Under the pieces are notes generated by a model. That model saw only the letters and a list, made by a program, of their open reading frames with translations, was not told where the DNA came from and did no database searches. DNA of 64,000 nt from a virus (taxonomy: Duplodnaviria > Caudoviricetes), in the IMG/VR virus record IMGVR_UViG_3300023283_000076, positions 128,001 through 192,000 of that record; one strand, written 5' to 3'. This document shows positions 1 through 64,000 of the stretch, piece by piece (the stretch's first letter is position 1; each line of letters starts with the position of its first letter). Made by a program: the position numbers and the translations under genes.

Positions 1-2019
1 TTCGAACAATCCAAATATAGTATCTGCCTTTTCTGGATGGACTAAAGTTCCATTACGAGCCTTAACATGCATCATGAAAAGATCATATAAGCTTACTTTA
101 TTATTGATAGAAAGCATTGCTTCAACCACATCACGTATTGATGCTGCGTTGCTATTAACATTGTTAGGTAGCTCGCCAAATGCATCTGCATGTGACATGT
201 CTGTCCATATAATTTCTCTTGTTTTAATATCAAAAATTACCGGCATGGCGCTTGTACTATCAAAATTTAAATCAAGCTTGCATTCGACAGTTTTAGGATC
301 GTAAACTTCATTACTGTCAGGTTTTGATCTGCTCATCCAACCAATGAAGCAAGTATCGTGTTCTGCAAAAGTATACCCGGAGAATACCATCACATTCATT
401 GCAACATATCTTATACCAGAGCTACGAGCATTTTCGATATCGATATCAACAAATTCACTAGCACCATGTGGCGCTCTGGTTATATCACCTGAATGATACA
501 GTCCAGACCTCGGCGATCTAATATTACCATACCAAATCTTGTCAACAACTTTAAAGTTTTTATCAAACAATGTTGCGCTCAAGTCAATATCTAGCCCTAC
601 CCAATACAAAAACAGGCGTATAGTGTTTGTTTCTTCATCCCCAAAAGGAAAACGAGTTCCTCTCGCTGCCGAATGTGTACCATCACTAGCGCTTCTTTGC
701 TGAGAAGGGATGGGGCATCTTTCTAATGCTGGATCAACATATACATTACCCAAGTTTTCCAGACTAGAAAATCTGTTGATTAGTGTCTTGGATATTCCAG
801 TTACAAGAGTATTAACTACTTTTTCGGGGAGAGCATCCTGTCCACTAATTAATTCAGCCCTTTGAATGTTCCCTTTAGGAAACACTACTCTCTTCGTGGT
901 ACTTTTGCTTCTAGTTGCAAAATGACCTTTCAACTGTAGAAGAACTTTGGTTGAAACACTATCAGCCACAGATATAAATTTGTTTGCAACAATTATCTGA
1001 TTCCTTTCGGCACCAGCCATCCTCAATAGATGATCCAATCTACGCGCAAAGTCGCCGGGACGGGTTACTAATAGCTTAGTAGCCTTAACCGGATGACCAG
1101 ACGCCAATTGCCGCTCAACTTTAGTGCTAAAAGTTTCCACACTTTCGTTTTCACGTAATGGTTTGATGGCATCATATACTTTCTTGGAGTAGTCTCCAAC
1201 ATGCAAAGAGTGCGCCAACTTAATCCACTTTCCACTATGTCTTACAAGATCTTCTCTATTGATGACAGATTCTAATCCTTTAACAAGGATTCGCCTTTCT
1301 GGTCTTTTGAAATTCTTGAATTTAGTGTTGTCTGCTAATGAAACATCACCACCGGACATATGTGTGGCAATACGCAACACATCGTTGGGGTTCTTAACCA
1401 GTTCATTGATTGGAATTCCATTTTCTACCATGTATGCACCAATAATACACAGATTTTCCTTGAACGGAATTGTTTCCGGAAATACGAGATTTCCGTAATG
1501 TTGCAAGAACCATTCAATGATTTCCTTATCTGTACTAGATACAGAATCGTTTGATGCCAATATCTTTGTAAATATTGATGCAAACTCGTCTTCTGTCGCA
1601 AGTCCCAGAGTTCTAAACTTCACATTTTCAAATGCGAATTCTCTAGGAAGTTTTTCATAATCAGGCTTCCAGTAACCGTAACTCCAATAATGCATGATAG
1701 CGTTCAAAAACAATTCCAAATCACTGGCTTCGATAACCTGACGAGGGAAATTCGGATACATTGGTTTATGAACTACATTATCGCCTTTCAACTCTTTCAA
1801 TGTTTTAACTAATACTGCTGAAAGGTCTCCTAGCATATGATCTGGAAGCTCTGAGATCACTTTTAAGAGATCTTCATCCATCATATAACCTAGGCCCATG
1901 ATATTGGCTTGAAGGGTCATGGCCTTTGCTGTAATCTGTCCCGTTGGACTCTCACTGCGCAGGTGCGCAGGTATAACTACTTTTTCTAGCTTTTTGATAG
2001 CTATTTCTGTCTTATTCAT
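1..2019 (-). CDS. TROVE-like/TerD fusion protein ('Rot'-type), C-terminus truncated by window edge
   Basis: Not in ORF track because no stop lies inside the window. ATG at 2019 with AGGAG RBS; frame open at every stretch I translated (up to 673 codons). Reads MNKTEIAIKKLEK...KPMYPNFPRQV...NAIMHYWS...IPFKEN...DVLRIATHMSGGDVSL...RPGDFARRLDHLLR, then a TerD-like region (LDIDLSA, HSGDITRAPHGASEFVDID, PVIFD, SLYDLFMMH). Confidence 0.8.
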   Translation of the reverse strand, partial: MNKTEIAIKKLEKVVIPAHLRSESPTGQITAKAMTLQANIMGLGYMMDEDLLKVISELPDHMLGDLSAVLVKTLKELKGDNVVHKPMYPNFPRQVIEASDLELFLNAIMHYWSYGYWKPDYEKLPREFAFENVKFRTLGLATEDEFASIFTKILASNDSVSSTDKEIIEWFLQHYGNLVFPETIPFKENLCIIGAYMVENGIPINELVKNPNDVLRIATHMSGGDVSLADNTKFKNFKRPERRILVKGLESVINREDLVRHSGKWIKLAHSLHVGDYSKKVYDAIKPLRENESVETFSTKVERQLASGHPVKATKLLVTRPGDFARRLDHLLRMAGAERNQIIVANKFISVADSVSTKVLLQLKGHFATRSKSTTKRVVFPKGNIQRAELISGQDALPEKVVNTLVTGISKTLINRFSSLENLGNVYVDPALERCPIPSQQRSASDGTHSAARGTRFPFGDEETNTIRLFLYWVGLDIDLSATLFDKNFKVVDKIWYGNIRSPRSGLYHSGDITRAPHGASEFVDIDIENARSSGIRYVAMNVMVFSGYTFAEHDTCFIGWMSRSKPDSNEVYDPKTVECKLDLNFDSTSAMPVIFDIKTREIIWTDMSHADAFGELPNNVNSNAASIRDVVEAMLSINNKVSLYDLFMMHVKARNGTLVHPEKADTIFGLFE

Positions 2020-2104
2020 CTTCGTTCTCCTGAAGTAAAGTGGAAGAACCATTTTCTTCCGTAGCCTCAAAGCACCGGCCCATCCGGTCTTTTAGAGTAA
2101 AATT

Positions 2105-2172
2105 GTCGGTAAGTTAAAGAGCTACGTTTTTTCCGAGAGTAAAAATTAGAAGGATGCTCTTTTATAGCCGAC
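2105..2172 (-). ncRNA. Y-RNA-like stem motif, copy A (5' leader of the Rot/TerD gene)
   Basis: GTCGG-CTATA-AAAGAGC-ATCCTTCTA...GCTCTTT-AACTTA-CCGAC; both stems covary with copies at 13630 and 13822; starts about 10 nt after a sigma70 -10 box. Confidence 0.75.
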
Positions 2173-2181
2173 TAGATGCGT

Positions 2182-2210
2182 ATACTAACACCATTGGTGA
2201 CTGATGTCAA
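2182..2210 (-). promoter_or_regulatory. sigma70-type promoter
   Basis: TTGACA-17-TAGTAT directly upstream of RNA motif copy A and the Rot/TerD gene. Confidence 0.75.
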
Positions 2211-2216
2211 CTCTTT

Positions 2217-2534
2217 TTAGAGTTTTTGTTCCATAATAATTTTATCATTATATAAATCATACCATATGTTGTTTTTTAATACTAGGCATATTTCTTCAGG
2301 ATGATATATAAATGTGGATTTCCATACATCATCCTTTTCTGTAAATTTATTAATTTCTTTAGCACATTGCGAGTTTTCTACTAATATTCTATCTTCATTA
2401 TTTTTCGTAATAGTATTCTTAACGGGTATGTTTTTATTATCAGTATTATTGTTGCTGCCCGCACTCTCGGCTATTAGATATAAGAAAATTATGAAAGTTA
2501 TTATTGTTATTATTAAACCGTCTTTTATATTCAT
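2217..2534 (-). CDS. hypothetical membrane-anchored protein
   Basis: 105 aa ORF with hydrophobic N-terminal helix. Confidence 0.6.
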   Translation of the reverse strand: MNIKDGLIITIITFIIFLYLIAESAGSNNNTDNKNIPVKNTITKNNEDRILVENSQCAKEINKFTEKDDVWKSTFIYHPEEICLVLKNNIWYDLYNDKIIMEQKL

Positions 2535-2571
2535 AGTATTTGTTTTATTATTATTTTATAGTATATTTATT

Positions 2572-3309
2572 TTATGTCCATAATGCATGTCTTACTTTTA
2601 CTAATCTTACTAACATTCTATCATCTTCTTCTTCCCATTGTGTTTCTAATCTAGTCATTTCATCACAATATTTTTCGAATTCTACATACTCTTGTGTGTT
2701 TTTCCATTCTTCTGAAAACATAGAAAAAAATGATTCCCGTTCTGGCATTTCAGGACACTCTGGTTCTATTCTATTAGGGCGTATTTTGGTATACCATAGA
2801 TACAGTTTTAATATTTCTTCTGCATCTTTAGATTGTACTGGGCTTTCATCACCTAAGCTAATTTCCCAGCGAAGGTGCTCCAACCCAAATTCCTTATGCC
2901 TATTTTTATTAAAACGTAAAAAACGTGGTAGGAATCTTTTCCATTTTAAAAATTCTTTCTTTTTTTCTTTTGTGTCAAATACGCAATTCATATGTGCGCA
3001 TTCTTTCTCTACATAATCTACTAATAATGAAAAACATCCATGAAACATTAATTCTGGGGCATCATGATACCTGCGGGGTAAACCTGTTTTAATTATATTA
3101 GGTGCAGAAAAAAAATATTTTATTGAATTTAAAACATCATTCTTGAACCATTTAATACGATTTATGGCGGCAATATGGGGGCCGTTTTCTACTAAAAAGT
3201 ATCTTATGGGGGCATTTTCTTTGAATTCTTTACGAAACTTACCCCATCCCTCCATGGTTTCCGCTTCTGGAGGATAATAATTCATCCATCTATTAATTTT
3301 TTTAAGCAT
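2572..3309 (-). CDS. conserved phage hypothetical protein
   Basis: 245 aa; ends in LYLWYTKIRPNR...EEDDRMLVRLVKVRHALWT, a pattern I recall from large-phage hypotheticals; downstream of a sigma70 promoter. Confidence 0.7.
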   Translation of the reverse strand: MLKKINRWMNYYPPEAETMEGWGKFRKEFKENAPIRYFLVENGPHIAAINRIKWFKNDVLNSIKYFFSAPNIIKTGLPRRYHDAPELMFHGCFSLLVDYVEKECAHMNCVFDTKEKKKEFLKWKRFLPRFLRFNKNRHKEFGLEHLRWEISLGDESPVQSKDAEEILKLYLWYTKIRPNRIEPECPEMPERESFFSMFSEEWKNTQEYVEFEKYCDEMTRLETQWEEEDDRMLVRLVKVRHALWT

Positions 3310-3335
3310 ATTATTTATCTCGTGTGTTTTTTGGG

Positions 3336-3378
3336 ATTATAACACAAAAAAAAGACACCGTCAAGGGTGCCTTTTTTA
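3336..3378 (-). terminator. intrinsic terminator overlapping a sigma70 promoter
   Basis: GGCACC-CTTGAC-GGTGTC-T8 after tRNA-Pro; the same bases form TTGACG-17-TATAAT (3336-3364). Confidence 0.65.
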
Positions 3379-3379
3379 T

Positions 3380-3456
3380 TGGTCGGACTGACAGGATTTG
3401 AACCTGCGACCACACGGCCCCCGACCGTGGGCTCTACCAAACTGAGCTACAGTCCG
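3380..3456 (-). tRNA. tRNA-Pro(GGG), C33 variant
   Basis: Acceptor CGGACTG/CAGTCCG, A73, encoded CCA, anticodon arm CACGG-TCGGGGG-CCGTG, T loop TTCAAAT. Confidence 0.85.
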
Positions 3457-4203
3457 TTAACGATGTTCTGGGTTTTCAGCTTTTTTATTTCTTCCCTCAA
3501 ACTCTTCTAAATTATTTCCTTTGTTGGGTATTCCACCGTTTTCTTTTAACATTCTGGCAAAGTGTATAAGATTCCATGCCATAAATTGAGAAGTCTTTTT
3601 AGTGTATTCATTATCCAATCCTGCACCGTCATCTCCGTATGATTTTCCGGGTCCAATTTCTCCTATCCATCCAGTGTCTACTTGTGGTGGAATTGTATAT
3701 CCAATATGACCTAAAGAATATAGTATACTTTTGGCACAGTTTTTAACTCCATCTTCGTTCCCTGTTATAACACATCCAGCAACTTTGCCATAATAAATGT
3801 ATTGACCCTTATCGTTAGTTTGACCACTCATAGAATACAATCTTTCCATGACTCTCCCCCATATAGAGCTAGGCTCTCCTAACCAAATAGGTGAACCTAT
3901 AACTAATATATCTGCTTTATTCACTTTTCCCTCAAAGAATTTGGGCCAATCATCTTTCTTAGCTCCATGTTTTGTCATATCTGGGAAGGTTCCCGGAGCG
4001 AAATCATACTCTACGGCTCTAACTTTTTCAACTTCGATACCCTCGGATTTATATATTTTTTCTTGTTCGTTGAAAAGTCTTTCAGTATGTGATCTTTTAT
4101 TATCCGATTTTAATGAACAGTTTATGAATAATACGTTCATCTTTTCTTTTGATTTGGCTTCAGTTAAATTCTTTATGCCTGTTACTTTAGATAGATCCAT
4201 CAC
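3457..4203 (-). CDS. flavodoxin family / NAD(P)H-dependent FMN reductase
   Basis: LFINCSLK...SHT, ADILVIGSPIWLGEPSS, GKVAGCVITGNEDG motifs of bacterial multimeric flavodoxins. Confidence 0.85.
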   Translation of the reverse strand: MMDLSKVTGIKNLTEAKSKEKMNVLFINCSLKSDNKRSHTERLFNEQEKIYKSEGIEVEKVRAVEYDFAPGTFPDMTKHGAKKDDWPKFFEGKVNKADILVIGSPIWLGEPSSIWGRVMERLYSMSGQTNDKGQYIYYGKVAGCVITGNEDGVKNCAKSILYSLGHIGYTIPPQVDTGWIGEIGPGKSYGDDGAGLDNEYTKKTSQFMAWNLIHFARMLKENGGIPNKGNNLEEFEGRNKKAENPEHR

Positions 4204-4231
4204 GGCGCATCCTTATTCTAATTTATTTATT

Positions 4232-4759
4232 TTAGCATGTTAAGTTTTTTACAATTTGATCAAGATATTCCCGGTTTTGCAGCTTTTTTTGTTGTTCCAT
4301 TTCATATTTAAATTTTAGTATATAATTATGGAAGTAAACGAGATGGGGTAAATATTTTTCATCATATATTTCTAGGTCATATGTAGGATAATTGCCGCCA
4401 TTATAATCCATATTTATTTTAAGTATTTCTATTTTATCCATAAAAATTTTAAAATTGTAATCATTTGGATACAATTCCACTTTATTAATAGTAAATAGGC
4501 TGAAACCAATGGACCAAACTTTTCTATGGTGGGCTAGCCTAAATTCATTAAAACCGTGTAAATATTCGAATAACGTAGAAATTAAAAATTTTGGATTTCT
4601 TCTATCAAAATAAGTCTGAACAAAAAAGGTAGCTAATGCTCCTTCCCTTCGTATTTTATCTAATTCTTCTTCTTTAAAACAAAAATCGTTAATCATGCGT
4701 GTTACGGTTGGGTCAGTTTTTGGTTCTTCTCTTTTCTTTTTTGTAAATATATTAAACAT
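4232..4759 (-). CDS. hypothetical protein
   Basis: 175 aa ORF on the coding strand, no recognised motif. Confidence 0.6.
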   Translation of the reverse strand: MFNIFTKKKREEPKTDPTVTRMINDFCFKEEELDKIRREGALATFFVQTYFDRRNPKFLISTLFEYLHGFNEFRLAHHRKVWSIGFSLFTINKVELYPNDYNFKIFMDKIEILKINMDYNGGNYPTYDLEIYDEKYLPHLVYFHNYILKFKYEMEQQKKLQNREYLDQIVKNLTC

Positions 4760-4799
4760 AATTAATTTTCTACGCTTCTTTTGCTCTATCTAGTGCCTT

Positions 4800-5024
4800 T
4801 TAACATTTGTTACAGGTATAATCGATATCAGCTTTATTATCGCAAAAGTCACACAGTGTAATGTTATTGTTATTAGCTCTGTTGAGTCTATCTGCGGCTT
4901 TATATAGACTTTTAGTCGTTACCGCTGTAAAAGGAAATGGGGTGCGTCCCCATACTATATGGTTAACTACTTCATCTGAAGGAGTTTTTTTCATTGCTTT
5001 TCCTACTATTTCTTTAGCGTTCAT
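4800..5024 (-). CDS. hypothetical protein with C-terminal CxxC/C motif
   Basis: 74 aa; HIVWGRTPFPF and CDFC...C. Confidence 0.6.
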   Translation of the reverse strand: MNAKEIVGKAMKKTPSDEVVNHIVWGRTPFPFTAVTTKSLYKAADRLNRANNNNITLCDFCDNKADIDYTCNKC

Positions 5025-5044
5025 AATTTAAATACCTCTTTAAT

Positions 5045-5181
5045 AAGTCTCCTGAAATCGTGTTACAAATGCAAGAGATTAATCTTGCTAACTCCACTGG
5101 TCGAAAGTGCTAAAACCCCAGTTTCATTGTCATTACATACCCTCGATTTCCCTGACGCACTTCATCTTCGGTTGGAGACTT
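5045..5181 (-). ncRNA. candidate structured RNA (unassigned)
   Basis: Nested stems AAGTCTCC/GGAGACTT, GAAATCG/CGATTTC, CTGG/CCAG, GCAAGA/TCTTGC plus possible pseudoknot AAGTGC/GCACTT in an intergenic gap. Confidence 0.5.
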
Positions 5182-5187
5182 GGGAAA

Positions 5188-5547
5188 TTAAATATCTATT
5201 CTTCGCAATAACTCAAGTAAACTATTATTTATAGAATATATCTCATTTTGGATATATCTAAGTTTTAGAGAAACATTAGAGTCATTATGTGTTTCATCAT
5301 TTTTTTGATCTTGTTTCTTTTGTTCTTTATTTATGTCAGGAATCAGTATATCATTCAGACTATTATATAATTCATCTCTAATATCAGCTAGGTGTTCCAC
5401 TTGTTCTGTCAGATGTGTGATATTCACTGTGATAGAACACGCATCTTTATCTTCTGGAGTGTCTCCATAGGATATGGTTCCCTCAAACGCTTCGGCTTGT
5501 GTTGGTTTTTGTCTATAGGTTTTTTTTGTTAAATCATTTTCATTCAT
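5188..5547 (-). CDS. hypothetical protein (coiled-coil)
   Basis: 119 aa ORF with AAGG RBS. Confidence 0.6.
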   Translation of the reverse strand: MNENDLTKKTYRQKPTQAEAFEGTISYGDTPEDKDACSITVNITHLTEQVEHLADIRDELYNSLNDILIPDINKEQKKQDQKNDETHNDSNVSLKLRYIQNEIYSINNSLLELLRRIDI

Positions 5548-5680
5548 ATTAAAATATCCTTAATTTATTTTTCTTGCGAATGTTCTTTCTTTTATGACCT
5601 GCACTAATTAATCTCGATATCGTTCAGAAAGCATATATGTAAAAATTTAGATAGGGTGCATATTAAAACTTTCTTACATT

Positions 5681-5905
5681 TTACTTTAAGCTTCTAGCTA
5701 GAAGCTCACCGTTTTCTTGGTCGCTAAATTTATCCCATCCTGAACCTGTTCTAATTTCCATAGATTCAACTAAATCTATAGATTGAACATGGTTAGCTAA
5801 CTCTTCTCTATAATGCTGCTCAGTTTCATCTTCAAAGGGTTCACGGAATTCATGGACCCTTGCTGCAGATTTTAGTGCCTTCATATTTGGAAAATTCATT
5901 GGCAT
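5681..5905 (-). CDS. conserved phage hypothetical protein
   Basis: MPMNFPNMKAL...HEFR...YREELANHV...ESMEIR; GGAG RBS; TTGACA-17-TATTAT promoter at 5938-5966. Confidence 0.65.
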   Translation of the reverse strand: MPMNFPNMKALKSAARVHEFREPFEDETEQHYREELANHVQSIDLVESMEIRTGSGWDKFSDQENGELLARSLK

Positions 5906-5971
5906 TTTTATTTCTCCTTTTATTAGCGTGTAAGGGTATAATATAGTAATCGTGGAGAGATGTCAAGGGGG

Positions 5972-6047
5972 TGGTGGCGATAGTAGGACTTAAACCTACG
6001 ACCTCTTCCGTATGAAGGAATTGCTCTGTCAACTGAGCTATATCGCC
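5972..6047 (-). tRNA. tRNA with CAT anticodon (elongator Met or Ile2)
   Basis: GGCGATA/TATCGCC acceptor, loop TTCATAC, T loop TTTAAGT, CCA encoded. Confidence 0.8.
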
Positions 6048-6058
6048 ATTTTAAAAGT

Positions 6059-6134
6059 TGGTGCGCAACCCAAGCCTCGAACTTGGAACCTTTCGATTAT
6101 CGGTCGAATGCTCTGCCAATTGAGCTAGTTGCGC
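6059..6134 (-). tRNA. tRNA-Ile(GAT), C33 variant
   Basis: GCGCAAC/GTTGCGC acceptor, TTCGA-CCGATAA-TCGAA anticodon arm, CCA. Confidence 0.85.
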
Positions 6135-6139
6135 AGGTT

Positions 6140-6323
6140 TCGTGTATTTGTTTATTTATCAGACAAAGAGAAGACCTCTTCTTTAACGCAGCTAAAAATA
6201 TATTAACCTTCGGGCAGACGGAGCTAGCTTGTGGAGTCCAAAATAAGACTGAATCTCCTGTATGGGGCAATGCACACGACTGTGAAACAAGAATCCCCTT
6301 GCTTTAGCGAGGGGAGTTGTCAA
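6140..6323 (+). mobile_element. IS200/IS605-family remnant (TnpB C-terminal stub plus right end)
   Basis: Translation REDLFFNAAKNIL resembles the TnpB D-x-N-A-A-x-N-I motif; followed by hairpin GAATCCCCTTGCTTTAGCGAGGGGAG and TGTCAA end (6291-6323). Left boundary approximate. Confidence 0.7.
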
Positions 6324-6534
6324 TGCTACTAACAGGCGGGAATATATGCCATACTACACTCCGGGGGCAGCTTCTTTAAAAGCTTTTTCAAAGTTTTTTG
6401 ATAGGGATTCTATAAGTTCTTCTTTTTCTTCTAAAAACTTTTTGTATTTTTCTTTCAGTTGATTATCCATAGTCCAGATTTCTTATTAAGTTGCAACATG
6501 ATACAGTAAAATAAGTATATTGTCAAGGGGGAAT

Positions 6535-6610
6535 TGGAGCGGCTAAGGGGAATCGAGCCCCTGACCTCAACTTTGGCAAAGTTGCGCTCTACCTACTGAG
6601 CTATAGCCGC
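6535..6610 (-). tRNA. tRNA-Gly(GCC)
   Basis: GCGGCTA/TAGCCGC, U73, CAACT-TTGCCAA-AGTTG, CCA. Confidence 0.9.
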
Positions 6611-6615
6611 ATATA

Positions 6616-6813
6616 TTAAACATATATCTTATCGTTCTTTTCTTCTTCTTTTAAAATATCATAAACAGAAAGCGGAGATCCTGAATTTTTTAGATTTTGC
6701 TCCATTACGCCAATAAAATCCGTTATATGATCATCCGGTATAGAATGGACAAATTTTCTAACTCTGTTCTCTGCTTCCATACGCTTTTTAGTGCTCGTAT
6801 CTGCTATATGCAT
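6616..6813 (-). CDS. hypothetical protein
   Basis: 65 aa ORF on coding strand. Confidence 0.45.
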   Translation of the reverse strand: MHIADTSTKKRMEAENRVRKFVHSIPDDHITDFIGVMEQNLKNSGSPLSVYDILKEEEKNDKIYV

Positions 6814-6860
6814 AATCGTAAATCCGTTGTTTTTGTATTTTTCATATAATATTTATACAA

Positions 6861-7169
6861 TTATGTGATAGAGTATGAAAAAAATGGAAGGAATACGGGG
6901 AATTGAACTCTTATACTGATATCCCGGAGTTTGAATCCAGTTTCCAGCCATTTTGCGATAACTTCTTCGATAGAACCGCCATGCATTTCAGCATCACACC
7001 CCCCAGCTAAATCAAGACACCGTATAACCCAACAAGTCCCATCAGTATCTAATCGCTCTTTAGGGCCCACATATATTTTACCAATTTCTTTATGCGGACG
7101 CCAGTATGCTCCACTAGGGTGGATTGTATCCCCGTCTTTTACATCTGGAATCTTACCACAAAGGGGCAT
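6861..7169 (-). CDS. hypothetical protein
   Basis: 102 aa ORF about 100 nt downstream of wcaG-like RNA copy 1. Confidence 0.5.
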   Translation of the reverse strand: MPLCGKIPDVKDGDTIHPSGAYWRPHKEIGKIYVGPKERLDTDGTCWVIRCLDLAGGCDAEMHGGSIEEVIAKWLETGFKLRDISIRVQFPVFLPFFSYSIT

Positions 7170-7271
7170 TATTTTAATTTAATATGTTGTTTATTCATTT
7201 AATTCACCTGTTGTTTATTTTCATATTCGAAAAATACGGTCCGCTGAATTTCTGGCCCTTCCGTAAATAAT

Positions 7272-7383
7272 TGTGCGCTCTAACTGCTTTAACCGCTCGC
7301 CACACCCACGAGCTTCTGGTCTTGGCCACACCACTAGCCTCAAGGATTCAGGTTTAGCGCACACTACTACAATCCTTTGTTCG
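7272..7383 (-). ncRNA. wcaG-like pseudoknotted RNA motif, copy 1
   Basis: Near-repeat of 12588-12697 with compensatory changes: P1 AAGGATT/AATCCTT, pseudoknot TGTGCGCT/AGCGCACA, hairpin GCTCG/CGAGC, two GGTGTGG loops; promoter TTGCAA-17-TATAGT at 7400-7428. Confidence 0.7.
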
Positions 7384-7429
7384 ATAAACTGCAATGGTTA
7401 CTATATCATCTTGTAACAACATTTGCAAG

Positions 7430-7500
7430 TAGTTTGTCAGGATTTGAACCTACGAATGCGGACTCCGAAGGCCCCGCTGCATTTAATTGCCCGAGGTACT
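7430..7500 (-). pseudogene. degenerate tRNA-Arg(TCG)-like sequence
   Basis: Anticodon-like arm around CTTCGGA and T arm GTAGG-TTCAAAT-CCTG, but no good acceptor stem, D arm or CCA. Confidence 0.4.
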
Positions 7501-7759
7501 AAATCTTTCCATTCACAATCAATCTGAACATAAATTCACTTACATTCACATGTATATTTACTTTTGGTTGCATTAAAGAAAAATCTAAAAGTTCACAAAA
7601 TTCTTTAATAGATCTTTCTGCGTATTCTGTAAATGTTCCTTCCGTGCCGTCCATTTTTATATAAGTAGCTTCTATATCATCTAAATGTTTTAGACGTTCA
7701 ATAGCCCTTTTTTTAAATTGTAAAATGCTTGATTGCGATGTTAATGTTATACTATTCAT
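7499..7759 (-). CDS. hypothetical protein
   Basis: 86 aa ORF with AGGA RBS. Confidence 0.55.
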   Translation of the reverse strand: MNSITLTSQSSILQFKKRAIERLKHLDDIEATYIKMDGTEGTFTEYAERSIKEFCELLDFSLMQPKVNIHVNVSEFMFRLIVNGKI

Positions 7760-7844
7760 TTTGTATATCCTATTTTTAAGGATATTATAACATGAATATA
7801 TTTTATTTGCAATGTTTTACTGTATTGTGCCGTTTATGCTAAAT

Positions 7845-8561
7845 TCAAATCGTTTTCCACCAATCTATTGAATTATATTTTTTTGTTTGGGTTATATGAT
7901 TGTTTTTATATTTTTTATACAGTGTTTCATTAAACGTTTTAATCGGCTTCAAGTAGCCTTTTTTATGTGCTACTACTATTCTTTTTTTGCCTTGTTCTGC
8001 GGCTTGAGCCGATACTAATATGTCGTCCATATAATAATAGCCAAATTTATTTATGTCTATTATTATATTGTTAGTGTTCCAGCAACTAACGCCGTTTCCT
8101 ATAACTTCCACTTCTCTATCTTTACAGTTTTCTGCGTTAAAATGATAATATTCTTTATAATCTCTAAAATAATTTTCTATCTTTCTTTCCTTTGGAAATT
8201 TTCTTCCATGGTATGAAACAATTACGTTATCATTGTACTCGTTTAATTTTTTTATACTATAATTTACGTATCCTGCTGGATAAAGTATATCATCATCTAT
8301 ACAAAAATAATACTCATTTGGACTGGTTGCCCAAAAAACCTTTCCACTAGATTTTAGATCAGCGCCTTGATATGTGTATATTTTGTCTCTTTTGAATTCG
8401 TTTGGTATAGATTTGAAATTATTGAGATATAATCTAATATATGATACTTGATTATATATTGAGTTTAATACTTTGGTGGCACTATATAATCTTTCTGGAA
8501 CAGTTGCCATATTAGCAGATATTTTCATGTTATTTGTATAACCCCTTTTTATGTCCAACAC
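7845..8561 (-). CDS. GT-A fold glycosyltransferase
   Basis: ANMATVPER...YFCIDDDILYP...MDDI; DxD motif. True start may be an internal Met. Confidence 0.75.
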   Translation of the reverse strand: MLDIKRGYTNNMKISANMATVPERLYSATKVLNSIYNQVSYIRLYLNNFKSIPNEFKRDKIYTYQGADLKSSGKVFWATSPNEYYFCIDDDILYPAGYVNYSIKKLNEYNDNVIVSYHGRKFPKERKIENYFRDYKEYYHFNAENCKDREVEVIGNGVSCWNTNNIIIDINKFGYYYMDDILVSAQAAEQGKKRIVVAHKKGYLKPIKTFNETLYKKYKNNHITQTKKYNSIDWWKTI

Positions 8562-16136: not shown

Positions 16137-17018
16137 TTATTCAACTGGTAACGAAAGATTTAAAAGATGTACATAATTTTCGACCCTAGAAAAATCGGGA
16201 TCATTGTCTTTACGCTCGAAATCGTCCAAGGTAACTATGTTGAAGTGAGCATTTCCATGATCATCCATAATTTTGTCAATACCTACAATAATACTTGAGT
16301 CCGTACTACTACCGACACCATTATAGAGCAGTATTGCATTGCAGTCTTTCGACTCTTGTTCTCTTATAATATTGAAACGGGCGGTTGAAAACACTCGCAG
16401 GTGATTGTTTATAGTAAACTCATATCTAAGAAATACATCAAGCGAATTTATTTCATCCAGATGATTTTCGCGCTCTATCTGTCCAAAATTCTGATCCCGT
16501 AATATATCTACTGTTCTCCAGTCTACAATCAAAACATTACCAGAACCGCGTCTCGACTGCATCCCTATACGAGAACTTGCAGCATTTATAGCGGCCTCAG
16601 TATTGACTTTTGATAGTTGGTAGATGCCGTCCTCCGGTGTATGGGCCATAGTAAATATTGTCCGCAATATTTCATCAACATATACTCTTTTAATTTTAGT
16701 TCTAGTAGAATTCGTTTCCAAATCAAATTGCTCTGCGGTTGATGATGGTAGCAAGTGACTTTTTGGTTTATTGGCTGTCGATACTATTTCTAAATTTAAT
16801 CTGTTTTCATTCTCATTATCGTTTTGATAAGTTAGTGCAAAAGCTGTTTTATGGTTTGCCGACACTTGACACCCTACTAATACGCTAAACATATAAAACA
16901 TTTTAGCATATTCATTTAGAGAAGTTTCTGAAATCTCGGGATGTGTTTTAAGAAACTCTTCTTTTACACTGTTAATATAACTGTCACGATTTTCTTTTGT
17001 ACGATATGAACTATTCAT
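16137..17018 (-). CDS. divergent gp23/gp24-like capsid protein paralogue
   Basis: LVGCQV..., STANKPKSHLL...EQFDL and AASSRIGMQSRRGSGNVLIV echo gp23 motifs (GVQPM, AKSR.L...AQDL, TRRG.GN.II). Confidence 0.55.
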   Translation of the reverse strand: MNSSYRTKENRDSYINSVKEEFLKTHPEISETSLNEYAKMFYMFSVLVGCQVSANHKTAFALTYQNDNENENRLNLEIVSTANKPKSHLLPSSTAEQFDLETNSTRTKIKRVYVDEILRTIFTMAHTPEDGIYQLSKVNTEAAINAASSRIGMQSRRGSGNVLIVDWRTVDILRDQNFGQIERENHLDEINSLDVFLRYEFTINNHLRVFSTARFNIIREQESKDCNAILLYNGVGSSTDSSIIVGIDKIMDDHGNAHFNIVTLDDFERKDNDPDFSRVENYVHLLNLSLPVE

Positions 17019-17047
17019 TATTATATTCCTTATATATAGTAAATACT

Positions 17048-17076
17048 ATAATAGATTGTTGGTGTGTTAATGTCAA
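17048..17076 (-). promoter_or_regulatory. sigma70-type promoter
   Basis: TTGACA-17-TATTAT upstream of the gp23-like gene. Similar promoters at 6498-6526, 14850-14878, 19520-19548, 20326-20354, 20475-20503, 22919-22947. Confidence 0.7.
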
Positions 17077-17201
17077 TGGTGGATTGAGTGGCTAGTCAGT
17101 GGGAGCTACTCCACCTTATCTGATTGCTTCCCTTCGGCTCGATCATCCTGAATATTATTCAGGCTATAGCTCTTCCAGACTGAGTTACGTACAATTTAAT
17201 T

Positions 17202-17276
17202 TGGTACCCCCGGAGAGATTCGAACTCCCGCGTTTATGGTTCGTAGCCATATGCTCTTCCGCTGAGCTACGGGGGT
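17202..17276 (-). tRNA. tRNA-Arg(ACG)
   Basis: ACCCCCG/CGGGGGT, TATGG-CTACGAA-CCATA, CCA. Confidence 0.9.
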
Positions 17277-17284
17277 AAAATTTT

Positions 17285-17716
17285 TTAATATATTTTTCTA
17301 CTATTTCCATTACACAACTCTTTTACACGTTTAGTATCGTTGAGATATGCGTTACAATATTTAATTATCATACGTGCATGTTTTTCATTTACCATGCAAC
17401 AATTCCAATGACCTCTTCGATAATCAAAACCAAATACATATCTAATGGCAACCCATATTCTTTTAAAAAACCCTAGATATGGGGACAATTGCAAATTAAA
17501 TGTAAGTTCTGGTAATGGCGGATACTTGTTAGGATCATCCGCATCTTCTTTAGTAAAAAGTTCTATATCATCATCATAATATGCCACCAGCATTGCATGT
17601 TCTGGGTTGTGACATTCACAATGTACATAAAAACTTTTAAAAGAATCTTGTGGGGAAGTATACAACTTAAGATTGCCTACGTTTTCATTTTCTTCTTCAT
17701 TCATAATCATCTTCAT
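17285..17716 (-). CDS. conserved phage hypothetical protein
   Basis: CECHNPEH...FFKRIWVAIRYVFG pattern. Confidence 0.65.
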   Translation of the reverse strand: MKMIMNEEENENVGNLKLYTSPQDSFKSFYVHCECHNPEHAMLVAYYDDDIELFTKEDADDPNKYPPLPELTFNLQLSPYLGFFKRIWVAIRYVFGFDYRRGHWNCCMVNEKHARMIIKYCNAYLNDTKRVKELCNGNSRKIY

Positions 17717-17876
17717 TCTTAATTTCCTCTAAGTTTATATTTTTATACGACACTATTTTGGCATTGCGTTCTTTATTTGTATTTAACCAGCTACCAAATA
17801 TAAAATATTCTGTTCCCTTCTTAGATGATACTTCTATTATAATAACCCAACCATCTGGTATTATGTTCATTCATTT

Positions 17877-18077
17877 TTATTTTTCATCTCTATTGGCGGC
17901 AATAAGTCCTATAATATAACCAATAATAACTGGACCCCCAAATGATAACAACTGGACCCATTGGGGAATATCAACTCCTATTCCGACTAAGAATAATAAT
18001 ATTGATAATATTAGACCTATTATGGCCCCTCCAGCTATTCCTACTACAATAAAAAATCCTGAAAAAAGTGGTTTCAT
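17877..18077 (+). CDS. small membrane protein
   Basis: 66 aa, two predicted transmembrane helices. Confidence 0.55.
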
Positions 18078-18151
18078 ATTTTTACCCTTTTATGTTTTGT
18101 TATATATTAATATATTTAAGGATATTTGTCAATATATTTCTTGAAATATGG

Positions 18152-18227
18152 TGGAAGGGGTGGTCAGATTCGAACTGACTTCACGAGGGTCAAAGCCTCG
18201 TGGCTCAACCATTTGCTCTTCACCCCC
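18152..18227 (-). tRNA. tRNA-Gln(TTG)
   Basis: CGAGG-CTTTGAC-CCTCG anticodon arm, GTCAG-TTCGAAT-CTGAC T arm, CCA. Confidence 0.85.
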
Positions 18228-18238
18228 TGTCGTTAAAT

Positions 18239-18314
18239 TGGCGGGAACTTCAGGTTTCGCGCCTGACCCTCTGAGGCTTCAACTCAGCGCTTCCACTAGG
18301 TTAGCTTAGTTCCC
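18239..18314 (-). tRNA. tRNA-Phe(GAA), atypical T loop
   Basis: GGGAACT/AGTTCCC, CTGAG-TTGAAGC-CTCAG, T loop CGCGAAA, G37 and G73. Confidence 0.7.
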
Positions 18315-18575
18315 ATATTATTTTTTATTTTTCATAAATGGAAGTGTGTGTATCTGTCGAGCTTTATCTTAAACTTCTTTAACCGTTGCACCATTAATAT
18401 TGAATGTATGAAATTTCCCTGCACTATCTTTATGGCTCAGAGTTGCATATACGCTATTCATGTCCGGATTAATATTGATTCTAGGGCGAATGTTCATATT
18501 AACCAGATGTAACTCTTTCATTTCTTCTATCAAATTTTTATTTTCCATTAGTAATCCTAATTTTATGTGTGATTA

Positions 18576-18890
18576 TTATATTATGTTAAATAGTAACGTT
18601 TTTACTTTATTAGTGTTAACGTGAACTCTATATCGAATACTGTCCTGTTCGCACAAATATTTAACAATAACATCTTCCTTATTGAATGCCATCGCGCTGG
18701 GTCCAAGGTTGCCTATAACAGCCGTATAAATTTTCACGGGATCATATTTGCCGTCCTCGATAGCATACGATTGTATTAGGGGACACTCCCTAGAAAATTC
18801 TGTACTGTTGACTGGGACTATTGTAGGATACTTAGCGGTGTCAAATAGAGCTTTACACAAATAATTAACTATTTCTATGATTGTTGTCAA
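18576..18890 (-). CDS. hypothetical protein
   Basis: 104 aa ORF; start uncertain. Confidence 0.45.
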   Translation of the reverse strand: MTTIIEIVNYLCKALFDTAKYPTIVPVNSTEFSRECPLIQSYAIEDGKYDPVKIYTAVIGNLGPSAMAFNKEDVIVKYLCEQDSIRYRVHVNTNKVKTLLFNII

Positions 18891-18940
18891 TCATAGTATA
18901 TTATGCTATATTAATTATTTTTTCGTATCAAGTTTAAAAT

Positions 18941-19016
18941 TGGCGGAACCGAACGGCATCGAACCGATATCCCCCGGACTGACAACCCGGTACTTTACCA
19001 ATTAAGCTACGGCTCC
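18941..19016 (-). tRNA. tRNA-Asp(GTC)
   Basis: GGAGCCG/CGGTTCC, G73, CCGGG-TTGTCAG-TCCGG, CCA. Confidence 0.9.
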
Positions 19017-19436
19017 GTACTTATTCTTTCTCTTGTCACAACAACTTCATATATTATTAGTATAATATTCATTTAAATGTTCTTTCATTTAAATGTTCTT
19101 TGGCCCATACGACTTTTGCCATAGATTGTTTAGTTCCTTCACTGAAAAATCCCAGAACATCCATTTCGCGCTGTGCTTCTTTAATTAACCTTGGCTCTAA
19201 CTCTCCAACTAATTTTTCGACCATTCGCGTTTCGTCATTCATTTAAATATTCCATATATTAAAATTTTTGTATTAAGTTTACAATGATTTTTCTATGTTA
19301 TCATATTATTTCCAATAAGAGGCTGCTCCCCACTACGGCGCATTTAACCTGTATTGTGTCATCATTCTCATTTCTATAGAATGATCTAATCACTATTAGT
19401 GAAGATTACAACAGGCACCTCTTCTTCTTTTAATTG

Positions 19437-19505
19437 TGGAGCTACGGGGTAACGATCCCCGCCATCGTGATTGCAAATCACAAGTCTGTCCCATACAGCA
19501 ACCCC
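19437..19505 (-). pseudogene. degenerate tRNA-Ala(TGC)-like
   Basis: GGGGTTG/TAGCTCC with G3:U70, loop TTTGCAA, short D arm, no TTC in T loop, no complete CCA. Confidence 0.5.
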
Positions 19506-19562
19506 ATTACTATCTAACAATGATACCCCAACAGATCAATATTGTCAAGGTGTTTTAAAAAA

Positions 19563-19640
19563 TGGTGTCACTGACGCGATTCAAACGCGCATCTCCGAGA
19601 TTGAAAGTCTCGTGTTCTATTTCATTTAAACTACAGTGAC
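19563..19640 (-). tRNA. tRNA-Glu(TTC)
   Basis: GTCACTG/CAGTGAC, CGAGA-CTTTCAA-TCTCG, CCA. Confidence 0.85.
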
Positions 19641-19839
19641 AAAAAACTGCATAAGTAAAGCATGCATTTACATACTTTCTTATACAACCTTTCGGGATGG
19701 TGACGCATCCCGAATATCGTCACCATCCCATCTTACATCGTATTTTTCATTCTACAAAAAGAATTCCATCCACGATTCCGCCCATTTATTTTTTATAGTG
19801 CTGATGGGGTCTCGTTCCCTCTTGCACTGTTCTTAAGCA

Positions 19840-19870
19840 TAAAAAAGGCAGCTTCTTAGCTGCCTTTTTG
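19840..19870. terminator. intrinsic terminator (possibly bidirectional)
   Basis: A6-GGCAGC-TTCTTA-GCTGCC-T5. Confidence 0.7.
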
Positions 19871-20135
19871 TCTATTTCTTGGGAGGTTATTTCATCTATC
19901 CCTTCCAACCTTCAGACAAAAAGGCACTATTAGACGCTTTCGCATCAAAAAAGCGCTCAGGTTGCTGTTCTTCATGCGTAATTTCTCTTACGCCTTCACT
20001 AATTTTAGTTTTTTCATTAAATGAAGTCATTTTTATTTCTTTTTTATCCTTGTTATATTTATTTATGTTCATTTTCATTAAATCTGTGTGGGTTTACTAT
20101 TTATGACAACACCCGGTTTTATAATAGAACCAATT

Positions 20136-20280
20136 GGTCCATCACCTGTTGGATCTATACTAATCATCCTAACCAGCCCTCTCGGGAGATACCGCCCCAT
20201 CCTTCATTAGTGGCTCCAAGACCTGATCCGTGTTCAATTCCAGCCACGCCGGTGTCATCATTAATGACCTTATGCCCGTC
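20136..20280 (-). ncRNA. candidate structured RNA (unassigned)
   Basis: GC-rich intergenic island with stems GTGGCT/AGCCAC, GTCAT/ATGAC, GGTC/GACC; TTGACA-17-TAGGAT promoter 45 nt upstream. Confidence 0.45.
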
Positions 20281-20380
20281 AATAATTATATCTATACTCA
20301 TAATTTATCTCTTTTAGTTTCGTATATCCTATCACGTTTATTTATGGTTGTCAATACTTTTTTGACAACTTTTTTGAATT

Positions 20381-20456
20381 TGGAGCGGCTAATCGGGCAC
20401 GATCCGATAACCTGATGCTTGGAAGGCATCTGCTCTACCAATTGAGCTATAGCCGC
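20381..20456 (-). tRNA. tRNA-Gly(TCC)
   Basis: GCGGCTA/TAGCCGC, U73, GATGC-CTTCCAA-GCATC, T loop ATCGTGC, CCA. Confidence 0.85.
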
Positions 20457-20517
20457 ATTTAAATCTATTTATATATTTTACAATGTTTAAATTGTTTTGT
20501 CAAATATAATATTAATT

Positions 20518-20793
20518 TTAACCAACATAGTCAGCGAATCTTTCGGCAGACAATTTCGCATCATCTAAATTTTTAATGGTTTTGGTGCCATGTTTATTAT
20601 ATGGCGTGCTATCATCTCCATATTTAGGATCAAATATTTTATCACCTACTTTAAAACCCGCGACTGCACGATGGGACCAACCATACCATATTCCCTTATC
20701 TTCGTCAAGGCCAGTAGGCCCTTTTCCTCTTTTAGTAATATTATATTTTTTTAAAATGTCTTTAGTAGATTCAGATAGCTGTCGTAATTTCAT
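20518..20793 (-). CDS. conserved phage protein with MKLRQLSE leader
   Basis: Restarted at internal Met 20793; WYGWSHRAVAGFKVG...AKLSAERFA; TATAAATA at 20828-20835. Confidence 0.65.
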   Translation of the reverse strand: MKLRQLSESTKDILKKYNITKRGKGPTGLDEDKGIWYGWSHRAVAGFKVGDKIFDPKYGDDSTPYNKHGTKTIKNLDDAKLSAERFADYVG

Positions 20794-21020
20794 TAAAATC
20801 AAGTTTTTATTTTTTTTTTTATTTAAGTATTTATAATTTGACATTATCCATTTAACACCAATAAAATTACTAAGCCTTAGATAATCATATATTGAAAATA
20901 TTAATATAATTTCTTGGGGACAAATATGTATCATTATTTAACTTCTTCTTAAAGTGTATACTGCTTCGGGTTTATCTTCAGACAACTTTAATATAGCAGA
21001 TGTTTCCGTATCGTTTACTG

Positions 21021-21536
21021 TTAATCTATACATTTTTTAAGCTCCCTATAATCATTAATATTACTTAGATTCAATACTGGGATATTGTAATCCCACGCTA
21101 TTCTGATCGCTTGGCCAGTTCCACCAGAGTCTTTGCCATCGTGCGTATAGCATATCACAAAATTAGTAGGGTTGTCAAGAGCCTTTCCAAAAATTTGCAT
21201 AACGTTTCGTGCCATCAATCGTTTAACATATCCAGATAGATTTTTATAATTCGGATGATATTTCTCGGCTATATTAAATGCATTGTCTGGTATATTTGAT
21301 ATGATCAAATTAGTTCGATCTTTCCATTTTCCACCATCCTTTTCAGATGCTACATATATCTCGGCAGAGTGTTGCGTTTTAGATTTCATAGCGCCCTGTA
21401 TAAACGCCGAATCCGCGCCTCTTGCCCCACCGCTGCGCAGTATATGATTGTTTTTAGCAAACTCGTGCCCTAACTTATTCATAAAGGATAATATATTAGG
21501 AGGAGTTTCTCTAGAACCTATTCCGGTGTATACCAT
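21021..21536 (-). CDS. SLOG / DprA-like Rossmann-fold protein
   Basis: YTGIGSRETP, LRSGGARGADSAF, ARNVMQIFG, SGGTGQAIRIA. Confidence 0.8.
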   Translation of the reverse strand: MVYTGIGSRETPPNILSFMNKLGHEFAKNNHILRSGGARGADSAFIQGAMKSKTQHSAEIYVASEKDGGKWKDRTNLIISNIPDNAFNIAEKYHPNYKNLSGYVKRLMARNVMQIFGKALDNPTNFVICYTHDGKDSGGTGQAIRIAWDYNIPVLNLSNINDYRELKKCID

Positions 21537-21550
21537 TTAATTGGTTTAGT

Positions 21551-21790
21551 TCAAGAAAAGAATATGGGATGTACTTTTTCATCACATATCATACATTCAA
21601 TTTCATTAATCGGAATAGCTTTTATGTTATATACCGACGGGTTATTTCCTAAAAATAATTGATATCCTTCCAATGTCATATTTGTAACTTCAAACTTTTG
21701 TTTATTTCTTTTGATAGAAAAGTTACCATTTTCAAGTGGAAACGGTTTTAGTGAAAATGCTTGTGGATAAAATTTTGTTTTTTCAGTCAT
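21551..21790 (-). CDS. hypothetical protein
   Basis: 79 aa ORF in tightly packed run. Confidence 0.5.
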   Translation of the reverse strand: MTEKTKFYPQAFSLKPFPLENGNFSIKRNKQKFEVTNMTLEGYQLFLGNNPSVYNIKAIPINEIECMICDEKVHPIFFS

Positions 21791-21793
21791 ATG

Positions 21794-22078
21794 TTATTTC
21801 CTTTTTTGTTTATGTTTTTCTATTGATATGATATCAGATCCTACTGTCTCTTGCACGATTTTTTCTTTTTTTGGCTTTTTTGTTTTTTTTACTAATCTGG
21901 TGTTTTCTTGATGCTGTTGTATAAAATTTGAAACTTGATCGTCTGGTATTCCCATCATTATAGCGATTGCATACGGTTCTATTGCTTGAGACAATGATAA
22001 TATTTCTTTTTTATCTAAGCATAATTGTATACCATTAAATTTTATTAAATGTTTAATCATAGAGTTTATCCTTTTCAA
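21794..22078 (-). CDS. hypothetical protein
   Basis: 94 aa ORF overlapping upstream stop. Confidence 0.5.
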   Translation of the reverse strand: MKRINSMIKHLIKFNGIQLCLDKKEILSLSQAIEPYAIAIMMGIPDDQVSNFIQQHQENTRLVKKTKKPKKEKIVQETVGSDIISIEKHKQKRK

Positions 22079-22883
22079 AGTTTTCCTTTGTTATTGAACT
22101 TGCACGTTCTATTATCTTAGACGTATTCATGCCATACCAACCAGATGTTGCGAACGAGTTTAATTCTATTATTTTTGGTCCGTTATTAGTCATCGCAATA
22201 TCTATTGCATATAAATCATATGGTTGCCATTCAGTATTTTCTATTATGTCTTCTACAAACATAAAAGCGCATTCGTCTGTATTTTGATCAATAGTAATCT
22301 CATCATTTACAATATAGCGTGAATGGTCGATAATTTTACGATTTCCTATAATGAACCTAGATTCCTCGTAAATATGCTTATATGTCGATATCAAAATCAT
22401 AGATTTTTTTGATATATTATATAATTGTTTTATAGCATTTAATTCTTGTACGATATCTTTTTTATGAATTATACATCCTGTGAATGATTTGTTTCCACTG
22501 GCCGGTCTAAAAAACAGCCTATTTTTATTGAAAAGTTCATAATAATATTTTGGTTTAGACATTAAATTTGAAAATGTAGAATATATATGATCTTCGTTTA
22601 AATATTGTTCAAAATCGGTTCCGAATAATGACATGTATACATTAGTATTAAAACTCTGGTTATCAAAATAGCACCCATAAAAATTTTGCATATTATGAAC
22701 CGTATTCAATGAGCCGTATACTATTACTGGTTCTACAATAGATGATAGCTCTTTTTCCATTTTCCCTCGTAAAAATGAAACATAATCAAATTCAAAATAT
22801 TTTATTTTAAGATTTTTAAATTCTTGCGCCGGGATTTTATTGTCTTCAAATATATTTCTATCTACAATCCATTTGGTGCTCAT
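22053..22883 (-). CDS. ATP-grasp family protein (R2K/DUF4343 type)
   Basis: VYGS, LFFRPASGNKSFTG, ESRFII, YAIDIA...KIIELNSFATSGWY. Confidence 0.75.
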   Translation of the reverse strand: MSTKWIVDRNIFEDNKIPAQEFKNLKIKYFEFDYVSFLRGKMEKELSSIVEPVIVYGSLNTVHNMQNFYGCYFDNQSFNTNVYMSLFGTDFEQYLNEDHIYSTFSNLMSKPKYYYELFNKNRLFFRPASGNKSFTGCIIHKKDIVQELNAIKQLYNISKKSMILISTYKHIYEESRFIIGNRKIIDHSRYIVNDEITIDQNTDECAFMFVEDIIENTEWQPYDLYAIDIAMTNNGPKIIELNSFATSGWYGMNTSKIIERASSITKENFEKDKLYD

Positions 22884-22949
22884 TTGTTATATGTTCCTTT
22901 ATGTATACCGATAGGCTTATTCTATCGCCATTTAATTTAAATGTCAACC

Positions 22950-23450
22950 CTATTTTGAGGCCATGGCCAGATATTTCCAAAATTTATCAGGTTCAACTTC
23001 TAAATATATGTATTCTCGTTTAACTCTAACCCAAAAGGACCTGCTGCCGTTTTCTCTAAAATCAATATCTAAGTGCATCATAGGCCCGGGCTGGTTTACA
23101 TTTCTTTTAGTATCTAAATATACACCTATCCCACCCCAATTCGTATTTTCAACTGCCTTGACCCAACAGTCTCGCACGTCACCCGTGGGAAATACGTCTA
23201 CGGCTTTTCCTTGTTTCCCAGTTTCTAAATCTACAAAATGTCTGCTAGTTTTAGATCCATCTGTGCGTATTAATCCTCGTGGGTGCTGTGATGGTATGAT
23301 TGCTTTCCCGTGTTCTTCTCTTAAATCATCCAAATTTGATATAACACGATAATTTACGAATTTAAGTTCTTCTGGGTTAAGCCATTCATCCACGCTAAAA
23401 TGTTCAGCGTATCCTTTTTTGATGAAATCGTATGCATTAGTGTAATTCAT
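22950..23450 (-). CDS. peptidase M15-like putative endolysin
   Basis: SRH...GKAVDVF...GGIGVY...MMHLD: H-x6-D...H zinc motif. Confidence 0.7.
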   Translation of the reverse strand: MNYTNAYDFIKKGYAEHFSVDEWLNPEELKFVNYRVISNLDDLREEHGKAIIPSQHPRGLIRTDGSKTSRHFVDLETGKQGKAVDVFPTGDVRDCWVKAVENTNWGGIGVYLDTKRNVNQPGPMMHLDIDFRENGSRSFWVRVKREYIYLEVEPDKFWKYLAMASK

Positions 23451-23862
23451 TCAATGTTTCCCATAATTTTTTATATGTATTTTCAATTATTTGTATACCG
23501 TTTTTGTTATCAACTATATTTCTAAACTCTTCTAATTTTAAGTTGATATCTTTTTTAAGAAGTGTTAGGCCATCATCATCTATATTAAATTGACCGTCTT
23601 GGAAATTCTTTTTTCGATTGTTTATTTTAACCTCAAATTCTACAATACGCTCATTCTCATTATTCTCTATATTATAAGTTACACTAAGAGTTTCATCTTT
23701 TTTAAATAACCAATTTTGTATTTGCAATTCCCCACTAACCACTGTTTTTAAAGAAAGATGTTCTTCATACCCAAATATTATTATATACCCATATTCGCCT
23801 TTGGGGTATACTGTATGAGTGACTGGAGGGTCAAATATTTCTAATATTGAATTTAATTTCAT
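23437..23862 (-). CDS. hypothetical protein with MKLNSILE leader
   Basis: Restarted at internal Met 23862; AATAAATA upstream. Confidence 0.55.
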   Translation of the reverse strand: MKLNSILEIFDPPVTHTVYPKGEYGYIIIFGYEEHLSLKTVVSGELQIQNWLFKKDETLSVTYNIENNENERIVEFEVKINNRKKNFQDGQFNIDDDGLTLLKKDINLKLEEFRNIVDNKNGIQIIENTYKKLWETLNELH

Positions 23863-23893
23863 TTTTCTAACACTGTTATTGTGTATATATTTA

Positions 23894-25006
23894 TTATAAA
23901 TCAAAACCTTTAAACGCAGTTGAATCTACACTCTTATCTATTTCTCCGACAACATATGAACTTATCTCAGTTTCTTGTGGGGCAACTTGTCGTTCCTTTC
24001 CCGCAATCCAACTTTGAGTCCACGGTAACGGATTAGCTTGTGAAACTTTATATGGACTCTCTAAGTTTACTGCCCGCATTCTTTTATTTGCTATCCATTC
24101 AATATATTGTTTTAACAGTTCTGCATTTAGCCCTATCATGGAGCCATCTTTGAATAAATATTCTGCCCAATGTTTTTCTTGATTTACCGCATCTTGAAAT
24201 AACTTAATAGACTCTGTATCGGTTTCTTTTTTTATTTTTTCATAATCTGAGTCGTCTTTTGGGAGCGTATTCAATAAAAATTGTGTGAACCCTAAATGTA
24301 AGTTCTCGTCTCGGGCTATAAATTTTATTATTTTAGCGTTTCCTTCCATTTTATTATTCTCTGCAAATGCCCATGAACATGCGAAACTTATATAAAATCG
24401 TATACCCTCAAGAATATTAACGGACATTAATGCCATCCAAAGGGCCTTTTTATGTAAATACTTAGTATATTTTTTATCATATCCATTAACGGCGGTATAA
24501 TTATTAAATTCTATGAGTTTATCATAATATAAGCTTATGTCTTTTGCGCAATCAACTATCTCTTCAATATTATTAATTTCATCGAAAACTTTCGATGGCT
24601 CAGATAATACATTACGTATCAAATGTGTATATGATTTATTATGTATTCCTTCTACAAATGACCATGCTTCTATAAACGTTTCAACTTCAGGTAACGTTGT
24701 TATAGGAAGAAATGCTAAATTAGGAGACCTTCCCTGAACAGAGTCTAATAAAATTTGTCTCTTCAAATTAGACAAGAAAATGTGTTTTTCATGTTCAGAT
24801 AAGTCTTTAAAATCTTTCGCATCCCGTGTCACGTCTACTTCTTCGGGTCTCCAAAAAAAGCTCATCTGTTTTTCATACATTTTAAGAACCCTATCATATT
24901 TCACCTCATCATATCGGGCAATAGTAACCCCATCATTTTCATTGTCAAGGAAAATGTTACATTTTTTATGAGATTTTTTATTTTTTACGTTATATGATTT
25001 GTTCAT
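23894..25006 (-). CDS. nrdB: ribonucleotide reductase class Ia beta subunit
   Basis: FFWRPEEVD, QILLDSVQGR, EGIHNKSY, LEGIRFYISF, IARDENLH, VAPQETEISSY. Confidence 0.97.
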   Translation of the reverse strand: MNKSYNVKNKKSHKKCNIFLDNENDGVTIARYDEVKYDRVLKMYEKQMSFFWRPEEVDVTRDAKDFKDLSEHEKHIFLSNLKRQILLDSVQGRSPNLAFLPITTLPEVETFIEAWSFVEGIHNKSYTHLIRNVLSEPSKVFDEINNIEEIVDCAKDISLYYDKLIEFNNYTAVNGYDKKYTKYLHKKALWMALMSVNILEGIRFYISFACSWAFAENNKMEGNAKIIKFIARDENLHLGFTQFLLNTLPKDDSDYEKIKKETDTESIKLFQDAVNQEKHWAEYLFKDGSMIGLNAELLKQYIEWIANKRMRAVNLESPYKVSQANPLPWTQSWIAGKERQVAPQETEISSYVVGEIDKSVDSTAFKGFDL

Positions 25007-25019
25007 TTATTTTTTCTCC

Positions 25020-27344
25020 TTATAATATACAAGAATCACATTCCTCTTCTTCTACTATTTTATTATCATTTTCGTTTATGTTTTCATTATTTTCATTGGT
25101 TTCGTTATCAAAACTATCTGTTGCACCATCATAGGTATTATGATAGTACAGCAATTTTCCACCGTGTTTATAATATATTAATACTTGTTTTATAAGTTCT
25201 TGCATGGGTATTTTGTTATCTGGATAATTTTCTGGATTAATGCTGACATTTGTAGATATAGCTTGGTCTACATATTTTCCTATAATACACATTATATTCA
25301 AATATCCGTCAGGTGATTTTTGGTCCCATAGAAGATCATATTTATTTTTTAATCTATGTATTTCAGGTACAACTTGTTTGAGTACACCATCCTTGGATGA
25401 TTTTTCAGATACTAGTGCTCTTGGCGGTTCTACTCCATTAGTAGCGTTAGCCAATTGACTTGATGATTCACTCGGCATTAATGCCATTAGAGTAGCGTTG
25501 CGTATACCATTAGCTTTTATATCCTTTTTTAAACCTTCCCAATCCATTTTGGGGTTCATTTTAATGAGATTATCTACATCTTTTTTACGGCTCTCCCATG
25601 GAAATATTCCTTGTCCGTATTTTGTTTCTTTCCATAATTTACACGGGCCCTTTTCTTTGGCTAATTCTGCTGACGCCTTTATGAGATAAAAAGACATTGC
25701 TTCCATATACTCATCTATTTTAGAAAAGGCAGAGTCATCATATTTCATATTATTTTTAGCAATAAAATATGCTAAATTTATAATTCCAACACCTAACGTT
25801 CTAAATTCTTGTGTCGAAAGTTCTGCTTGTATCATGGGGTATTGTTGATATGAAAGAAGTTCATCTAATGCCCTGACTGCTAAGTTACATGGTTTCTCAA
25901 AATCTTCTGGTTTCTTTATATTTCCCCAATTAATTGCAGATAATGTACATAACGCAATTCTTCCAGTTTCATCTGATAAGCTATTAAATGGTTTTGTAGG
26001 TAATGTTATTTCACAACATAAATTACTTTGTTCTATCGGATGTTTTGTTTGGTCGAAAGATGATTGATTATTACAATGATCTATATTTTGAATATATATT
26101 CTTCCAGTAGATGTTCTTTCGTCTATGATATTACTAAACACTTCTATTGCAGGTAAACTATATTTCATTTTTATTTTTCGACTACGTTCATATTTCTCAT
26201 AAAGCTTTTCAAAATTATCATTATCTCCAGAGTAAAATGCGTCCATTAAATCAGGAACTTCATGGGGGCTAAAGAATGTTATCTTTTCACCTTCTATTAA
26301 TCTTTTATATGCTAGTCGGTTTAATTGTACTCCATAGTCCATATGGCGAACGCGATTTTCCTCGACGCCCTTATTATTCTTTAAAACTACAAGATTCTCA
26401 AATTCATAATGAAAAAATGGATAGTAGACTGTAGCAGCGCCACCCCTTACGCCACCCTGACTGCAGCTTTTTAATGCTGCATGGAAATATTTTAAAAAGG
26501 GTACTACTCCTGTATGTTTTATTTCTCCATTTCTTATTTTAGAACCTATGGCTCGAATTCGTCCAACATTAATTCCTATTCCCGCCTTTCTCGACACATA
26601 ATTGACTATTGAAGATGCAGTAGCATTTATACTATCTAAACTGTCGTCGCTAGAAATAAGTACGCAACTACTAAATTGTTTTGTAGGTGTTCTCACTCCA
26701 GCCAATATTGGTGTGGGGACAGATATATCCCAATTACTCAATGCATCATAATAATCTTTTATGTAATTCATTCTGGTTTCTTTAGGATAATTATGAAAAA
26801 GTGTTGCGGCTATCAACAGATAAGTCATTTGCGGTGTTTCGTAATATTCACCTGTTACTCTATTTTGGACTAAATATTTTCCTAGCATTTGTTTCATACC
26901 AGCATATGAAAAATTATAATCTCTATCATGTTTAATTATTTTATTCATTCTAGACCATTCTTCATTACTGTACCAATCCATTAATTCATCTGTGTAATAT
27001 CCAACAGCAATATTATGTTCCACCAGCTTTCTAACAGGCCACGGTTCTATTGTTCCATACACCTCTTTTCTTAAATTAAAATTTAATAATTTGGCCGCAA
27101 CATATTGATAATTGGGATATTCTTCAGATATCAAATCTGCAGAGGTTTTTGTAAGAGTTTTATGTATTTCAGTTGTACTTATATCATCAAAAAGTTGTAA
27201 TTCACTTTTAAGCTCTATTTCTGATATTGAAACACCAGAAATTTCTTCACAGGCCCACGTAAGAATTTTATGTATTTTATCTAAATCCAATCTCTCCCGA
27301 GTGCCATCTCTTTTTATCACATTTACATTGCTTTTTTCGTTCAT
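25020..27344 (-). CDS. nrdA: ribonucleotide reductase class Ia alpha subunit with ATP cone
   Basis: VIKRDG ATP cone, QFSSCVLI, CSQGGVRGGA, QSNLCCEI, MPSESSSQ, C-terminal CxxC; uninterrupted. Confidence 0.97.
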   Translation of the reverse strand: MNEKSNVNVIKRDGTRERLDLDKIHKILTWACEEISGVSISEIELKSELQLFDDISTTEIHKTLTKTSADLISEEYPNYQYVAAKLLNFNLRKEVYGTIEPWPVRKLVEHNIAVGYYTDELMDWYSNEEWSRMNKIIKHDRDYNFSYAGMKQMLGKYLVQNRVTGEYYETPQMTYLLIAATLFHNYPKETRMNYIKDYYDALSNWDISVPTPILAGVRTPTKQFSSCVLISSDDSLDSINATASSIVNYVSRKAGIGINVGRIRAIGSKIRNGEIKHTGVVPFLKYFHAALKSCSQGGVRGGAATVYYPFFHYEFENLVVLKNNKGVEENRVRHMDYGVQLNRLAYKRLIEGEKITFFSPHEVPDLMDAFYSGDNDNFEKLYEKYERSRKIKMKYSLPAIEVFSNIIDERTSTGRIYIQNIDHCNNQSSFDQTKHPIEQSNLCCEITLPTKPFNSLSDETGRIALCTLSAINWGNIKKPEDFEKPCNLAVRALDELLSYQQYPMIQAELSTQEFRTLGVGIINLAYFIAKNNMKYDDSAFSKIDEYMEAMSFYLIKASAELAKEKGPCKLWKETKYGQGIFPWESRKKDVDNLIKMNPKMDWEGLKKDIKANGIRNATLMALMPSESSSQLANATNGVEPPRALVSEKSSKDGVLKQVVPEIHRLKNKYDLLWDQKSPDGYLNIMCIIGKYVDQAISTNVSINPENYPDNKIPMQELIKQVLIYYKHGGKLLYYHNTYDGATDSFDNETNENNENINENDNKIVEEEECDSCIL

Positions 27345-27454
27345 TTTTTTCCTTTGTGTTATTATTGTTTATGGGTAATCGCTATTTATTTCAAAAACCG
27401 TAGTAAAACCAAAATGCCTTATTAAACATAATTTTAATCATATATTCCCCTTAT

Positions 27455-28003
27455 CTAACTTGACATAATCATTTTTAATAATGTTGAATAGTCTGGATGC
27501 TTACTCTTCTTGACCGCATAATAATATGGAATATTATAAAATATTATTTCATTTTCCGAGAAAAGCGCATTTTCTAAATTCTGTTCAGTTTGTTTATATG
27601 AATACTCGATCATATCCTTAAACGTATCTTTTACATTAATAGTATCCATGGTTGTTTTTAACCGATCATATATTTTCATGTATTCTTTATGATAATCAAT
27701 ATCTGGATTATATAAAAACTTATATCCATTTATTGGAAATACGTAAAATTTAGGTTTATCTGATATATTCTCTGAAGAATGCGGACCATTACAAAATATT
27801 GATCTTCTATGAATATTTTTATATTCGTCTTCAAAAGCTTCATCGAACAGCGTAGAAAAATTATCTTTTATTTTTTTCTTTCTAACTTTAACCCTCTTTA
27901 CAAAACGACCATCGAAATATAGACTTTTTTGAGCATAATTTCCCTTAGATTCCTCTATGAAGTTTGAACACTCTGTTTTTATTTTATGTAATATATTGCT
28001 CAT
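27455..28003 (-). CDS. conserved jumbo-phage hypothetical protein
   Basis: KIKTECSNFIEES...YVFPINGYKFLY...EIIF. Confidence 0.65.
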   Translation of the reverse strand: MSNILHKIKTECSNFIEESKGNYAQKSLYFDGRFVKRVKVRKKKIKDNFSTLFDEAFEDEYKNIHRRSIFCNGPHSSENISDKPKFYVFPINGYKFLYNPDIDYHKEYMKIYDRLKTTMDTINVKDTFKDMIEYSYKQTEQNLENALFSENEIIFYNIPYYYAVKKSKHPDYSTLLKMIMSS

Positions 28004-28049
28004 ATTTTTATAAATAATTTCACTTAAGTTCTGTAATTATTATACATGC

Positions 28050-28682
28050 ATGACAGAAACAATTAAAGACTTTGAAAAAGATGTTTCTGGGAAAGATATT
28101 TATCTTATTGGTGGGGGCACATCTTTTAACCCTGTTAATCATATACCATTGCTCCCTAAATCTCAAGTTATTTGCATAAATTCTGCGTTAGAAGATTTTG
28201 ATACCTGTTTGGCTGCCGTCTGGTTTGATGATTCTTGGATGAAAAAAAACATAAAACTATTAAAGGAAAAACGTCACCAATATGGTATAAAATTTAGTAG
28301 AAAGAATAAAAGATTATACACCAATGAAAGTCATGATTATATAGAACTTTTTAATTCTAGTACTAAAGATTTTAATGTTAAACGAGAAAAATATGACGTG
28401 TGTGGCAACAATACAGGTGCTTGTACTATCCACCTTCTTGATCAGTTAAAGACCAAAACAATATATCTGTTAGGCTTTGATTGCCGAGAAGAAAATGGAA
28501 ACTCTCATTATCATAATAGATATGGAAAATATGTTAAACAAAATTCTTTTAATAGAAGTTTTCTTCCTAATTTCGAACAATTGGCAAAACATATAACACA
28601 TTCTAGAGTGGTTAATTTATCTGAAAATACTAAAATAAAAAGTTTTAAACAGGGCAGAATAGAAAGTATTTTAAAAGTATAA
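28050..28682 (+). CDS. MptE/Maf (DUF115)-like nucleotide-sugar-related protein
   Basis: IYLIGGGTSF, ICINS, NTGACTIHL, IYLLGFD, SHYH. Confidence 0.6.
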   Translation: MTETIKDFEKDVSGKDIYLIGGGTSFNPVNHIPLLPKSQVICINSALEDFDTCLAAVWFDDSWMKKNIKLLKEKRHQYGIKFSRKNKRLYTNESHDYIELFNSSTKDFNVKREKYDVCGNNTGACTIHLLDQLKTKTIYLLGFDCREENGNSHYHNRYGKYVKQNSFNRSFLPNFEQLAKHITHSRVVNLSENTKIKSFKQGRIESILKV

Positions 28683-28685
28683 ATA
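28678..28685 (+). promoter_or_regulatory. T4-type late promoter TATAAATA
   Basis: Exact TATAAATA 24 nt before the 946 aa gene; also at 12802, 32579 (+) and 20828, 44565, 53066, 57756 (-). Confidence 0.65.
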
Positions 28686-28709
28686 GCTATATCAGGTTAT
28701 TTTATTTTA

Positions 28710-31550
28710 ATGGCAACAATACGATATAAATGCGACTCGTGCCTTCGAGAAATTGAATTATTGGAAAATAAGTCAGGTTTGACAACTCTATCCAATTGTA
28801 TTATAACTGAAAATTGCCGGGGTACATTATTTAGACAGCGAAGAACAAACCGATTACGTGTTGATACTAAGCAGAACATTATTAATCTAGAAGAAAATTT
28901 GCTGGACCGAAGAGAACGAAAAATATTTTTTCCCTTTTCCAAAAGTATCCCCTCCAAGCGTTGGGTAATAAATCATAATTTAGGGTCGTTTCCGGCAGTG
29001 TCAGTATTTGTTGAAATTGACGGCGGGACAAATATACGAGAAGCAGATAAATCTGAGTATATTAGAAAAGATATCAATAAAAATACTTTAGATATTTTAT
29101 TTGATAATAACCAAACAGGTAAAGTACATGCAGTATCTAGAAGTATTTCTGAACAAGATATCCCGCAAACTACATTTTTAGAAGATTCCATAAACATATC
29201 TCCTAATGGAACTCTTACTATTGCAGTTTTATCAAAAGCGTTCGGTAATGTTTCTACTGATATTGAAAACCCAATAAATGTAAAATTTGATGTATCATTA
29301 AAAGAGCCAAATGAAGAAGAGGTTTTTTGTATTGAAGAATTTAACGGCGGTTCACAATCACCATGGGCAGATTATCCAGCAATATCTTTCAGAAAACGTA
29401 GGAACTATATTGTTAAAGTTGCAAACTTGTTAGATCTTAAAGTGATACAAGAAAGATATGATTCTTTAAAAGACATTCCAGAGCTAACGGAATTTAAGTT
29501 TAATGGTATCAGTTATAATGGGTCTTCCTTTATGCCAATAAGATCTAAAAATGCTATATTGTTGCTTTCTTCGCCTCCGTATACCAAATCTGATAAAATA
29601 GTAGATCGAATCATAGATTTAGGGGAGCGTAATGTTCAGGAAAATGGGAAAAAATATATATTTTCAGGGGGTGAATTGTTGGGGTTAAATGATGATATCG
29701 AGACAGTTTATCCACCAATAGAAGAAGATGATATTCTTATACGCACGGATAATACTTTTGGGCCTACTCCTACTCCTCCCCCCACCGTAACGCCAACGCC
29801 ATCAGTATCTGCGAGTGTAACACCCACCCCAACGCCATCGATATCTGAGAGTGTTACTCCTACACCTAGTCCGACGCAGAGCAGTGGTTTCACTCCTACA
29901 CCAACATCTAGTCCGACGCCCAGTCCGACGCAGAGTAGTGGTTTCATTCCTACGCCCACGCCGACGCCGACACCAAGCGCCGAAGGGGTGTTAACCATAG
30001 ATGCTGCTAGTTCCGACGAAAAATCGTTGTCGTTAACATTGACCTCTCAAAGTCCTTTTGGGATCGCGTTCAGCCCTGATACCACTAAATTATTCATGGT
30101 TGGAAGTGACGAGGATGTAATGCAGTACAGTGTGGGTGATATTAACGACATCTCAACATTTAACTTTGACGAGTTAAAATTAAATGTACTTGATACAATG
30201 GTTGATCCGACAGACCTAGTTTTTTCTCCAAACGGGGATAAAGTATTTTTGATGGATCGTGACAATATATACCAATATTCTCCAGTTGATCCTAACAACG
30301 TAACTACATGGACTTACGATGGGTTATCGTTGGGGGTTTCAGCCGGTGCTAGAGGATTGACATTTTCTCCTGATGGGACAAAACTTTTTGTTGTGGGAAT
30401 CGCAACAGATAGTATAGAACAATTTAATATACCTAATGCAAGTGATATAACGACATGGTCAGATGATAATCTTAGCCTTTCGGTTGCGGCTCAAGAAGGC
30501 TCTCCCAATGCGGTGACATTTTCTCCTGACGGAACTAAAGCTTTTGTTTCTGGTTCTTTTTCTGGTTCTGCGTTACAGTATTCATCCTCTAATTTAAACA
30601 ATGTTTCAGAGTGGACTTACGACGGTGTTGCTTTTTCGATGAAATCAGAAATATCTACCCTACAACATATTATGTTCTCTCCGAGTGGTACAAAAATATT
30701 TGGGTTAGGAAATCAAGTAGATACTAATATAGATGGACTATTCCAATATGACGCAACGTTTCCTACTGATGCGTCTACTTGGAGCTATGATAATCTATTT
30801 TTCACCATGGGAGACATAACGTCAACTGCTAAAGGAATAGAATTTTCACCTGATTCATCTAAAATGTTCTTGGTCTCATCAAATAAAAATACTATATTAC
30901 AATTTTCTGTTCCAAATCCCAAGGATGTGGAAACTTGGAAATATGATGGTGTGTTTTTACCATCCGTTGAAGCACGTATGAGAACGATACGCTTTTCACC
31001 AGATAAATCAAAAGTATTTGTTTTAGGGGTAGATGGTGATGCAATTAATCAATATACTCCAATTGACCCAAATGACGTTACGTCATGGATATATGATAAT
31101 GTTAGTTTTTCAGTTTCCGCCCAAACTACTGAGCCACAAGATTTGTTTTTCTCTGCCGATGGTAGTAAGCTTTATGTTCTTGAAAGCAACACCGATTTCG
31201 GCAATGCAAGAAGAATTTTCCAATATTCTTCACCAGATGCAAATGATGTAACAACATGGTCTTATGATGGGAAAACGTTTCCACTTTTCGAACAAGATTC
31301 GTTCCCAACCTCTATCTATATACCAAAAAATGGAAATAAATTATTTATGTTAGGGTTGTCTACCGATGCAATTCATCAATATACTACGTTAGATAATAAT
31401 GATGTAGATACATGGTTTTATGATCAGGTAGTATTTTCTCTGCCATCGGGCAGTCAAAATGGGATGACATTTTCTCTTGATGAAACTAAATTTTTTATAG
31501 TAGATGATTTGAATACTAACGATAATATAACGCAATATTCAACATTCTAA
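28710..31550 (+). CDS. virion protein with PT/S linker and C-terminal beta-propeller repeats
   Basis: N-terminal CxxC...C...C domain, (PT)n linker near 29757-29990, then about ten repeats of FSPDG.K.F...I.QY...D..TW.YD. Confidence 0.75.
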   Translation: MATIRYKCDSCLREIELLENKSGLTTLSNCIITENCRGTLFRQRRTNRLRVDTKQNIINLEENLLDRRERKIFFPFSKSIPSKRWVINHNLGSFPAVSVFVEIDGGTNIREADKSEYIRKDINKNTLDILFDNNQTGKVHAVSRSISEQDIPQTTFLEDSINISPNGTLTIAVLSKAFGNVSTDIENPINVKFDVSLKEPNEEEVFCIEEFNGGSQSPWADYPAISFRKRRNYIVKVANLLDLKVIQERYDSLKDIPELTEFKFNGISYNGSSFMPIRSKNAILLLSSPPYTKSDKIVDRIIDLGERNVQENGKKYIFSGGELLGLNDDIETVYPPIEEDDILIRTDNTFGPTPTPPPTVTPTPSVSASVTPTPTPSISESVTPTPSPTQSSGFTPTPTSSPTPSPTQSSGFIPTPTPTPTPSAEGVLTIDAASSDEKSLSLTLTSQSPFGIAFSPDTTKLFMVGSDEDVMQYSVGDINDISTFNFDELKLNVLDTMVDPTDLVFSPNGDKVFLMDRDNIYQYSPVDPNNVTTWTYDGLSLGVSAGARGLTFSPDGTKLFVVGIATDSIEQFNIPNASDITTWSDDNLSLSVAAQEGSPNAVTFSPDGTKAFVSGSFSGSALQYSSSNLNNVSEWTYDGVAFSMKSEISTLQHIMFSPSGTKIFGLGNQVDTNIDGLFQYDATFPTDASTWSYDNLFFTMGDITSTAKGIEFSPDSSKMFLVSSNKNTILQFSVPNPKDVETWKYDGVFLPSVEARMRTIRFSPDKSKVFVLGVDGDAINQYTPIDPNDVTSWIYDNVSFSVSAQTTEPQDLFFSADGSKLYVLESNTDFGNARRIFQYSSPDANDVTTWSYDGKTFPLFEQDSFPTSIYIPKNGNKLFMLGLSTDAIHQYTTLDNNDVDTWFYDQVVFSLPSGSQNGMTFSLDETKFFIVDDLNTNDNITQYSTF

Positions 31551-32509
31551 ACACTAAATGGATATTTTATAGCTGGATGGGGATCGTAATCCTCTAAGGA
31601 AAAATCATCTACAGTAATATTATTGTTTTCTAATTCTTCTAAAGATTTAACGTCAGGTATTTTTAATATCGGTGATTTTTTGGGTTCTCTAGTTAATTGT
31701 TCCTTGAATAATTCGAATTGATCTTCGTATATATGAATATTGTTCATAAAATGATTAAAGGTTCCAGCTTTTAATCTCGTAATGTTGGCGACCAATTTTA
31801 ATAATAAACAATAACTTGCAATATTAAATGGTATGCCAATGGGAAAGTCACATGACCTTTGATAAAGCGTTAAATCAAGATGCTCGCCTACTATACTAAA
31901 ATTATATAGTAAATGACACGGAGGGAGCGCCATTTTATCTAAATCCGATGGGTTCCAATGGGTGACAATCAATCTTCTATTGTCATTACCTTTTTTAAGC
32001 TCTTGTATACAATTAGACAGTTGATCAATAGTTTTACCATCACTGCCCTTCCATCTTCTTGCCTGTACGCCATAAATTCTTCCAAGGTCATCTAATCCTT
32101 TCCTATTTGGGTTGTTTAACCATTGTTCATTTTCATTTGCATTCGCATCCCATATACTACAGCCCTCTTTTCTAAAATCTTCCGCGTTATCATATCCCTT
32201 TAGGAATCCTAAAAGCTCTGCAATTATGGGTTTTATGTTCATTTTTTTAGTAGTTAATATTGGAAATGCGTTTGTTCCTCTAAGATTGAATTTCATCATG
32301 TCCCCAATGTACACTAAACAATTTTTTCCGGTTCTTTTATTTTCGATCCATTGACCACAATTTATGATTTTTTTCCCTACGTTGATATATGTGTTGTCAA
32401 ATTTTTTTTGACATTTTTCTATTGGTGCTGGTGTTCCGTCCTTATTAATGCACTCTCTTCCGACTAAATAATAATCCATTTGAGTTGGGCATTTATTGTT
32501 TTTATCCAT
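31547..32509 (-). CDS. thyA: thymidylate synthase
   Basis: FPILTTKK, ELLGFL, IWDANA, LGRIYGVQ, MALPPCH, YQRSCD..IGIPFNIASY, HIYEDQ; restarted at MDKNNK. Confidence 0.95.
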   Translation of the reverse strand: MDKNNKCPTQMDYYLVGRECINKDGTPAPIEKCQKKFDNTYINVGKKIINCGQWIENKRTGKNCLVYIGDMMKFNLRGTNAFPILTTKKMNIKPIIAELLGFLKGYDNAEDFRKEGCSIWDANANENEQWLNNPNRKGLDDLGRIYGVQARRWKGSDGKTIDQLSNCIQELKKGNDNRRLIVTHWNPSDLDKMALPPCHLLYNFSIVGEHLDLTLYQRSCDFPIGIPFNIASYCLLLKLVANITRLKAGTFNHFMNNIHIYEDQFELFKEQLTREPKKSPILKIPDVKSLEELENNNITVDDFSLEDYDPHPAIKYPFSV

Positions 32510-32611
32510 AATTTTTTCCTTTTTGAAAATATATATCATTATTATACATCCATTTGAAGAACAACACAAGTGGAATAATATAAATATCATGTATAAAAAA
32601 CAACATGACTC

Positions 32612-35600
32612 ATGAAAGAAAGTTTAAATATAAGTTTTAACACTAATGTTCTAGTAACAGAGCATGATCCAGATAATCTCAACGGCCCGGGAAATGTTCT
32701 TTTAAACAAATCAAATGCGGTACATTCTCAGAATATGGCACGGGCCATTGCGCGAGCTTTAGCAAGAGAACCCAATTCATTTGTGCATCGAATAGCTTTT
32801 GGTAATGGAGGAAGCTTTACTGACGCTGGAGAAACCACCATAATCAATCCCCCTAATGATGGGACTAGGGGGGATGGATGGGAGTCACGTTTATACAATG
32901 AAACATATTCCGAAATTGTAGATGAGAGTAACGTCTTAGTTGGAACGGACCCGGGTTCATCTGGACCTAACTCGAATAGAATAGGCGGTGGGGCATCTCC
33001 TACTGATGATCCGGAGGGAACTGGTGTAGTATCATTAGAAGTTGGAAGAAAATCTAACATTATCGCCACAATGTTTATTAATCAAAACGAACCAATAAGC
33101 CAACTGGAACAATCAACGATAGATCAAGAAATTACTGCTGAACAAAAAGCGTTTGAGTTTGATGAATTAGGGTTTTATACAACAGGCCAACCCGCGTTGC
33201 CCACTCCTGCTACATCGTTAATAAATGTTGGAAATAAAACATCTGAAGATATTATTCCGTCTTCAATGCTAGGCAGTCAACTTATATTAAACTATGAAAT
33301 AAATGGAGAAGAGAAACAAACAGTTTTTATTGTTCCTAGTATAGGATCAGGCCCGGGGGGTGAAGTTACGTTCGGTGATCTAGCTGAGGGAATAAACACT
33401 GGAAGCTGGTTTTCAAGTAATCCCGGAGATGATAGTACCACATTAATTAAAGTAACCATAACAGATAGAACACCGGGGGCAGTATATCCCTCCATCGCGG
33501 GATCTGAAACTTTCGGATTTTTGGTGTTTGAAAATCTTGTTGCCGGGGAAGGTAACACGTTAAAGCTTAATTGTTCGGCAATTGGTTCTGATATGTTATT
33601 TGCCTTAACTGGAAATTGCACAAAAGTTGATACCTCTACTAATAATGGTATTGATAGTGGAGTTGCTAATGATGCTGCAAATCCAGTAAATGAACGAGAA
33701 AGACTATTAACTCATTTAACATTTTCGCCTATTTTAAAAAAAGAAAATAGAGTTATAAAAATTGTGTACACGTTAACAATTTCAGTATCCCAAACGGGGG
33801 ACTGTGTTCCTAATATTGAAAATGTACCACCACCGCCATCCCCTAGCCCAACACCGTCCGTATCTGAAAGTGCTACGCCTACACCGACGCCGAGCCCCAC
33901 CCAGAGTATGGGAATTACACCTACTCCTACACAGAGTATTGGAATTACGCCTACACCATCAATATCTGATAGTGCAACACCTACACCGACACCTACACCA
34001 AGTCCTAGTGTTGCAGAACCAATGGTATTAACTATGGATACCACCCTAAATCCCAGTGGTACTGATGTAACATTGCCGATGAAAGGACCGGGAGATGTTA
34101 CTGTTGACTGGGGTGACGGAACCATGGATAGTTTTAATAATTCTACCGTAGACAGCTTTTTACAGTTCGCTCCGCATACTTATTCAACTGATGGTGTGTA
34201 CACTATTATAATTAGTGGAACATTAAATAAATTTGGAGACCTCAATATATTTATGGGAGGAGTTGTAGCGGTTAGTTCTTTTGGTGAATTAGGTACTACA
34301 AGTTTAGGAGGGGCATTAAATAATGCGACAAATTTAAATACTTTACCTGATAATATTCCATCTACTGTTACTGATGTGTCAAACATGTTCTTCAATGCTT
34401 CCAGTTTCAATATTGATATAAACTCATGGGATGTCAGTAATGTTACTAATATGGAAAATATGTTCGAAAACGCAGAATCATTTAATCAACCTCTAAACAA
34501 TTGGAATGTTTCAAATGTTACTAGTATGCACGACATGTTTGATGACGCATCCGCTTTTAATCAAGATATAAGTACATGGGATACTTCTTCAGTTACAACT
34601 ATGGAAGGAATGTTCCAGTCTGCGCAATCGTTTAATCAGCCTTTAGACAGTTGGAATGTTGCGTCTGTTAATAATATGAGTACTATGTTTCAAAATGCAA
34701 ATTCTTTTAATCAGGATCTTCCAAATTGGGATGTATCAAATGTTACTGACATGACATGGATGTTTAATGGCGCGAATATGTTTAATGGCGATATAACAAC
34801 ATGGGATACCTCATCAGTTACTGATATGGGTACTATGTTCCAAAATACTCAAGCATTCAACCAAGACATTTCAGGGTGGGATGTTTCTAATGTAACTGAT
34901 ATGTCATATATGTTCTTCAATGCTACTGCATTCAATCAAAACTTAAGTAATTGGAATACTATAAGTGTAACCCTTATGAATGACATGTTTTCTGGTGCTA
35001 GTATTTTTAATGGAGATATTTCAGGATGGGATGTTTCTAATGTAACTGATATGTCATATATGTTCTTCAATGCTACTGCATTCAATCAAAACTTAAGTAA
35101 TTGGAATACTATAAGTGCAACCCTTATGAATGACATGTTTTCTGGTGCTAGTATTTTTAATGGAGATATTTCAACATGGGATGTTTCTAATGTAACTGAT
35201 ATGTCGTTTATGTTTTCGGGTGCGCTTGCATTTAATCAAAACTTAAATAATTGGAATACTATAAATGTTACTAACATGCGATGGATGTTTGAAAACACGC
35301 CTGTATTTAATGGCGATATAACAACATGGGATACCTCATCTGTTACTGATATGGGTACTATGTTTCAAAACGCTCAAGCATTCAACCAAGACATTTCAGG
35401 GTGGGATGTATCAAATGTTACGGACATGGCATTCATGTTCTTTGGTTCTTCTTTTAATCAAGATATAAGTACATGGGTACCTTCTTCCGTTACTACCATG
35501 CAATCTATGTTTGCAAGCTCTTCTTTTGATCAGAATATCAATTCATGGAATGTTTCAAGTGTTCAAAACATAAGATTCATGTTTGGCGACTCTTCATTTA

Positions 35601-38170
35601 ACCAACCATTAAATAACTGGGATGTATCAAATGTTACTAACATGAATGGTGTTTTTCAAGATAATTCAACATTTAACCAACCATTGAATAATTGGGTCAC
35701 TTCTAGTGTCACAGACATGTCATTTATGTTCCTAAACGCAACTACATTTGATCAAGATATTTCAGGGTGGAATGTACTTAATGTTACTACTATGGAAGAA
35801 ATGTTTAAAAATGCAGCATCATTTAACCAAGAATTGAACAATTGGAATGTTTCTGGTGTATCGGTCATGCAGTCTATGTTCCAAGGTGCGGTATTATTTA
35901 ATCGACCATTGGGTAATTGGGATGTCTCTAATGTAACTGATATGAGTTTTATGTTTGATGGCGCATCCGCTTTTAATCAAGATATAAATTCATGGGTAAC
36001 TTCTTCAGTTACAACAATGAGAACGATGTTTCAGAATGCTGATGCATTTAATCAAGATCTTTCAAATTGGAATGTATCGAATGTCACAGACATGGCGTTC
36101 ATGTTCTTTGGAGCAGATATCTTTGATGGTGACATAACAACATGGACTACTTCATTGGTTACTACAATGGAAAGCATGTTCCAAAATGCAACATCGTTTA
36201 ATCAGAATTTATCAGGGTGGGATGTTTCAAATGTCACCAACATGCAAGAAATGTTTGAAGATTGTACTAATTTCAATGGAGATGTTAGCACTTGGGACGT
36301 ATCATCTGTTACCACCATGGAAAGAATGTTCGAAAACACTGAATCGTTTAATCAAGATTTAAGTTCATGGACACCAATATCTGTTACTACTATGGAAAGA
36401 ATGTTTGATAATGCAAGTGCATTTAATGGTAATGTTACGACATGGGATACATCATCTGTCACTAATATGAGAACTATGTTTCAAGATACTTTATTATTTA
36501 ACCAAGATATTTCAGGGTGGGATGTATCGAATGTTACTGACATGTCATTCATGTTCTTTAATTCTTCTTTCAATCAAGATATAAGTACATGGATACCCTC
36601 TTCCGTTACTGCCATGCAATCTATGTTTGGAAACTCCTCTTTTGATCAAAATATTGATTCGTGGGATGTTTCAAGTGTGCAAAACATAAGATTTATGTTT
36701 GGAAATTCTTCATTTAATCAACCATTAAATTCATGGGACACATCTTCTGTTGTTGACATGGGTGCTGTTTTTGAGAATAATTCAACATTTAACCAACCAT
36801 TGAATAATTGGGTCACTTCTAGTGTCACAGACATGTCATTTATGTTTAATGGGGCAAGTGCCTTTGATGGTGATGTTACTACATGGGATACGTCATCTGT
36901 CACTAATATGAGAGTCATGTTTCAAAATGCTGGAGCGTTTAATCAGGATATCTCGAATTGGAATGTAGAAAATGTTACTGACATGGAATTTATGTTTTGG
37001 AGTGCTTCAGTATTTAATCAAGATTTGAGTGGATGGTGTGTTACTAATATAACTTCAGAGCCTAATGGTTTTAGTGATAATACACCGTTAACAGCCGCTA
37101 ATAAGCCAAATTGGGGTACATGCCCAACACCTACGCCTACGCCGACTCCATCAGTATCTGAAAGTGCTACACCTACACCTACGCCGTCAGTATCTGATAG
37201 TACTACACCCACGCCTACACCTACACCGACTCCGTCGGAGCCGACAGAGCCAGCATCTCTTACTGTGTTCAGTGGGGCGCGAGATAACACTGTACGCAAG
37301 ATCGATCCGTCAACCATGACTCAAGTGGGGTCCAGTTTTACGGGGCATAGCAGTTGGGTGTTTGCATTAGCCTTTGGCACTGACGGGAATTTGTACAGTG
37401 GGTCGATAGACGACACTGTTCGCAAGATTGACCCGTCAACCATGACCCAACTGGGTTCCAGTTTTACGGCACCGGATATTGTGAATGCATTAGCCTTTGG
37501 TACCGACGGATACTTATATAGCGGGTTGAGTGATCAGACTGTTCGCAAGATTGACCCGTCAACCATGACTCAAGTGGGGTCCAGCTTTACAGGGCATACG
37601 GCTCTAGTGAACGCATTAGCCTTTGGTACAGATGGATACTTATATAGTGCATCTAATGACTTGACAGTTCGCAAAATTGATCCTTCGACCATGACGCAAG
37701 TCGGATCAAGCTTTGCGGATCACACTGTTTCAGTAAATGCATTAGCTTTTGGTACGGATGGATACTTATATAGTGGAGGCTGGGACGACACCGTTCGCAA
37801 GATTGATCCTTCGACCATGACTCAAGTAGGATCAAGCTTTACAGGACATACGGATAATTTGATCGTATTAGCTTTTGGTACCGATGGGAACTTATACAGT
37901 GGTTCGCATGATAGCACTGTGCGTAAGATTGACCCGTCAACCATGACTCAAGTAGGATCAAATTTTGTAGCCCCAGATCGTGTGCTTTCATTGGCATTTG
38001 GTACTGATGAGAATTTATATGTTGGCACGCAAGACGACACCGTCCACAAGGTTACCCCATCAGATATGACTCAGGTGGGATCCACTTTTGTAGCACATAC
38101 TGCTCGCGTACAGGCGTTAGCTGTAGATAAGAACATCACTGAAATGATTTTAGAGGCTACGCCGCCATAA
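32612..38170 (+). CDS. 1852 aa baseplate/tail-associated protein with DUF285 (BspA-like) repeats and WD40-like propeller
   Basis: N-terminal structural domain (NAVHSQNMA, AFGNGG, LYNETY, FDELGF, LLTHLTFSPI), PT linker, about 36 repeats of FNQDIS.WDVSNVT.M..MF, PT linker, seven 41-42 aa repeats. Confidence 0.85.
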   Translation: MKESLNISFNTNVLVTEHDPDNLNGPGNVLLNKSNAVHSQNMARAIARALAREPNSFVHRIAFGNGGSFTDAGETTIINPPNDGTRGDGWESRLYNETYSEIVDESNVLVGTDPGSSGPNSNRIGGGASPTDDPEGTGVVSLEVGRKSNIIATMFINQNEPISQLEQSTIDQEITAEQKAFEFDELGFYTTGQPALPTPATSLINVGNKTSEDIIPSSMLGSQLILNYEINGEEKQTVFIVPSIGSGPGGEVTFGDLAEGINTGSWFSSNPGDDSTTLIKVTITDRTPGAVYPSIAGSETFGFLVFENLVAGEGNTLKLNCSAIGSDMLFALTGNCTKVDTSTNNGIDSGVANDAANPVNERERLLTHLTFSPILKKENRVIKIVYTLTISVSQTGDCVPNIENVPPPPSPSPTPSVSESATPTPTPSPTQSMGITPTPTQSIGITPTPSISDSATPTPTPTPSPSVAEPMVLTMDTTLNPSGTDVTLPMKGPGDVTVDWGDGTMDSFNNSTVDSFLQFAPHTYSTDGVYTIIISGTLNKFGDLNIFMGGVVAVSSFGELGTTSLGGALNNATNLNTLPDNIPSTVTDVSNMFFNASSFNIDINSWDVSNVTNMENMFENAESFNQPLNNWNVSNVTSMHDMFDDASAFNQDISTWDTSSVTTMEGMFQSAQSFNQPLDSWNVASVNNMSTMFQNANSFNQDLPNWDVSNVTDMTWMFNGANMFNGDITTWDTSSVTDMGTMFQNTQAFNQDISGWDVSNVTDMSYMFFNATAFNQNLSNWNTISVTLMNDMFSGASIFNGDISGWDVSNVTDMSYMFFNATAFNQNLSNWNTISATLMNDMFSGASIFNGDISTWDVSNVTDMSFMFSGALAFNQNLNNWNTINVTNMRWMFENTPVFNGDITTWDTSSVTDMGTMFQNAQAFNQDISGWDVSNVTDMAFMFFGSSFNQDISTWVPSSVTTMQSMFASSSFDQNINSWNVSSVQNIRFMFGDSSFNQPLNNWDVSNVTNMNGVFQDNSTFNQPLNNWVTSSVTDMSFMFLNATTFDQDISGWNVLNVTTMEEMFKNAASFNQELNNWNVSGVSVMQSMFQGAVLFNRPLGNWDVSNVTDMSFMFDGASAFNQDINSWVTSSVTTMRTMFQNADAFNQDLSNWNVSNVTDMAFMFFGADIFDGDITTWTTSLVTTMESMFQNATSFNQNLSGWDVSNVTNMQEMFEDCTNFNGDVSTWDVSSVTTMERMFENTESFNQDLSSWTPISVTTMERMFDNASAFNGNVTTWDTSSVTNMRTMFQDTLLFNQDISGWDVSNVTDMSFMFFNSSFNQDISTWIPSSVTAMQSMFGNSSFDQNIDSWDVSSVQNIRFMFGNSSFNQPLNSWDTSSVVDMGAVFENNSTFNQPLNNWVTSSVTDMSFMFNGASAFDGDVTTWDTSSVTNMRVMFQNAGAFNQDISNWNVENVTDMEFMFWSASVFNQDLSGWCVTNITSEPNGFSDNTPLTAANKPNWGTCPTPTPTPTPSVSESATPTPTPSVSDSTTPTPTPTPTPSEPTEPASLTVFSGARDNTVRKIDPSTMTQVGSSFTGHSSWVFALAFGTDGNLYSGSIDDTVRKIDPSTMTQLGSSFTAPDIVNALAFGTDGYLYSGLSDQTVRKIDPSTMTQVGSSFTGHTALVNALAFGTDGYLYSASNDLTVRKIDPSTMTQVGSSFADHTVSVNALAFGTDGYLYSGGWDDTVRKIDPSTMTQVGSSFTGHTDNLIVLAFGTDGNLYSGSHDSTVRKIDPSTMTQVGSNFVAPDRVLSLAFGTDENLYVGTQDDTVHKVTPSDMTQVGSTFVAHTARVQALAVDKNITEMILEATPP
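34320..37060 (+). repeat. coding tandem array of 75-nt (25 aa) DUF285 units
   Basis: Includes a near-exact 150-nt tandem (units beginning 34880, 35030, 35180) and a longer block duplicated near 35380 and 36490. Confidence 0.9.
37260..38130 (+). repeat. seven near-identical propeller-blade repeats
   Basis: TVRKIDPSTMTQVGSSF...ALAFGTDG.LYSG repeated with high nucleotide similarity. Confidence 0.9.
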
Positions 38171-38203
38171 AGTATGCTTGTAAAACAAATTAGGCACATG
38201 TTC

Positions 38204-39832
38204 TTAAGTTGAATATGTGTTTTCTACTCTTTCACCTTTACTATAATGTGATATTCTATGATGTGTGATCGGTGATGCTAATAGACATCCAACTTTAAGT
38301 TTATCCTCTCGTATTGCAATTTGAGCTTCGGCCATCAAAGAGCTTTCTGCCATTCTTTTGTGTTTGTAGCAATATTTAATAAATTTAGCATTCCCATTTT
38401 TGCTAAAGAGTATAGGCCAATTACAATAAAAGTACTCTCCTATATTATATGCTAGACCTCGATAACAATTACTATAAAATATTTTAGTTCTTATTTCTGG
38501 AACCTCTTTATTTTTAAGAAATTTTTCTTTCCTATTGGGATCTAAATTATACCATGCCCAGTTAGTATGATTATTCCCAAAGAATTCTGAAAATGACAGT
38601 TTTAAATAATCTAATTCATTTTCTTCTAGTATAGAGATTGCTTTATCGAATAAATCCTCGTCATATTTTTTAAAACCAGCATCACATATTTTCCCCTTTT
38701 CTTGTTGTTTATTAATCAACATATCGTCTTCAAAAAAAACCATATAAGAATGTGTTGATTTGGCAAAATGCTCAGCAGCATATTGTCTTCCCCCGGTAAT
38801 TCCTATATTGTTGAATTTATATTCTGTTAAATCGTATTCTTTTGTTATTTTGTCATATTCATTTTGAAGTTCTTTTTTAGTTGAATTATTTAATAAGTAT
38901 TTCGGAGATTTCTTAAAATCTTCGGGGAAAGTTTCTTTAAATCTAGATAAACATTCTATCAACTGTTTGGGTGCATTAAAAGTCAAAAAATACAATGCCA
39001 ACTTATCGTCGCTTTCTTGTTTTCGATTTTTCACTTTTTCAAAATATGAATTAATTAGTCCATTGGGCTCTATCATTTGAATATTAAATAAATGTTTATT
39101 AGTATAACTTATGATAGTGAATACAGACTCCTCAGTTCCCATATAACCCTGTTTTAATGTTTCGTTGAGTGTTCGGTAATATACATCATTAACCTTGTTT
39201 ATAGCTTCTTTGGTGCCCCCGAAGAAGCCACCTCTACATACATATTTGGTGTCTGTTCCAGCAAACCGGTTCATTCCTTCTTTTTTAAATCCATGAACTT
39301 CATTTTGTCCATCATATGGGAATGCTAGATACAACATTTTGTTCTTTTTAACATCTTCTATAAGTTTTTTGTCAAATTGATTAACACTAAAATATGATTG
39401 TATATTGACGGTATTACTTATTCCAGCGTCTATCCAAAAGAAATATCTGGAATCGAAGAAATTATTTAATGAGCTATCATTAAGTTTAAATTGCTTGGAC
39501 ATTACTAGTGGATTATAATATTCCAATTTTGCTTGGGGACTTTGTTCTAGCCACCCTGCTTGTGAATACCATTCTTTATTATTTCTTATTTTATCTGTTA
39601 AACCTTTAAATGGAAAATCAATATTTCGTAACATTACTTTTGTATTTTCCGGGCTTCGGTGTTTCCATACAAAATCTGAAACTTCTTTATCGCAATAAAC
39701 CACTAAATTAATATCCTGATCCAACAATTTTTTAAACGCTTCGAGGTACTGATTCATAGACCGTTTAAAATTATCTTTTAGATTATCTCGGTTCAAATTA
39801 TATAATGCAGTAACAAAAGTTATATCATTCAT
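38204..39832 (-). CDS. two-domain glycosyltransferase (WlaTC/HtrL-like plus GT-A)
   Basis: ITFVTALY, YNPLVMSKQF, FFWIDAG, RGGFFGG, MGTEES; second domain FFEDDM. Confidence 0.75.
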   Translation of the reverse strand: MNDITFVTALYNLNRDNLKDNFKRSMNQYLEAFKKLLDQDINLVVYCDKEVSDFVWKHRSPENTKVMLRNIDFPFKGLTDKIRNNKEWYSQAGWLEQSPQAKLEYYNPLVMSKQFKLNDSSLNNFFDSRYFFWIDAGISNTVNIQSYFSVNQFDKKLIEDVKKNKMLYLAFPYDGQNEVHGFKKEGMNRFAGTDTKYVCRGGFFGGTKEAINKVNDVYYRTLNETLKQGYMGTEESVFTIISYTNKHLFNIQMIEPNGLINSYFEKVKNRKQESDDKLALYFLTFNAPKQLIECLSRFKETFPEDFKKSPKYLLNNSTKKELQNEYDKITKEYDLTEYKFNNIGITGGRQYAAEHFAKSTHSYMVFFEDDMLINKQQEKGKICDAGFKKYDEDLFDKAISILEENELDYLKLSFSEFFGNNHTNWAWYNLDPNRKEKFLKNKEVPEIRTKIFYSNCYRGLAYNIGEYFYCNWPILFSKNGNAKFIKYCYKHKRMAESSLMAEAQIAIREDKLKVGCLLASPITHHRISHYSKGERVENTYST

Positions 39833-40626
39833 ATATCAAGTTCCTTGATGATTTTGTTGTACGGTAAATTGTAATAATTGTAATATATACCTATAACTTC
39901 ACCTTTTACAATGTTTTTAGGATTATTATATCCGGCTTTAGCTAATGAAATTCCCAGTTCGTAACTTTCTCCCCACGATACACAATCACTTTTTTGTAAT
40001 ATATAATTCAATCTTCTTAGTTCACTTGCAAACAACTCTATTTTATTATTTTCGTTTTTTAATATAAAAAAATGTTCACTGGGTAACCCTACGTTATAGG
40101 GGTCTGGAGGATTTTCTTTTTTTCCATACACTCGTTTTTTATGATTATATATTGAGTGTTCTCTATCCCATTCTTGACCTAGTGTATCTCCCATTCTTGC
40201 ACCAACCATATCGTATTCGCCTTTTATAAGTGTTTCATATATGAAATTTTCGTTTTCGTCTGTTAGTTCTAATGCACAATCGCAATCTATAAAAAAGACG
40301 ATATCATACTGTTCTATGTTGGGGATATTTTCAAAACATAGAAATTTTAAAGTACAATTGAATTTTTTAGGGCCATTGATTGCTCTTAAACGTTCTTCAT
40401 GTTCTGGGATATCAGTGAAAATCTTTAAATCTTTTGTGATATTATTACGCGATTTTACTCTATTAGATCGTATAATATCTTCTGGTTTGTTAGTCGATAC
40501 TAGTATATCGTGATTTGTTGTTGATAATAGAGAGGTTATTAATTGATTGCAATATTTTATATACCGTTTGTCATTTGTTTGATCGATACATAATAAAGTG
40601 AATAATATTTTATACCTTTTAGTCAT
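39829..40626 (-). CDS. GT-A fold glycosyltransferase-like
   Basis: VFFIDCD, SEHFF, WGESYELG. Confidence 0.6.
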   Translation of the reverse strand: MTKRYKILFTLLCIDQTNDKRYIKYCNQLITSLLSTTNHDILVSTNKPEDIIRSNRVKSRNNITKDLKIFTDIPEHEERLRAINGPKKFNCTLKFLCFENIPNIEQYDIVFFIDCDCALELTDENENFIYETLIKGEYDMVGARMGDTLGQEWDREHSIYNHKKRVYGKKENPPDPYNVGLPSEHFFILKNENNKIELFASELRRLNYILQKSDCVSWGESYELGISLAKAGYNNPKNIVKGEVIGIYYNYYNLPYNKIIKELDI

Positions 40627-40641
40627 ATTTTATCTAATGAT

Positions 40642-41448
40642 TTATGTTTGTATTATAAAATACCGGTCGTCTTCCATGAATTTTGTATCATTTAATGGAC
40701 AGGTATTTAGTATAGTTTCAATAACATTATTTATTAAGTTTTTATCAGGTTTCCAGTATGAATTTTGTTTTTCCGCTTGTTCTAATTTGCCGTAAAACAT
40801 GGGAGACTCTGGTGAATCATGTTTCCAAACACTATAATAATCGGCAAATTTTATACCATCTCCTACTAAACTGTCATCATAATGCAATGGTATTGCAGGT
40901 ATTTCATATGCATGGGCTACAATGAGGCCGTGAAGTGTAGTAGAAATAATTTTTTTACATGATACAACCTCATCAATATATTTTTCAAATTTTAACCCAT
41001 GTGAGGTGCTTGGGTCAATAATTTTATATTCTAGATTTTTTTCTTTTATTTCGTTAGCAATTTTTGTGAAATGAATTTGGTGTGGTATTATGCCAATATC
41101 ATATTGTTTGGCGGTAGAATTTGGAACATAAAAATGTGGTAGGGCAATTGCTGGGTCCCCCCATGGTAAGTCTGAATAATTTGTATTTTGTTCAGTATAT
41201 TTTCCTCGTACTAAATCATATATTGCTCGGGGTTCGAGTTTTGTATTTTTTTCTATAATACCGCTTCCCCAAACCCTAGTATTTGGTTTAGCGCCAATTC
41301 CTGCAATTGACCCAGTAGAAATTATTTTAAACTCTTCATGATGATGGGCCCATACATAAGGTATTTTCCATTTATTTAACATGTACGGAAATACACAATC
41401 TCCAAAATTTGAAGCATTTACAAAATTAGCTTTAAGTATTCTTTTCAC
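40642..41448 (-). CDS. polysaccharide pyruvyl transferase family protein
   Basis: NFGD, STGSI, VWGSG, VRG..T, GDPA, IGIIPH, STTLHGLIVAHAY.IP. Confidence 0.85.
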   Translation of the reverse strand: MKRILKANFVNASNFGDCVFPYMLNKWKIPYVWAHHHEEFKIISTGSIAGIGAKPNTRVWGSGIIEKNTKLEPRAIYDLVRGKYTEQNTNYSDLPWGDPAIALPHFYVPNSTAKQYDIGIIPHQIHFTKIANEIKEKNLEYKIIDPSTSHGLKFEKYIDEVVSCKKIISTTLHGLIVAHAYEIPAIPLHYDDSLVGDGIKFADYYSVWKHDSPESPMFYGKLEQAEKQNSYWKPDKNLINNVIETILNTCPLNDTKFMEDDRYFIIQT

Positions 41449-41474
41449 TTTTTATATATTAGCCTATAGACGTA

Positions 41475-43127
41475 TTATTTATGTTTATATTCATATACTT
41501 TATTTCCACAATCCCATATTCGCAAAAATCTATTGGCTAACATATTCTCATACTCTGAAAGACTAGGATCAAATTCCTCCAAGAGACCCTCAAGCTTATG
41601 TTTTTGATACTTATTTCGAGATTCTAGAATGCGTTCTTTGGGTTTAAAGTATTTATAATTTGGTGCGGATTGGCCAATTAATCTAAATCCATTCTTTTCA
41701 TATATACTACCATCAAAAAATGCAATATCACAGTAAGATATCACACTATTAAAAGAATTGTTTTCTTTAAAGTGCGTCATTAATTTAGGAAATGCTCCGT
41801 TAACTATGGTTCCTTTTCTGTTGGCAAATCGACATAACTCGAAATCGTGATTTTTAGAAAATCTCGGCTTAGAAAATGTCATTACTGATACTAATTCGTT
41901 ATTGTGTAGCAACCCGTACCGTATTTTTCCTTGGAATGTATTACCTTGTAAATGATTTAAATCTAAAAAATTTTTACTTTCGGTAGGAGTAAGTTCTACT
42001 ACTTTACATTTCCTTGCTGCCACAGTTTCTCTGGCTTTTCCAAGCCTAATGGATATCAAACTTTTAATTATATCATGTTTAAATTCCCAATCATATTCTG
42101 ATATATGAATTAGAGAATAGCCTTTTTCATTAACTGCTTTAGTTTTTTTAAGATGATAGTTCTTATGTTTATACAAATCACAGTGCCAGAATAGTCCATT
42201 ACACTCTATAGCAAGCTTTTTACTAGGAATCACTATATCTAATTCCATCGGAGCTATTAACCTTCTATCCGATTTAATTGTGTTAAGCCCAAGTTCATCG
42301 ACAAAATCAGCAATTTCAATTTCAAAATCGCTCGATTTCGACAACAAAGTTTTTAATTTTTGAATATTAGATAATAGTCGGGTTTCAATGTAACCGTCTT
42401 TGGTTTTTATGGTTATGGGTTTGTGGACCCCTTCATACTCTTCTTCTTTGCTTAATAGTTCTCCTCCCTTGGACTCTACCAATTCTTTTACCACGGAATA
42501 TGACAGACGCTGATTTTCACGTCTTTTTTGTAAACAATATTCTTTTGAATATAACTTTTGTTGCTTGCGTATATATGAAATCTTTTTTTTCTCTCTTACG
42601 CCGTCAATCGTCTCTACTAAAAGAGGAGCATCCCATCCATTATATTCTGTTGACAGTAATTTACCGCCACGCATTTCAACTTCTTTTTTTATTTCGTTTA
42701 AGGTGGGTTTACTACCTCTAAGAGAAAGGGATTCACTTTGTGGCGATAGTTTTCCTAGTTTTCTTATACTATTTCTTATACTAGTCCACGTTCTTTCATT
42801 AATTTCACCGTTTGGAAATTGTATTTTGATTGGAGTGATATCGTTTACGTATGTTTTACTAACAAGTTTAACGTTATAATCTTGTAATTTTTTCTTTATT
42901 TTTTTCAGAGATTTTTCTCTCTTTGAATCTGAAAGACTTTTTATCTGTTCTGGTTTGGGTTTTAATGTTTTTGTTTTTCGTATATTCACCAGTTTTCTGG
43001 TTTCAATATTATCTCCTATTTTTATCAACAAGTCTTGATGGACTCCATTATATTCAGTTGACAAAAGTTCCCCACCTTTCGATTTTATTATTTCATCTAC
43101 TTCACCAATTGTCAACTTTTGGGGCAT
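41475..43127 (-). CDS. Hef-like homing endonuclease with N-terminal repeats
   Basis: Four (K)GG.LLS..Y repeats, ELDIVIPSKKLAIECNGLFWH nuclease core, ARKC...FLDLNHLQG...ELCRFA...RIWDCG tail. Confidence 0.75.
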   Translation of the reverse strand: MPQKLTIGEVDEIIKSKGGELLSTEYNGVHQDLLIKIGDNIETRKLVNIRKTKTLKPKPEQIKSLSDSKREKSLKKIKKKLQDYNVKLVSKTYVNDITPIKIQFPNGEINERTWTSIRNSIRKLGKLSPQSESLSLRGSKPTLNEIKKEVEMRGGKLLSTEYNGWDAPLLVETIDGVREKKKISYIRKQQKLYSKEYCLQKRRENQRLSYSVVKELVESKGGELLSKEEEYEGVHKPITIKTKDGYIETRLLSNIQKLKTLLSKSSDFEIEIADFVDELGLNTIKSDRRLIAPMELDIVIPSKKLAIECNGLFWHCDLYKHKNYHLKKTKAVNEKGYSLIHISEYDWEFKHDIIKSLISIRLGKARETVAARKCKVVELTPTESKNFLDLNHLQGNTFQGKIRYGLLHNNELVSVMTFSKPRFSKNHDFELCRFANRKGTIVNGAFPKLMTHFKENNSFNSVISYCDIAFFDGSIYEKNGFRLIGQSAPNYKYFKPKERILESRNKYQKHKLEGLLEEFDPSLSEYENMLANRFLRIWDCGNKVYEYKHK

Positions 43128-43133
43128 AATTAA

Positions 43134-44537
43134 TCATCCGTCTACGTTTTTAGTAACCTTATCTAACCATCCATTAGATTTACTATGAGGCCACACAGTA
43201 TACGTGCTTGGGGCTATGCTTGACAAGAAGATAAACCTATAATCAATAAATCCATTGTCACCAGTTACATATTTTTTAAATTCTGGTCCTGATAAATCTT
43301 TTCTATGTATTTCATTACCATCTGCATCATGTGCACCAACAAAGCAAAAGTCTATGTCATCCAATACTTTACTATTATTAAATATCGAAGGAAATTCGTT
43401 CTTGTGTGTGCATATTCTTACATCATTAGAACGGGCAAATGAGTCTTTCCATTCTTGTTCATTATTATATGGATAATTAACTGGGGGTTCTTCTTGATCT
43501 AATGTAGGTTGCTGTACGCCTCTATGTTCAAAACTAATACCAGCATACTCCTCATATTGTCGTAATGTTCTTTCATTACCAAAGCCATATTTCCCAAAAT
43601 CAATTTGATTGGGGTCTTCGCCGTCCATTCCAAACAAAATTCTATTTCTTTTATGACACATATTATTTCTTTCTACCCAATCCTTTTCTACGTTGCCTTT
43701 CTTTTTATTTATAGTTGTGTGGTCATCCCATACTTTGGTTCTACCTTTTCTGGTATATTCGTGCCATATCAATAACTTATGTGGTGTAAACAAATCATAT
43801 CCATGCGTATATGCCCTAGTAGCTATTGAGATTTCTTCTCCATGAAAAAAATAATATGGATCATGTTGCACATCTTCTGCAAACGATCCATCAGCGAAGC
43901 AAAAATGGCCAGAGTAAAATCTAGCACGTTGAGGTTTATCACGCTCTTTCCAATTTTTCATTTCAGATGGTATAAAGAACACTGCACCTTCTGGTATAAA
44001 CCTATCAAAGTTTGTTTGCCATGGTATTTGTACTCTTCCATTAGGATCATTTTCAGGGTTATATGATGGAATGTACCCTGTTAAAATAGGTTTCGGTGTT
44101 TTTGTAGTTCTAACACTTTCTAACAGTTCTATTAATTCTTTATCCCAATTTTCTATAAATCTATGATGGGAATCTAGTTGTAGAGTATATTTTTCTTTGT
44201 TATATTGTTGTTGAATTAAATTTCTAGCCCAGCATGTCCCTTTAGTTTCTGTATAATGTAAATCTATAAGATTAACATATGCATTATCCTTCATCAATTC
44301 TATAATATTAAATTCTTTATCTTTTCCATCAATGTCGGTACATTCATATACTCGATATCCTTGTATATCATAGCCTTGATCTAAAAAATCGTCTATGGAT
44401 TGCTCATCACCATGTTGCCAATTTACTACTACATGTAAATTTTCCGGGTGTGCGCTGTTAGATATCAAACTTTTTAGCGTGGGTATAAGTTCTGGATCTC
44501 TGTAACTTGCTATTTGAACAAATATAGTGTTTTTCAT
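43134..44537 (-). CDS. GT60-type polypeptide GlcNAc transferase
   Basis: IFVQIASYRDPEL, GTCWARN, LQLDSHHRF..WD, FYSGHF, FHGEE...RA.THGYD. Confidence 0.85.
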   Translation of the reverse strand: MKNTIFVQIASYRDPELIPTLKSLISNSAHPENLHVVVNWQHGDEQSIDDFLDQGYDIQGYRVYECTDIDGKDKEFNIIELMKDNAYVNLIDLHYTETKGTCWARNLIQQQYNKEKYTLQLDSHHRFIENWDKELIELLESVRTTKTPKPILTGYIPSYNPENDPNGRVQIPWQTNFDRFIPEGAVFFIPSEMKNWKERDKPQRARFYSGHFCFADGSFAEDVQHDPYYFFHGEEISIATRAYTHGYDLFTPHKLLIWHEYTRKGRTKVWDDHTTINKKKGNVEKDWVERNNMCHKRNRILFGMDGEDPNQIDFGKYGFGNERTLRQYEEYAGISFEHRGVQQPTLDQEEPPVNYPYNNEQEWKDSFARSNDVRICTHKNEFPSIFNNSKVLDDIDFCFVGAHDADGNEIHRKDLSGPEFKKYVTGDNGFIDYRFIFLSSIAPSTYTVWPHSKSNGWLDKVTKNVDG

Positions 44538-44574
44538 AATATTCGGGTTTCCATAATTTCGATTTATTTATATT

Positions 44575-44604
44575 AAAAAAGGGAGGTTGAATTCCTCCCT
44601 TTTA
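44575..44604. terminator. intrinsic terminator
   Basis: A6-GGGAGG-TTGAATT-CCTCCC-T4. Confidence 0.7.
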
Positions 44605-44630
44605 GCGTAACAATAAATATTTTTTATTAA

Positions 44631-45095
44631 TTATTTATTATTTTTTGGTGGTCTACCCGGACCGCGTTTAGCGGTAGGTTTAGGTGCGCTTTCGGTCTTG
44701 GGTTTCGGGGGTTGTTGTGTGGATTGCTGCGGGGCACGAGCGCGTTTTTGCGGGGTCATTGGGTTCGCAGTCTGACGTAATCCTCTTCTAGTGGATGACG
44801 GAGATATGATCTGCCCAGATTTGGTCCGAACTTGAACCAATTGATGAAAATATTCTAAAGCATTCATACCATTTTTCAACGTTACCTGATCCATTATATC
44901 CCATAACGGAGCATTGTTGGCTCCTCTTTTTTTTAGGATATCACCCATTCTTTTAATATCTACATGATCTAAACTTTCTTCTTTTATGAAATATACATCT
45001 CCATTGGTATCTTCTTTAATAATAATAACATTATATCCAATCCCGTTTCCGTATATATCCATTGCTCTATAATGATTGTAAACTTGTTGTTCCAT
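44631..45095 (-). CDS. conserved jumbo-phage hypothetical protein with basic disordered tail
   Basis: LDHVDIKRM..IL......PLWDIM.Q.TL.NG.NALEYFHQLV; AT-hook-like KRGPGRPPK end. Confidence 0.75.
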   Translation of the reverse strand: MEQQVYNHYRAMDIYGNGIGYNVIIIKEDTNGDVYFIKEESLDHVDIKRMGDILKKRGANNAPLWDIMDQVTLKNGMNALEYFHQLVQVRTKSGQIISPSSTRRGLRQTANPMTPQKRARAPQQSTQQPPKPKTESAPKPTAKRGPGRPPKNNK

Positions 45096-45224
45096 TTTAA
45101 AATATCTCCTTTATATTATTGTAATTTGGTTACTAATATTGTATAATTACATCATCTAGAACATATTTAGAAAGAAAAAAAATAAGTGATTTATAATACA
45201 ATACTTTAAAAATAAGGAGAATGT

Positions 45225-45686
45225 ATGAGAGAGAAAGTATACAGAGCAGGAATGATTCCATTCTTTATCGATGAAAATAATAATATAAAAATGAAATTTA
45301 TGGTACCATCTGATCAAACATATGGAACTGGATATCCACAGTTTGCTAAAGGAAGGATAGAAAAAAACGAAATACATGAAGAAGCTGCAATTAGAGAAGC
45401 CAAAGAAGAATTGGGCCTTCGTGAAGAAAATGTTAAATGGTTCAACTACTTAGGTATATTCCTTGGTAGAACATATATGTATATTTGTGAAGTTGAGAGT
45501 AAAGAAAACTTTGATGAACCTCATTATGAAACCGAGAGTACACATTGGATGTCATTAGAGGAGTTTGAAAAGCATGGTAGAGAGCTTCATAGGCCGGTGA
45601 TCAGAGAAGCTTATATGACTTTTAATATTATAAAAAGAGAGCAGGAAAATGGAGAACATGAAGAAGATCATGTCATTTATGAATGA
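45225..45686 (+). CDS. NUDIX hydrolase
   Basis: KGRIEKNE...EAAIREAKEELG Nudix box. Confidence 0.9.
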   Translation: MREKVYRAGMIPFFIDENNNIKMKFMVPSDQTYGTGYPQFAKGRIEKNEIHEEAAIREAKEELGLREENVKWFNYLGIFLGRTYMYICEVESKENFDEPHYETESTHWMSLEEFEKHGRELHRPVIREAYMTFNIIKREQENGEHEEDHVIYE

Positions 45687-46450
45687 TTATCTAATTGTCT
45701 GATTTCATTTAATTTTAATGATATCTCATAAAATAAATCTCCGGGATTTTTTATGAGATATTCATTAGATCTATTATTGTCAAAAAAACGTTCGCCATGT
45801 CTTTCTACAACTTCGACCCAATCAAAATCGGGTTCAAAATTATATAATTTAATTATATTAAATTCAGAATCTTTTATAATATTAAACATTGAAGTATCTA
45901 CCCCAAACACATATATATTTGGATATGTAGAATCTTTATATCGACCTATAAAAAAATATTTTTCTTTTGTCTGTGCATATTCTATTTTATGATGAATTCT
46001 AGTTCCTAAAAATTCTGACCATGTATACCATTCCCCCGTTCTTTGGTAATATACATCTGGACGTGCAGGTATATCAGCCGGTTTGTTTTCTGTTCTACAA
46101 TATTCATGCCATTGATTTACTGACGTAAAGTTTAATTTTCGGGCAAATGCTTTAGCATCCTCATATGATCTAAAGAAATTAGGTTTTTTCTTTGGCATTT
46201 CATTATATGTACCTAAAAAATATCCCCACCCTTTCCAATAATTTTTGTATGCTCTATCTGGCCGCTTGGGTAATTTTGCTGGAGTATTTAATGCATACCA
46301 TTGTGCATATTCTCTGACGGATCTTAAATTTTCTAAACGGACTTTCTGCACTGCTTCTTCAAATTCAAAATTTCGTCTGGGTCGTCCGGGGGGATTTTTC
46401 TTTTTTTCTTTCTTGTTCTTTTTCGATTTCCTTGCTTTTTTATTGGTCAT
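45677..46450 (-). CDS. integrase-repeat-domain DNA-binding protein
   Basis: Two repeats F.EA...R.LN..S..EY..Y......LP..PD..Y..W.GW..FLG. Confidence 0.7.
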   Translation of the reverse strand: MTNKKARKSKKNKKEKKKNPPGRPRRNFEFEEAVQKVRLENLRSVREYAQWYALNTPAKLPKRPDRAYKNYWKGWGYFLGTYNEMPKKKPNFFRSYEDAKAFARKLNFTSVNQWHEYCRTENKPADIPARPDVYYQRTGEWYTWSEFLGTRIHHKIEYAQTKEKYFFIGRYKDSTYPNIYVFGVDTSMFNIIKDSEFNIIKLYNFEPDFDWVEVVERHGERFFDNNRSNEYLIKNPGDLFYEISLKLNEIRQLDNHS

Positions 46451-46491
46451 ATTTTTATAAATATTTTAATTAACGTAGGGTATATATTTAT

Positions 46492-46962
46492 ATGCAAAAA
46501 ACCGTTGGTGTTTTATTAAATGGGGCACATGTTATTGATGCATGGAGATTAATTCCACGTGGGATAGTCGGCATGTATGGTTTCTTGATATATAAACTTT
46601 TCGTATGGTATACAGGAATTCCTACACATGAAGAAAAATCGTGTGATGATGCTTTGATTAAAACACTACTGGAAAATAACGTAGATATTACTATAGCCAC
46701 CGAGATGGCCTGTACTATTGTAGATACAGTAGGGGGGCCAACACCTGCACAAACTTCTTTTGTAACGGTTATTGTTGGATTATCGTCCGCAATGTTTGCT
46801 TTTTATGTAAATAGCGGCGGCAGTTGGAGGACTGACACAAACTTTAATACAAGCATTTCAGGAAATAAAGGAAAAATTCCTTGGAGAAAACCAAATGATG
46901 GCGAACGCGAGAGAAGAGATGAACGAAACGAACGGGAAGAGCGAGAAGAGCGAAGGCCATAA
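46492..46962 (+). CDS. membrane protein (holin-like)
   Basis: IDAWRLIPR, two hydrophobic helices, charged C-terminus. Confidence 0.6.
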   Translation: MQKTVGVLLNGAHVIDAWRLIPRGIVGMYGFLIYKLFVWYTGIPTHEEKSCDDALIKTLLENNVDITIATEMACTIVDTVGGPTPAQTSFVTVIVGLSSAMFAFYVNSGGSWRTDTNFNTSISGNKGKIPWRKPNDGERERRDERNEREEREERRP

Positions 46963-46963
46963 T

Positions 46964-47929
46964 TTAGTTTGGTGGCTTATTTTTTAGAAAGTCAGCCATT
47001 TCTGTTGCCCTAGACGTAATATTTCCCAAAGAGTTTTTCCCAGCAAATTTTATAAATCGTAAAAAATCTAACTCTTTTTCTTGTCCCATTTCTTTTATTA
47101 TACTCTTTTTTATGCGTTTCTTTATATGTTTGGGTTGTTTATCTAAACATAATAAAAGTTCGTTTTCTTTAAAAACATCACCAACAATATATTTTTTTTC
47201 TATATATTTTTTCTCAGAATTACAATATATTGTTTCCATGAATTCATGGTTCATCATATTACTTTTTTTTACATCATCATAATATGCTTCTACTATTTTA
47301 TTCTTTCTGACTCTAGGATAACTTGATCTGACATTATCTTTGTTATCCCCGCGTATACATTTTTCAAAAATCATAAGCCCTGCATCATTATTCCATTCTT
47401 CCAAGTTTCTATCCAACCCTGCTTTTAACGGATTTATGATTTTTACATTATCATACTTTAATAATTGAAGATAATCTTTGTCACTTGATACTAATATAAC
47501 TTCAGTGTCAGGTACTTTGCTATACATATCACAAATTACCCCTGCAAAATCATCTGCTTCTATTAATGGTTCTTGTAATATATATAACTTAGTTTTTTTA
47601 AGAACATTAACTAACTCATCTATTTTTTTATTCAAATATTTCTTAGCTTCTAATTCTTTGGTAGTCTTTTTTTCTTTTCTGTTTGCTTTATAAATTTTAT
47701 GTGTTATTGAATCAGATGATTCGGTATATTTTTCTCTCCATGTGATGCCAGAATCAAACGCTATAATAGTAACATCAGGTTTAATTTTATCATGCGTATA
47801 CTTAAATTCTAATATAGTCTTGGATATTGAAAAATCAATAGCACTTGTATCCGGTGCTCCGGTTTTCTTTTCTGTATGATAATTTTTATGTGCTATATTA
47901 TTTCCGTCAATGAATAGAATTTTTTCCAT
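46964..47929 (-). CDS. rnh: RNase H / 5'-3' flap exonuclease
   Basis: LFIDGNN, AFD, WR...YKANR, EADD, VSSDKDYLQL, GDNKDNV. Confidence 0.9.
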   Translation of the reverse strand: MEKILFIDGNNIAHKNYHTEKKTGAPDTSAIDFSISKTILEFKYTHDKIKPDVTIIAFDSGITWREKYTESSDSITHKIYKANRKEKKTTKELEAKKYLNKKIDELVNVLKKTKLYILQEPLIEADDFAGVICDMYSKVPDTEVILVSSDKDYLQLLKYDNVKIINPLKAGLDRNLEEWNNDAGLMIFEKCIRGDNKDNVRSSYPRVRKNKIVEAYYDDVKKSNMMNHEFMETIYCNSEKKYIEKKYIVGDVFKENELLLCLDKQPKHIKKRIKKSIIKEMGQEKELDFLRFIKFAGKNSLGNITSRATEMADFLKNKPPN

Positions 47930-47940
47930 TATTAATCCAG

Positions 47941-48357
47941 TTATTCAGTGTATTTTTTCGCTTCTTCTTCTGACATCTCAGTCCCAGTTTCTCTGACTAA
48001 TGACGCAAAATATATAGATACCATATCTTCTTCACTCGATGCATTTATTCCCTGTCTTTTTAATTCTTGAATAAAATGTTTGTTCCAATCCATCTTAACA
48101 CCAACTCTTCCATCATCTTCCATAAATACTTCAAAATCCGCCCATGGTTCATCACTTTCTTTTAATATCTCTTTTTCGGTTTTATAGTTCTTGTATCCTT
48201 CCATTTCTTCTTCTATGGAAGATATTCGCTTGTCATATCGTTTTCTCTGTTTTTTAAAAATTTTTAACATTTTGAATATTTGTTCATCATAATATTCTTT
48301 TTGCTCATTTAATTCATGTTTCAATGATTGTATTTTTTTTGTATTAAATATGTCCAT
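47941..48357 (-). CDS. conserved T4-superfamily hypothetical protein
   Basis: EPWADF...MDWNKHFIQEL...EEDMV. Confidence 0.65.
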   Translation of the reverse strand: MDIFNTKKIQSLKHELNEQKEYYDEQIFKMLKIFKKQRKRYDKRISSIEEEMEGYKNYKTEKEILKESDEPWADFEVFMEDDGRVGVKMDWNKHFIQELKRQGINASSEEDMVSIYFASLVRETGTEMSEEEAKKYTE

Positions 48358-48381
48358 AATATTGTGTTACCTCTTAATATT

Positions 48382-49125
48382 TTATGTTTCTGGAAAAATA
48401 TACATGCTAAGCCCATTAATTTTTAATAGCATTATACCTTTTTCTGATATTTGTATTTTTATTTTTTCTTTTTCTTTGCCTGATTCATTTAATAACGGAA
48501 AGATTATTTTAAAGTTATATTTAACAGAGAATGATTCAGGTGCATTTGTGTCTATGATTTTGTATGAATCTGTTAGTTCTTGTGTTAATACATCTTGTTC
48601 TATATCTGTTATTTCGCAATTAACTGTTCCGCTTTCAGTAGTATAAAATTTTAACTCTTTAGCACCCATTGCTGATATTCCACTATTGAGTAATCTTAAA
48701 TCATCTGATTTTATATTAAAGGAATAAAAAATAGGTTTTTTGAATTTTTTAGGTAATCCCTTTTCCGTAAGTATTGAAGTATTAAAACTAACAGAAGTCC
48801 GCTCTCCTTTTAATCGTAATTTTGATACGATAGTAGTTTCATCATCTAAAGTTTTTATATCTGCATACAATTCATACGGTATCTTAGATTTCTCGAACAT
48901 ATTAAACCTAGGATATAATGATTGAACTCGGTTGATATAAAGAGTATCAAATTCTAAAAAATCAAAATTGCCGGGTTCTATTAAATAGACCGCCTTTTCA
49001 TCTTGTTTAGCCCGGATACCATGCTTATCAATCATTAGAGATTTAATATCTACCAAATTGCAATATTTAATTGCAAACGCTATTATATCTTTACTTTTTT
49101 CTGATAGTTTAACCATTTTATTCAA
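48382..49125 (-). CDS. putative DNA polymerase sliding clamp (gp45-like)
   Basis: 247 aa directly after the polymerase; ISEKGIMLLKING.SMYIFP end; sequence similarity weak. Confidence 0.55.
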   Translation of the reverse strand: MNKMVKLSEKSKDIIAFAIKYCNLVDIKSLMIDKHGIRAKQDEKAVYLIEPGNFDFLEFDTLYINRVQSLYPRFNMFEKSKIPYELYADIKTLDDETTIVSKLRLKGERTSVSFNTSILTEKGLPKKFKKPIFYSFNIKSDDLRLLNSGISAMGAKELKFYTTESGTVNCEITDIEQDVLTQELTDSYKIIDTNAPESFSVKYNFKIIFPLLNESGKEKEKIKIQISEKGIMLLKINGLSMYIFPET

Positions 49126-49163
49126 TGTTTCCGTTATCTTATTGATTGTGACATTATACAGGC

Positions 49164-50114
49164 TTACTCATCAAATTCCAATACTTCATCTGCCAACACA
49201 TTTTTTTCATTTGGAACTGGTTCCCCAATTGCATCTAATATGTTCTTTATGGGTTTGTCAACCAAGCTTAAAAGTTGTCTATCAACGTCTATGTATGGTT
49301 CTAAATTTTTCCACCATTCAGGTATTAATTGTAAATCTACAGGAAGTGCAATTGCATTAAATTTCCCAAACGTTTTTTTCTTATGAAAATATAATTTTTT
49401 TACCTTTTCACCTGAACGTATTTTAATAGATTGTCCATCATTATATTTTGTCAAACATATATTATAAAATATACTAGCCTTTGCCATATGTGGTATATTT
49501 GCTTCTTTGTCATTATTAAAAACATTGGTATATTTTTCTATTGAATTGACTCCAGAGGGAACACCTAATTCTAATACATCTCGTTGTTTTAAATCTCTTT
49601 TAAACTCTACAATATCTTTTTTTACTGTTTTCCATGATTCTCCTTTCAAAAATCGTTCAAAAAAATTAGTTAATGTTTTTCGTATATATTTTGGAAGGTT
49701 CGTCTTCTTTATCTGTAAGCCCATAACTTTCATCTCATCAACTGGATTGCCATCAAGGTTTATGAGATGCAACAAATAATGTTTTTTTGCTACAAATATT
49801 CCTCTATCTGAAATTACCTCTTGTTCGGCTATTATATAATTTTTTCTTTTTTCATCACAATGAAACGCCTTTTGCATAAATTTCGGAAAGCTATTGTTTA
49901 CCAATTTACATACTGCCCCTGCAACGGCACTTGAGTTTTCTTCATTGTCTGCCCCGGTGATGAAATAAATACTGTTATGTACTAAGACATCATTAGCCAC
50001 AAAAAATGGATATTTTTCATCTTTCATTACAACATCATATACATAATCTTCTTCATCTAATAATATTTTTTCTATTGTTTTTACTTTTGACCTTTCAATG
50101 ACTGTATCATCCAT
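49164..50114 (-). CDS. gp43: family B DNA polymerase, C-terminal gene (IntC plus C-extein)
   Basis: 47 aa IntC ending FVANDVLVHN, then SIYF; KKHY, KVMGLQ palm/thumb motifs; GAGG RBS. Confidence 0.92.
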   Translation of the reverse strand: MDDTVIERSKVKTIEKILLDEEDYVYDVVMKDEKYPFFVANDVLVHNSIYFITGADNEENSSAVAGAVCKLVNNSFPKFMQKAFHCDEKRKNYIIAEQEVISDRGIFVAKKHYLLHLINLDGNPVDEMKVMGLQIKKTNLPKYIRKTLTNFFERFLKGESWKTVKKDIVEFKRDLKQRDVLELGVPSGVNSIEKYTNVFNNDKEANIPHMAKASIFYNICLTKYNDGQSIKIRSGEKVKKLYFHKKKTFGKFNAIALPVDLQLIPEWWKNLEPYIDVDRQLLSLVDKPIKNILDAIGEPVPNEKNVLADEVLEFDE

Positions 50115-50549
50115 TTTATAGTTTCCTCTTATGGTTTTTTGTTTATCTTTTTTATAATCTAATTCCCAAACTGTTCGGTATCACTCTTTAAAAGTTATGA
50201 AAATATCTTTTTCTGACAGTTCTGCTGCTTTTATAGTAATAAATTTACCGTTTCTTTCTACTACAAGAGAATGATCTTCTGTTACAGTTACTTCTTTTCC
50301 ATTATCTAATGTTATTTTATATAATGGTTTTTTAACTTTATGTCTATATACAGTAAGTACTTGTTTAGTTATCTTTTTCTTTTGTTCTGGGTTATAACAT
50401 GGCGAAAAGTATTCATCATTATTGAATTTAATAATTTGTTTGTTGTTCTTATCAGTAAACACTCCATGCTTGTCGGAAAGATAATCAAACCAATTTTCTA
50501 TTGTTTCATTTTTACCATTTATAGTTATTATAGAATCTTTTGTAACACT
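49974..50549 (-). mobile_element. split intein (IntN 50184-50549, IntC 49974-50114)
   Basis: Inserted in YGDTD|S; Ser1, TxxH block B, terminal His-Asn, Ser+1; stop codon and new start between halves; no intact endonuclease. Confidence 0.88.
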
Positions 50550-52340
50550 ATCAGTATCACCATAAATTATTGATTCTGATGGAAATTTATATTCTCCATC
50601 TAATGATTTTGCAATTTGTTTAGCCATATGCAATAAAATTTCTCTACCCGTCTTGGTTGTAGATTCTGCTATTCTCACGTCAAAAAACCTAAAGTATTTG
50701 TTGCCAAAAACACCATACATGGAGTTTAACTGAATCTTTTTTAAATATTGAATATTATCATAGTATTCCTTCTGTTTTTCATATGCAGGATCTTTGGTTT
50801 CCCCATATTTTTTTGTCATTTCAGCTTTCAATTTTTGATATTTTATTCTATCCTCAAACCAACTAGTCAATATGGATGGAATGATACCTTCTTGTGATTG
50901 GTCAAATATTGTTCCATGTGCTGATATACTCCATTTATTATTATGGAGATATTCGTTCCATTCTGCAGCAGTCATAGTATCATCACGACCATTCTCGTAC
51001 AGTACAGTAAGCTCTACATCGTTTTTTTCCATTATGTACTCATACGCCTTATCATTTTCGAAAAATTGGCCTATGAGCGTCTCAGGCGATATGTTAATCG
51101 CTCTCATTGATGAAGGATATAGAGATTTAATATCCACTGAAGAAATCCATTCATGTAATCCAATTTGTGGTTCCAATACGAATGCTCCCTCGAATTTTTT
51201 TCCATGTTCATCTACAGAATATGGAGCATCTGGAAGTACGACTCTTTCTGGCAATTCATGCTTGCAAAAATTTAAAATAGCGGTATCTGATGTACTAACC
51301 GTAGTTAATACAGATGGGATTCTATTTGTGACCATATGCGAAAAATTGATAGCCAGATTCATATATTTAAATTTTAAATCTAACCCTTTTAGAATTTCAG
51401 TATCTCTAATATTATATTTTATAAATTGATCAAAGTCTTCTCGATATAAACGATATAAACTTTTTTCATAGTCCAATTTTTCCATACCCTCAAGTTCTTC
51501 CTCTGCTACTGCTTCTAGAGAATATGAGGACCGTTGGTTTGCGTCAAACTTCTTGACCATTTGCATAAAATCTATCCAAACCCTTCCGATTGGTTTAACA
51601 TTTATTTCTGTGGACCCATATTGTTCGACTTCTATAACACCTACATCCTGATCTATCTCAGGAAAATTCATAGCCCTTGTAGCATTTTTTCCAAATATTT
51701 TCATCAATCGGAAATAAATATATGGAGTATCAAAAAAATCGCTGTTCCAACCGCTGATAATATCAGTGTCTTCGATTTCTTCTATAAACTTAGTTAATAA
51801 TTCCTTTTCATTTTTAAAAATGTATATCTCTGCTTCATGTTCTAAATGTTCTAACTGTTCTACACTACAATTTTTCCAAGCACCCTCTTTTGGTGGTACT
51901 GCAAAAACTATAGATTTGTTTGTATGCTTATGATATAAAGCTATGGAATTTACCGGTGCGTATGGATTTGAACTACCTGCATGACCCTTTTTTGGATCAT
52001 AATCAACCTCGATATCATAAAACGTTATATTTAATTCGTCTATTGGGGCTTTATAGTAGTTGTCAGATAATATTTTTAATTCTGGAGATATATCCGATTC
52101 ATATAAGTTAACCCCACGTTCTCTAAGTCTTTTTCGTTCTTTAAAAAATTCAAACGGATCGTCAAATTCAATGTTTGTTAATTTTGCACCTTTAACAGAT
52201 TTGTACTTCTCTGTTGATTCATAATCTTCTATAAAAAAATTATACGGGGCATCGTATGTTACTAGTACCCTGCCCTGCGGGGTTCTTTCCCATACATATA
52301 CATTTTTTTTATCATTCGATGTCGCCGTAGAAATATACAT
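50181..52340 (-). CDS. gp43: family B DNA polymerase, N-terminal gene (N-extein plus IntN)
   Basis: YDIEVD, GWNSDFFD, SYSLE, YNIRD, DIKSLYPS, KIQLNSMYG, YGDTD, then 122 aa IntN (SVTKDS...VTVTEDHSL). Confidence 0.92.
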   Translation of the reverse strand: MYISTATSNDKKNVYVWERTPQGRVLVTYDAPYNFFIEDYESTEKYKSVKGAKLTNIEFDDPFEFFKERKRLRERGVNLYESDISPELKILSDNYYKAPIDELNITFYDIEVDYDPKKGHAGSSNPYAPVNSIALYHKHTNKSIVFAVPPKEGAWKNCSVEQLEHLEHEAEIYIFKNEKELLTKFIEEIEDTDIISGWNSDFFDTPYIYFRLMKIFGKNATRAMNFPEIDQDVGVIEVEQYGSTEINVKPIGRVWIDFMQMVKKFDANQRSSYSLEAVAEEELEGMEKLDYEKSLYRLYREDFDQFIKYNIRDTEILKGLDLKFKYMNLAINFSHMVTNRIPSVLTTVSTSDTAILNFCKHELPERVVLPDAPYSVDEHGKKFEGAFVLEPQIGLHEWISSVDIKSLYPSSMRAINISPETLIGQFFENDKAYEYIMEKNDVELTVLYENGRDDTMTAAEWNEYLHNNKWSISAHGTIFDQSQEGIIPSILTSWFEDRIKYQKLKAEMTKKYGETKDPAYEKQKEYYDNIQYLKKIQLNSMYGVFGNKYFRFFDVRIAESTTKTGREILLHMAKQIAKSLDGEYKFPSESIIYGDTDSVTKDSIITINGKNETIENWFDYLSDKHGVFTDKNNKQIIKFNNDEYFSPCYNPEQKKKITKQVLTVYRHKVKKPLYKITLDNGKEVTVTEDHSLVVERNGKFITIKAAELSEKDIFITFKE

Positions 52341-52405
52341 TTCTATCCATACCTCGTGTTCGTATTAGAAAGATAGAGTATATATCCTTAGTTTTTCGCA
52401 GTCAA

Positions 52406-53026
52406 TTAAATATCCCAATTCTCAGGGTTTAATTCAAAATTTTCAGGGTGAAATTCATATGGTTTTGTTGATCTTATTTGTAACCTTACTTGAGTTAATG
52501 ATCCAATATTTACAGGAGCGACACCATTTGCAAAATTGGGGGCAGTTGGAAATATGATTAGTGTTCCTCGTTGTGGTTTAAAATTTATATCAAACGTGGG
52601 AAATTCTAATTTTCCCCCATTTACTTCAAAAAGGGGATCAAAGTCTGGTCTGTCATTATGATCATTTAACCATAAAATTCCGGTAAAGTCTATTAGATTA
52701 TATCGTACCCAACCGCGTTCCCGTGTTTGCATATATCCGTCAGTTTTAACTTTTGTAGGTTGATAACCGGGTGGGTACCATTCAAACATTAAATTATGTG
52801 TCCCCAAATAAGAAGTATTGAATTTATTTTCAAGTTTATATATAACATCGTCAAACGTTTGTAGAATGCGTGTGCTATTTAAACGACTCGATAATATAGT
52901 AACTTTAGGGTTTCCATCTTGACCTTTCATGGGAACAGCTTTGTCTATTCTTAAATCTTCTAATATTCTTTCACATAAAAGTGGTGATACAAATTCTTCA
53001 ATAATTAAAAATGGTATTTCTTTCAT
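52406..53026 (-). CDS. 2OG-Fe(II) oxygenase-fold protein (prolyl-hydroxylase-like), metal ligands atypical
   Basis: IIEEFVSP, ILWLND, GGKLEFP, PQRGTLIIFP; canonical HxD and distal His not evident. Confidence 0.65.
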   Translation of the reverse strand: MKEIPFLIIEEFVSPLLCERILEDLRIDKAVPMKGQDGNPKVTILSSRLNSTRILQTFDDVIYKLENKFNTSYLGTHNLMFEWYPPGYQPTKVKTDGYMQTRERGWVRYNLIDFTGILWLNDHNDRPDFDPLFEVNGGKLEFPTFDINFKPQRGTLIIFPTAPNFANGVAPVNIGSLTQVRLQIRSTKPYEFHPENFELNPENWDI

Positions 53027-53082
53027 ATTATGTTTATATACTGTGTTATAATGTAAGTGTACTGTTATTTATATTAAAAAAA

Positions 53083-53979
53083 TTACTCTGTAAGAGTGGG
53101 ATTCTGTTCTAAAATTATACCCTCAGAAGAACTATTTCTGGCTTTTCTTACAATAAATTCTTTTAGTTCGTCTTTGCCAGAATTTTCAATTTCTACATTT
53201 AAAGATATTTTGCTTACACCATCTTCAGTACATATGCCCGCATACACTTCTCGACCCATAAATTTTAATTTTCCCATCATACATGAATCATCGATTTTTT
53301 CAAAATCTTCTACAACAATTTTATTTGCATCGCCCATATTATATTTTATAGTAGGTTTATCACTAAAGGTTTTTATAGTTATATTATTTTTTTGTTCGGT
53401 ATCATGTTCGGCGAGGGATTCTTTTACTGTTTTAGATTCGTCATCTTCTTTTGATGATTTTGCTTTTTTTTCTCCTTCGTCTTTTTTTTCTATTCCCAGT
53501 ATATGTTTAAATAGTGTTTTTAATTCATCTTTGTTCTCTGCTACCGGAATATCATTTCTATAACATACGATATCAACGTTCCCTTTTCTATAAAACTTTT
53601 TAGGACAATATACGATTACTGTTTTATCACTTTCTAATACTTTACCTAACTCTAACAACGTTATAGGTGATTTACTATCTTCTGCAAAATATATTAGTAC
53701 CGCATCTGATTTTTCTATATGATCAAGCTCCCAAGATACTTGATCATAAAATTGTGTATTTTCTATAGATTGTGTCCATGAAGGGTCCCAATCTTCTCTT
53801 CTTGGGTTATATATTGTTATCTTAACTTGTTCTGAACTACATTCTTCTAAAAATTCAGTTATTTCTTTTTGCCAATCTTCGGAATCGCCCATGTCAATAG
53901 TTCCTGCTAAAAATATTTTAACAGAATTGGATAGTGGACGTTCTCTAGTGGGAGCTTTGAATACTTTTATATTACTCAT
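53083..53979 (-). CDS. nucleoside 2-deoxyribosyltransferase-like domain fused to unknown C-terminal domain
   Basis: IFLAGTI, WQ, YNPRR..W, QVSWELDHI, SPITLLELG, FYRKGNV. Confidence 0.8.
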   Translation of the reverse strand: MSNIKVFKAPTRERPLSNSVKIFLAGTIDMGDSEDWQKEITEFLEECSSEQVKITIYNPRREDWDPSWTQSIENTQFYDQVSWELDHIEKSDAVLIYFAEDSKSPITLLELGKVLESDKTVIVYCPKKFYRKGNVDIVCYRNDIPVAENKDELKTLFKHILGIEKKDEGEKKAKSSKEDDESKTVKESLAEHDTEQKNNITIKTFSDKPTIKYNMGDANKIVVEDFEKIDDSCMMGKLKFMGREVYAGICTEDGVSKISLNVEIENSGKDELKEFIVRKARNSSSEGIILEQNPTLTE

Positions 53980-53985
53980 TATGCG

Positions 53986-54357
53986 TTATTTTTTACCCCG
54001 CAATCTTTTGTTGAATTGCTGAAGTCTTTCTGTGGGTGCTCTTCGTTTCGCTAATTTTGTATGACGAACTCGCTGACCTTTTTTGTATCTAGAAGCTTTT
54101 TTACCGGCTCTTACTTGTTTAGGGTCTTTTTTGACTCCACATTTTTGGGGGTTTTTTACTAATCTCCCTTTGCGGGGTCCCGACATGCACCTAAATTGTC
54201 TATCAAGTTTATTTCCATAACGTTTAAACTGTCTAGTGACGCTTCGTTTTTCTTTTCCACGCTGAATATCTGGAGTCATAGATCCCTTTTTTTCTTCTAA
54301 ATATATAATCTCATCCTCGATATCCTGAACACATTCAAAAATATCATCTATTTTCAT
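53986..54357 (-). CDS. basic conserved jumbo-phage protein
   Basis: RQFRCMSGPRKGRLV...C; MKIDDIFE leader. Confidence 0.7.
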   Translation of the reverse strand: MKIDDIFECVQDIEDEIIYLEEKKGSMTPDIQRGKEKRSVTRQFKRYGNKLDRQFRCMSGPRKGRLVKNPQKCGVKKDPKQVRAGKKASRYKKGQRVRHTKLAKRRAPTERLQQFNKRLRGKK

Positions 54358-55664
54358 GAGAGTATACCTCCACTTCTCCGATTCGGTGAACTTATATTAT
54401 TTGGTTTATTTTGTCCTCGTCGATTAGAATCTGATGAGTCTTCTGCGTCATTTTGGTTATCTTGTCCTTCTTTTCTTTCGTTATCTTGTGCTAAACGTAT
54501 TTGAGCATTTAATTTACGTTGTTTTAATGCTCTTTCTTGGGGGTCTTTAATGTTACTCACTTCTCTGCGTTGACGTCGTAGTGATGCAGCATCTACTCCG
54601 CTATCTTCGTTTTCCAACATATGCACCAAAAAATCCCCAAAGCCGTAAAATGATTCTGATACCGTTCCACCTCTCATTTTAAATTTAGCAAGATCAGAAA
54701 GTTTTTTAGCTTCTTTTTCTTTTTCTTTTTGCTGTTTCATTTCTTGCTCCATTCGAGCAAGTTCTTCTTGATTTTCCATTTCTTCCTGAGCCGCTTTCAT
54801 TGAATATTTGGCTTGTAGAGCCCTTGATTTTTCTGCCTCTGCTTCATACTGAGCACGTCGGGCTTCTGCTTCTGAAGATAGCATATTTACGATATTCTTA
54901 AGCATGCTTTCTTCGTCATCCTCAGACCCAAAGTCAGTTCCTAGATCTTCTTCACCTTCTTCTTCTGACTCTTCGTCTCCAAAGTCCACATCATTCAACT
55001 CTTCATCTTCGCCCTCGGCGGACTGCCCATCATCAAACCCTTCTTCTCCATCAATGCTCTCATCATCTGAGGGGGCGTTTGGTTGTGATTCCAGCGTGTC
55101 CAATTCATCTGGTTCCGAAACCTTATCTGCATTATATATTTTATCTTTAGGAATCTCCGGGAATTCTACATTTACAATATCAAAATTCTGTTTTAAATTA
55201 TAAAGAACTTCAGCCATAGATACGTTCCCGCCATGGCCGCTTCTTCCAGTCATTTTATACTCTTCAACTTCAGCCAATTCTTGTGCTAGTGCGCTTTCGA
55301 ATTCGTCTTGTTGATCACCTCTTATGGTAATTTTCATAAGATTTCCATCATCATCCTCTACGCCATAGGTTTGAGTATTATCTTCATGCATTCTAGATTG
55401 GTTTTGAACACCACCGAGCTTAGAGTATATTTGATCTAATGATACATTTTCTTTTAATGATACTGGAAAGGGAGTTTTAATTTCTTTCATATTAAGACCA
55501 TTAGCTATTTTTTTACGTCTATTTTGTAAATATTTAAGAAAACCTATGTCTCTTTTTTGCGTAGGATAATCGTCTCGTCCCTTAATATCAGTTCTCACCG
55601 CAACTGAACCTGCGCTAACTGCGCCAGCGGCGGCAGATTCTTTTAGACTTCTTTTATTTGTCAT
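54354..55664 (-). CDS. acidic coiled-coil protein (possible head core/scaffold)
   Basis: YGVEDDDGNLMKITI, D/E-rich linker, coiled-coil; in head gene context. Confidence 0.6.
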   Translation of the reverse strand: MTNKRSLKESAAAGAVSAGSVAVRTDIKGRDDYPTQKRDIGFLKYLQNRRKKIANGLNMKEIKTPFPVSLKENVSLDQIYSKLGGVQNQSRMHEDNTQTYGVEDDDGNLMKITIRGDQQDEFESALAQELAEVEEYKMTGRSGHGGNVSMAEVLYNLKQNFDIVNVEFPEIPKDKIYNADKVSEPDELDTLESQPNAPSDDESIDGEEGFDDGQSAEGEDEELNDVDFGDEESEEEGEEDLGTDFGSEDDEESMLKNIVNMLSSEAEARRAQYEAEAEKSRALQAKYSMKAAQEEMENQEELARMEQEMKQQKEKEKEAKKLSDLAKFKMRGGTVSESFYGFGDFLVHMLENEDSGVDAASLRRQRREVSNIKDPQERALKQRKLNAQIRLAQDNERKEGQDNQNDAEDSSDSNRRGQNKPNNISSPNRRSGGILS

Positions 55665-55698
55665 AATATGACCACTCTAACTTATGTTGTACAATTAT

Positions 55699-56145
55699 TT
55701 ATATGAATTGGTCTTTTTCGGTTAAAATGCGAAACTCTATTCCCTTGGATTTACACCATTTTTCTGCGGCATCCCATTTATGTTGATTAACAATATACGT
55801 ATATTGTTCTTGCATCCTTTTAGAGGCTTTTTTAGCTTTACTGGGTTTTGATTGTTTAAATGGTTTAATTTCTATTAATTGTTTGTGATATTTTCCGTCT
55901 TTATCTTTAAAAACTAAAAAAATATCTGGATAGTATATAGAAGAAACTAGCCCTCCTGTTCGTGGGTCTGGTTTATAATATTGAATCGGAATTTCTTCTG
56001 ATGCCCATTTTATAATATTTGGGTTGTTATCACAAAACTTAAAAAATTCTAGTTCCCATGAAGATAGGTATCGTATAGAAGATATATCTCCTAAATATTT
56101 CTCAGGTTTTCGTGGAATGTATTGCCCTTGAACCCAATTCTTCAT
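55699..56145 (-). CDS. gp4: head completion nuclease (gp4-like)
   Basis: PEKYLGD, YLSSWE, CDNNP.I..WASEE, YYPD, EIKP, N..KW.AA. Confidence 0.9.
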   Translation of the reverse strand: MKNWVQGQYIPRKPEKYLGDISSIRYLSSWELEFFKFCDNNPNIIKWASEEIPIQYYKPDPRTGGLVSSIYYPDIFLVFKDKDGKYHKQLIEIKPFKQSKPSKAKKASKRMQEQYTYIVNQHKWDAAEKWCKSKGIEFRILTEKDQFI

Positions 56146-56148
56146 CTA

Positions 56149-56421
56149 TTACAATATAAGTCCCATTATATCACTATGTCGAATCATTAAAAGCTTTTCG
56201 TTTTCAAATTCTATACTTTTTCCTGTCCCATTAGAAAAAAATACAGTGTCTCCAACGGAAACCTCAAATTCTTTTTTGGAATTATTTGGATTGGTTCCGG
56301 TAGAAACAACTTCACCTTTTATACAGGTCCTAGCATTTTCGGGTATTATCAATCCATTCTTGGTTTCTTCTTTTATTATGGGTTTTATAAATATTTCGTC
56401 TCTTAAGGCTTTTAATTTCAT
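56149..56421 (-). CDS. groES: co-chaperonin GroES
   Basis: LKALRDEI, GLIIP, GEVVSTG, VSVGDTV, DIMG. Confidence 0.85.
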   Translation of the reverse strand: MKLKALRDEIFIKPIIKEETKNGLIIPENARTCIKGEVVSTGTNPNNSKKEFEVSVGDTVFFSNGTGKSIEFENEKLLMIRHSDIMGLIL

Positions 56422-56492
56422 TATGTTTCCTTATCTTATACACATACGTGTAATATATTTAGAACATTAACTTTAGAGTGTATTTTTTATTC

Positions 56493-57197
56493 TTAAGCTA
56501 ACCTAGTACTCGCATCAGGTAACGGACCATTTATTGATGAACCGTCTGGGGTAACTTGAGATTTGTTTTCTTTATCTACTTTATATGCATCATAAGTAAA
56601 CGTTATGGCTATTGTACTGGCTTCAGATACCGTCATATTTAAATCATCCGCCGCAATATCGATTATTTTAGGATTAGCATATGTATAGGTAGTTAATGTT
56701 CCTACCCCCTCATGTACTAATTCAATTTTATCAATTATCCCTAATTCACTTCCGTTTCTAAGAGCACCGATAGTTTGGCGTTCGCCTAGCACACTCGCAT
56801 TTGAACTTGGTGCAGAGGCCAATGGACTAACGGCTTCCATATAAGCATCAATAATAGTATGTGATCTATTAGAAGAATCATCATAAAATGACAACGACAA
56901 ATTTCCAAATTCTGTTTTTGTGGCTACTTTTGTACGATATCCATAAAAATTTACATCGGTATATTCTATGTTAGGGTTTAATCTTGAAGAATGTTTTACA
57001 GGTAATAAATTAGTTACAAGATTTAACCCCCCATCAGCGTTATTTTGAGTTACCTCTTCCCCATCACTTCTAAAAGTGAATTTTACAAAAAAATTAAACT
57101 TTAGCTTTGGAGATTCTGTCGTGGCAAATTTGTCTAGTATGTCTGAGGCCCCGGGGCCTGTACCATCAAAAAGACTAGGAAATGGAAACTTGCTCAT
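56493..57197 (-). CDS. tail tube-like / baseplate tube initiator protein
   Basis: PKLKFNFFV, SLSFYDD, ITFTYD; gp19/gp54-like fold inferred from motifs and position. Confidence 0.6.
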   Translation of the reverse strand: MSKFPFPSLFDGTGPGASDILDKFATTESPKLKFNFFVKFTFRSDGEEVTQNNADGGLNLVTNLLPVKHSSRLNPNIEYTDVNFYGYRTKVATKTEFGNLSLSFYDDSSNRSHTIIDAYMEAVSPLASAPSSNASVLGERQTIGALRNGSELGIIDKIELVHEGVGTLTTYTYANPKIIDIAADDLNMTVSEASTIAITFTYDAYKVDKENKSQVTPDGSSINGPLPDASTRLA

Positions 57198-57730
57198 TAC
57201 CGTTTTCTCCTATATCTTTCACGTAAACAAAAATTAGCACAATTTTTAATATATGGCAGTAAAACCCTATAATTTTTCCTGTAAAATGAACCCTCATGTA
57301 CCTTATTATAAATGCTAGTCATGTATTTAATGAATATCGTATATTTTGTGTCATCAAGTTCTTTCAATTCTTTACACAGACTCTCAAGTCCTAATGATTG
57401 TATTACCGCATATGTTTTTTCTTCTTGTTTGATGCTGGATGAATCCACAAATGGTATTACTGGTGCATCTTGTGGTAAATCAAATTCTTTTATGGTATCA
57501 GTATTATTTCGTCTTATTGTAGATGAAACCAATTCTAAAAAAATCATACCTTTAGATATTGGTCCGCCTCCGGTATCCTTTGTTAATATCTTTAAATCGT
57601 CTAACCTTGAAGTCTTATTTCTTTTTTCAAATAAGCCACAAAACACGTTTAGAAGACAATTATATGGATTTACATTTTTAGTTTTATTAGTCTTTATGGT
57701 TTGCATTGCCTCTGGGTCTTTTGTTAGCAT
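57197..57730 (-). CDS. hypothetical protein
   Basis: 177 aa ORF, TATAAATA upstream. Confidence 0.55.
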   Translation of the reverse strand: MLTKDPEAMQTIKTNKTKNVNPYNCLLNVFCGLFEKRNKTSRLDDLKILTKDTGGGPISKGMIFLELVSSTIRRNNTDTIKEFDLPQDAPVIPFVDSSSIKQEEKTYAVIQSLGLESLCKELKELDDTKYTIFIKYMTSIYNKVHEGSFYRKNYRVLLPYIKNCANFCLRERYRRKR

Positions 57731-57818
57731 TTTAGGAACTTTTAATTGTATTTGTTATTTATAAAAAAGGCCCAATAATATATCGGGCCTTTTTATTATA
57801 CCTAAATTGCGCTTACAC

Positions 57819-58415
57819 TTATGTGTTAGAGCCACCAGTAGCTTTATCACCAAAGTTAGCGCCCGGTAGTAGATATGCATGATCGTATCTTATTTGTAGC
57901 GTCGTTTTTACGGTCTCGGATGCTTGGTAATCTATGTCACCAAAGTCTGCATTATTTATAGCACACCCCTCTAGTTTCCATGTTTCAAGGGGAACACCTG
58001 TCGGATTATGATCTCCGTCCAACATGTTCATGTCCAGCGCGAATTTATAAGACTGTCCTGATCGAGCTTGCCCTAAAAATGCCCCCGACGTAGGACCAAT
58101 CAATCTTTGTTGACGTTCCATCTGTTGTACGATAGCATCATGGACTAAACTCCCGATATCAGGTTCCAATGTTATACTAATTGGTTGAAATGTATATTTG
58201 CCCTGTAGATACGCGCGTGAGTTATAACGATCTAGAGTTATTTCTTCATATTCTACTTTTGGTCGCTCAGCCGTGATGGCCATAGATGTTAAGCCTCTTG
58301 AGCCCGCAGACAAACCACCGAACTTAAATTCTATTTGCCAGCGGTTTTTGTATAATGGTTGTAAAATTCCACTACTTTCGCCGCCCGGTACACCCATATC
58401 TGATATAGTTGCCAT
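57819..58415 (-). CDS. gp19: tail tube protein
   Basis: ILQPLYKNRW, RPKV.YEEI, YLQGK..FQPI, ETW.LEGC, LQIRYDHA; hairpin terminator near 57763-57795. Confidence 0.8.
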   Translation of the reverse strand: MATISDMGVPGGESSGILQPLYKNRWQIEFKFGGLSAGSRGLTSMAITAERPKVEYEEITLDRYNSRAYLQGKYTFQPISITLEPDIGSLVHDAIVQQMERQQRLIGPTSGAFLGQARSGQSYKFALDMNMLDGDHNPTGVPLETWKLEGCAINNADFGDIDYQASETVKTTLQIRYDHAYLLPGANFGDKATGGSNT

Positions 58416-58525
58416 ACTCTTAAACTCCTAAATAATTTATTAACAATCTCGTCTCATTATTATTTATTAAAATGCTTATCATAAAATTCATAAATATATT
58501 GTAAGTACGGGTTTAGGATTTATAG

Positions 58526-59275
58526 TTGCATATGAGTAAATATACCAAATACAATCAGGCATCATTGTTGTTTCACGCTGTAATAGATAATCTAGATAAT
58601 AGTCATTTTATATATGAAAAAGATTCTGGAAAATTATCTTTTAATGTAGGAAAAGTTTCAAGAAACTCTTCATTCTCGCATATTAATTTTATATTAATGA
58701 AAATAGATGATAAAAAGCCCCATATTAAACCAGCAAAATTAAAAAATGAATCAAATTCATTTGCAGTAGTGGTAAAAGATCAAGAGTTCCCTAAATCTAT
58801 GAAAGAAGTAGATTCATTTTTGGAATCGTCTAAAAGAAGTATCGATATTATTAAAGCTCTCGCAGAAATCATTAGAGTTGCTCCACCGAATGATTACACT
58901 ACGGCAAAAACAAATTCCTCTAGTCGTAAAACAGGATATGAAAAAGAAAAATATTATAATGACAGAGATACTTTCGAAGATTTCTATCAATCTGCTGTTA
59001 AAAAAATGCGAAATAAGATAGATGACTTGAAATCTTCAATTAAGGAATTGGAAACAAAAATAGAAAATACCGGAATATCATCTAGAAAGGTTACATATCA
59101 GATGGCTATAAAAAACCTGAAAGACGATGTTGTAGGAGAAAGTTTAAATAAATTTAAAACTAATTTCATGAACATATTAAATGATATAGATTCTGAATTC
59201 AAAGAACATTTAAACTCAGAAAATAAAAAACGATTAAATGCTAGAATAGAACAATTTTATTCTGAAATTGAATGA
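58526..59275 (+). CDS. hypothetical protein (coiled-coil)
   Basis: 249 aa, CATAAATA upstream. Confidence 0.65.
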   Translation: MHMSKYTKYNQASLLFHAVIDNLDNSHFIYEKDSGKLSFNVGKVSRNSSFSHINFILMKIDDKKPHIKPAKLKNESNSFAVVVKDQEFPKSMKEVDSFLESSKRSIDIIKALAEIIRVAPPNDYTTAKTNSSSRKTGYEKEKYYNDRDTFEDFYQSAVKKMRNKIDDLKSSIKELETKIENTGISSRKVTYQMAIKNLKDDVVGESLNKFKTNFMNILNDIDSEFKEHLNSENKKRLNARIEQFYSEIE

Positions 59276-59750
59276 TTTAAACGAAAATCATATTCAAGGA
59301 TATAAAGTCAAACGTTAAATTAGGATTTATATTTTAACGATATGTTAGTTTCTGTTATGACGTTTTCTAAAGGTAATATATCTAGAAAATCGAAGGGTTG
59401 GGAAATAGACAGGTTTGCCTCATTAATGAACACTTCAGTAATTGGAGGTGCTAGTAAACTATGGGAATACTTTCTAAATCATTATATGCCAGATATAGTT
59501 GTGTCATACGCAGACAACAGATGGTCTAATGGTAATTTATATAAAACTTTAAACTTTCAGTTTGAAAAAACACTACGCCCAACTATTGGTATTTTAACCC
59601 AAATGAACTTATACGAATACATCGTTTTACATTAAGAAAAAATAGTTCTGATTATGATCAGTTAACGGAATATCATAATCGATTATTAAATGGATATTTA
59701 AGAATATGAGATTGCGGAAGTTCTAAATGGGTATGGAAAAGGTCCTGCTA
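59276..59750 (+). pseudogene. decayed Hef-like endonuclease C-terminal fragment
   Basis: Frameshifted pieces NHIQG, LVSVMTF, RFA..GGASKL, SYAD.RW, PNYWY and RI*DCG (TGA where the homologue at 41475 has W). Confidence 0.8.
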
Positions 59751-59775
59751 AAAAACAAGACCTTTTCGTTTTTCT

Positions 59776-61914
59776 TTAGTTACTTGTTGGCACACTTTCG
59801 ATACTACCAACGTCACCCACATCAGCACTTTGCAACACAACACGTATCGGTACAAAAATAAATTCCACCGCCAGTGTAGGCTTAAGAGCAACATCAATCC
59901 AAAGCTCTTTTCGCTGTACTCTATCCGGAGTATTATTCGTAGAATCGCTTAAGGTTGCGAAATCTTGTAACGCTCTAGTGTTCAATAATCCATTTAAGAA
60001 ACTATCTACTACTGCCTTTGCTTGGTTCCTAGTAATCTGGTCATTTGGCTCAAATAGGAACGGAAAGACTGATCGTCTAATTTCTCTTTTTACAAAGCGT
60101 AACATTCTTTCCACATTTATTGACTCTCTAGAAGATACAGCAGGGGCTGCAGTTTTCTGACCCATCACCAATATCCCTCTTCCAGTGATTCGTGAAATTG
60201 GATTTATGTTTTTGGGAAATTCATAAAGAGAATCTCTCTTTCCACGATCTAGATTTTCTACTACAAATGTCGTGGGTGCTCCTAGAATTCCAGAAACGTA
60301 TCCCGTATCGGTTAGGTGGGGGCATATGCCTCGTGAGCTTCCTGCTGGGGCGAACCATAACTCTCTTGACCTATCATTAAATGCAAGAACTCTAAGAGCA
60401 GTTCCTGCTGAGGTTGTCAATATTTCTTTTCCATCGATATTTGATGAAAGTCCATGGCCATACCAATATGCTAACCCAACATCAGTATTACGCTCATCAA
60501 CTGCCCAGTTTATTATACTATCTAGACCTGACGGTGGTTTATCAAACGGTGTCTCACCTACAACAAACACTTCATCTAACATGTCATCAGCTAATCTGAC
60601 TAATTCATCAACTAGCTCAGGATATCCGGGGCAGGCTAATAAATTATAACTAAACGCGTCCGGGTTTCTAATTCCTAAGTCAGGATCATTTACTGCTGCT
60701 TGAAGTTTTTCAACAATTTCTTCTTTTCTTTCTTCGTTATTTGTTCCTAATTGTGTGAAGTTTCTAAATTCTAATGTTAACTCATATTCATCGGAAGCAG
60801 TTTCAACAATTGAACATACTTGTTCTGATGTATATTCTGTAGAATCTTCGATAGCTGCAAATAACCCATCAAACGCTCCAACAGCATCTTGATCAAAACC
60901 ATTCGGGAACATTAATAGAGGCTGTGGACCTTTGCCAGATACTGGTTCAGCGAAAGAAGAAAATAGATTCAACGAACTAAATAAGCCCTCTGCACCTGAA
61001 ACATCTTCAGTTATTTCTATTTCAGATGTTACCCCCGGAAAACCAGAAGTCAATCTTAATCTTCCAGCGTTAAAATCTATAGAACCATTAGACCCGAGTT
61101 CTGCATTAATATTATCAATTAATTCACCGAATGTTTGTATTTGTGATCCTTCTAGTGAAAGCGGCTGGGGTGTTCCGTCAATCGTAACGGTTGCTGAGAA
61201 TGTTGAACTATCATCCACTACGCCAGTTACATCTGCACGAGTCAAAAATCCGCCAGACGTATCAAATATAACTTCTTGATATGCTGCGGCTGGTTCAGTG
61301 TGATCATCTAAAAAGCCATCTTTAAATAAGTTGTTGTTTCCTGTTCTTCCTTTAGCCGAAAATGAATAACAATCAAACACTTCTTGCAAAGATTCTTCTA
61401 ACAGAATTTTAACATCTTCACCATCAATTGTTGTTTTCTGGTTTTGCCCTGTTAGGTTATTTTCTTGATTAAATTCTTCTAAGTAGTCTACAAAAAGTTC
61501 ATTGAAGAAGTTACATGATTCTGCTATTTTTTTACTAAATAGACTTCTAACCGCACCGATACTATCATTAGTATTTACATTTGCACGTACAACCAATGCT
61601 CTATTACCAACTTCAAGGAACTTGTTAAGTGCATCTAATCCATATTCGTTTCTTGCATCACCATGAAATGGTTCTCCTTCGGCGCTTTCTAAATACCGTG
61701 GGATGCCATAAAGACGTAAGCTTTCACTTATTGATGTTACTTCTCTATAAACTCCATGTTCATATGTTCCTAGGGCGGGTGTGACACCATCTGGCTGTGT
61801 TTTTTGCTCTTCTGTTGCAATGAAAATAACTGGAATGGCTGCCGCTCTTCCCGGAACAAAAAAACTTTCGTCTATTATTGTTACACTTGTACCCGGACTA
61901 ATTAAATCTGCCAT
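59776..61914 (-). CDS. gp18: tail sheath protein
   Basis: LISPGTSVTIIDES, HGDARNEYGL, LACPGYPEL, WFAPAG..RG, NPI, GQKT, RINVER-like, KPTLAVEFIFVP. Confidence 0.93.
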   Translation of the reverse strand: MADLISPGTSVTIIDESFFVPGRAAAIPVIFIATEEQKTQPDGVTPALGTYEHGVYREVTSISESLRLYGIPRYLESAEGEPFHGDARNEYGLDALNKFLEVGNRALVVRANVNTNDSIGAVRSLFSKKIAESCNFFNELFVDYLEEFNQENNLTGQNQKTTIDGEDVKILLEESLQEVFDCYSFSAKGRTGNNNLFKDGFLDDHTEPAAAYQEVIFDTSGGFLTRADVTGVVDDSSTFSATVTIDGTPQPLSLEGSQIQTFGELIDNINAELGSNGSIDFNAGRLRLTSGFPGVTSEIEITEDVSGAEGLFSSLNLFSSFAEPVSGKGPQPLLMFPNGFDQDAVGAFDGLFAAIEDSTEYTSEQVCSIVETASDEYELTLEFRNFTQLGTNNEERKEEIVEKLQAAVNDPDLGIRNPDAFSYNLLACPGYPELVDELVRLADDMLDEVFVVGETPFDKPPSGLDSIINWAVDERNTDVGLAYWYGHGLSSNIDGKEILTTSAGTALRVLAFNDRSRELWFAPAGSSRGICPHLTDTGYVSGILGAPTTFVVENLDRGKRDSLYEFPKNINPISRITGRGILVMGQKTAAPAVSSRESINVERMLRFVKREIRRSVFPFLFEPNDQITRNQAKAVVDSFLNGLLNTRALQDFATLSDSTNNTPDRVQRKELWIDVALKPTLAVEFIFVPIRVVLQSADVGDVGSIESVPTSN

Positions 61915-61985
61915 GTTGTAAACTCCTATAAAATACTTTTTCTTATAATGTTATTTATTATGTGTGTAATAGATTTTAGGAAAAA

Positions 61986-62786
61986 TTACTGTTCAGGTGG
62001 ATCTAAATCTGCTACATCAAATATTGTTTTATAGCCCTCATCAGGATTATCACCTCTAGCGGCGGCAGATTCTTTAATTTCTGCAACCGATGATATGTCC
62101 AAATTTTCCAATGTTTGAACCCGCGCTTTTATTTTTTGTACTATATTCTCTCTTACCTGAACCGGGGCAGACATCCATGCTAAAAACTGAAATGATAGCG
62201 TCGATGACAATATTCTTTTATCTGTTCCCGCAGGATAATTTTCTTCTAACGTTATACCGTTTAATCTAACATAATTTAAAGCGGTCCAGTCATCTGCATC
62301 ATCTGATGTGTTAAATTGAATTTCCGGGCGAAATAATAAAAATATCTGTTCCAAAAGTTCATATTTTTGATGAAGACTGGAAGTTAATATATTAAGCTCT
62401 ACACCAAACCAATATGGAATTGGCATTAATTTTGTTACAGTTTTAAGATCATCCGGGAATGTTCCTCCGCGAGGGAATGTTACATGGGTATGTGTGGTCC
62501 CCTGTCCCTTCATTCTGTCTGTAGCTATTTCTATTGCTGTTATATGCGCCGCAATTGACGGTAATTGAATTGGAACGTTTGGAGTATTGTCTGCTAATAT
62601 ATACGCTACTACTTTGTCCTTTGACCCGTGCACTACTGGTACTCTTATCAAATTAGAGTTTGAGCCATTTTCATTTTTTCCTGTTGACACTTGAACTCCA
62701 GAAAATATAGCCATGAATTGAACAAGATATTTTTCTATCTGTGCTTGAAAATAATAATCGTTTAAACTTGAATTTTGTGTTGTCAT
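61986..62786 (-). CDS. tail completion / sheath terminator (gp15-like)
   Basis: YYFQAQIEKYLVQF..IFSG, VPV.HG, PIPY, QLLEQI..LF.P pattern. Confidence 0.7.
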   Translation of the reverse strand: MTTQNSSLNDYYFQAQIEKYLVQFMAIFSGVQVSTGKNENGSNSNLIRVPVVHGSKDKVVAYILADNTPNVPIQLPSIAAHITAIEIATDRMKGQGTTHTHVTFPRGGTFPDDLKTVTKLMPIPYWFGVELNILTSSLHQKYELLEQIFLLFRPEIQFNTSDDADDWTALNYVRLNGITLEENYPAGTDKRILSSTLSFQFLAWMSAPVQVRENIVQKIKARVQTLENLDISSVAEIKESAAARGDNPDEGYKTIFDVADLDPPEQ

Positions 62787-62792
62787 GGTTAA

Positions 62793-62828
62793 ATTATATG
62801 TACTATTATATGTACTATTATATGTATT
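62793..62828. repeat. 12-bp tandem repeat x3
   Basis: ATTATATGTACT-ATTATATGTACT-ATTATATGTATT. Confidence 0.8.
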
Positions 62829-62873
62829 ATTTATTAATGTTATTTTTTTAGAAGTAGTTGAAATATATTGACA

Positions 62874-64000
62874 TCAGATCAACCCTGTATTATAGTTTTC
62901 GGACACTTCTGTGCTGGTAAGCGCCCTATCGTAAAAGACGATCTTGTCAAGAATCCCATCAAGCTCAAAGCCTGAATCCCCGGAGAAAATCGAGCCGATG
63001 TGAAAAATTGTCCCGTGTACGTCGCCACTCTCAACAGGCCCTGAATTTACAGCGACTCCATCGACATAAATCGTGCCCGTAGAGCCACTCCGAGTCACTA
63101 CAACATTATGCGGCTCTCCGTCGGTGATTCCGGTGTCACCTCCGGAGTCAAAGTTGGACGGATCGCCGCCCGTCCTTGTAAATACCCGGATATGGCCGGG
63201 GGTGAGGTTTCCTGTCGCATCGCCATTTATGCTGATGAAAATTCTTGCATTGAAGTTATCCGAGTCCCACATAAGCATTTCATTCGCTTCATTGGTCGTT
63301 TGAATCCAGAATTCACAAGTGAAATCACCATTGCCATCCCAGATCGGAACCTCTATATGTGCTTGGTTGCCCGGCACTCGCATCGCGGCTGTGCTGCCCG
63401 ATGCAAGCGGCGTAGCCCCGAGCGTGGGTGTACCACGGAACGTGCCATCGTTTCCGTTACCGGATGAGTCAGCAGCGGCCACTCCGCTGGTCTCATCGAC
63501 TTTCCAGTAGCCAAGCGGGTTGCGAGAAAGAATAACCTCGTCATGCGTGACCGTTTTTAATGGTGGACCGCTCTTGTATGGGTGGTCTGCGGGCAGGTTG
63601 GATTCAATCCCGAATTTGTGGGCGAGGTATCCTTCTAGTTTTTGTCTGTCATCAGTCGAAAGTGCGGAGGCTGTCATCACAAGCGCCCTGAATTTGCCGC
63701 TCATATTGACGCTCGAAGACCCGTCAGCGGCAACGGCGTTCATTGTATCGACGGTGTTGACCGTTGTAGTTCCGCTAGTGTTTTCGGATACACCATCCCG
63801 CCAAATAGTATGGTCACCCATTGTAGTACCGTCTAATATAGCGCCATAGATGCCACCCCCCGAATCGTTCAAGGATGTAGTTGTGCCGCCTCCTTGAATT
63901 TCCAACCTGATCCCCCCATTATCTTGCCGAAATGTCCAGCGAGTGCCTTCATCAGACAACTCACTGTAGTTCATGCTAAAAAGTCCACGATCTGAGCTTG
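62874..64000 (-). CDS. LamG/concanavalin A-like lectin domain protein (tail fibre-like), N-terminus beyond window
   Basis: Frame stays open past ATG 63974 to the edge; LEGYLAHKFG, PLGYWK.DE, FTCEFW, HNVVVTR, IYVDG, LDKIVFYDRALT; visibly high GC. Confidence 0.8.
   Translation of the reverse strand, partial: SSDRGLFSMNYSELSDEGTRWTFRQDNGGIRLEIQGGGTTTSLNDSGGGIYGAILDGTTMGDHTIWRDGVSENTSGTTTVNTVDTMNAVAADGSSSVNMSGKFRALVMTASALSTDDRQKLEGYLAHKFGIESNLPADHPYKSGPPLKTVTHDEVILSRNPLGYWKVDETSGVAAADSSGNGNDGTFRGTPTLGATPLASGSTAAMRVPGNQAHIEVPIWDGNGDFTCEFWIQTTNEANEMLMWDSDNFNARIFISINGDATGNLTPGHIRVFTRTGGDPSNFDSGGDTGITDGEPHNVVVTRSGSTGTIYVDGVAVNSGPVESGDVHGTIFHIGSIFSGDSGFELDGILDKIVFYDRALTSTEVSENYNTGLI

What the first reader, a model, noticed from the sequence alone, without database searches (positions are those of the whole stretch)
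2020..2210. Same stem forms the 5' leader of the Rot/TerD mRNA: possible autoregulation
Seen: promoter TTGACA-17-TAGTAT, then motif copy A starting about 10 nt downstream, then two hairpins (ACCGG/CCGGT and GGAAGAA/TTCTTCC) just before AGGAG and the ATG. Inference: the protein may sense free Y-like RNA by binding its own leader, or the leader is processed off as a third small RNA.
Basis: inference. Interest (0 to 1): 0.7.

Follow-up and report, generated by a model that had tools for sequence, protein, structure and literature searches.

The report
Partner RNA built into mRNA leader
The untranslated start of this phage gene's message is a copy of the small folded RNA that always accompanies this protein family, followed by two conserved hairpins, so RNA and protein are probably made from one promoter; whether the protein also controls its own synthesis through this leader remains untested.

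Summary
A sigma-70-like promoter (TTGACA-17-TAGTAT, TG-extended) ends 9 nt before copy A (2173-2104). Copy A scores 69 bits (E 7e-16) against a model of the "handle" RNA family. Two hairpins, AGGAG and the ATG (2019) of a 690-aa helical+TerD protein follow.

In 160 non-redundant loci around homologues, handles lie on the gene's strand 309:13. They sit directly upstream in about 75% of loci, where the last one usually ends 15-30 nt before the start codon, or directly downstream in about 20%. A leader position is therefore the family norm, not a peculiarity.

Specific to this phage clade (14 leaders): both hairpins are kept with at least 8 different stem sequences. Hairpin 2 passes a terminator rule in 14/14, has a handle-like two-tier shape, and its outer helix overlaps the Shine-Dalgarno by 2 nt.

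Best reading: one promoter gives a ~140-nt handle RNA by leaky termination plus read-through mRNA. Autoregulation is plausible (about 25%) but cannot be a family-wide rule, because downstream-only loci have no handle in the leader. No RNA data exist.

This scan has already noted the same RNA/protein pair in at least 8 other genomes. I found no Rfam family or paper describing it.

The parts
2182..2210 (-). Sigma-70-like promoter: -35 TTGACA (2210-2205), 17-nt spacer with TG (2190-2189), -10 TAGTAT (2187-2182)
   Evidence: 10/12, TG-extended. An equivalent promoter with a 17-nt spacer, scoring at least 9/12, stands in 12 of 14 clade leaders. Family-wide, a promoter of at least 10/12 lies within 60 nt upstream of the first handle in 27/107 loci, against 2/506 random positions.
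2173..2177 (-). Predicted transcription start, 5-9 nt after the -10 hexamer, at or within 1-4 nt of the handle's first paired base
   Evidence: Inferred from the standard -10 to +1 spacing. In 9 of the 12 clade leaders with a promoter the -10 ends 5-9 nt before the handle. No RNA data.
2104..2173 (-). Handle RNA copy A: outer helix, CUAUA loop, 7-bp inner helix, AUCCUUCUA, 24-nt apical insert, AACUUA loop
   Evidence: Model R1 scores it 69.1 bits, E 6.7e-16. A compensatory change in the outer helix is seen in L092 (GUUGG/CCAAC). Family covariation on the seed alignment is; that seed was chosen for pairing.
2069..2094 (-). Hairpin 1: core ACCGG/CCGGU with loop AUGGG, extendable by AAAG/CUUU
   Evidence: Present in all 14 clade leaders with differing stems. 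RNAalifold finds compensatory pairs. Mean z is -3.35 against dinucleotide shuffles in 10 non-redundant leaders.
2030..2070 (-). Hairpin 2, a two-tier element: outer helix UUGAGG (2070-2065) / CUUCAG (2035-2030), inner stem GGAAGAA (2060-2054) / UUCUUCC (2048-2042), U-rich tail ACUUUACUU. It is terminator-like and has a handle-like skeleton.
   Evidence: Terminator-like by the scan and in 14/14 clade leaders, ending 22-26 nt before the ATG. The same two-tier fold appears in all 14, with G-C changed to A-U in the outer helix of L093 and L096. Weak local hit of R1, 12.4 bits, E 0.93; 14.8 bits in L091.
2027..2031 (-). Shine-Dalgarno AGGAG, 7 nt before the ATG; its first two bases belong to the outer helix of hairpin 2
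   Evidence: Read directly from the sequence. GGAG is invariant in the clade alignment.
1..2019 (-). Gene for the 690-aa helical + TerD-domain partner protein; the ATG is at 2019 and the last 17 codons and the stop lie 53 nt beyond the window's start
   Evidence: phrog_33734, unknown function. More than 1,600 homologues. TerD fold at residues about 460-635, Z 14.9. The longest matches of the N-terminal domain are two Ro60 proteins, Z 7.3-7.7, which is inconclusive.
13630..13704 (-). Handle RNA copy B, between tRNA-Met and tRNA-Trp
   Evidence: R1 scores it 60.7 bits, E 1.1e-13. tRNA positions.
13822..13983 (-). Handle RNA copy C with a large tRNA-like insert; its own promoter is TTGACA (14028-14023), 17 nt, TAAGAT (14005-14000)
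   Evidence: Pattern and pairing search of the whole genome. Sequence. R1 does not find it, because of the 130-nt insert.

Best explanation
Copy A is a genuine member of the 'handle' RNA family and sits where that family usually sits: at the very 5' end of the transcription unit of its partner gene. The leader is in effect an RNA gene fused to the mRNA. Shown: a conserved sigma-70-like promoter ends 9 nt before the handle. The handle, hairpin 1 and hairpin 2 are all conserved by structure in the phage clade. No other promoter-like site lies between them and the ATG. Inferred: transcription starts at about 2177-2173, so the handle's 5' end is made by initiation. Hairpin 2 with its U-rich tail stops part of the polymerases near 2036-2030, giving a free RNA of about 140 nt (handle + hairpin 1 + hairpin 2). 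The remainder reads through and is translated from AGGAG/ATG. One promoter would thus deliver RNA and protein together in a set ratio, and the protein can load onto a handle as it emerges. Feedback by the protein on this leader is possible on top of this, but it is not needed to explain the anatomy.
For: Copy A scores 69.1 bits, E 6.7e-16, with a model built from other loci. Handles lie on the gene's strand in 309 cases against 13 in 160 non-redundant loci, and 175 of 175 model hits are on that strand. Of 127 loci with both flanks, 83 carry handles upstream only, 12 on both sides, 13 downstream only. The proximal handle typically ends 15-30 nt before the ATG, and downstream arrays start a median of 10 nt after the stop, leaving no room for separate promoters. 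A strong promoter is enriched just before the first handle (27/107 against 2/506), mostly 5-12 nt from it. In the clade, 12/14 leaders keep TTGACA-17-TAnnnT. Hairpin 2 is terminator-like in 14/14, with at least 8 different stem sequences, always 22-26 nt before the ATG. Both hairpins are more stable than shuffles in all 10 non-redundant leaders, mean z -3.4 and -3.2. No sigma-70-like promoter lies between handle and ATG.
Against: There are no RNA data of any kind, so start, end and read-through are all inferred. In the window itself hairpin 2 is a weak terminator candidate: dG is -6.6 kcal/mol and its U count is the lowest among 199 terminator-like sites of this genome. Its U-rich tail could simply be the 3' internal-loop strand of a handle-like fold. 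Most other family members have no terminator between handle and gene, so release of the RNA there must work differently or not happen. Phage-specific promoters, which the scan cannot see, are not excluded.
Confidence: 0.6

Rival explanations
1. Translational autoregulation by mimicry. The protein binds a handle-type site in its own mRNA, either copy A or, more plausibly, the handle-like hairpin 2 that abuts the Shine-Dalgarno, and blocks the ribosome. Free handle RNAs B and C compete for the protein and relieve repression, so protein output follows the pool of unbound partner RNA. This is compatible with the best explanation as an added layer.
For: Hairpin 2 with its flanks is the only further hit of the handle model in the 64-kb window (12.4 bits, E 0.93). 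It lies exactly at the ribosome binding site, and its outer helix pairs the first two bases of AGGAG. The GGC-YAY start of the handle's internal loop is kept in 10 of 15 clade leaders. L095 keeps such an element with canonical CUAUA/AAAUUA loops and no U-tract, although no full handle was found there. Family-wide, the proximal full handle ends 5-13 nt before the Shine-Dalgarno, within the span a 30S subunit needs.
Against: Thirteen of 127 loci carry handles only downstream, and their leaders are short, ordinary and handle-free, so this cannot be a family-wide requirement. In this clade the full handle is 85 nt from the ATG. The handle model sees the mini element only in the window and its closest relative. 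Four clade members lack the YAY loop. The element lacks AUCCUUCUA, the family's most conserved block. Tight spacing is also expected from compact genomes alone. Binding has not been shown for any member.
Confidence: 0.25
2. Separate small-RNA gene. Copy A plus the two hairpins is a self-contained sRNA gene that ends fully at hairpin 2, and the protein gene is transcribed from a phage-specific promoter not recognisable here. The motif would then not be part of the mRNA leader at all.
For: Promoter, 5' handle and terminator-like 3' hairpin together look like a complete sRNA gene. In most clade relatives the U-tract is canonical.
Against: Only 22-26 nt, filled by the U-tract and the Shine-Dalgarno, separate hairpin 2 from the ATG in all 14 leaders, so a promoter would have to overlap the hairpins. 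No promoter-like site is found there. In most of the family handles abut the start codon with no terminator. The window's own hairpin 2 is weak.
Confidence: 0.1
3. A structured leader that only stabilises the mRNA (a 5' helix protecting against 5'-end-dependent decay), or a decaying duplicate of B/C without a role of its own.
For: A stable helix at the 5' end is a known mRNA stabiliser (general knowledge). Each element on its own is only modestly stable (z about -2).
Against: Copy A is the best-scoring handle in the genome (69 bits against 61 for B). It keeps every conserved block, shows a compensatory change in a close relative, and occupies the family's standard position. These are not the marks of a decaying copy.
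Confidence: 0.05

Closest known systems
Bacterial and phage Ro60 (Rsr) with Y RNAs YrlA/YrlB (Rfam RF02553; Chen et al. 2014, PMC4201824)
   Same: Small structured RNAs, some carrying a tRNA-like module on a conserved stem, are encoded next to the gene of a large RNA-binding protein and on the same strand; Chen et al. report this within 4 kb and on the same DNA strand. RNA-repair or tRNA genes are often nearby (RNA ligase, Thg1, RNase T-like and AlkB-like genes). The longest structural matches of the protein's N-terminal domain are two Ro60s.
   Different: No RF02553 hit even at E up to 10. The GNCGAA motif is absent. No TROVE or vWA domain is detected by Pfam. The C-terminal domain is TerD, not vWA. 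Here the RNA is placed at the transcript's 5' end, directly in front of the start codon.
Autoregulatory mRNA leaders that mimic the protein's main RNA target (ribosomal-protein leaders such as S15, L1 and L20; the E. coli thrS operator with tRNA-like arms; T4 RegA and gp32). Cited from general knowledge.
   Same: A copy or mimic of the RNA that the protein normally binds lies in the leader of the protein's own mRNA, close to the ribosome binding site.
   Different: In those systems the main target is encoded elsewhere and the leader element is only a mimic. Here the leader element is a full family member, probably itself a product. Binding and repression are untested, and some family members have no leader element at all.
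Small RNA genes followed by a leaky intrinsic terminator, with read-through into a downstream gene (general bacterial and phage gene organisation)
   Same: Promoter, structured RNA, then a stem-loop with a U-rich tail 22-26 nt before the next start codon.
   Different: RNA and downstream protein appear to be partners of one particle. The terminator-like hairpin also has the two-tier shape of the handle.

Membership tests
Handle RNA family (uncatalogued; session model R1) | Outer helix ending in GG/CC, 5' loop CYAUR, 7-bp inner helix, (A/U)U(C/A)CUUCUA block, 6-nt 3' loop | tested here: met
   Copy A scores 69.1 bits, E 6.7e-16, over the full model length. All blocks can be read directly.
Handle RNA family (uncatalogued; session model R1) | Encoded beside, and on the same strand as, a helical+TerD protein gene of about 690 aa | tested here: met
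   Copy A ends 85 nt upstream of the ATG on the same strand. Family-wide, 309 handles lie on the gene's strand against 13 on the other, and 175/175 model hits are on the gene's strand.
Y RNA / YrlA (Rfam RF02553) | Match to the Rfam covariance model | tested here: not met
   No hit at the gathering score in the window, and none at E up to 10 in 1950-2260.
Y RNA / YrlA (Rfam RF02553) | GNCGAAN0-1G motif near the 5' end (Chen et al. 2014, PMC4201824) | tested here: not met
   The motif is absent from 2173-2104, read directly. Motif definition.
Ro60 / TROVE protein (as partner) | TROVE HEAT-repeat ring plus vWA domain | tested here: inconclusive
   Pfam finds no TROVE or vWA. By fold, Ro60 of phage phiLo gives Z 7.7 (234 residues aligned, rmsd 4.6) and D. 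radiodurans Rsr gives Z 7.3 (233 residues, rmsd 4.9). These are the only long matches, but they do not stand above generic helical repeats. The C-terminal domain is TerD, Z 14.9.
Intrinsic (Rho-independent) terminator | G+C-containing stem, loop of 3-8 nt, U-rich tract directly after the stem | tested here: met
   The scan calls 2060-2042 plus its tail terminator-like. The same rule is met in 14/14 clade leaders. In the window it is weak: dG -6.6 and 5 U in 10 nt.
Intrinsic (Rho-independent) terminator | Transcripts end there | not testable with these tools
   No RNA run holds the stretch.
Autoregulatory operator by target mimicry | The leader element resembles the protein's cognate RNA | tested here: met
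   Copy A is a full family member. Hairpin 2 resembles the handle skeleton only weakly (12.4 bits, E 0.93).
Autoregulatory operator by target mimicry | The element overlaps or abuts the ribosome binding site | tested here: inconclusive
   Copy A lies 85 nt from the ATG, so it does not meet this. The outer helix of hairpin 2 overlaps AGGAG by 2 nt, so it does. Elsewhere in the family full handles end 5-13 nt before the Shine-Dalgarno.
Autoregulatory operator by target mimicry | The protein binds the leader and lowers its own translation | not testable with these tools
   Needs binding, toeprint and reporter assays.
Protein-controlled transcription attenuator (terminator versus antiterminator) | A conserved alternative pairing that excludes the terminator stem | tested here: not met
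   No conserved complement to the 5' arm of hairpin 2 lies upstream. AUCCUUCUA is not complementary in register, and the arms vary (sequences). The only overlap is 2-3 nt between the base of hairpin 1 and the outer helix.

The most novel reading that the evidence does not exclude
The helical+TerD protein keeps itself in balance with its RNA partners. It binds a handle-type operator at its own ribosome binding site, the handle-like hairpin 2 here and full handles in most other members. The free handle RNAs, including the tRNA-mimic C, titrate it away. The leader would then be product, assembly site and sensor at once, in an undescribed Ro-like particle that is widespread in large phages and many bacterial phyla.
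Probability: 0.22. Interest if true: 0.75.

Novelty: new variant of a known kind. Interest (0 to 1): 0.55.

Why it matters
I found this RNA family and its partner protein in no catalogue or paper searched, yet they occur in more than 1,600 protein homologues across phages and bacteria. Knowing how the pair is expressed is the first step towards studying it.

This analysis gives three things. First, a general rule: handles are co-transcribed with the gene, usually as its 5' leader, and transcription often starts at the handle's first base. Second, a clade-specific design with two structure-conserved hairpins, one of them terminator-like and touching the ribosome binding site. Third, a short list of cultured phages in which this can be tested.

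If feedback exists, it would be a new example of a ribonucleoprotein that measures its own RNA supply. If it does not, the locus is still a clean case of an RNA gene and its protein partner sharing one promoter.

Tried and rejected
- RNA evidence: no RNA holder is listed for window 1500-2400.
- Rfam: no family at the gathering score. At E up to 10 only chance-level hits appear in 1950-2260.
- Nucleotide search against phage records and a single-protein scan of viral contigs found nothing.
- Sequence search of solved structures found nothing below E 0.3.
- Papers: searches for TerD/Y RNA/Ro60/phage, TROVE/TerD/RNA repair and the conserved 9-mer gave no description of this RNA or pairing. Iyer et al. 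2021 (PMC7824862) mention ROT/TROVE proteins in some jumbo phages, but not this RNA.
- Leader peptide: the AUG in the loop of hairpin 1 opens 23 codons in the window. In L178 it is closed after 5 codons, and in L092 it is in frame with the gene, where a gene caller mistook it for the start. Rejected.
- Antiterminator pairing between AUCCUUCUA and the 5' arm of hairpin 2: not complementary in register and not conserved. Rejected.
- Internal promoter between handle and ATG: none by the sigma-70 scan.
- 'Leader more conserved than coding sequence': inconclusive. The nearest relative is 98% identical over the first 600 coding bases.
- Formal pair counting on hairpin 2: the MAFFT alignment A6 is out of structural register and one call was wasted. 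Per-sequence folds and shuffles were used instead.
- Handle-like short hairpins next to the ATG elsewhere in the family: found only in this clade.
- Further handle copies in the genome: relaxed matches outside A, B and C are imperfect. The one inspected lacks the handle's conserved CYAUR loop and was set aside as a false match.

Full report
**What is there.** The finding lies on the minus strand.
- A 690-aa gene starts at ATG 2019 and runs 53 nt past the window's start.
- Promoter: TTGACA (2210-2205), a 17-nt spacer carrying TG, and TAGTAT (2187-2182). The scan rates it 10/12 and TG-extended.
- Motif copy A starts 9 nt after the -10 hexamer. It consists of outer helix GUCGG/CCGAC, 5' loop CUAUA, a 7-bp inner helix, AUCCUUCUA, a 24-nt apical insert and 3' loop AACUUA (2173-2104).
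- Hairpin 1 follows, with core ACCGG/CCGGU (2088-2074).
- Hairpin 2 is GGAAGAA/UUCUUCC (2060-2042).
- AGGAG lies at 2031-2027.
- New detail: hairpin 2 is enclosed by an outer helix, UUGAGG 2070-2065 with CUUCAG 2035-2030, which overlaps the first two bases of the Shine-Dalgarno.
- Thermodynamic stability alone is unremarkable. The z-score is -1.1 to -1.6 for the whole leader and about -2 for each element.

**Copy A is a real member of a large RNA family.**
- The genome holds three perfect copies, all on the minus strand: A, B (13630-13704) and C (13822-13983, with a long tRNA-like insert).
- The protein has more than 1,600 homologues of about 680-700 aa in phages and in bacteria of several phyla.
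- I fetched 182 loci around homologues.
- A pattern-plus-pairing search found 319 handles on the gene's strand and 7 on the other. With a relaxed pattern, 160 non-redundant loci gave 309 against 13.
- A covariance model (R1) was built from 49 short handles, with both helices varying freely in sequence. That seed was chosen for pairing, so the strand asymmetry is the independent control.
- R1 hits copy A at 69.1 bits (E 6.7e-16) and B at 60.7 bits.
- In 79 loci, all 175 hits at E up to 0.01 lie on the gene's strand.
- Rfam holds no matching family, and no paper found describes it.
- This scan had already noted the same RNA/protein pair in at least eight other genomes and on this genome. The pair itself is therefore not new to the scan.

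**A leader position is the family's norm.**
- Of 127 non-redundant loci with at least 400 nt on both flanks, 83 have handles only upstream, 12 on both sides, 13 only downstream and 19 none by the pattern. The covariance model finds some that the pattern misses.
- Arrays hold one to six copies.
- The proximal upstream handle usually ends 15-30 nt before the start codon. A second cluster at 74-111 nt consists of this clade plus loci where a degenerate handle fills the gap.
- A Shine-Dalgarno-like motif starts 5-13 nt after the handle in most cases.
- Downstream arrays begin a median of 10 nt after the stop codon.
- There is no room for separate promoters or terminators, so RNA and gene must share a transcript.
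- A strong sigma-70-like promoter lies within 60 nt upstream of the first handle in 27 of 107 loci, against 2 of 506 random positions. In 18 of the 27 its -10 hexamer ends 5-12 nt before the handle. Transcription therefore often starts at the handle's first bases.

**What is special in this phage clade.** Fourteen leaders were compared. Their proteins are 54-90% identical to the window's.
- All share one order: promoter, full handle, linker, hairpin 1, a conserved UUUGAGGC, hairpin 2, a U-rich tail, AAGGAG, ATG.
- Twelve of 14 keep TTGACA-17-TAnnnT at 9/12 or better. In nine of them the -10 ends 5-9 nt before the handle.
- The outer helix of copy A shows a compensatory change in L092 (GUUGG/CCAAC).
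- Hairpin 1 exists in all 14 with differing stems, and RNAalifold finds compensatory pairs.
- Hairpin 2 exists in all 14 with at least eight different, perfectly paired stems. It is enclosed by the outer helix UUGAGG/CUUCAA, which becomes UUAAGG/CUUUAA in L093 and L096, a G-C to A-U exchange.
- Both hairpins beat dinucleotide shuffles in all ten non-redundant leaders, with mean z of -3.35 and -3.19. The window's versions are the weakest.

**Two readings of hairpin 2.**
- Terminator reading: it meets the scan's terminator rule in the window and in 14 of 14 leaders, always ending 22-26 nt before the ATG. Most relatives have a canonical run of U directly after a G+C-rich stem. In the window it is weak: dG is -6.6 kcal/mol and its U count is the lowest of 199 such sites in the genome.
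- Handle-skeleton reading: hairpin 2 with its flanks is the only other hit of the handle model in the 64-kb window (12.4 bits, E 0.93).
- That hit aligns as a handle without its apical part: outer helix ending in GG, loop CUAC, a 7-bp helix and loop ACUUUA.
- Support is limited. The model sees it only in the window and its nearest relative (14.8 bits in L091).
- The GGC-YAY signature is kept in 10 of 15 clade leaders. Among them is L095, which has canonical CUAUA/AAAUUA loops, no U-tract and no full handle. Such elements were not found next to the ATG outside this clade.

**Most likely mechanism (confidence 0.6).**
- One promoter drives a unit whose first product is the handle RNA.
- Initiation makes the RNA's 5' end.
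- Partial termination at hairpin 2 releases an RNA of about 140 nt, and read-through gives the mRNA.
- RNA and protein are thus made together, and the protein can load onto the nascent handle.
- Shown: the anatomy, its conservation, the absence of another sigma-70-like promoter, and the family-wide co-transcriptional layout.
- Inferred: the start site, termination, read-through and binding.

**Autoregulation (about 0.25, compatible as an added layer).**
- For: a handle-type element sits on the ribosome binding site here, and full handles sit 5-13 nt before it elsewhere.
- Against: loci with handles only downstream have short, ordinary leaders without any handle. The full handle here is 85 nt from the ATG, and the mini element lacks the family's most conserved block.
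- No conserved antiterminator pairing exists. Only 2-3 nt are shared between the base of hairpin 1 and the outer helix.

**The protein.**
- The C-terminal domain (about 460-635) has the TerD fold, Z 14.9. Pfam's TerD model scores below its cut-off.
- For the N-terminal helical domain folded alone (pLDDT 84), the only matches covering more than 230 residues are two Ro60 proteins. Phage phiLo gives Z 7.7 and D. radiodurans Z 7.3. Their Z values do not rise above generic helical repeats.
- 'Works like Ro60/Y RNA' is a fair analogy. Membership is not shown.

**Limits.** No RNA-seq run holds this stretch. All statements about transcripts are predictions.

**Experimental systems.** Cultured phages carrying the system (XacN1, Weasels2, RcXuper, LpeD) offer a direct way to test them.

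Noticed in passing
window 2144-2137, 2102-2095 and 13666-13659 (minus strand): The 8-mer UUUUACUC occurs three times in the handle RNAs: in the apical loop of copy A, in the linker just after copy A, and in the apical loop of copy B. The whole genome has 18 occurrences on both strands. Related UUUUACU/UUCACU strings sit in the apical loops of clade relatives. It might be a shared recognition or seed sequence.
   Followed up: partly
window 14028-14000 (minus strand): Copy C has its own promoter, TTGACA-17-TAAGAT, ending 16 nt before the handle. C, tRNA-Met, B and tRNA-Trp follow one another closely on the same strand, so B and C are probably released from a tRNA-type precursor, unlike A.
   Followed up: partly
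L092:3001-3069: The gene call of 709 aa in this relative starts at the AUG in the loop of hairpin 1, which happens to be in frame there. The family's N-terminus (MNKTEIAIKK) starts at 3067, so the database protein is 22 residues too long.
   Followed up: yes
L095:2855-3000: A relative with a protein 56% identical has no full handle within 8 kb by the model. It keeps a short handle-like hairpin (GGCUAUA, 5-bp stem, UAAAUUA) directly before its AGGAG, and an upstream GGCCAUA remnant.
   Followed up: partly
L084:2919-3000: In this Pirellulaceae genome contig a strong hairpin (11-bp stem) followed by UUUUU lies between the last handle and the start codon. This is an independent case of a terminator-like element between RNA and gene.
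   Followed up: no
L183, L185, L186, L184 (cultured phages XacN1, Weasels2, LpeD, RcXuper): Handles are present but unannotated in published phage genomes: three upstream of XacN1 ORF396, three downstream of Weasels2 gp266, one ending 19 nt before LpeD orf166, and one 416 nt upstream of RcXuper gp7.
   Followed up: partly
window 2226-2211 (minus strand): A small conserved hairpin (ACUCU AAAA AGAGU) ends directly against the -35 hexamer, just after the stop codon of the upstream gene. It is kept in L091 and L092. Its role is unknown.
   Followed up: no
L094, L097, L178, L180 flanks: Genes near the clade's handle/TerD unit include an RNA ligase, a Thg1-like enzyme, an RNase T-like exonuclease and a 2OG-Fe(II) oxygenase (AlkB-like). 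This fits a link to tRNA or RNA repair.
   Followed up: no

Follow-up and report, generated by a model that had tools for sequence, protein, structure and literature searches.

A gene cassette headed by a GT60-family enzyme appears to encode a phage-borne, cytoplasmic, mucin-type protein O-glycosylation system that acts on Pro/Thr/Ser (PT/PS) linkers, a reading that we hold with moderate confidence; the phage probably adds sugars to appendage proteins of its own. The linkers are regarded as the targets because of comparisons across phages and bacteria. The window analysed is a 64,000 nt stretch (positions 128,001–192,000) of IMGVR_UViG_3300023283_000076 (Caudoviricetes), which is a 79%-complete genome assembly of an uncultured giant phage. 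An initial annotation had proposed that the phage glycosylates such linkers. This core has strong, if indirect, support from gene co-occurrence, a replicate in type VI secretion (T6SS) loci, the fold of the GT60 enzyme and Schiff-positive bands in virions of Xanthomonas phage XacN1, the nearest relative in culture, but two peripheral parts of the proposal, an MptE/Maf-like gene and an oxygenase, found no support.

Organization of the locus

The three long linkers lie in two large proteins of 946 and 1852 residues, at coordinates that agree with those given previously (Table 1). The 1852-residue protein consists of a conserved N-domain (residues 5–397), a PT/PS linker, 12 DUF285 repeats, a PT linker and a WD40 propeller. 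Its N-domain shares 46.5% identity with XacN1 ORF329, which closes the baseplate operon of that phage, whereas the 946-residue protein has no homologue in 83 related loci. Codon patterns for TPTxTPT occur 14 times in the genome, compared with none for the reversed pattern, and the linkers are therefore far beyond chance expectation. A whole-genome scan revealed a further PT linker in a 1624-residue gene that extends past the window end and two more in a 3396-residue baseplate-region protein beyond it; both are candidate acceptors. Promoter motifs and synteny suggest that the 946-residue and 1852-residue proteins belong to the virion.

Table 1. Positions of the cassette, its proposed acceptors and neighbouring features in the window.
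Feature	Positions	Strand	Remarks
210-residue late gene	28050–28682	+	Weak MptE-like/'sialyltransferase' resemblance; system membership doubtful
TATAAATA of 946-residue gene	28678–28685		
946-residue late protein	28710–31550	+	Proposed acceptor; N-terminal domain, PT/PS linker, β-propeller-like repeats
PT/PS linker 1	29754–29984	+	Residues 349–425 of 946-residue protein; translation and composition scan
Canonical thymidylate synthase	31547–32590	-	Between the two large proteins; PF00303, 298 bits; outside system
TATAAATA of 1852-residue gene	32579–32586		
1852-residue late protein	32612–38170	+	Proposed acceptor; phrog_11259, 3e-79
PT/PS linker 2	33818–34021	+	Residues 403–470 of 1852-residue protein; translation and composition scan
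PT/PS linker 3	37112–37273	+	Residues 1501–1554 of 1852-residue protein; translation and composition scan
542-residue two-domain glycosyltransferase	38204–39832	-	Conserved GT60 partner; PF09612, 54 bits
265-residue GT-A-fold protein	39829–40626	-	GT8/GT6- or Nucleotid_trans-like; recurrent variable-cassette family, cluster c20
268-residue pyruvyl-transferase-like protein	40642–41448	-	Glycan-decorating; PF04230, C-terminal part only
550-residue homing endonuclease	41475–43127	-	Inserted in cassette; phrog_559, 1e-104; phrog_3339, 6e-97
467-residue GT60-family polypeptide HexNAc-transferase-like enzyme	43134–44537	-	First operon gene; PF11397
TATAAATA, late-promoter-type motif	44565–44572	-	35 nt 5′ of GT60 start, just past terminator-like hairpin
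1624-residue gene, 3′ part	62874–64000	-	Further PT linker; candidate acceptor; extends past window end; whole-genome scan

The cassette is a minus-strand operon of five genes encoding, in order, GT60, a homing endonuclease, a marginal pyruvyl transferase, a GT8/GT6-fold protein and the 542-residue two-domain glycosyltransferase. It lies on the strand opposite to the 1852-residue protein and converges on it, so the earlier description of the enzymes as directly downstream of the large proteins is wrong in the transcriptional sense. The motif TATAAATA is present 32–41 nt 5′ of the start codons of the 946-residue, 1852-residue, 210-residue and GT60 genes, in keeping with the late promoters noted earlier for the two giant proteins, and was not found upstream of the RNR, thymidylate synthase (TS), PolB or RNase H genes in the same check of the window. 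Among its 20 copies in the window, 12 sit 32–47 nt upstream of ORF starts, a position that suggests a late promoter in this phage. No membrane segment was found in any cassette protein.

Enzymes of the cassette

The GT60 assignment made previously is solid, with a PF11397 profile score of 259.9 bits (6e-77) against a cut-off of 21 bits. The enzyme comprises a GT-A catalytic domain (residues 1 to ∼365) and a conserved β-rich C-terminal domain (residues ∼367–464), and Asp122-Ser-His124 is invariant in 24 homologues. There was no significant sequence match among chains of solved structures. The best 29 structural matches of the model (pLDDT 84) are all GT27 polypeptide GalNAc-transferases, with Z scores of 17.3–20.5 over ∼260–300 residues, and the families that follow have Z ≤ 16.6. 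Metazoan and apicomplexan GT27 enzymes of mucin-type O-glycosylation (such as PDB 2d7i, 2ffu and 8ujg) resemble the phage protein in fold and D-S-H metal motif, and their dense Thr/Pro acceptor tracts match those proposed for it, but they differ in their Golgi-lumen location, ricin-type lectin domain and UDP-GalNAc donor. Protist GT60 enzymes (the Dictyostelium and T. cruzi pp-αGlcNAcTs), which initiate mucin-type O-glycans on Ser/Thr-rich domains, share PF11397, the GT-A fold and a D-x-H motif with it (PMC8724618, PMC6939170), and Thr/Ser/Pro-rich acceptors like theirs are proposed here for the phage enzyme. One of them, Gnt1, is cytoplasmic and acts on Skp1 hydroxyproline (PMC8724618, PMC6939170), a cellular setting that would match the one proposed here. 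The phage protein is distinguished from the protist enzymes by being phage-encoded, by its extra β-rich C-terminal domain and by its pairing with a two-domain glycosyltransferase.

The two further glycosyltransferases of the initial annotation correspond to the 542-residue and 265-residue proteins. In the former (model pLDDT 87), an HtrL_YibB/GT6-like N-domain (residues 1–267; best structures BoGT6a/GTA, Z 13.1–13.8) precedes an inverting GT-A C-domain (residues 274–541) with an invariant Glu368-(Asp369)-Asp370 motif and similarity to B4GALNT1 (Z 15.8). Foldseek matches of the whole chain are enzymes with the same two-GT-A plan, namely LH3, E. coli K4 chondroitin polymerase, LARGE1, P. multocida heparosan synthase 2 and Mimivirus R699 (E 1e-10 to 1e-7), although the whole-chain TM score is only 0.22–0.31 and the identity 8–11%. 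The single domains are closer to other enzymes (B4GALNT1/GnT-I for the C-domain and GT6 enzymes for the N-domain), and a polymerase activity is without support. The 265-residue protein has no Pfam match; it matches GT8 and Nucleotid_trans clusters of Atlas structures (TM 0.60–0.71) and has homologues within GT60 cassettes of related phage loci. The pyruvyl-transferase assignment of the 268-residue protein holds only marginally. Its PF04230 score of 27 bits exceeds the cut-off of 25.3 but covers only the C-terminal part of the profile; a weak CsaB match was also found, and a 53% identical homologue in the closest related locus (L006) scores 38.8 bits. The gene at 41475–43127, overlooked previously, can be ruled out as a glycosyltransferase by its phrog_559 match to homing endonucleases. 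It also gives weak Vsr/MTES_1575 nuclease matches, and homologues occur at the same and other positions in four related loci, but not in L006.

GT60 and the 542-residue-type partner are paired in 74–79 of 83 phage loci, on the same strand and 0–6 kb apart, with a 28-nt overlap in some cases. The genes between them vary and include GT25, GT10-like, GT7C/GT2 and PLOD-type glycosyltransferases as well as carbamoyl- and pyruvyl-transferases.

Two genes suggested earlier as parts of the system gained no support. The 210-residue MptE/Maf-like protein matches phrog_4603 (8e-23) but scores 19.5 bits for PF01973, under the cut-off of 34.6; a homologue lies near GT60 in only one of 83 loci, and the genome lacks nonulosonic-acid genes, containing neither NeuB nor a CMP-sugar synthetase. 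The oxygenase-fold gene at 52406 had been offered as a source of hydroxyproline with the caveat that its metal ligands look degenerate. The caveat proved correct: the HxD...H triad is missing in all 11 members of the family, which therefore cannot supply hydroxyproline. As the phage has no active prolyl hydroxylase, its acceptor is likely to be Thr/Ser and not hydroxyproline.

Association of the cassette with linkers

In 73 non-redundant loci, PT-linker ORFs make up 22, 16 and 8% of the ORFs at distances of one, two and three genes from the cassette. The frequency is 53/279 at distances 1–2, compared with 21/622 (3.4%) at distances of at least 5 (p = 6e-14). These neighbours fall into 53 unrelated protein clusters, and PT linkers are absent from all 332 ORFs within the cassettes. 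At the genome level, eight GT60-positive jumbo phages tested carry 14 to 90 TPTxTPT motifs each (51 in XacN1), while eight GT60-negative large phages (Atu_ph07, SCTP-2, RaK2, GAP32, phage G and three from IMG/VR) carry none. Among IMG/VR contigs of at least 23 kb obtained from linker-scan matches, PF11397 was found in nine of 42 from a (TP)5 scan and in none of 65 from (AP)5/(GS)5 scans (p = 1e-4). Co-occurrence across jumbo phages, put forward earlier as a check, was thus found both as adjacency and in genome-level TPTxTPT counts, which are not phylogenetically independent, as the GT60-positive phages mostly belong to a single broad assemblage of jumbo phages.

The ORF334–ORF330 cassette of XacN1 (Yoshikawa et al., 2018, PMC5852040) has an orthologous GT60 (ORF334, 59.6% identity) and two-domain partner (47%) and occupies the same place, between replication genes and an ORF329-type domain. 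Its middle contains a carbamoyltransferase, a short HtrL paralogue and ORF331 where the present cassette has the homing endonuclease, pyruvyl-transferase-like and GT8-like genes. XacN1 virions contain at least two Schiff-positive (glycoprotein) bands; the authors proposed ORF328 and ORF334, the only glycosyltransferases they named, as their makers, listed ORF330 as hypothetical and drew no connection to PT linkers (PMC5852040). ORF329 adjoins the cassette yet has no PT linker, so the neighbour relation does not always involve one.

GT60 orthologues (43–49% identity) also occur on Burkholderiales chromosomes inside T6SS clusters (TssF, TssG, TssA and TssM; loci L445, L447 and others), two to three genes from VgrG spikes that end in (PT)n tracts of more than 100 residues. 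In these bacterial loci, PT ORFs account for 24 of 394 ORFs at distances 1–3 and two of 426 at distances of at least 5. As in the phages, an orthologous enzyme lies beside a phage-tail-like protein that is assembled in the cytoplasm and bears a long PT tract; the loci differ in being bacterial and chromosomal and in lacking the two-domain partner. From gene content they would represent an independent replicate of the association. No bench studies of Burkholderiales T6SS GT60 and VgrG-(PT)n were found in the literature.

Alternative substrates and proposed pathway

That the cassette glycosylates phage proteins away from the PT linkers, on capsid, sheath or tail-tube surfaces, is unlikely. The assemblage could simply share a flexible-linker style and the co-occurrence may partly reflect common ancestry, the XacN1 bands are not tied to any protein, and ORF329 adjoins the cassette without a linker. 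Mycobacteriophages likewise use phage-encoded glycosyltransferases on their own virion proteins, and there the C-terminal ends of capsid and tail-tube proteins carry the glycans (Freeman et al., 2023, via PMC12619734); that description mentions no GT60, PT linkers or hypervariable cassette. Such a reading does not account for the steep adjacency gradient across unrelated clusters or for the recurrence of GT60 beside VgrG-(PT)n where there is no capsid, and the acceptors known for GT60 and GT27 enzymes are tracts rich in Thr/Ser/Pro (PMC8724618). We give somewhat less credence to GT60 modifying PT tracts of non-virion proteins, whether of the phage (injected, secreted or intracellular) or of the host, with an effect on infection physiology. 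The virion placement of the two large proteins is itself inferred, and some PT neighbours look non-structural, such as cluster c3, a DNA polymerase neighbour with a domain of a 'peptidase' family (phrog_16701); against this, the PT proteins here combine late promoters with adhesin-type repeats (DUF285 and WD40, with SprB repeats in relatives), the other PT proteins of the genome lie in the tail/baseplate region and XacN1 virions do contain glycoproteins (PMC5852040).

The adjacency of the cassette to DNA polymerase and other replication genes in several clades counts against linkers as substrates, as does the presence of HtrL/YibB, GT25 and pyruvyl-/carbamoyl-transferases, which are usually enzymes of LPS and polysaccharide loci. 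The latter would suit synthesis or alteration of a host surface glycan (LPS core, capsule or exopolysaccharide), for example against superinfection or sticking of progeny to debris, and polymorphic glycosyltransferase clusters of jumbo cyanophages have been so interpreted (PMC7824862). We nevertheless consider this improbable: the cassettes examined encode no lipid-carrier priming enzyme, flippase, polymerase, exporter or membrane segment, the first and universally conserved enzyme is of polypeptide-transferase type, the phage is lytic and the promoter late-type, and the association with PT-linker proteins and T6SS spikes is left unexplained. The location would suit DNA hypermodification by glycosylation of a hydroxylated pyrimidine, as in T-even, RB69/DLP3 and 5mYOX-linked systems, in view of the nearby RNR, TS, PolB, RNase H, NUDIX and deoxyribosyltransferase-like genes. 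Phage DNA glycans may contain several sugars, and both GT-A and GT-B enzymes build them (10.1101/2023.12.21.572611); variable cassettes would fit an arms race with restriction. This possibility is very slight, however, because the single TS of the genome keeps the equivalents of E. coli Leu143, Asp169 and Asn177 (criteria from PMC13326640), searches of the 79%-complete genome yielded neither Tet_JBP nor a C5-methyltransferase, and BssHII, NaeI and SpeI all digest XacN1 DNA (PMC5852040). The late-type promoter and the fold of GT60, nearest to polypeptide transferases, also argue against it; TarP, nearest to phage DNA GT-A enzymes among solved structures, was not among the 50 matches listed for GT60 and so lies below Z 14.9.

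In the favoured scheme of linker O-glycosylation, one transcript from the TATAAATA motif upstream of GT60 would yield soluble enzymes late in infection. GT60 would attach an initial HexNAc, with GlcNAc donated by host UDP-GlcNAc as the likeliest choice, to Thr/Ser of TPxP-like linkers in the phage's own late modular proteins, the 946-residue and 1852-residue proteins together with PT-linked tail/baseplate arms encoded elsewhere. Extension of the glycan would then fall to the two-domain glycosyltransferase, with its GT6-like and inverting GT-A domains, and to the GT8-like enzyme, and the pyruvyl-transferase-like enzyme, replaced by a carbamoyltransferase in XacN1, would decorate the product. 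The modification may serve to stiffen the linkers, protect them from proteases or mask the surface, and, as the middle of the cassette is freely exchanged among phages, the glycan probably varies among them.

Linker proteins and the adjacent cassette

The source record, from an uncultured jumbo phage (270,653 bp, 79% complete according to CheckV, G+C content ~33%), contains seven ORFs with Pro/Thr-rich (PT) linkers, four of which lie within ~35 kb of the cassette. Translation bore out the three Pro/Thr/Ser linkers that had been noted in two large proteins of 946 and 1852 residues, and the observation of these linkers together with a cassette of glycosyltransferase genes is confirmed. In the 1852-residue protein, a conserved N-terminal domain (46.5% identity to ORF329 of the cultured Xanthomonas phage XacN1; phrog_11259, 3e-79) is joined by one linker to twelve DUF285 repeats and these by another to a WD40 propeller; the 946-residue protein contains an N-terminal domain with a weak match to phrog_30556, a linker and propeller-like repeats. 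Both PHROGs families are of unknown function and neither N-terminal domain matches a Pfam or NCBIfam family or, significantly, a PDB sequence; we infer that the two domains are virion anchors.

The cassette is a tightly packed minus-strand operon of five genes that converges on the gene of the 1852-residue protein, and none of its five products contains a membrane segment. Its GT60 and further glycosyltransferase genes are as initially annotated. The pyruvyl transferase is only marginal: the PF04230 match (cut-off 25.3 bits) covers only profile positions 207–279 of 280, and the homologue in the closest phage locus scores 38.8 bits over positions 126–280. The homing endonuclease, which separates the GT60 gene from the rest of the operon, had been missed. 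Its relatives occupy the same site in three other loci (L009, L012 and L013) as well as other sites in those loci, and the element is thus mobile within this phage group.

The T4-type late-promoter word TATAAATA is found 32–41 nt upstream of the GT60 gene, both large-protein genes and the gene of a 210-residue protein, and is absent ahead of the RNR, thymidylate synthase (TS), PolB and RNase H genes. It is not over-represented overall (20 copies versus ~18 expected), but 12 of the 20 copies are located 32–47 nt upstream of ORF starts. These positions make late co-expression of the cassette enzymes and the linker proteins likely. A canonical TS gene lies between the two large-protein genes on the opposite strand. 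In the region 32480–32612, the TS ORF as called runs into the TATAAATA promoter of the 1852-residue protein gene through a hydrophobic N-terminal extension of 66 residues; the real start is probably an internal Met, leaving a normal divergent intergenic region.

Coordinates of the features discussed, in the window unless another locus is named
Feature	Coordinates	Strand	Match or evidence
210-residue protein	28050–28682	+	PF01973, 19.5 bits (34.6 required)
946-residue protein	28710–31550	+	
PT/S linker 1	residues 349–425 of the 946-residue protein		translation and composition scan
TS	31547–32590	-	
1852-residue protein	32612–38170	+	
Pro/Thr/Ser linkers 2 and 3	residues 403–470 and 1501–1554 of the 1852-residue protein		translation and composition scan
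Cassette gene 5, 542-residue protein	38204–39832	-	HtrL_YibB N-domain
Cassette gene 4, 265-residue protein		-	no Pfam match; GT8/GT6-like fold
Cassette gene 3, 268-residue pyruvyl-transferase-like protein		-	marginal PF04230, 27 bits
Cassette gene 2, 550-residue homing endonuclease	41475–43127	-	phrog_559, 1e-104; also phrog_3339; Vsr-like nuclease core
Cassette gene 1, GT60	43134–44537	-	PF11397, 6e-77
Family-B DNA polymerase, split	48382–52340	-	719-residue ORF ends in intein splicing domain; remainder in next ORFs
Oxygenase-fold protein	52406–53026	-	weak phrog_61 match, 1e-6
298-residue protein, replication region	53083–53979	-	nucleoside 2-deoxyribosyltransferase-like domain (PF15891, 3e-32)
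XacN1 (L001) ORF328	23281–23949	-	'GT9' glycosyltransferase
GT60-like gene, contig G021	25603–26160		E 1e-21
GT60-like gene, contig G018	13893–14558		E 2.5e-12
VgrG, Ralstonia locus L445	12270–15134	-	(PT)n tract, residues 823–952
VgrG, Paraburkholderia locus L447	15078–17567	-	(PT)n tract, residues 726–827
PT-linker protein, phage locus L034	13348–16158		'peptidase' family domain (phrog_16701)
Cluster c3 neighbor, phage locus L045	7245–8114		

The GT60 enzyme and its two-domain partner

The GT60 sequence matches PF11397 with 259.9 bits (cut-off 21), residues 4–337 covering profile positions 1–351 of 352 and hence the whole catalytic domain; the match was confirmed in a search of the genome record. 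A phmmer search against PDB sequences gave no match, so that comparison of folds was needed. The top 29 structural matches of the AlphaFold model (pLDDT 84) are all GT27 enzymes, the polypeptide GalNAc-transferases of mucin-type O-glycosylation (Z of 17.3–20.5 over ~260–300 residues, 3.6–4.3 Å), followed by LARGE1, B4GALNT1, K4CP and SpsA (Z ≤ 16.6). Residues D122-S123-H124 are invariant in an alignment of 24 GT60 homologues, and the enzyme combines a GT-A fold, the D-x-H/D-x-D metal motif and kinship with GT27. GT60 is said to differ from GT27 by the absence of a C-terminal targeting domain (PMC8724618). Unlike GT60 as described, the phage enzymes carry a confidently modelled β-rich C-terminal domain (residues ~367–464), which is conserved across the same alignment and is a variation on the family that leaves the features of the catalytic domain intact. 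In protists, GT60 enzymes attach the GlcNAc that begins mucin-type glycans on Ser/Thr-rich domains, and the family also modifies hydroxyproline of Skp1 in the cytoplasm (PMC8724618, PMC6939170). The predicted activity of the phage enzyme is the transfer of α-GlcNAc from UDP-GlcNAc to polypeptide Thr/Ser or hydroxyproline, for which co-occurrence with PT tracts is indirect evidence.

The model of the 542-residue protein (pLDDT 87) contains two GT-A domains. The N-domain (residues 1–267) is GT6-like (Z of 13.1–13.8), whereas the C-domain (residues 274–541) resembles inverting B4GALNT1 (Z of 15.8), GnT-I and POMGnT1 and has an invariant E-D-D motif. Whole-chain Foldseek matches are two-GT enzymes: LH3, K4 chondroitin polymerase, LARGE1, Mimivirus R699 and heparosan synthase 2. 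Residues 3–251 match HtrL_YibB (PF09612) with 54 bits against a gathering score of 24.1, well under the NCBIfam equivalog cut-offs, and the protein is therefore regarded as a distant member of this family, for which we know of no established function.

Association of GT60 with Pro/Thr linkers in phages and bacteria

GT60 homologues number more than 7,500 at E ≤ 1e-10, and the best 120 are 54–88% identical, many of them on contigs of 100–345 kb. Megablast of positions 28000–45000 against cultured phages gave no match. A related-locus search with the single GT60 sequence returned two loci and one with the 24-sequence alignment at least 556 IMG/VR stretches, and 83 phage loci (81 from IMG/VR, XacN1 and Xoo-sp13) were compared. 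The two-domain partner lies beside GT60 in 74–79 of the 83, always on the same strand, 0–6 kb apart and in either order; in some loci the two genes overlap by 28 nt. The genes between them vary and include GT25, GT10-like, GT7C/GT2 and PLOD-type glycosyltransferases, DUF3431, short HtrL paralogues, carbamoyltransferase and pyruvyl transferase, and the flanks are conserved within subclades only. Such an arrangement, with constant initiator and extender genes around an exchangeable middle, is that of a glycan-building island. XacN1 has an orthologous cassette (ORF334–ORF330). Its ORF328, a further glycosyltransferase gene in the baseplate operon between ORF325 (3313 residues) and ORF329, has no counterpart in the window.

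PT-rich-linker ORFs within 10 kb of GT60 number 108, in 56 of the 83 loci. Among 73 non-redundant phage loci, their share falls from 22% at distance 1 from the cassette to 16, 8 and 7% at distances 2, 3 and 4 and to 3.4% at distance 5 or more (53/279 at distances 1–2 versus 21/622 at ≥5, p = 6e-14, a raw count in which kinship is ignored). No PT linker occurs among the 332 ORFs inside cassettes, and the PT-linker proteins near cassettes form 53 unrelated clusters. In another GT60-positive subclade (L034 and similar loci), the gene after the cassette encodes a PT-linker protein that contains a 'peptidase' family domain, and the DNA polymerase comes next; the PT-linker neighbors are thus not always obviously structural.

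Co-occurrence across jumbo phages, which had been proposed as a check, was found. The codon pattern for TPTxTPT occurs 90, 19, 16, 21 and 43 times in five complete GT60-positive IMG/VR genomes, 51 times each in XacN1 and Xoo-sp13 and 14 times in this genome; it is absent from eight GT60-negative phages (Atu_ph07, SCTP-2, RaK2, GAP32, phage G and three large IMG/VR phages), and the reversed-pattern control gave 0–1. The reverse sampling started from IMG/VR contigs of at least 23 kb found by a (TP)5 scan: PF11397 is present in nine of the 42 searched (two of them divergent copies) and in none of 65 controls from (AP)5 or (GS)5 scans (p = 1e-4; as in all these counts, kinship between genomes is ignored). 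The divergent GT60-like genes lie on two smaller, unrelated-looking viral contigs, G021 (a complete IMG/VR phage of 108 kb) and G018, and the association may thus reach beyond the jumbo-phage assemblage.

In Burkholderiales, an independent lineage, type VI secretion system (T6SS) clusters with TssF, TssG, TssA and TssM contain GT60 orthologues (43–49% identity); two or three genes away lies VgrG, whose C-terminus is a (PT)n tract longer than 100 residues. An RHS-repeat protein is encoded between VgrG and GT60 in the Paraburkholderia locus. Among the 74 of 80 bacterial loci with a recovered GT60 ORF, 24/394 ORFs at distances 1–3 and 2/426 at ≥5 are PT ORFs (p = 2e-6, with kinship ignored and ORF calls crude in this high-G+C DNA). 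This arrangement suggests that the VgrG spikes are glycosylated.

Targets of the cassette and implications

Adjacency, co-occurrence, the replicate in T6SS loci and the fold all favor the initial proposal that the GT60 system acts on the linkers; this central reading has good support, short of proof. Thr and Ser are abundant in the linkers and hydroxyproline is therefore not needed. The oxygenase-fold protein that had been suggested to supply it does have degenerate metal ligands, and this route was rejected because the metal triad is missing in all 11 members of its family (His at the HxD position in 0/11, distal His not conserved). The protein and its ten homologues (cluster c29), conserved late-promoter proteins kept beside the polymerase genes, retain a 2OG-oxygenase fold and are probable pseudo-enzymes. 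Participation of the 210-residue protein, described earlier as Maf/MptE-like, is doubtful: its PF01973 score is below threshold, it occurs near GT60 in one other locus only, its Atlas structure matches are unnamed viral clusters, and neither NeuB nor a CMP-sugar synthetase was found in the 79%-complete genome, although a nonulosonic-acid donor could still come from the host.

Phages glycosylate DNA in several ways (T-even hmC, RB69/DLP3 5hoC and 5mYOX-linked systems), all of which require a hydroxylated base, made by a modified TS or by a C5-methyltransferase with a TET/JBP dioxygenase. The only TS here keeps the canonical equivalents of L143, D169 and N177, and no second TS, Tet_JBP (PF12851) or C5-methyltransferase (PF00145) was found in the 79%-complete genome. 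Substitutions N177D, L143D/E or D169N mark a TS that makes hydroxylated pyrimidines (PMC13326640), and XacN1 DNA is sensitive to BssHII, NaeI and SpeI (PMC5852040); DNA was accordingly rejected as the substrate. That the enzymes build a host-envelope glycan is improbable, since such synthesis depends on a lipid-carrier primer and on export machinery, neither of which is seen in the cassettes examined, and the cassette enzymes are all soluble. The cassette may instead, or also, glycosylate other virion proteins: the two Schiff-positive bands of XacN1 virions were stained without naming their proteins (PMC5852040) and XacN1 ORF329 has no linker, whereas the statistical tie to PT tracts argues for the linkers as acceptors.

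Mucin-type O-glycosylation is viewed as a process of eukaryotes that takes place in the Golgi. Its two components, an initiating polypeptide HexNAc-transferase and dense Thr/Ser/Pro acceptor proteins, have counterparts here in GT60 and the seven PT-linker ORFs. To our knowledge, glycosylation of phage-particle proteins has been shown at the bench in a few phages only (mycobacteriophages), with XacN1 as a hint. Phage-encoded virion glycosylation is established in mycobacteriophages (Freeman et al. 2023, as cited in PMC12619734), and ORF328 and ORF334 of XacN1 were proposed in 2018 to make virion glycoproteins (PMC5852040). Our literature search found no earlier description of GT60 in phages or of mucin-like or O-glycosylated phage linkers; relative to that literature, a mucin-type, GT27-like GT60 initiator, its fixed two-domain partner, the hypervariable cassette middle, and the statistical tie of GT60 to Pro/Thr linkers in phages and T6SS spikes appear to be new.

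In a fuller reading, which we offer as a rather unlikely possibility, GT60 would prime the PT linkers and the universally conserved two-domain transferase, in which a GT6-like domain precedes an inverting GT-A domain as part of an architecture shared with LARGE1, chondroitin polymerase and heparosan synthase, would polymerize a repeating disaccharide on them, giving proteoglycan-like appendage fibers; the swapped middle genes would confer a 'glycan serotype' on each phage, and Burkholderiales T6SS spikes would be decorated likewise. Such a serotype, if real, could affect host range, adsorption and evasion of host or environmental proteases. Cultures exist of XacN1, Xoo-sp13 and two Stenotrophomonas phages, so that linker glycosylation is directly testable. 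If confirmed, it would represent a mucin-like route of cytoplasmic glycosylation that is widespread among bacterial viruses and apparently extends to T6SS spikes, and could bear on the stability of virions, on host recognition, on how the immune system recognizes therapeutic phages and on how jumbo-phage proteomics is interpreted.

Follow-up and report, generated by a model that had tools for sequence, protein, structure and literature searches.

The family B DNA polymerase (PolB) of this phage is encoded by two adjacent genes, and the break between them falls in the metal-binding YGDTDS sequence of motif C, where each gene carries one half of an intein. Our analysis of the window (a stretch of 64,000 nucleotides, positions 128,001 to 192,000 of the viral record IMGVR_UViG_3300023283_000076) indicates that the element is, with good confidence, a functional and naturally split class 1 intein with serine at both position 1 and position +1 (oxyester chemistry), that it very probably splices in trans, and that it derives from a fractured gene which later lost its endonuclease gene. 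Inteins of this kind are already known, and several of them have been characterised (Aes123 with its CL and CLm derivatives, CP21, LCGC14, GOM-OPS-1, and PolB16). What is new here is the loss of the endonuclease gene, through a deletion whose scar can still be read, together with the membership of the intein in a sizeable and partly uncharacterised clade of Ser/Ser split inteins, which could be mined for orthogonal tools.

The features of the locus are collected in Table 1. In the initial annotation, the upstream gene (N-gene) was described as ending in YGDTD plus a 122-residue N-terminal intein half (IntN), and both coordinates and sequence hold to the base. The downstream gene (C-gene) does open, as had been claimed, with a 47-residue C-terminal half (IntC) that ends in VHN and is followed by SIYF, a reading confirmed by translation. 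The same applies to the two serine nucleophiles and to the sole cysteine of the intein, which is internal to IntN (FSPCY); IntC has none. The state of the 66-nt spacer had escaped that description: N-gene, spacer, and C-gene make up one open frame of 1,066 codons, and a single TGA divides the genes.

Table 1. Features of the split polymerase locus, in window positions; a slash in the text marks an intein-extein junction.
Feature	Position	Strand	Description
N-gene	50181-52340	minus	719 aa; ends in ...SESIIYGDTD, the 122-aa IntN, and TGA
N-extein	50550-52340	minus	597 aa; PolB portion with the exonuclease domain and the palm as far as motif C (...IIYGDTD)
IntN	50184-50549	minus	122 aa; Ser1, Cys51, Arg69-His70 (YRHKV), Thr90-x-x-His93 (TEDH)
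N-gene stop	50181-50183	minus	TGA at the split point
Spacer between the two genes	50115-50180	minus	66 nt, in frame; holds the endonuclease scar and the SD-like GAGGA
Scar of deleted VSR-like homing endonuclease gene	50127-50174	minus	16 codons, TVWELDYKKDKQKTIR; matches the C-terminus of the free-standing endonuclease of relatives
SD-like GAGGA	50124-50128	minus	9 nt upstream of the C-gene ATG
C-gene	49164-50114	minus	316 aa; ATG at 50114
IntC	49974-50114	minus	47 aa; block F VYD (Asp27), block G His46-Asn47; ends in ...DVLVHN
C-extein	49164-49973	minus	269 aa and stop codon; remainder of the polymerase from Ser+1 (SIYFITGA...)

The two exteins belong to a single polymerase. The N-extein matches the Pfam families PF03104 (E 6e-18) and PF00136 (E 8e-34), and shares 84% identity with its intein-less counterpart in L014/P0004. 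In tblastn searches, jumbo-phage DNA polymerases match the C-extein with their C-terminal parts, and in the polymerase of Xoo-sp13 the matches of the N-extein and the C-extein are contiguous. Joining the exteins gives YGDTD/SIYF at the junction and a protein of 866 aa (597+269). The closest intein-less homologue, P0004, is also 866 aa long and reads YGDTDSIFF in the junction region. A scan of 48900-52700 for promoters and terminators gave no signal above the shuffled background and, between the N-gene and the C-gene, nothing resembling a minus-strand terminator.

That motif C of the polymerase harbours a naturally split intein, as proposed, is supported by the Pfam intein model, by the relatives, and by the match to a solved split intein. 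IntN alone reaches 40.7 bits against PF14890 (cut-off 35.8; residues 635-716 of the N-gene), and the whole intein, read across the stop, reaches 61.2 bits (E 1.6e-17). The best PDB match of IntN by sequence is 9HTH, the cysteine-less split intein of Aes123 PolB1 (E 1.6e-11). IntC finds its best PDB match, a weak one, in the PolB16 intein, and its homologue in L005 matches the C-terminal part of PF14890. An AlphaFold model of the read-through product has a mean pLDDT of 81.9, with disorder confined to the linker (residues 129-151). Its top 50 fold matches in the PDB consist entirely of inteins and further HINT-type domains (hedgehog or bacterial intein-like), headed by 9HTH in its fused form (E 1.3e-14, TM 0.85 by target).

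The residues expected of a class 1 intein are all in place. Ser1 directly follows YGDTD and is invariant in 12 relatives. Block B (N3) reads Thr90-Glu-Asp-His93, and the C-terminal His-Asn is followed by the +1 nucleophile (...VLVHN/SIYF). Across seven split and five contiguous relatives, the invariant positions are Ser1, Tyr-Arg-His, T-x-D-H-S-L, VYD, and L-V-H-N/S. The Tyr-Arg-His element corresponds to the NX motif (Tyr68-Arg69-His70 here), whose Arg/Lys-His pair is reportedly specific to Ser1 inteins (PMC10189870). Cys51 gives way to valine in L011 and is variable among the contiguous relatives, and it is therefore non-catalytic. The intein is not literally cysteine-free; judged by its sequence, it is cysteine-independent in its catalytic residues, and in this it resembles native PolB16 and GOM-OPS-1. 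In block F, the intein reads KYPFF, with proline in place of the histidine found in the Aes intein (GNHNFF). This proline is present in every relative of the subgroup, and the published IntC of LCGC14, an efficient splicer, appears to have it at the same position in a by-eye reading of machine-read text. Identity to the three closest relatives is 60-74% over the intein halves and 59-73% over the exteins. The dN/dS ratios, where dS could be estimated, lie between 0.17 and 0.24, and thus both intein halves are under purifying selection.

The two halves are also predicted to associate. When IntN and IntC, each with five extein residues, were submitted to complex prediction, the pair scored 0.78, whereas none of three controls exceeded 0.01, the mark for such predictions being one that 58 of 80 solved complexes reach and 2 of 110 mismatched pairs. 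Three runs agreed in at least 90% of the contacts, with partner pLDDT of 76-77. Assembly of the fragments into one domain was thus found in silico, and since similar split-intein complexes have already been solved, the prediction is to be read as likeness rather than proof. The net charges of the halves, +3 for the mildly basic IntN and -6 for the acidic IntC, suit electrostatic capture.

From these features we infer both the chemistry and the splicing itself. The two genes would probably be transcribed together and translated separately, the C-gene from its own SD-like site and ATG, after which IntN and IntC would associate and fold as one HINT domain. An N-O acyl shift at Ser1, aided by Thr90 and His93 of block B and by Arg69-His70 of the NX motif, would then be followed by the attack of Ser+1, giving a branched ester. 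Cyclisation of IntC Asn47, aided by His46, and a final O-N shift would release the intact 866-aa polymerase with YGDTDSIYF restored. In this regard, homologous PolB split inteins do splice in trans in vitro, as reported for Aes (PMC11923092) and for CP21, LCGC14, and GOM-OPS-1 (PMC12707363). It is also reasonable to suppose that replication would depend on trans-splicing. A single PolB gene was found in the record (a jumbo phage; 270,653 bp, 34% GC, 79% complete) and the intein interrupts the metal-binding YGDTDS motif, so that replication plausibly needs splicing. For a possible control point, also suggested in the initial annotation, no evidence in either direction emerged. A search of sequencing runs for the locus returned one DNA run, probably from the source sample, with no RNA run listed.

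Relatives of the locus came from a protein search, a blastn comparison of the locus with phage genomes having returned a 106-nt match only and an IMG/VR pattern scan with the C-gene no relatives. The polymerase N-genes retrieved in this way are 714-746 aa long, carry the same IntN tail, and are 39-72% identical to the N-gene of the window. In all eight metagenomic relatives examined (L005, L006, L007, L011, L012, L013, L018, and P0030, the last one without DNA), an ORF of 322-358 aa is found between the N-gene and a separate C-gene of 310-315 aa; because a whole ORF separates the halves, these inteins cannot be contiguous. The split point and the Met-Asp start of IntC line up with those of the window in six aligned relatives, and the stop falls within about three residues of the IntN end in relatives with gene-separated halves. 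The split is thus retained in diverged relatives and is not a one-off error. In the window, the two genes are likewise separate, each bounded by its own signal: the TGA for the N-gene, the GAGGA and ATG for the C-gene.

The layout of the window differs from that of these relatives in one respect, as the endonuclease gene between the halves is gone and 66 nt remain in its place. The scar peptide TVWELDYKKDKQKTIR matches the C-terminus of the L007 endonuclease, TVWELDYKNDKDKTIR, with the common pattern TVWELDYK.DK.KTIR, and at the DNA level the scar shares 80-84% identity with the endonuclease ORFs of L005 and L007 at their 3' ends. In a search of the genome record with this endonuclease, the 16-codon scar was the sole match (E 2.3e-4), and no endonuclease homologue was found elsewhere in the record. 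In the relatives, the intervening ORFs carry a ROS/MucR-like zinc finger at the N-terminus and match MTES_1575/VSR-type nucleases weakly. The equivalent ORF is annotated as VSR-like in Aes508 and PTm1, and a free-standing ORF lies between the halves in five GenBank phage groups too; taken together with those of the metagenomic relatives, most of these ORFs are VSR-like.

These observations suggest an ancestor in the form of a fractured gene, with an IntN gene, a free-standing VSR-like homing endonuclease gene, and an IntC gene in succession. A later deletion of about 940 nt of the endonuclease gene would have left the 16 codons, which would still function as the ribosome-binding region of the C-gene. 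The single-TGA, in-frame layout is then accounted for, because the spacer is leftover endonuclease coding sequence and the chance of frame is one in three. The scar supplies the GAGGA and the ATG of the C-gene, which fits the proposal that the invading element provides the downstream start (PMC2677866). As regards gain or loss of the intein, the closest polymerase relative, P0004 (84-86% identical), carries no intein. A search for co-conversion tracts, by sliding extein identity to L014 (intein-less) and to L005-L007 (intein-bearing), revealed no switch near the junction, which gives no support to recent homing from a donor like L005. The linkers of the contiguous relatives contain no endonuclease-like WE.D motif, and so give no sign of the same route of origin.

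The in-frame layout raises the question of whether the stop operates as such. TGA is an ordinary stop in this phage genome. It terminates 76 of the 292 ORFs in the whole 270,653-bp record, where read-through extensions are mostly of a few codons and several end in tandem stops. Recoding of TGA, tested on the whole record, was rejected, the gain in coding density with TGA as a sense codon being below that of the TAA control. In two cases long ORFs are separated in frame by a TGA: a 467-aa ORF (43134-44537, minus strand) ends in TGA in frame with the ORF at 41475-43127 (550 aa), so that read-through would extend it by 552 codons, and a 1,624-aa ORF (190874-195748 of the record) that runs past the window end is similar, with a 295-codon extension. 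Both are probably chance adjacencies.

It is nevertheless conceivable that the element is in effect a contiguous mini-intein, its TGA being read through, recoded, or the product of an artefact or a recent mutation, so that a 1,058-aa precursor splices in cis and the 23-residue spacer is a loop at the usual endonuclease-insertion position. The single open frame would agree with this, as would the normal HINT fold of the read-through model with its disordered linker and the occurrence of short-linker mini-inteins at exactly the same position in the same polymerase family (P0028, P0029, P0032, P0035, and P0089, and likewise in Salicola phage SCTP-2). We consider it quite improbable, however, given the ordinary use of TGA, the SD-like GAGGA ahead of the ATG, and the spacer frame, which is traced to deleted endonuclease coding sequence and not to an intein linker. 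Moreover, the positions of the stop and of the IntC Met-Asp start match those of relatives with a gene between the halves. A sense codon at 50181-50183, which the initial annotation had named as the mark of a contiguous mini-intein, is unlikely, both because an independent Logan re-assembly of the probable source run, compared at contig level, is identical over 49800-50700 (about 20x depth, no variant) and because the split site is common to relatives whose halves lie about 1 kb apart. The endonuclease homology of the spacer (at the DNA as well as the peptide level), which no intein linker shares, also speaks against the idea of a newly born split intein, in which one nonsense mutation broke a contiguous mini-intein and a fortuitous internal ribosome-binding site did the rest. 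Such a birth would explain the in-frame arrangement with its one stop, but the split site and the IntC start pre-date the phage, being common to relatives down to about 45% identity, and such an origin is extremely improbable.

A different possibility is that the element decayed or became inactive after the loss of the endonuclease, leaving either a dead polymerase in a defective phage or a polymerase of two subunits that the intein halves hold together non-covalently, to be compared with gp43A/gp43B, which are split without an intein in some Aeromonas phages. T4-like phages do have PolB enzymes that are split but not spliced (gp43A/43B in the Aes508 annotation; PMC2677866), and in the present case splicing is deduced from the sequence of a metagenomic contig. 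Set against this, all the catalytic residues of the intein are intact and invariant, purifying selection acts on both halves, and the coding density is normal across the rest of the 270-kb genome. In addition, since the break lies inside the metal-binding YGDTDS, some 170 aa of unspliced intein would occupy the active site. Inactivity is thus scarcely probable, and trans-splicing by a split intein is the reading that we retain. A more speculative extension of it, which we regard as unlikely, is that the locus represents an intermediate stage, able to change from split to contiguous and back, a point mutation of the TGA or low-level UGA read-through giving a cis-splicing mini-intein. If this were so, the linker of the regenerated mini-intein would be endonuclease-derived, and if a read-through product were made, the phage would obtain its polymerase by both cis- and trans-splicing.

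Several GenBank phages carry an annotated "intein-containing split DNA polymerase precursor", and the insertion in motif C at DTD/S is the same in the phage described here (YGDTD/S), in Aes508 (CYIDTD/S), and in PTm1 (IYADTD/S). One characterised representative is Aes123 PolB1, from T4-like Aeromonas salmonicida phages, the parent of the engineered CL and CLm inteins (PMC11923092). It shares with the present intein the host protein and a typical split position (120/39 aa, as against 122/47 here). In Aes508, which has an Aes123-type locus (CYIDTD/SVVGD...ILVHN/SVY), the insertion site, Ser1, and Ser+1 coincide with those of our phage, as do the site and nucleophiles of the PTm1 intein. T-x-D-H is present in both Aes508 and the window, whereas the NX motif is Lys-His in the former and Arg-His in the latter. 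The Aes intein is about 28-35% identical to the intein described here, and the CL and CLm inteins derived from it about 30-35%. The Aes intein has no cysteine at all, in contrast to the single non-conserved Cys51, and the host polymerase of the Aes group is that of Straboviridae, whereas ours falls in a jumbo-phage clade. Between the halves, Aes508 retains a VSR-like endonuclease ORF, deleted in the window. The polymerase of Aes508 (locus 33-5355) is annotated as broken in three ways, by an endonuclease gene, an intron, and a split intein: gp43A and gp43B are separated by a GIY-YIG Seg-like endonuclease gene, the gp43B N-fragment contains a group I intron, and the VSR-like ORF stands between the split-intein halves.

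Other relatives of known activity are LCGC14 PolB2 and GOM-OPS-1 PolB2, from marine-sediment metagenomes, and CP21 PolB1, which likewise occupy the PolB DTD/S site with Ser1 and Ser+1 and have an IntN of 120 aa and an IntC of 42-46 aa (PMC12707363). Their trans-splicing was shown experimentally, almost quantitatively in the case of LCGC14 (PMC12707363), whereas the present copy is known from its sequence and its locus is without an endonuclease gene. A by-eye comparison with machine-read supplementary text suggests that the LCGC14 and GOM-OPS-1 constructs share YRHK, DHS, and "TPYFF...ILVHN" with the clade described here. GOM-OPS-1 also has one internal cysteine, which is dispensable (C57S construct). 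PolB16, at a GDTD site, is a Ser1/Ser+1 intein with an atypical split (PMC10189870). Its OarG representative (PDB 8CPN/8CPO; PMC10189870) resembles our intein in the GDTD N-extein, Ser1, Ser+1, and the histidine of the NX motif, but it is split after 15 residues (15/168 aa), while here the split is at the canonical endonuclease-insertion position. In the Klebsiella phage KP13-7 (L003, locus 3456-8219), a homologous split intein is apparently inserted two residues earlier, with Thr+1 instead of Ser+1. Its junctions read ...VIYGD/SVTGDS... and ...ILVHN/TDSVYF, the insertion point within motif C being shifted.

Fractured genes, in which split-intein halves flank a free-standing and often VSR-like homing endonuclease gene, were described by Dassa et al. 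in 2009 (PMC2677866). This layout is seen in L005-L007, L011-L013, and L018 and in the phages PA5oct, KP13-7, PTm1, Aes508, and CP21, with the endonuclease ORF overlapping the start of IntC. The locus of the window departs from the model in that the endonuclease gene has gone while its last 16 codons have been kept, and it corresponds to step III of the Dassa model, in which the endonuclease is lost and the halves are still adjacent. The endonuclease-lost state has been seen once before, at the helicase locus gp41-7 and not in PolB (PMC2677866). The scar thus provides direct evidence, at the sequence level and in a polymerase, for the loss of the endonuclease that the fractured-gene model of split-intein evolution postulates (PMC2677866), and it shows that the ribosome-binding region and the start of the downstream half derive from the invading endonuclease element.

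That cysteine-independent split inteins are rare and useful, as had been proposed, is true in general, but the PolB group has already been mined and engineered. There is demand for Ser1/Ser+1 split inteins as orthogonal ligation tools that do not depend on thiols, and the present one adds one more natural example with at least seven sequenced relatives (L005-L007, L011-L013, and L018). The clade could be screened by the published aggregation-prediction approach (PMC12707363). Neither this value as a tool nor the scar alters current understanding.

Within the same polymerase family, empty alleles (most of the matches, including Xoo-sp13 and XacN1) coexist with contiguous mini-inteins, fractured split inteins, and LAGLIDADG inteins at another site. 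Such a scattered mixture of empty, contiguous, and split states is what a mobile element usually shows. Four same-clade polymerases of 1,211-1,251 aa (P0010, P0018, P0022, and P0074) contain an intein with LAGLIDADG (PF14528). In P0010, P0018, and P0022, YGDTDSI is uninterrupted and the LAGLIDADG intein is inserted at a different, upstream site; in P0074 the scan did not find the YGDTDSI motif. As a LAGLIDADG intein sits upstream of an intact YGDTDSI, the polymerase family has at least two intein insertion sites.

Two minor observations concern the genome around the locus. An SD-like core within 20 nt upstream was found for about 36% of 230 ATG-started ORFs in a crude scan of the whole record, and the host of the phage may rely little on Shine-Dalgarno pairing. 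On the 5' side of the polymerase (window positions 52406-53979), the order is a nucleoside 2-deoxyribosyltransferase-like gene, a 206-aa ORF without Pfam match, and the polymerase; L005, L006, and L014 keep this order, and L007 and L015 have just the 206-aa ORF directly upstream of the polymerase.
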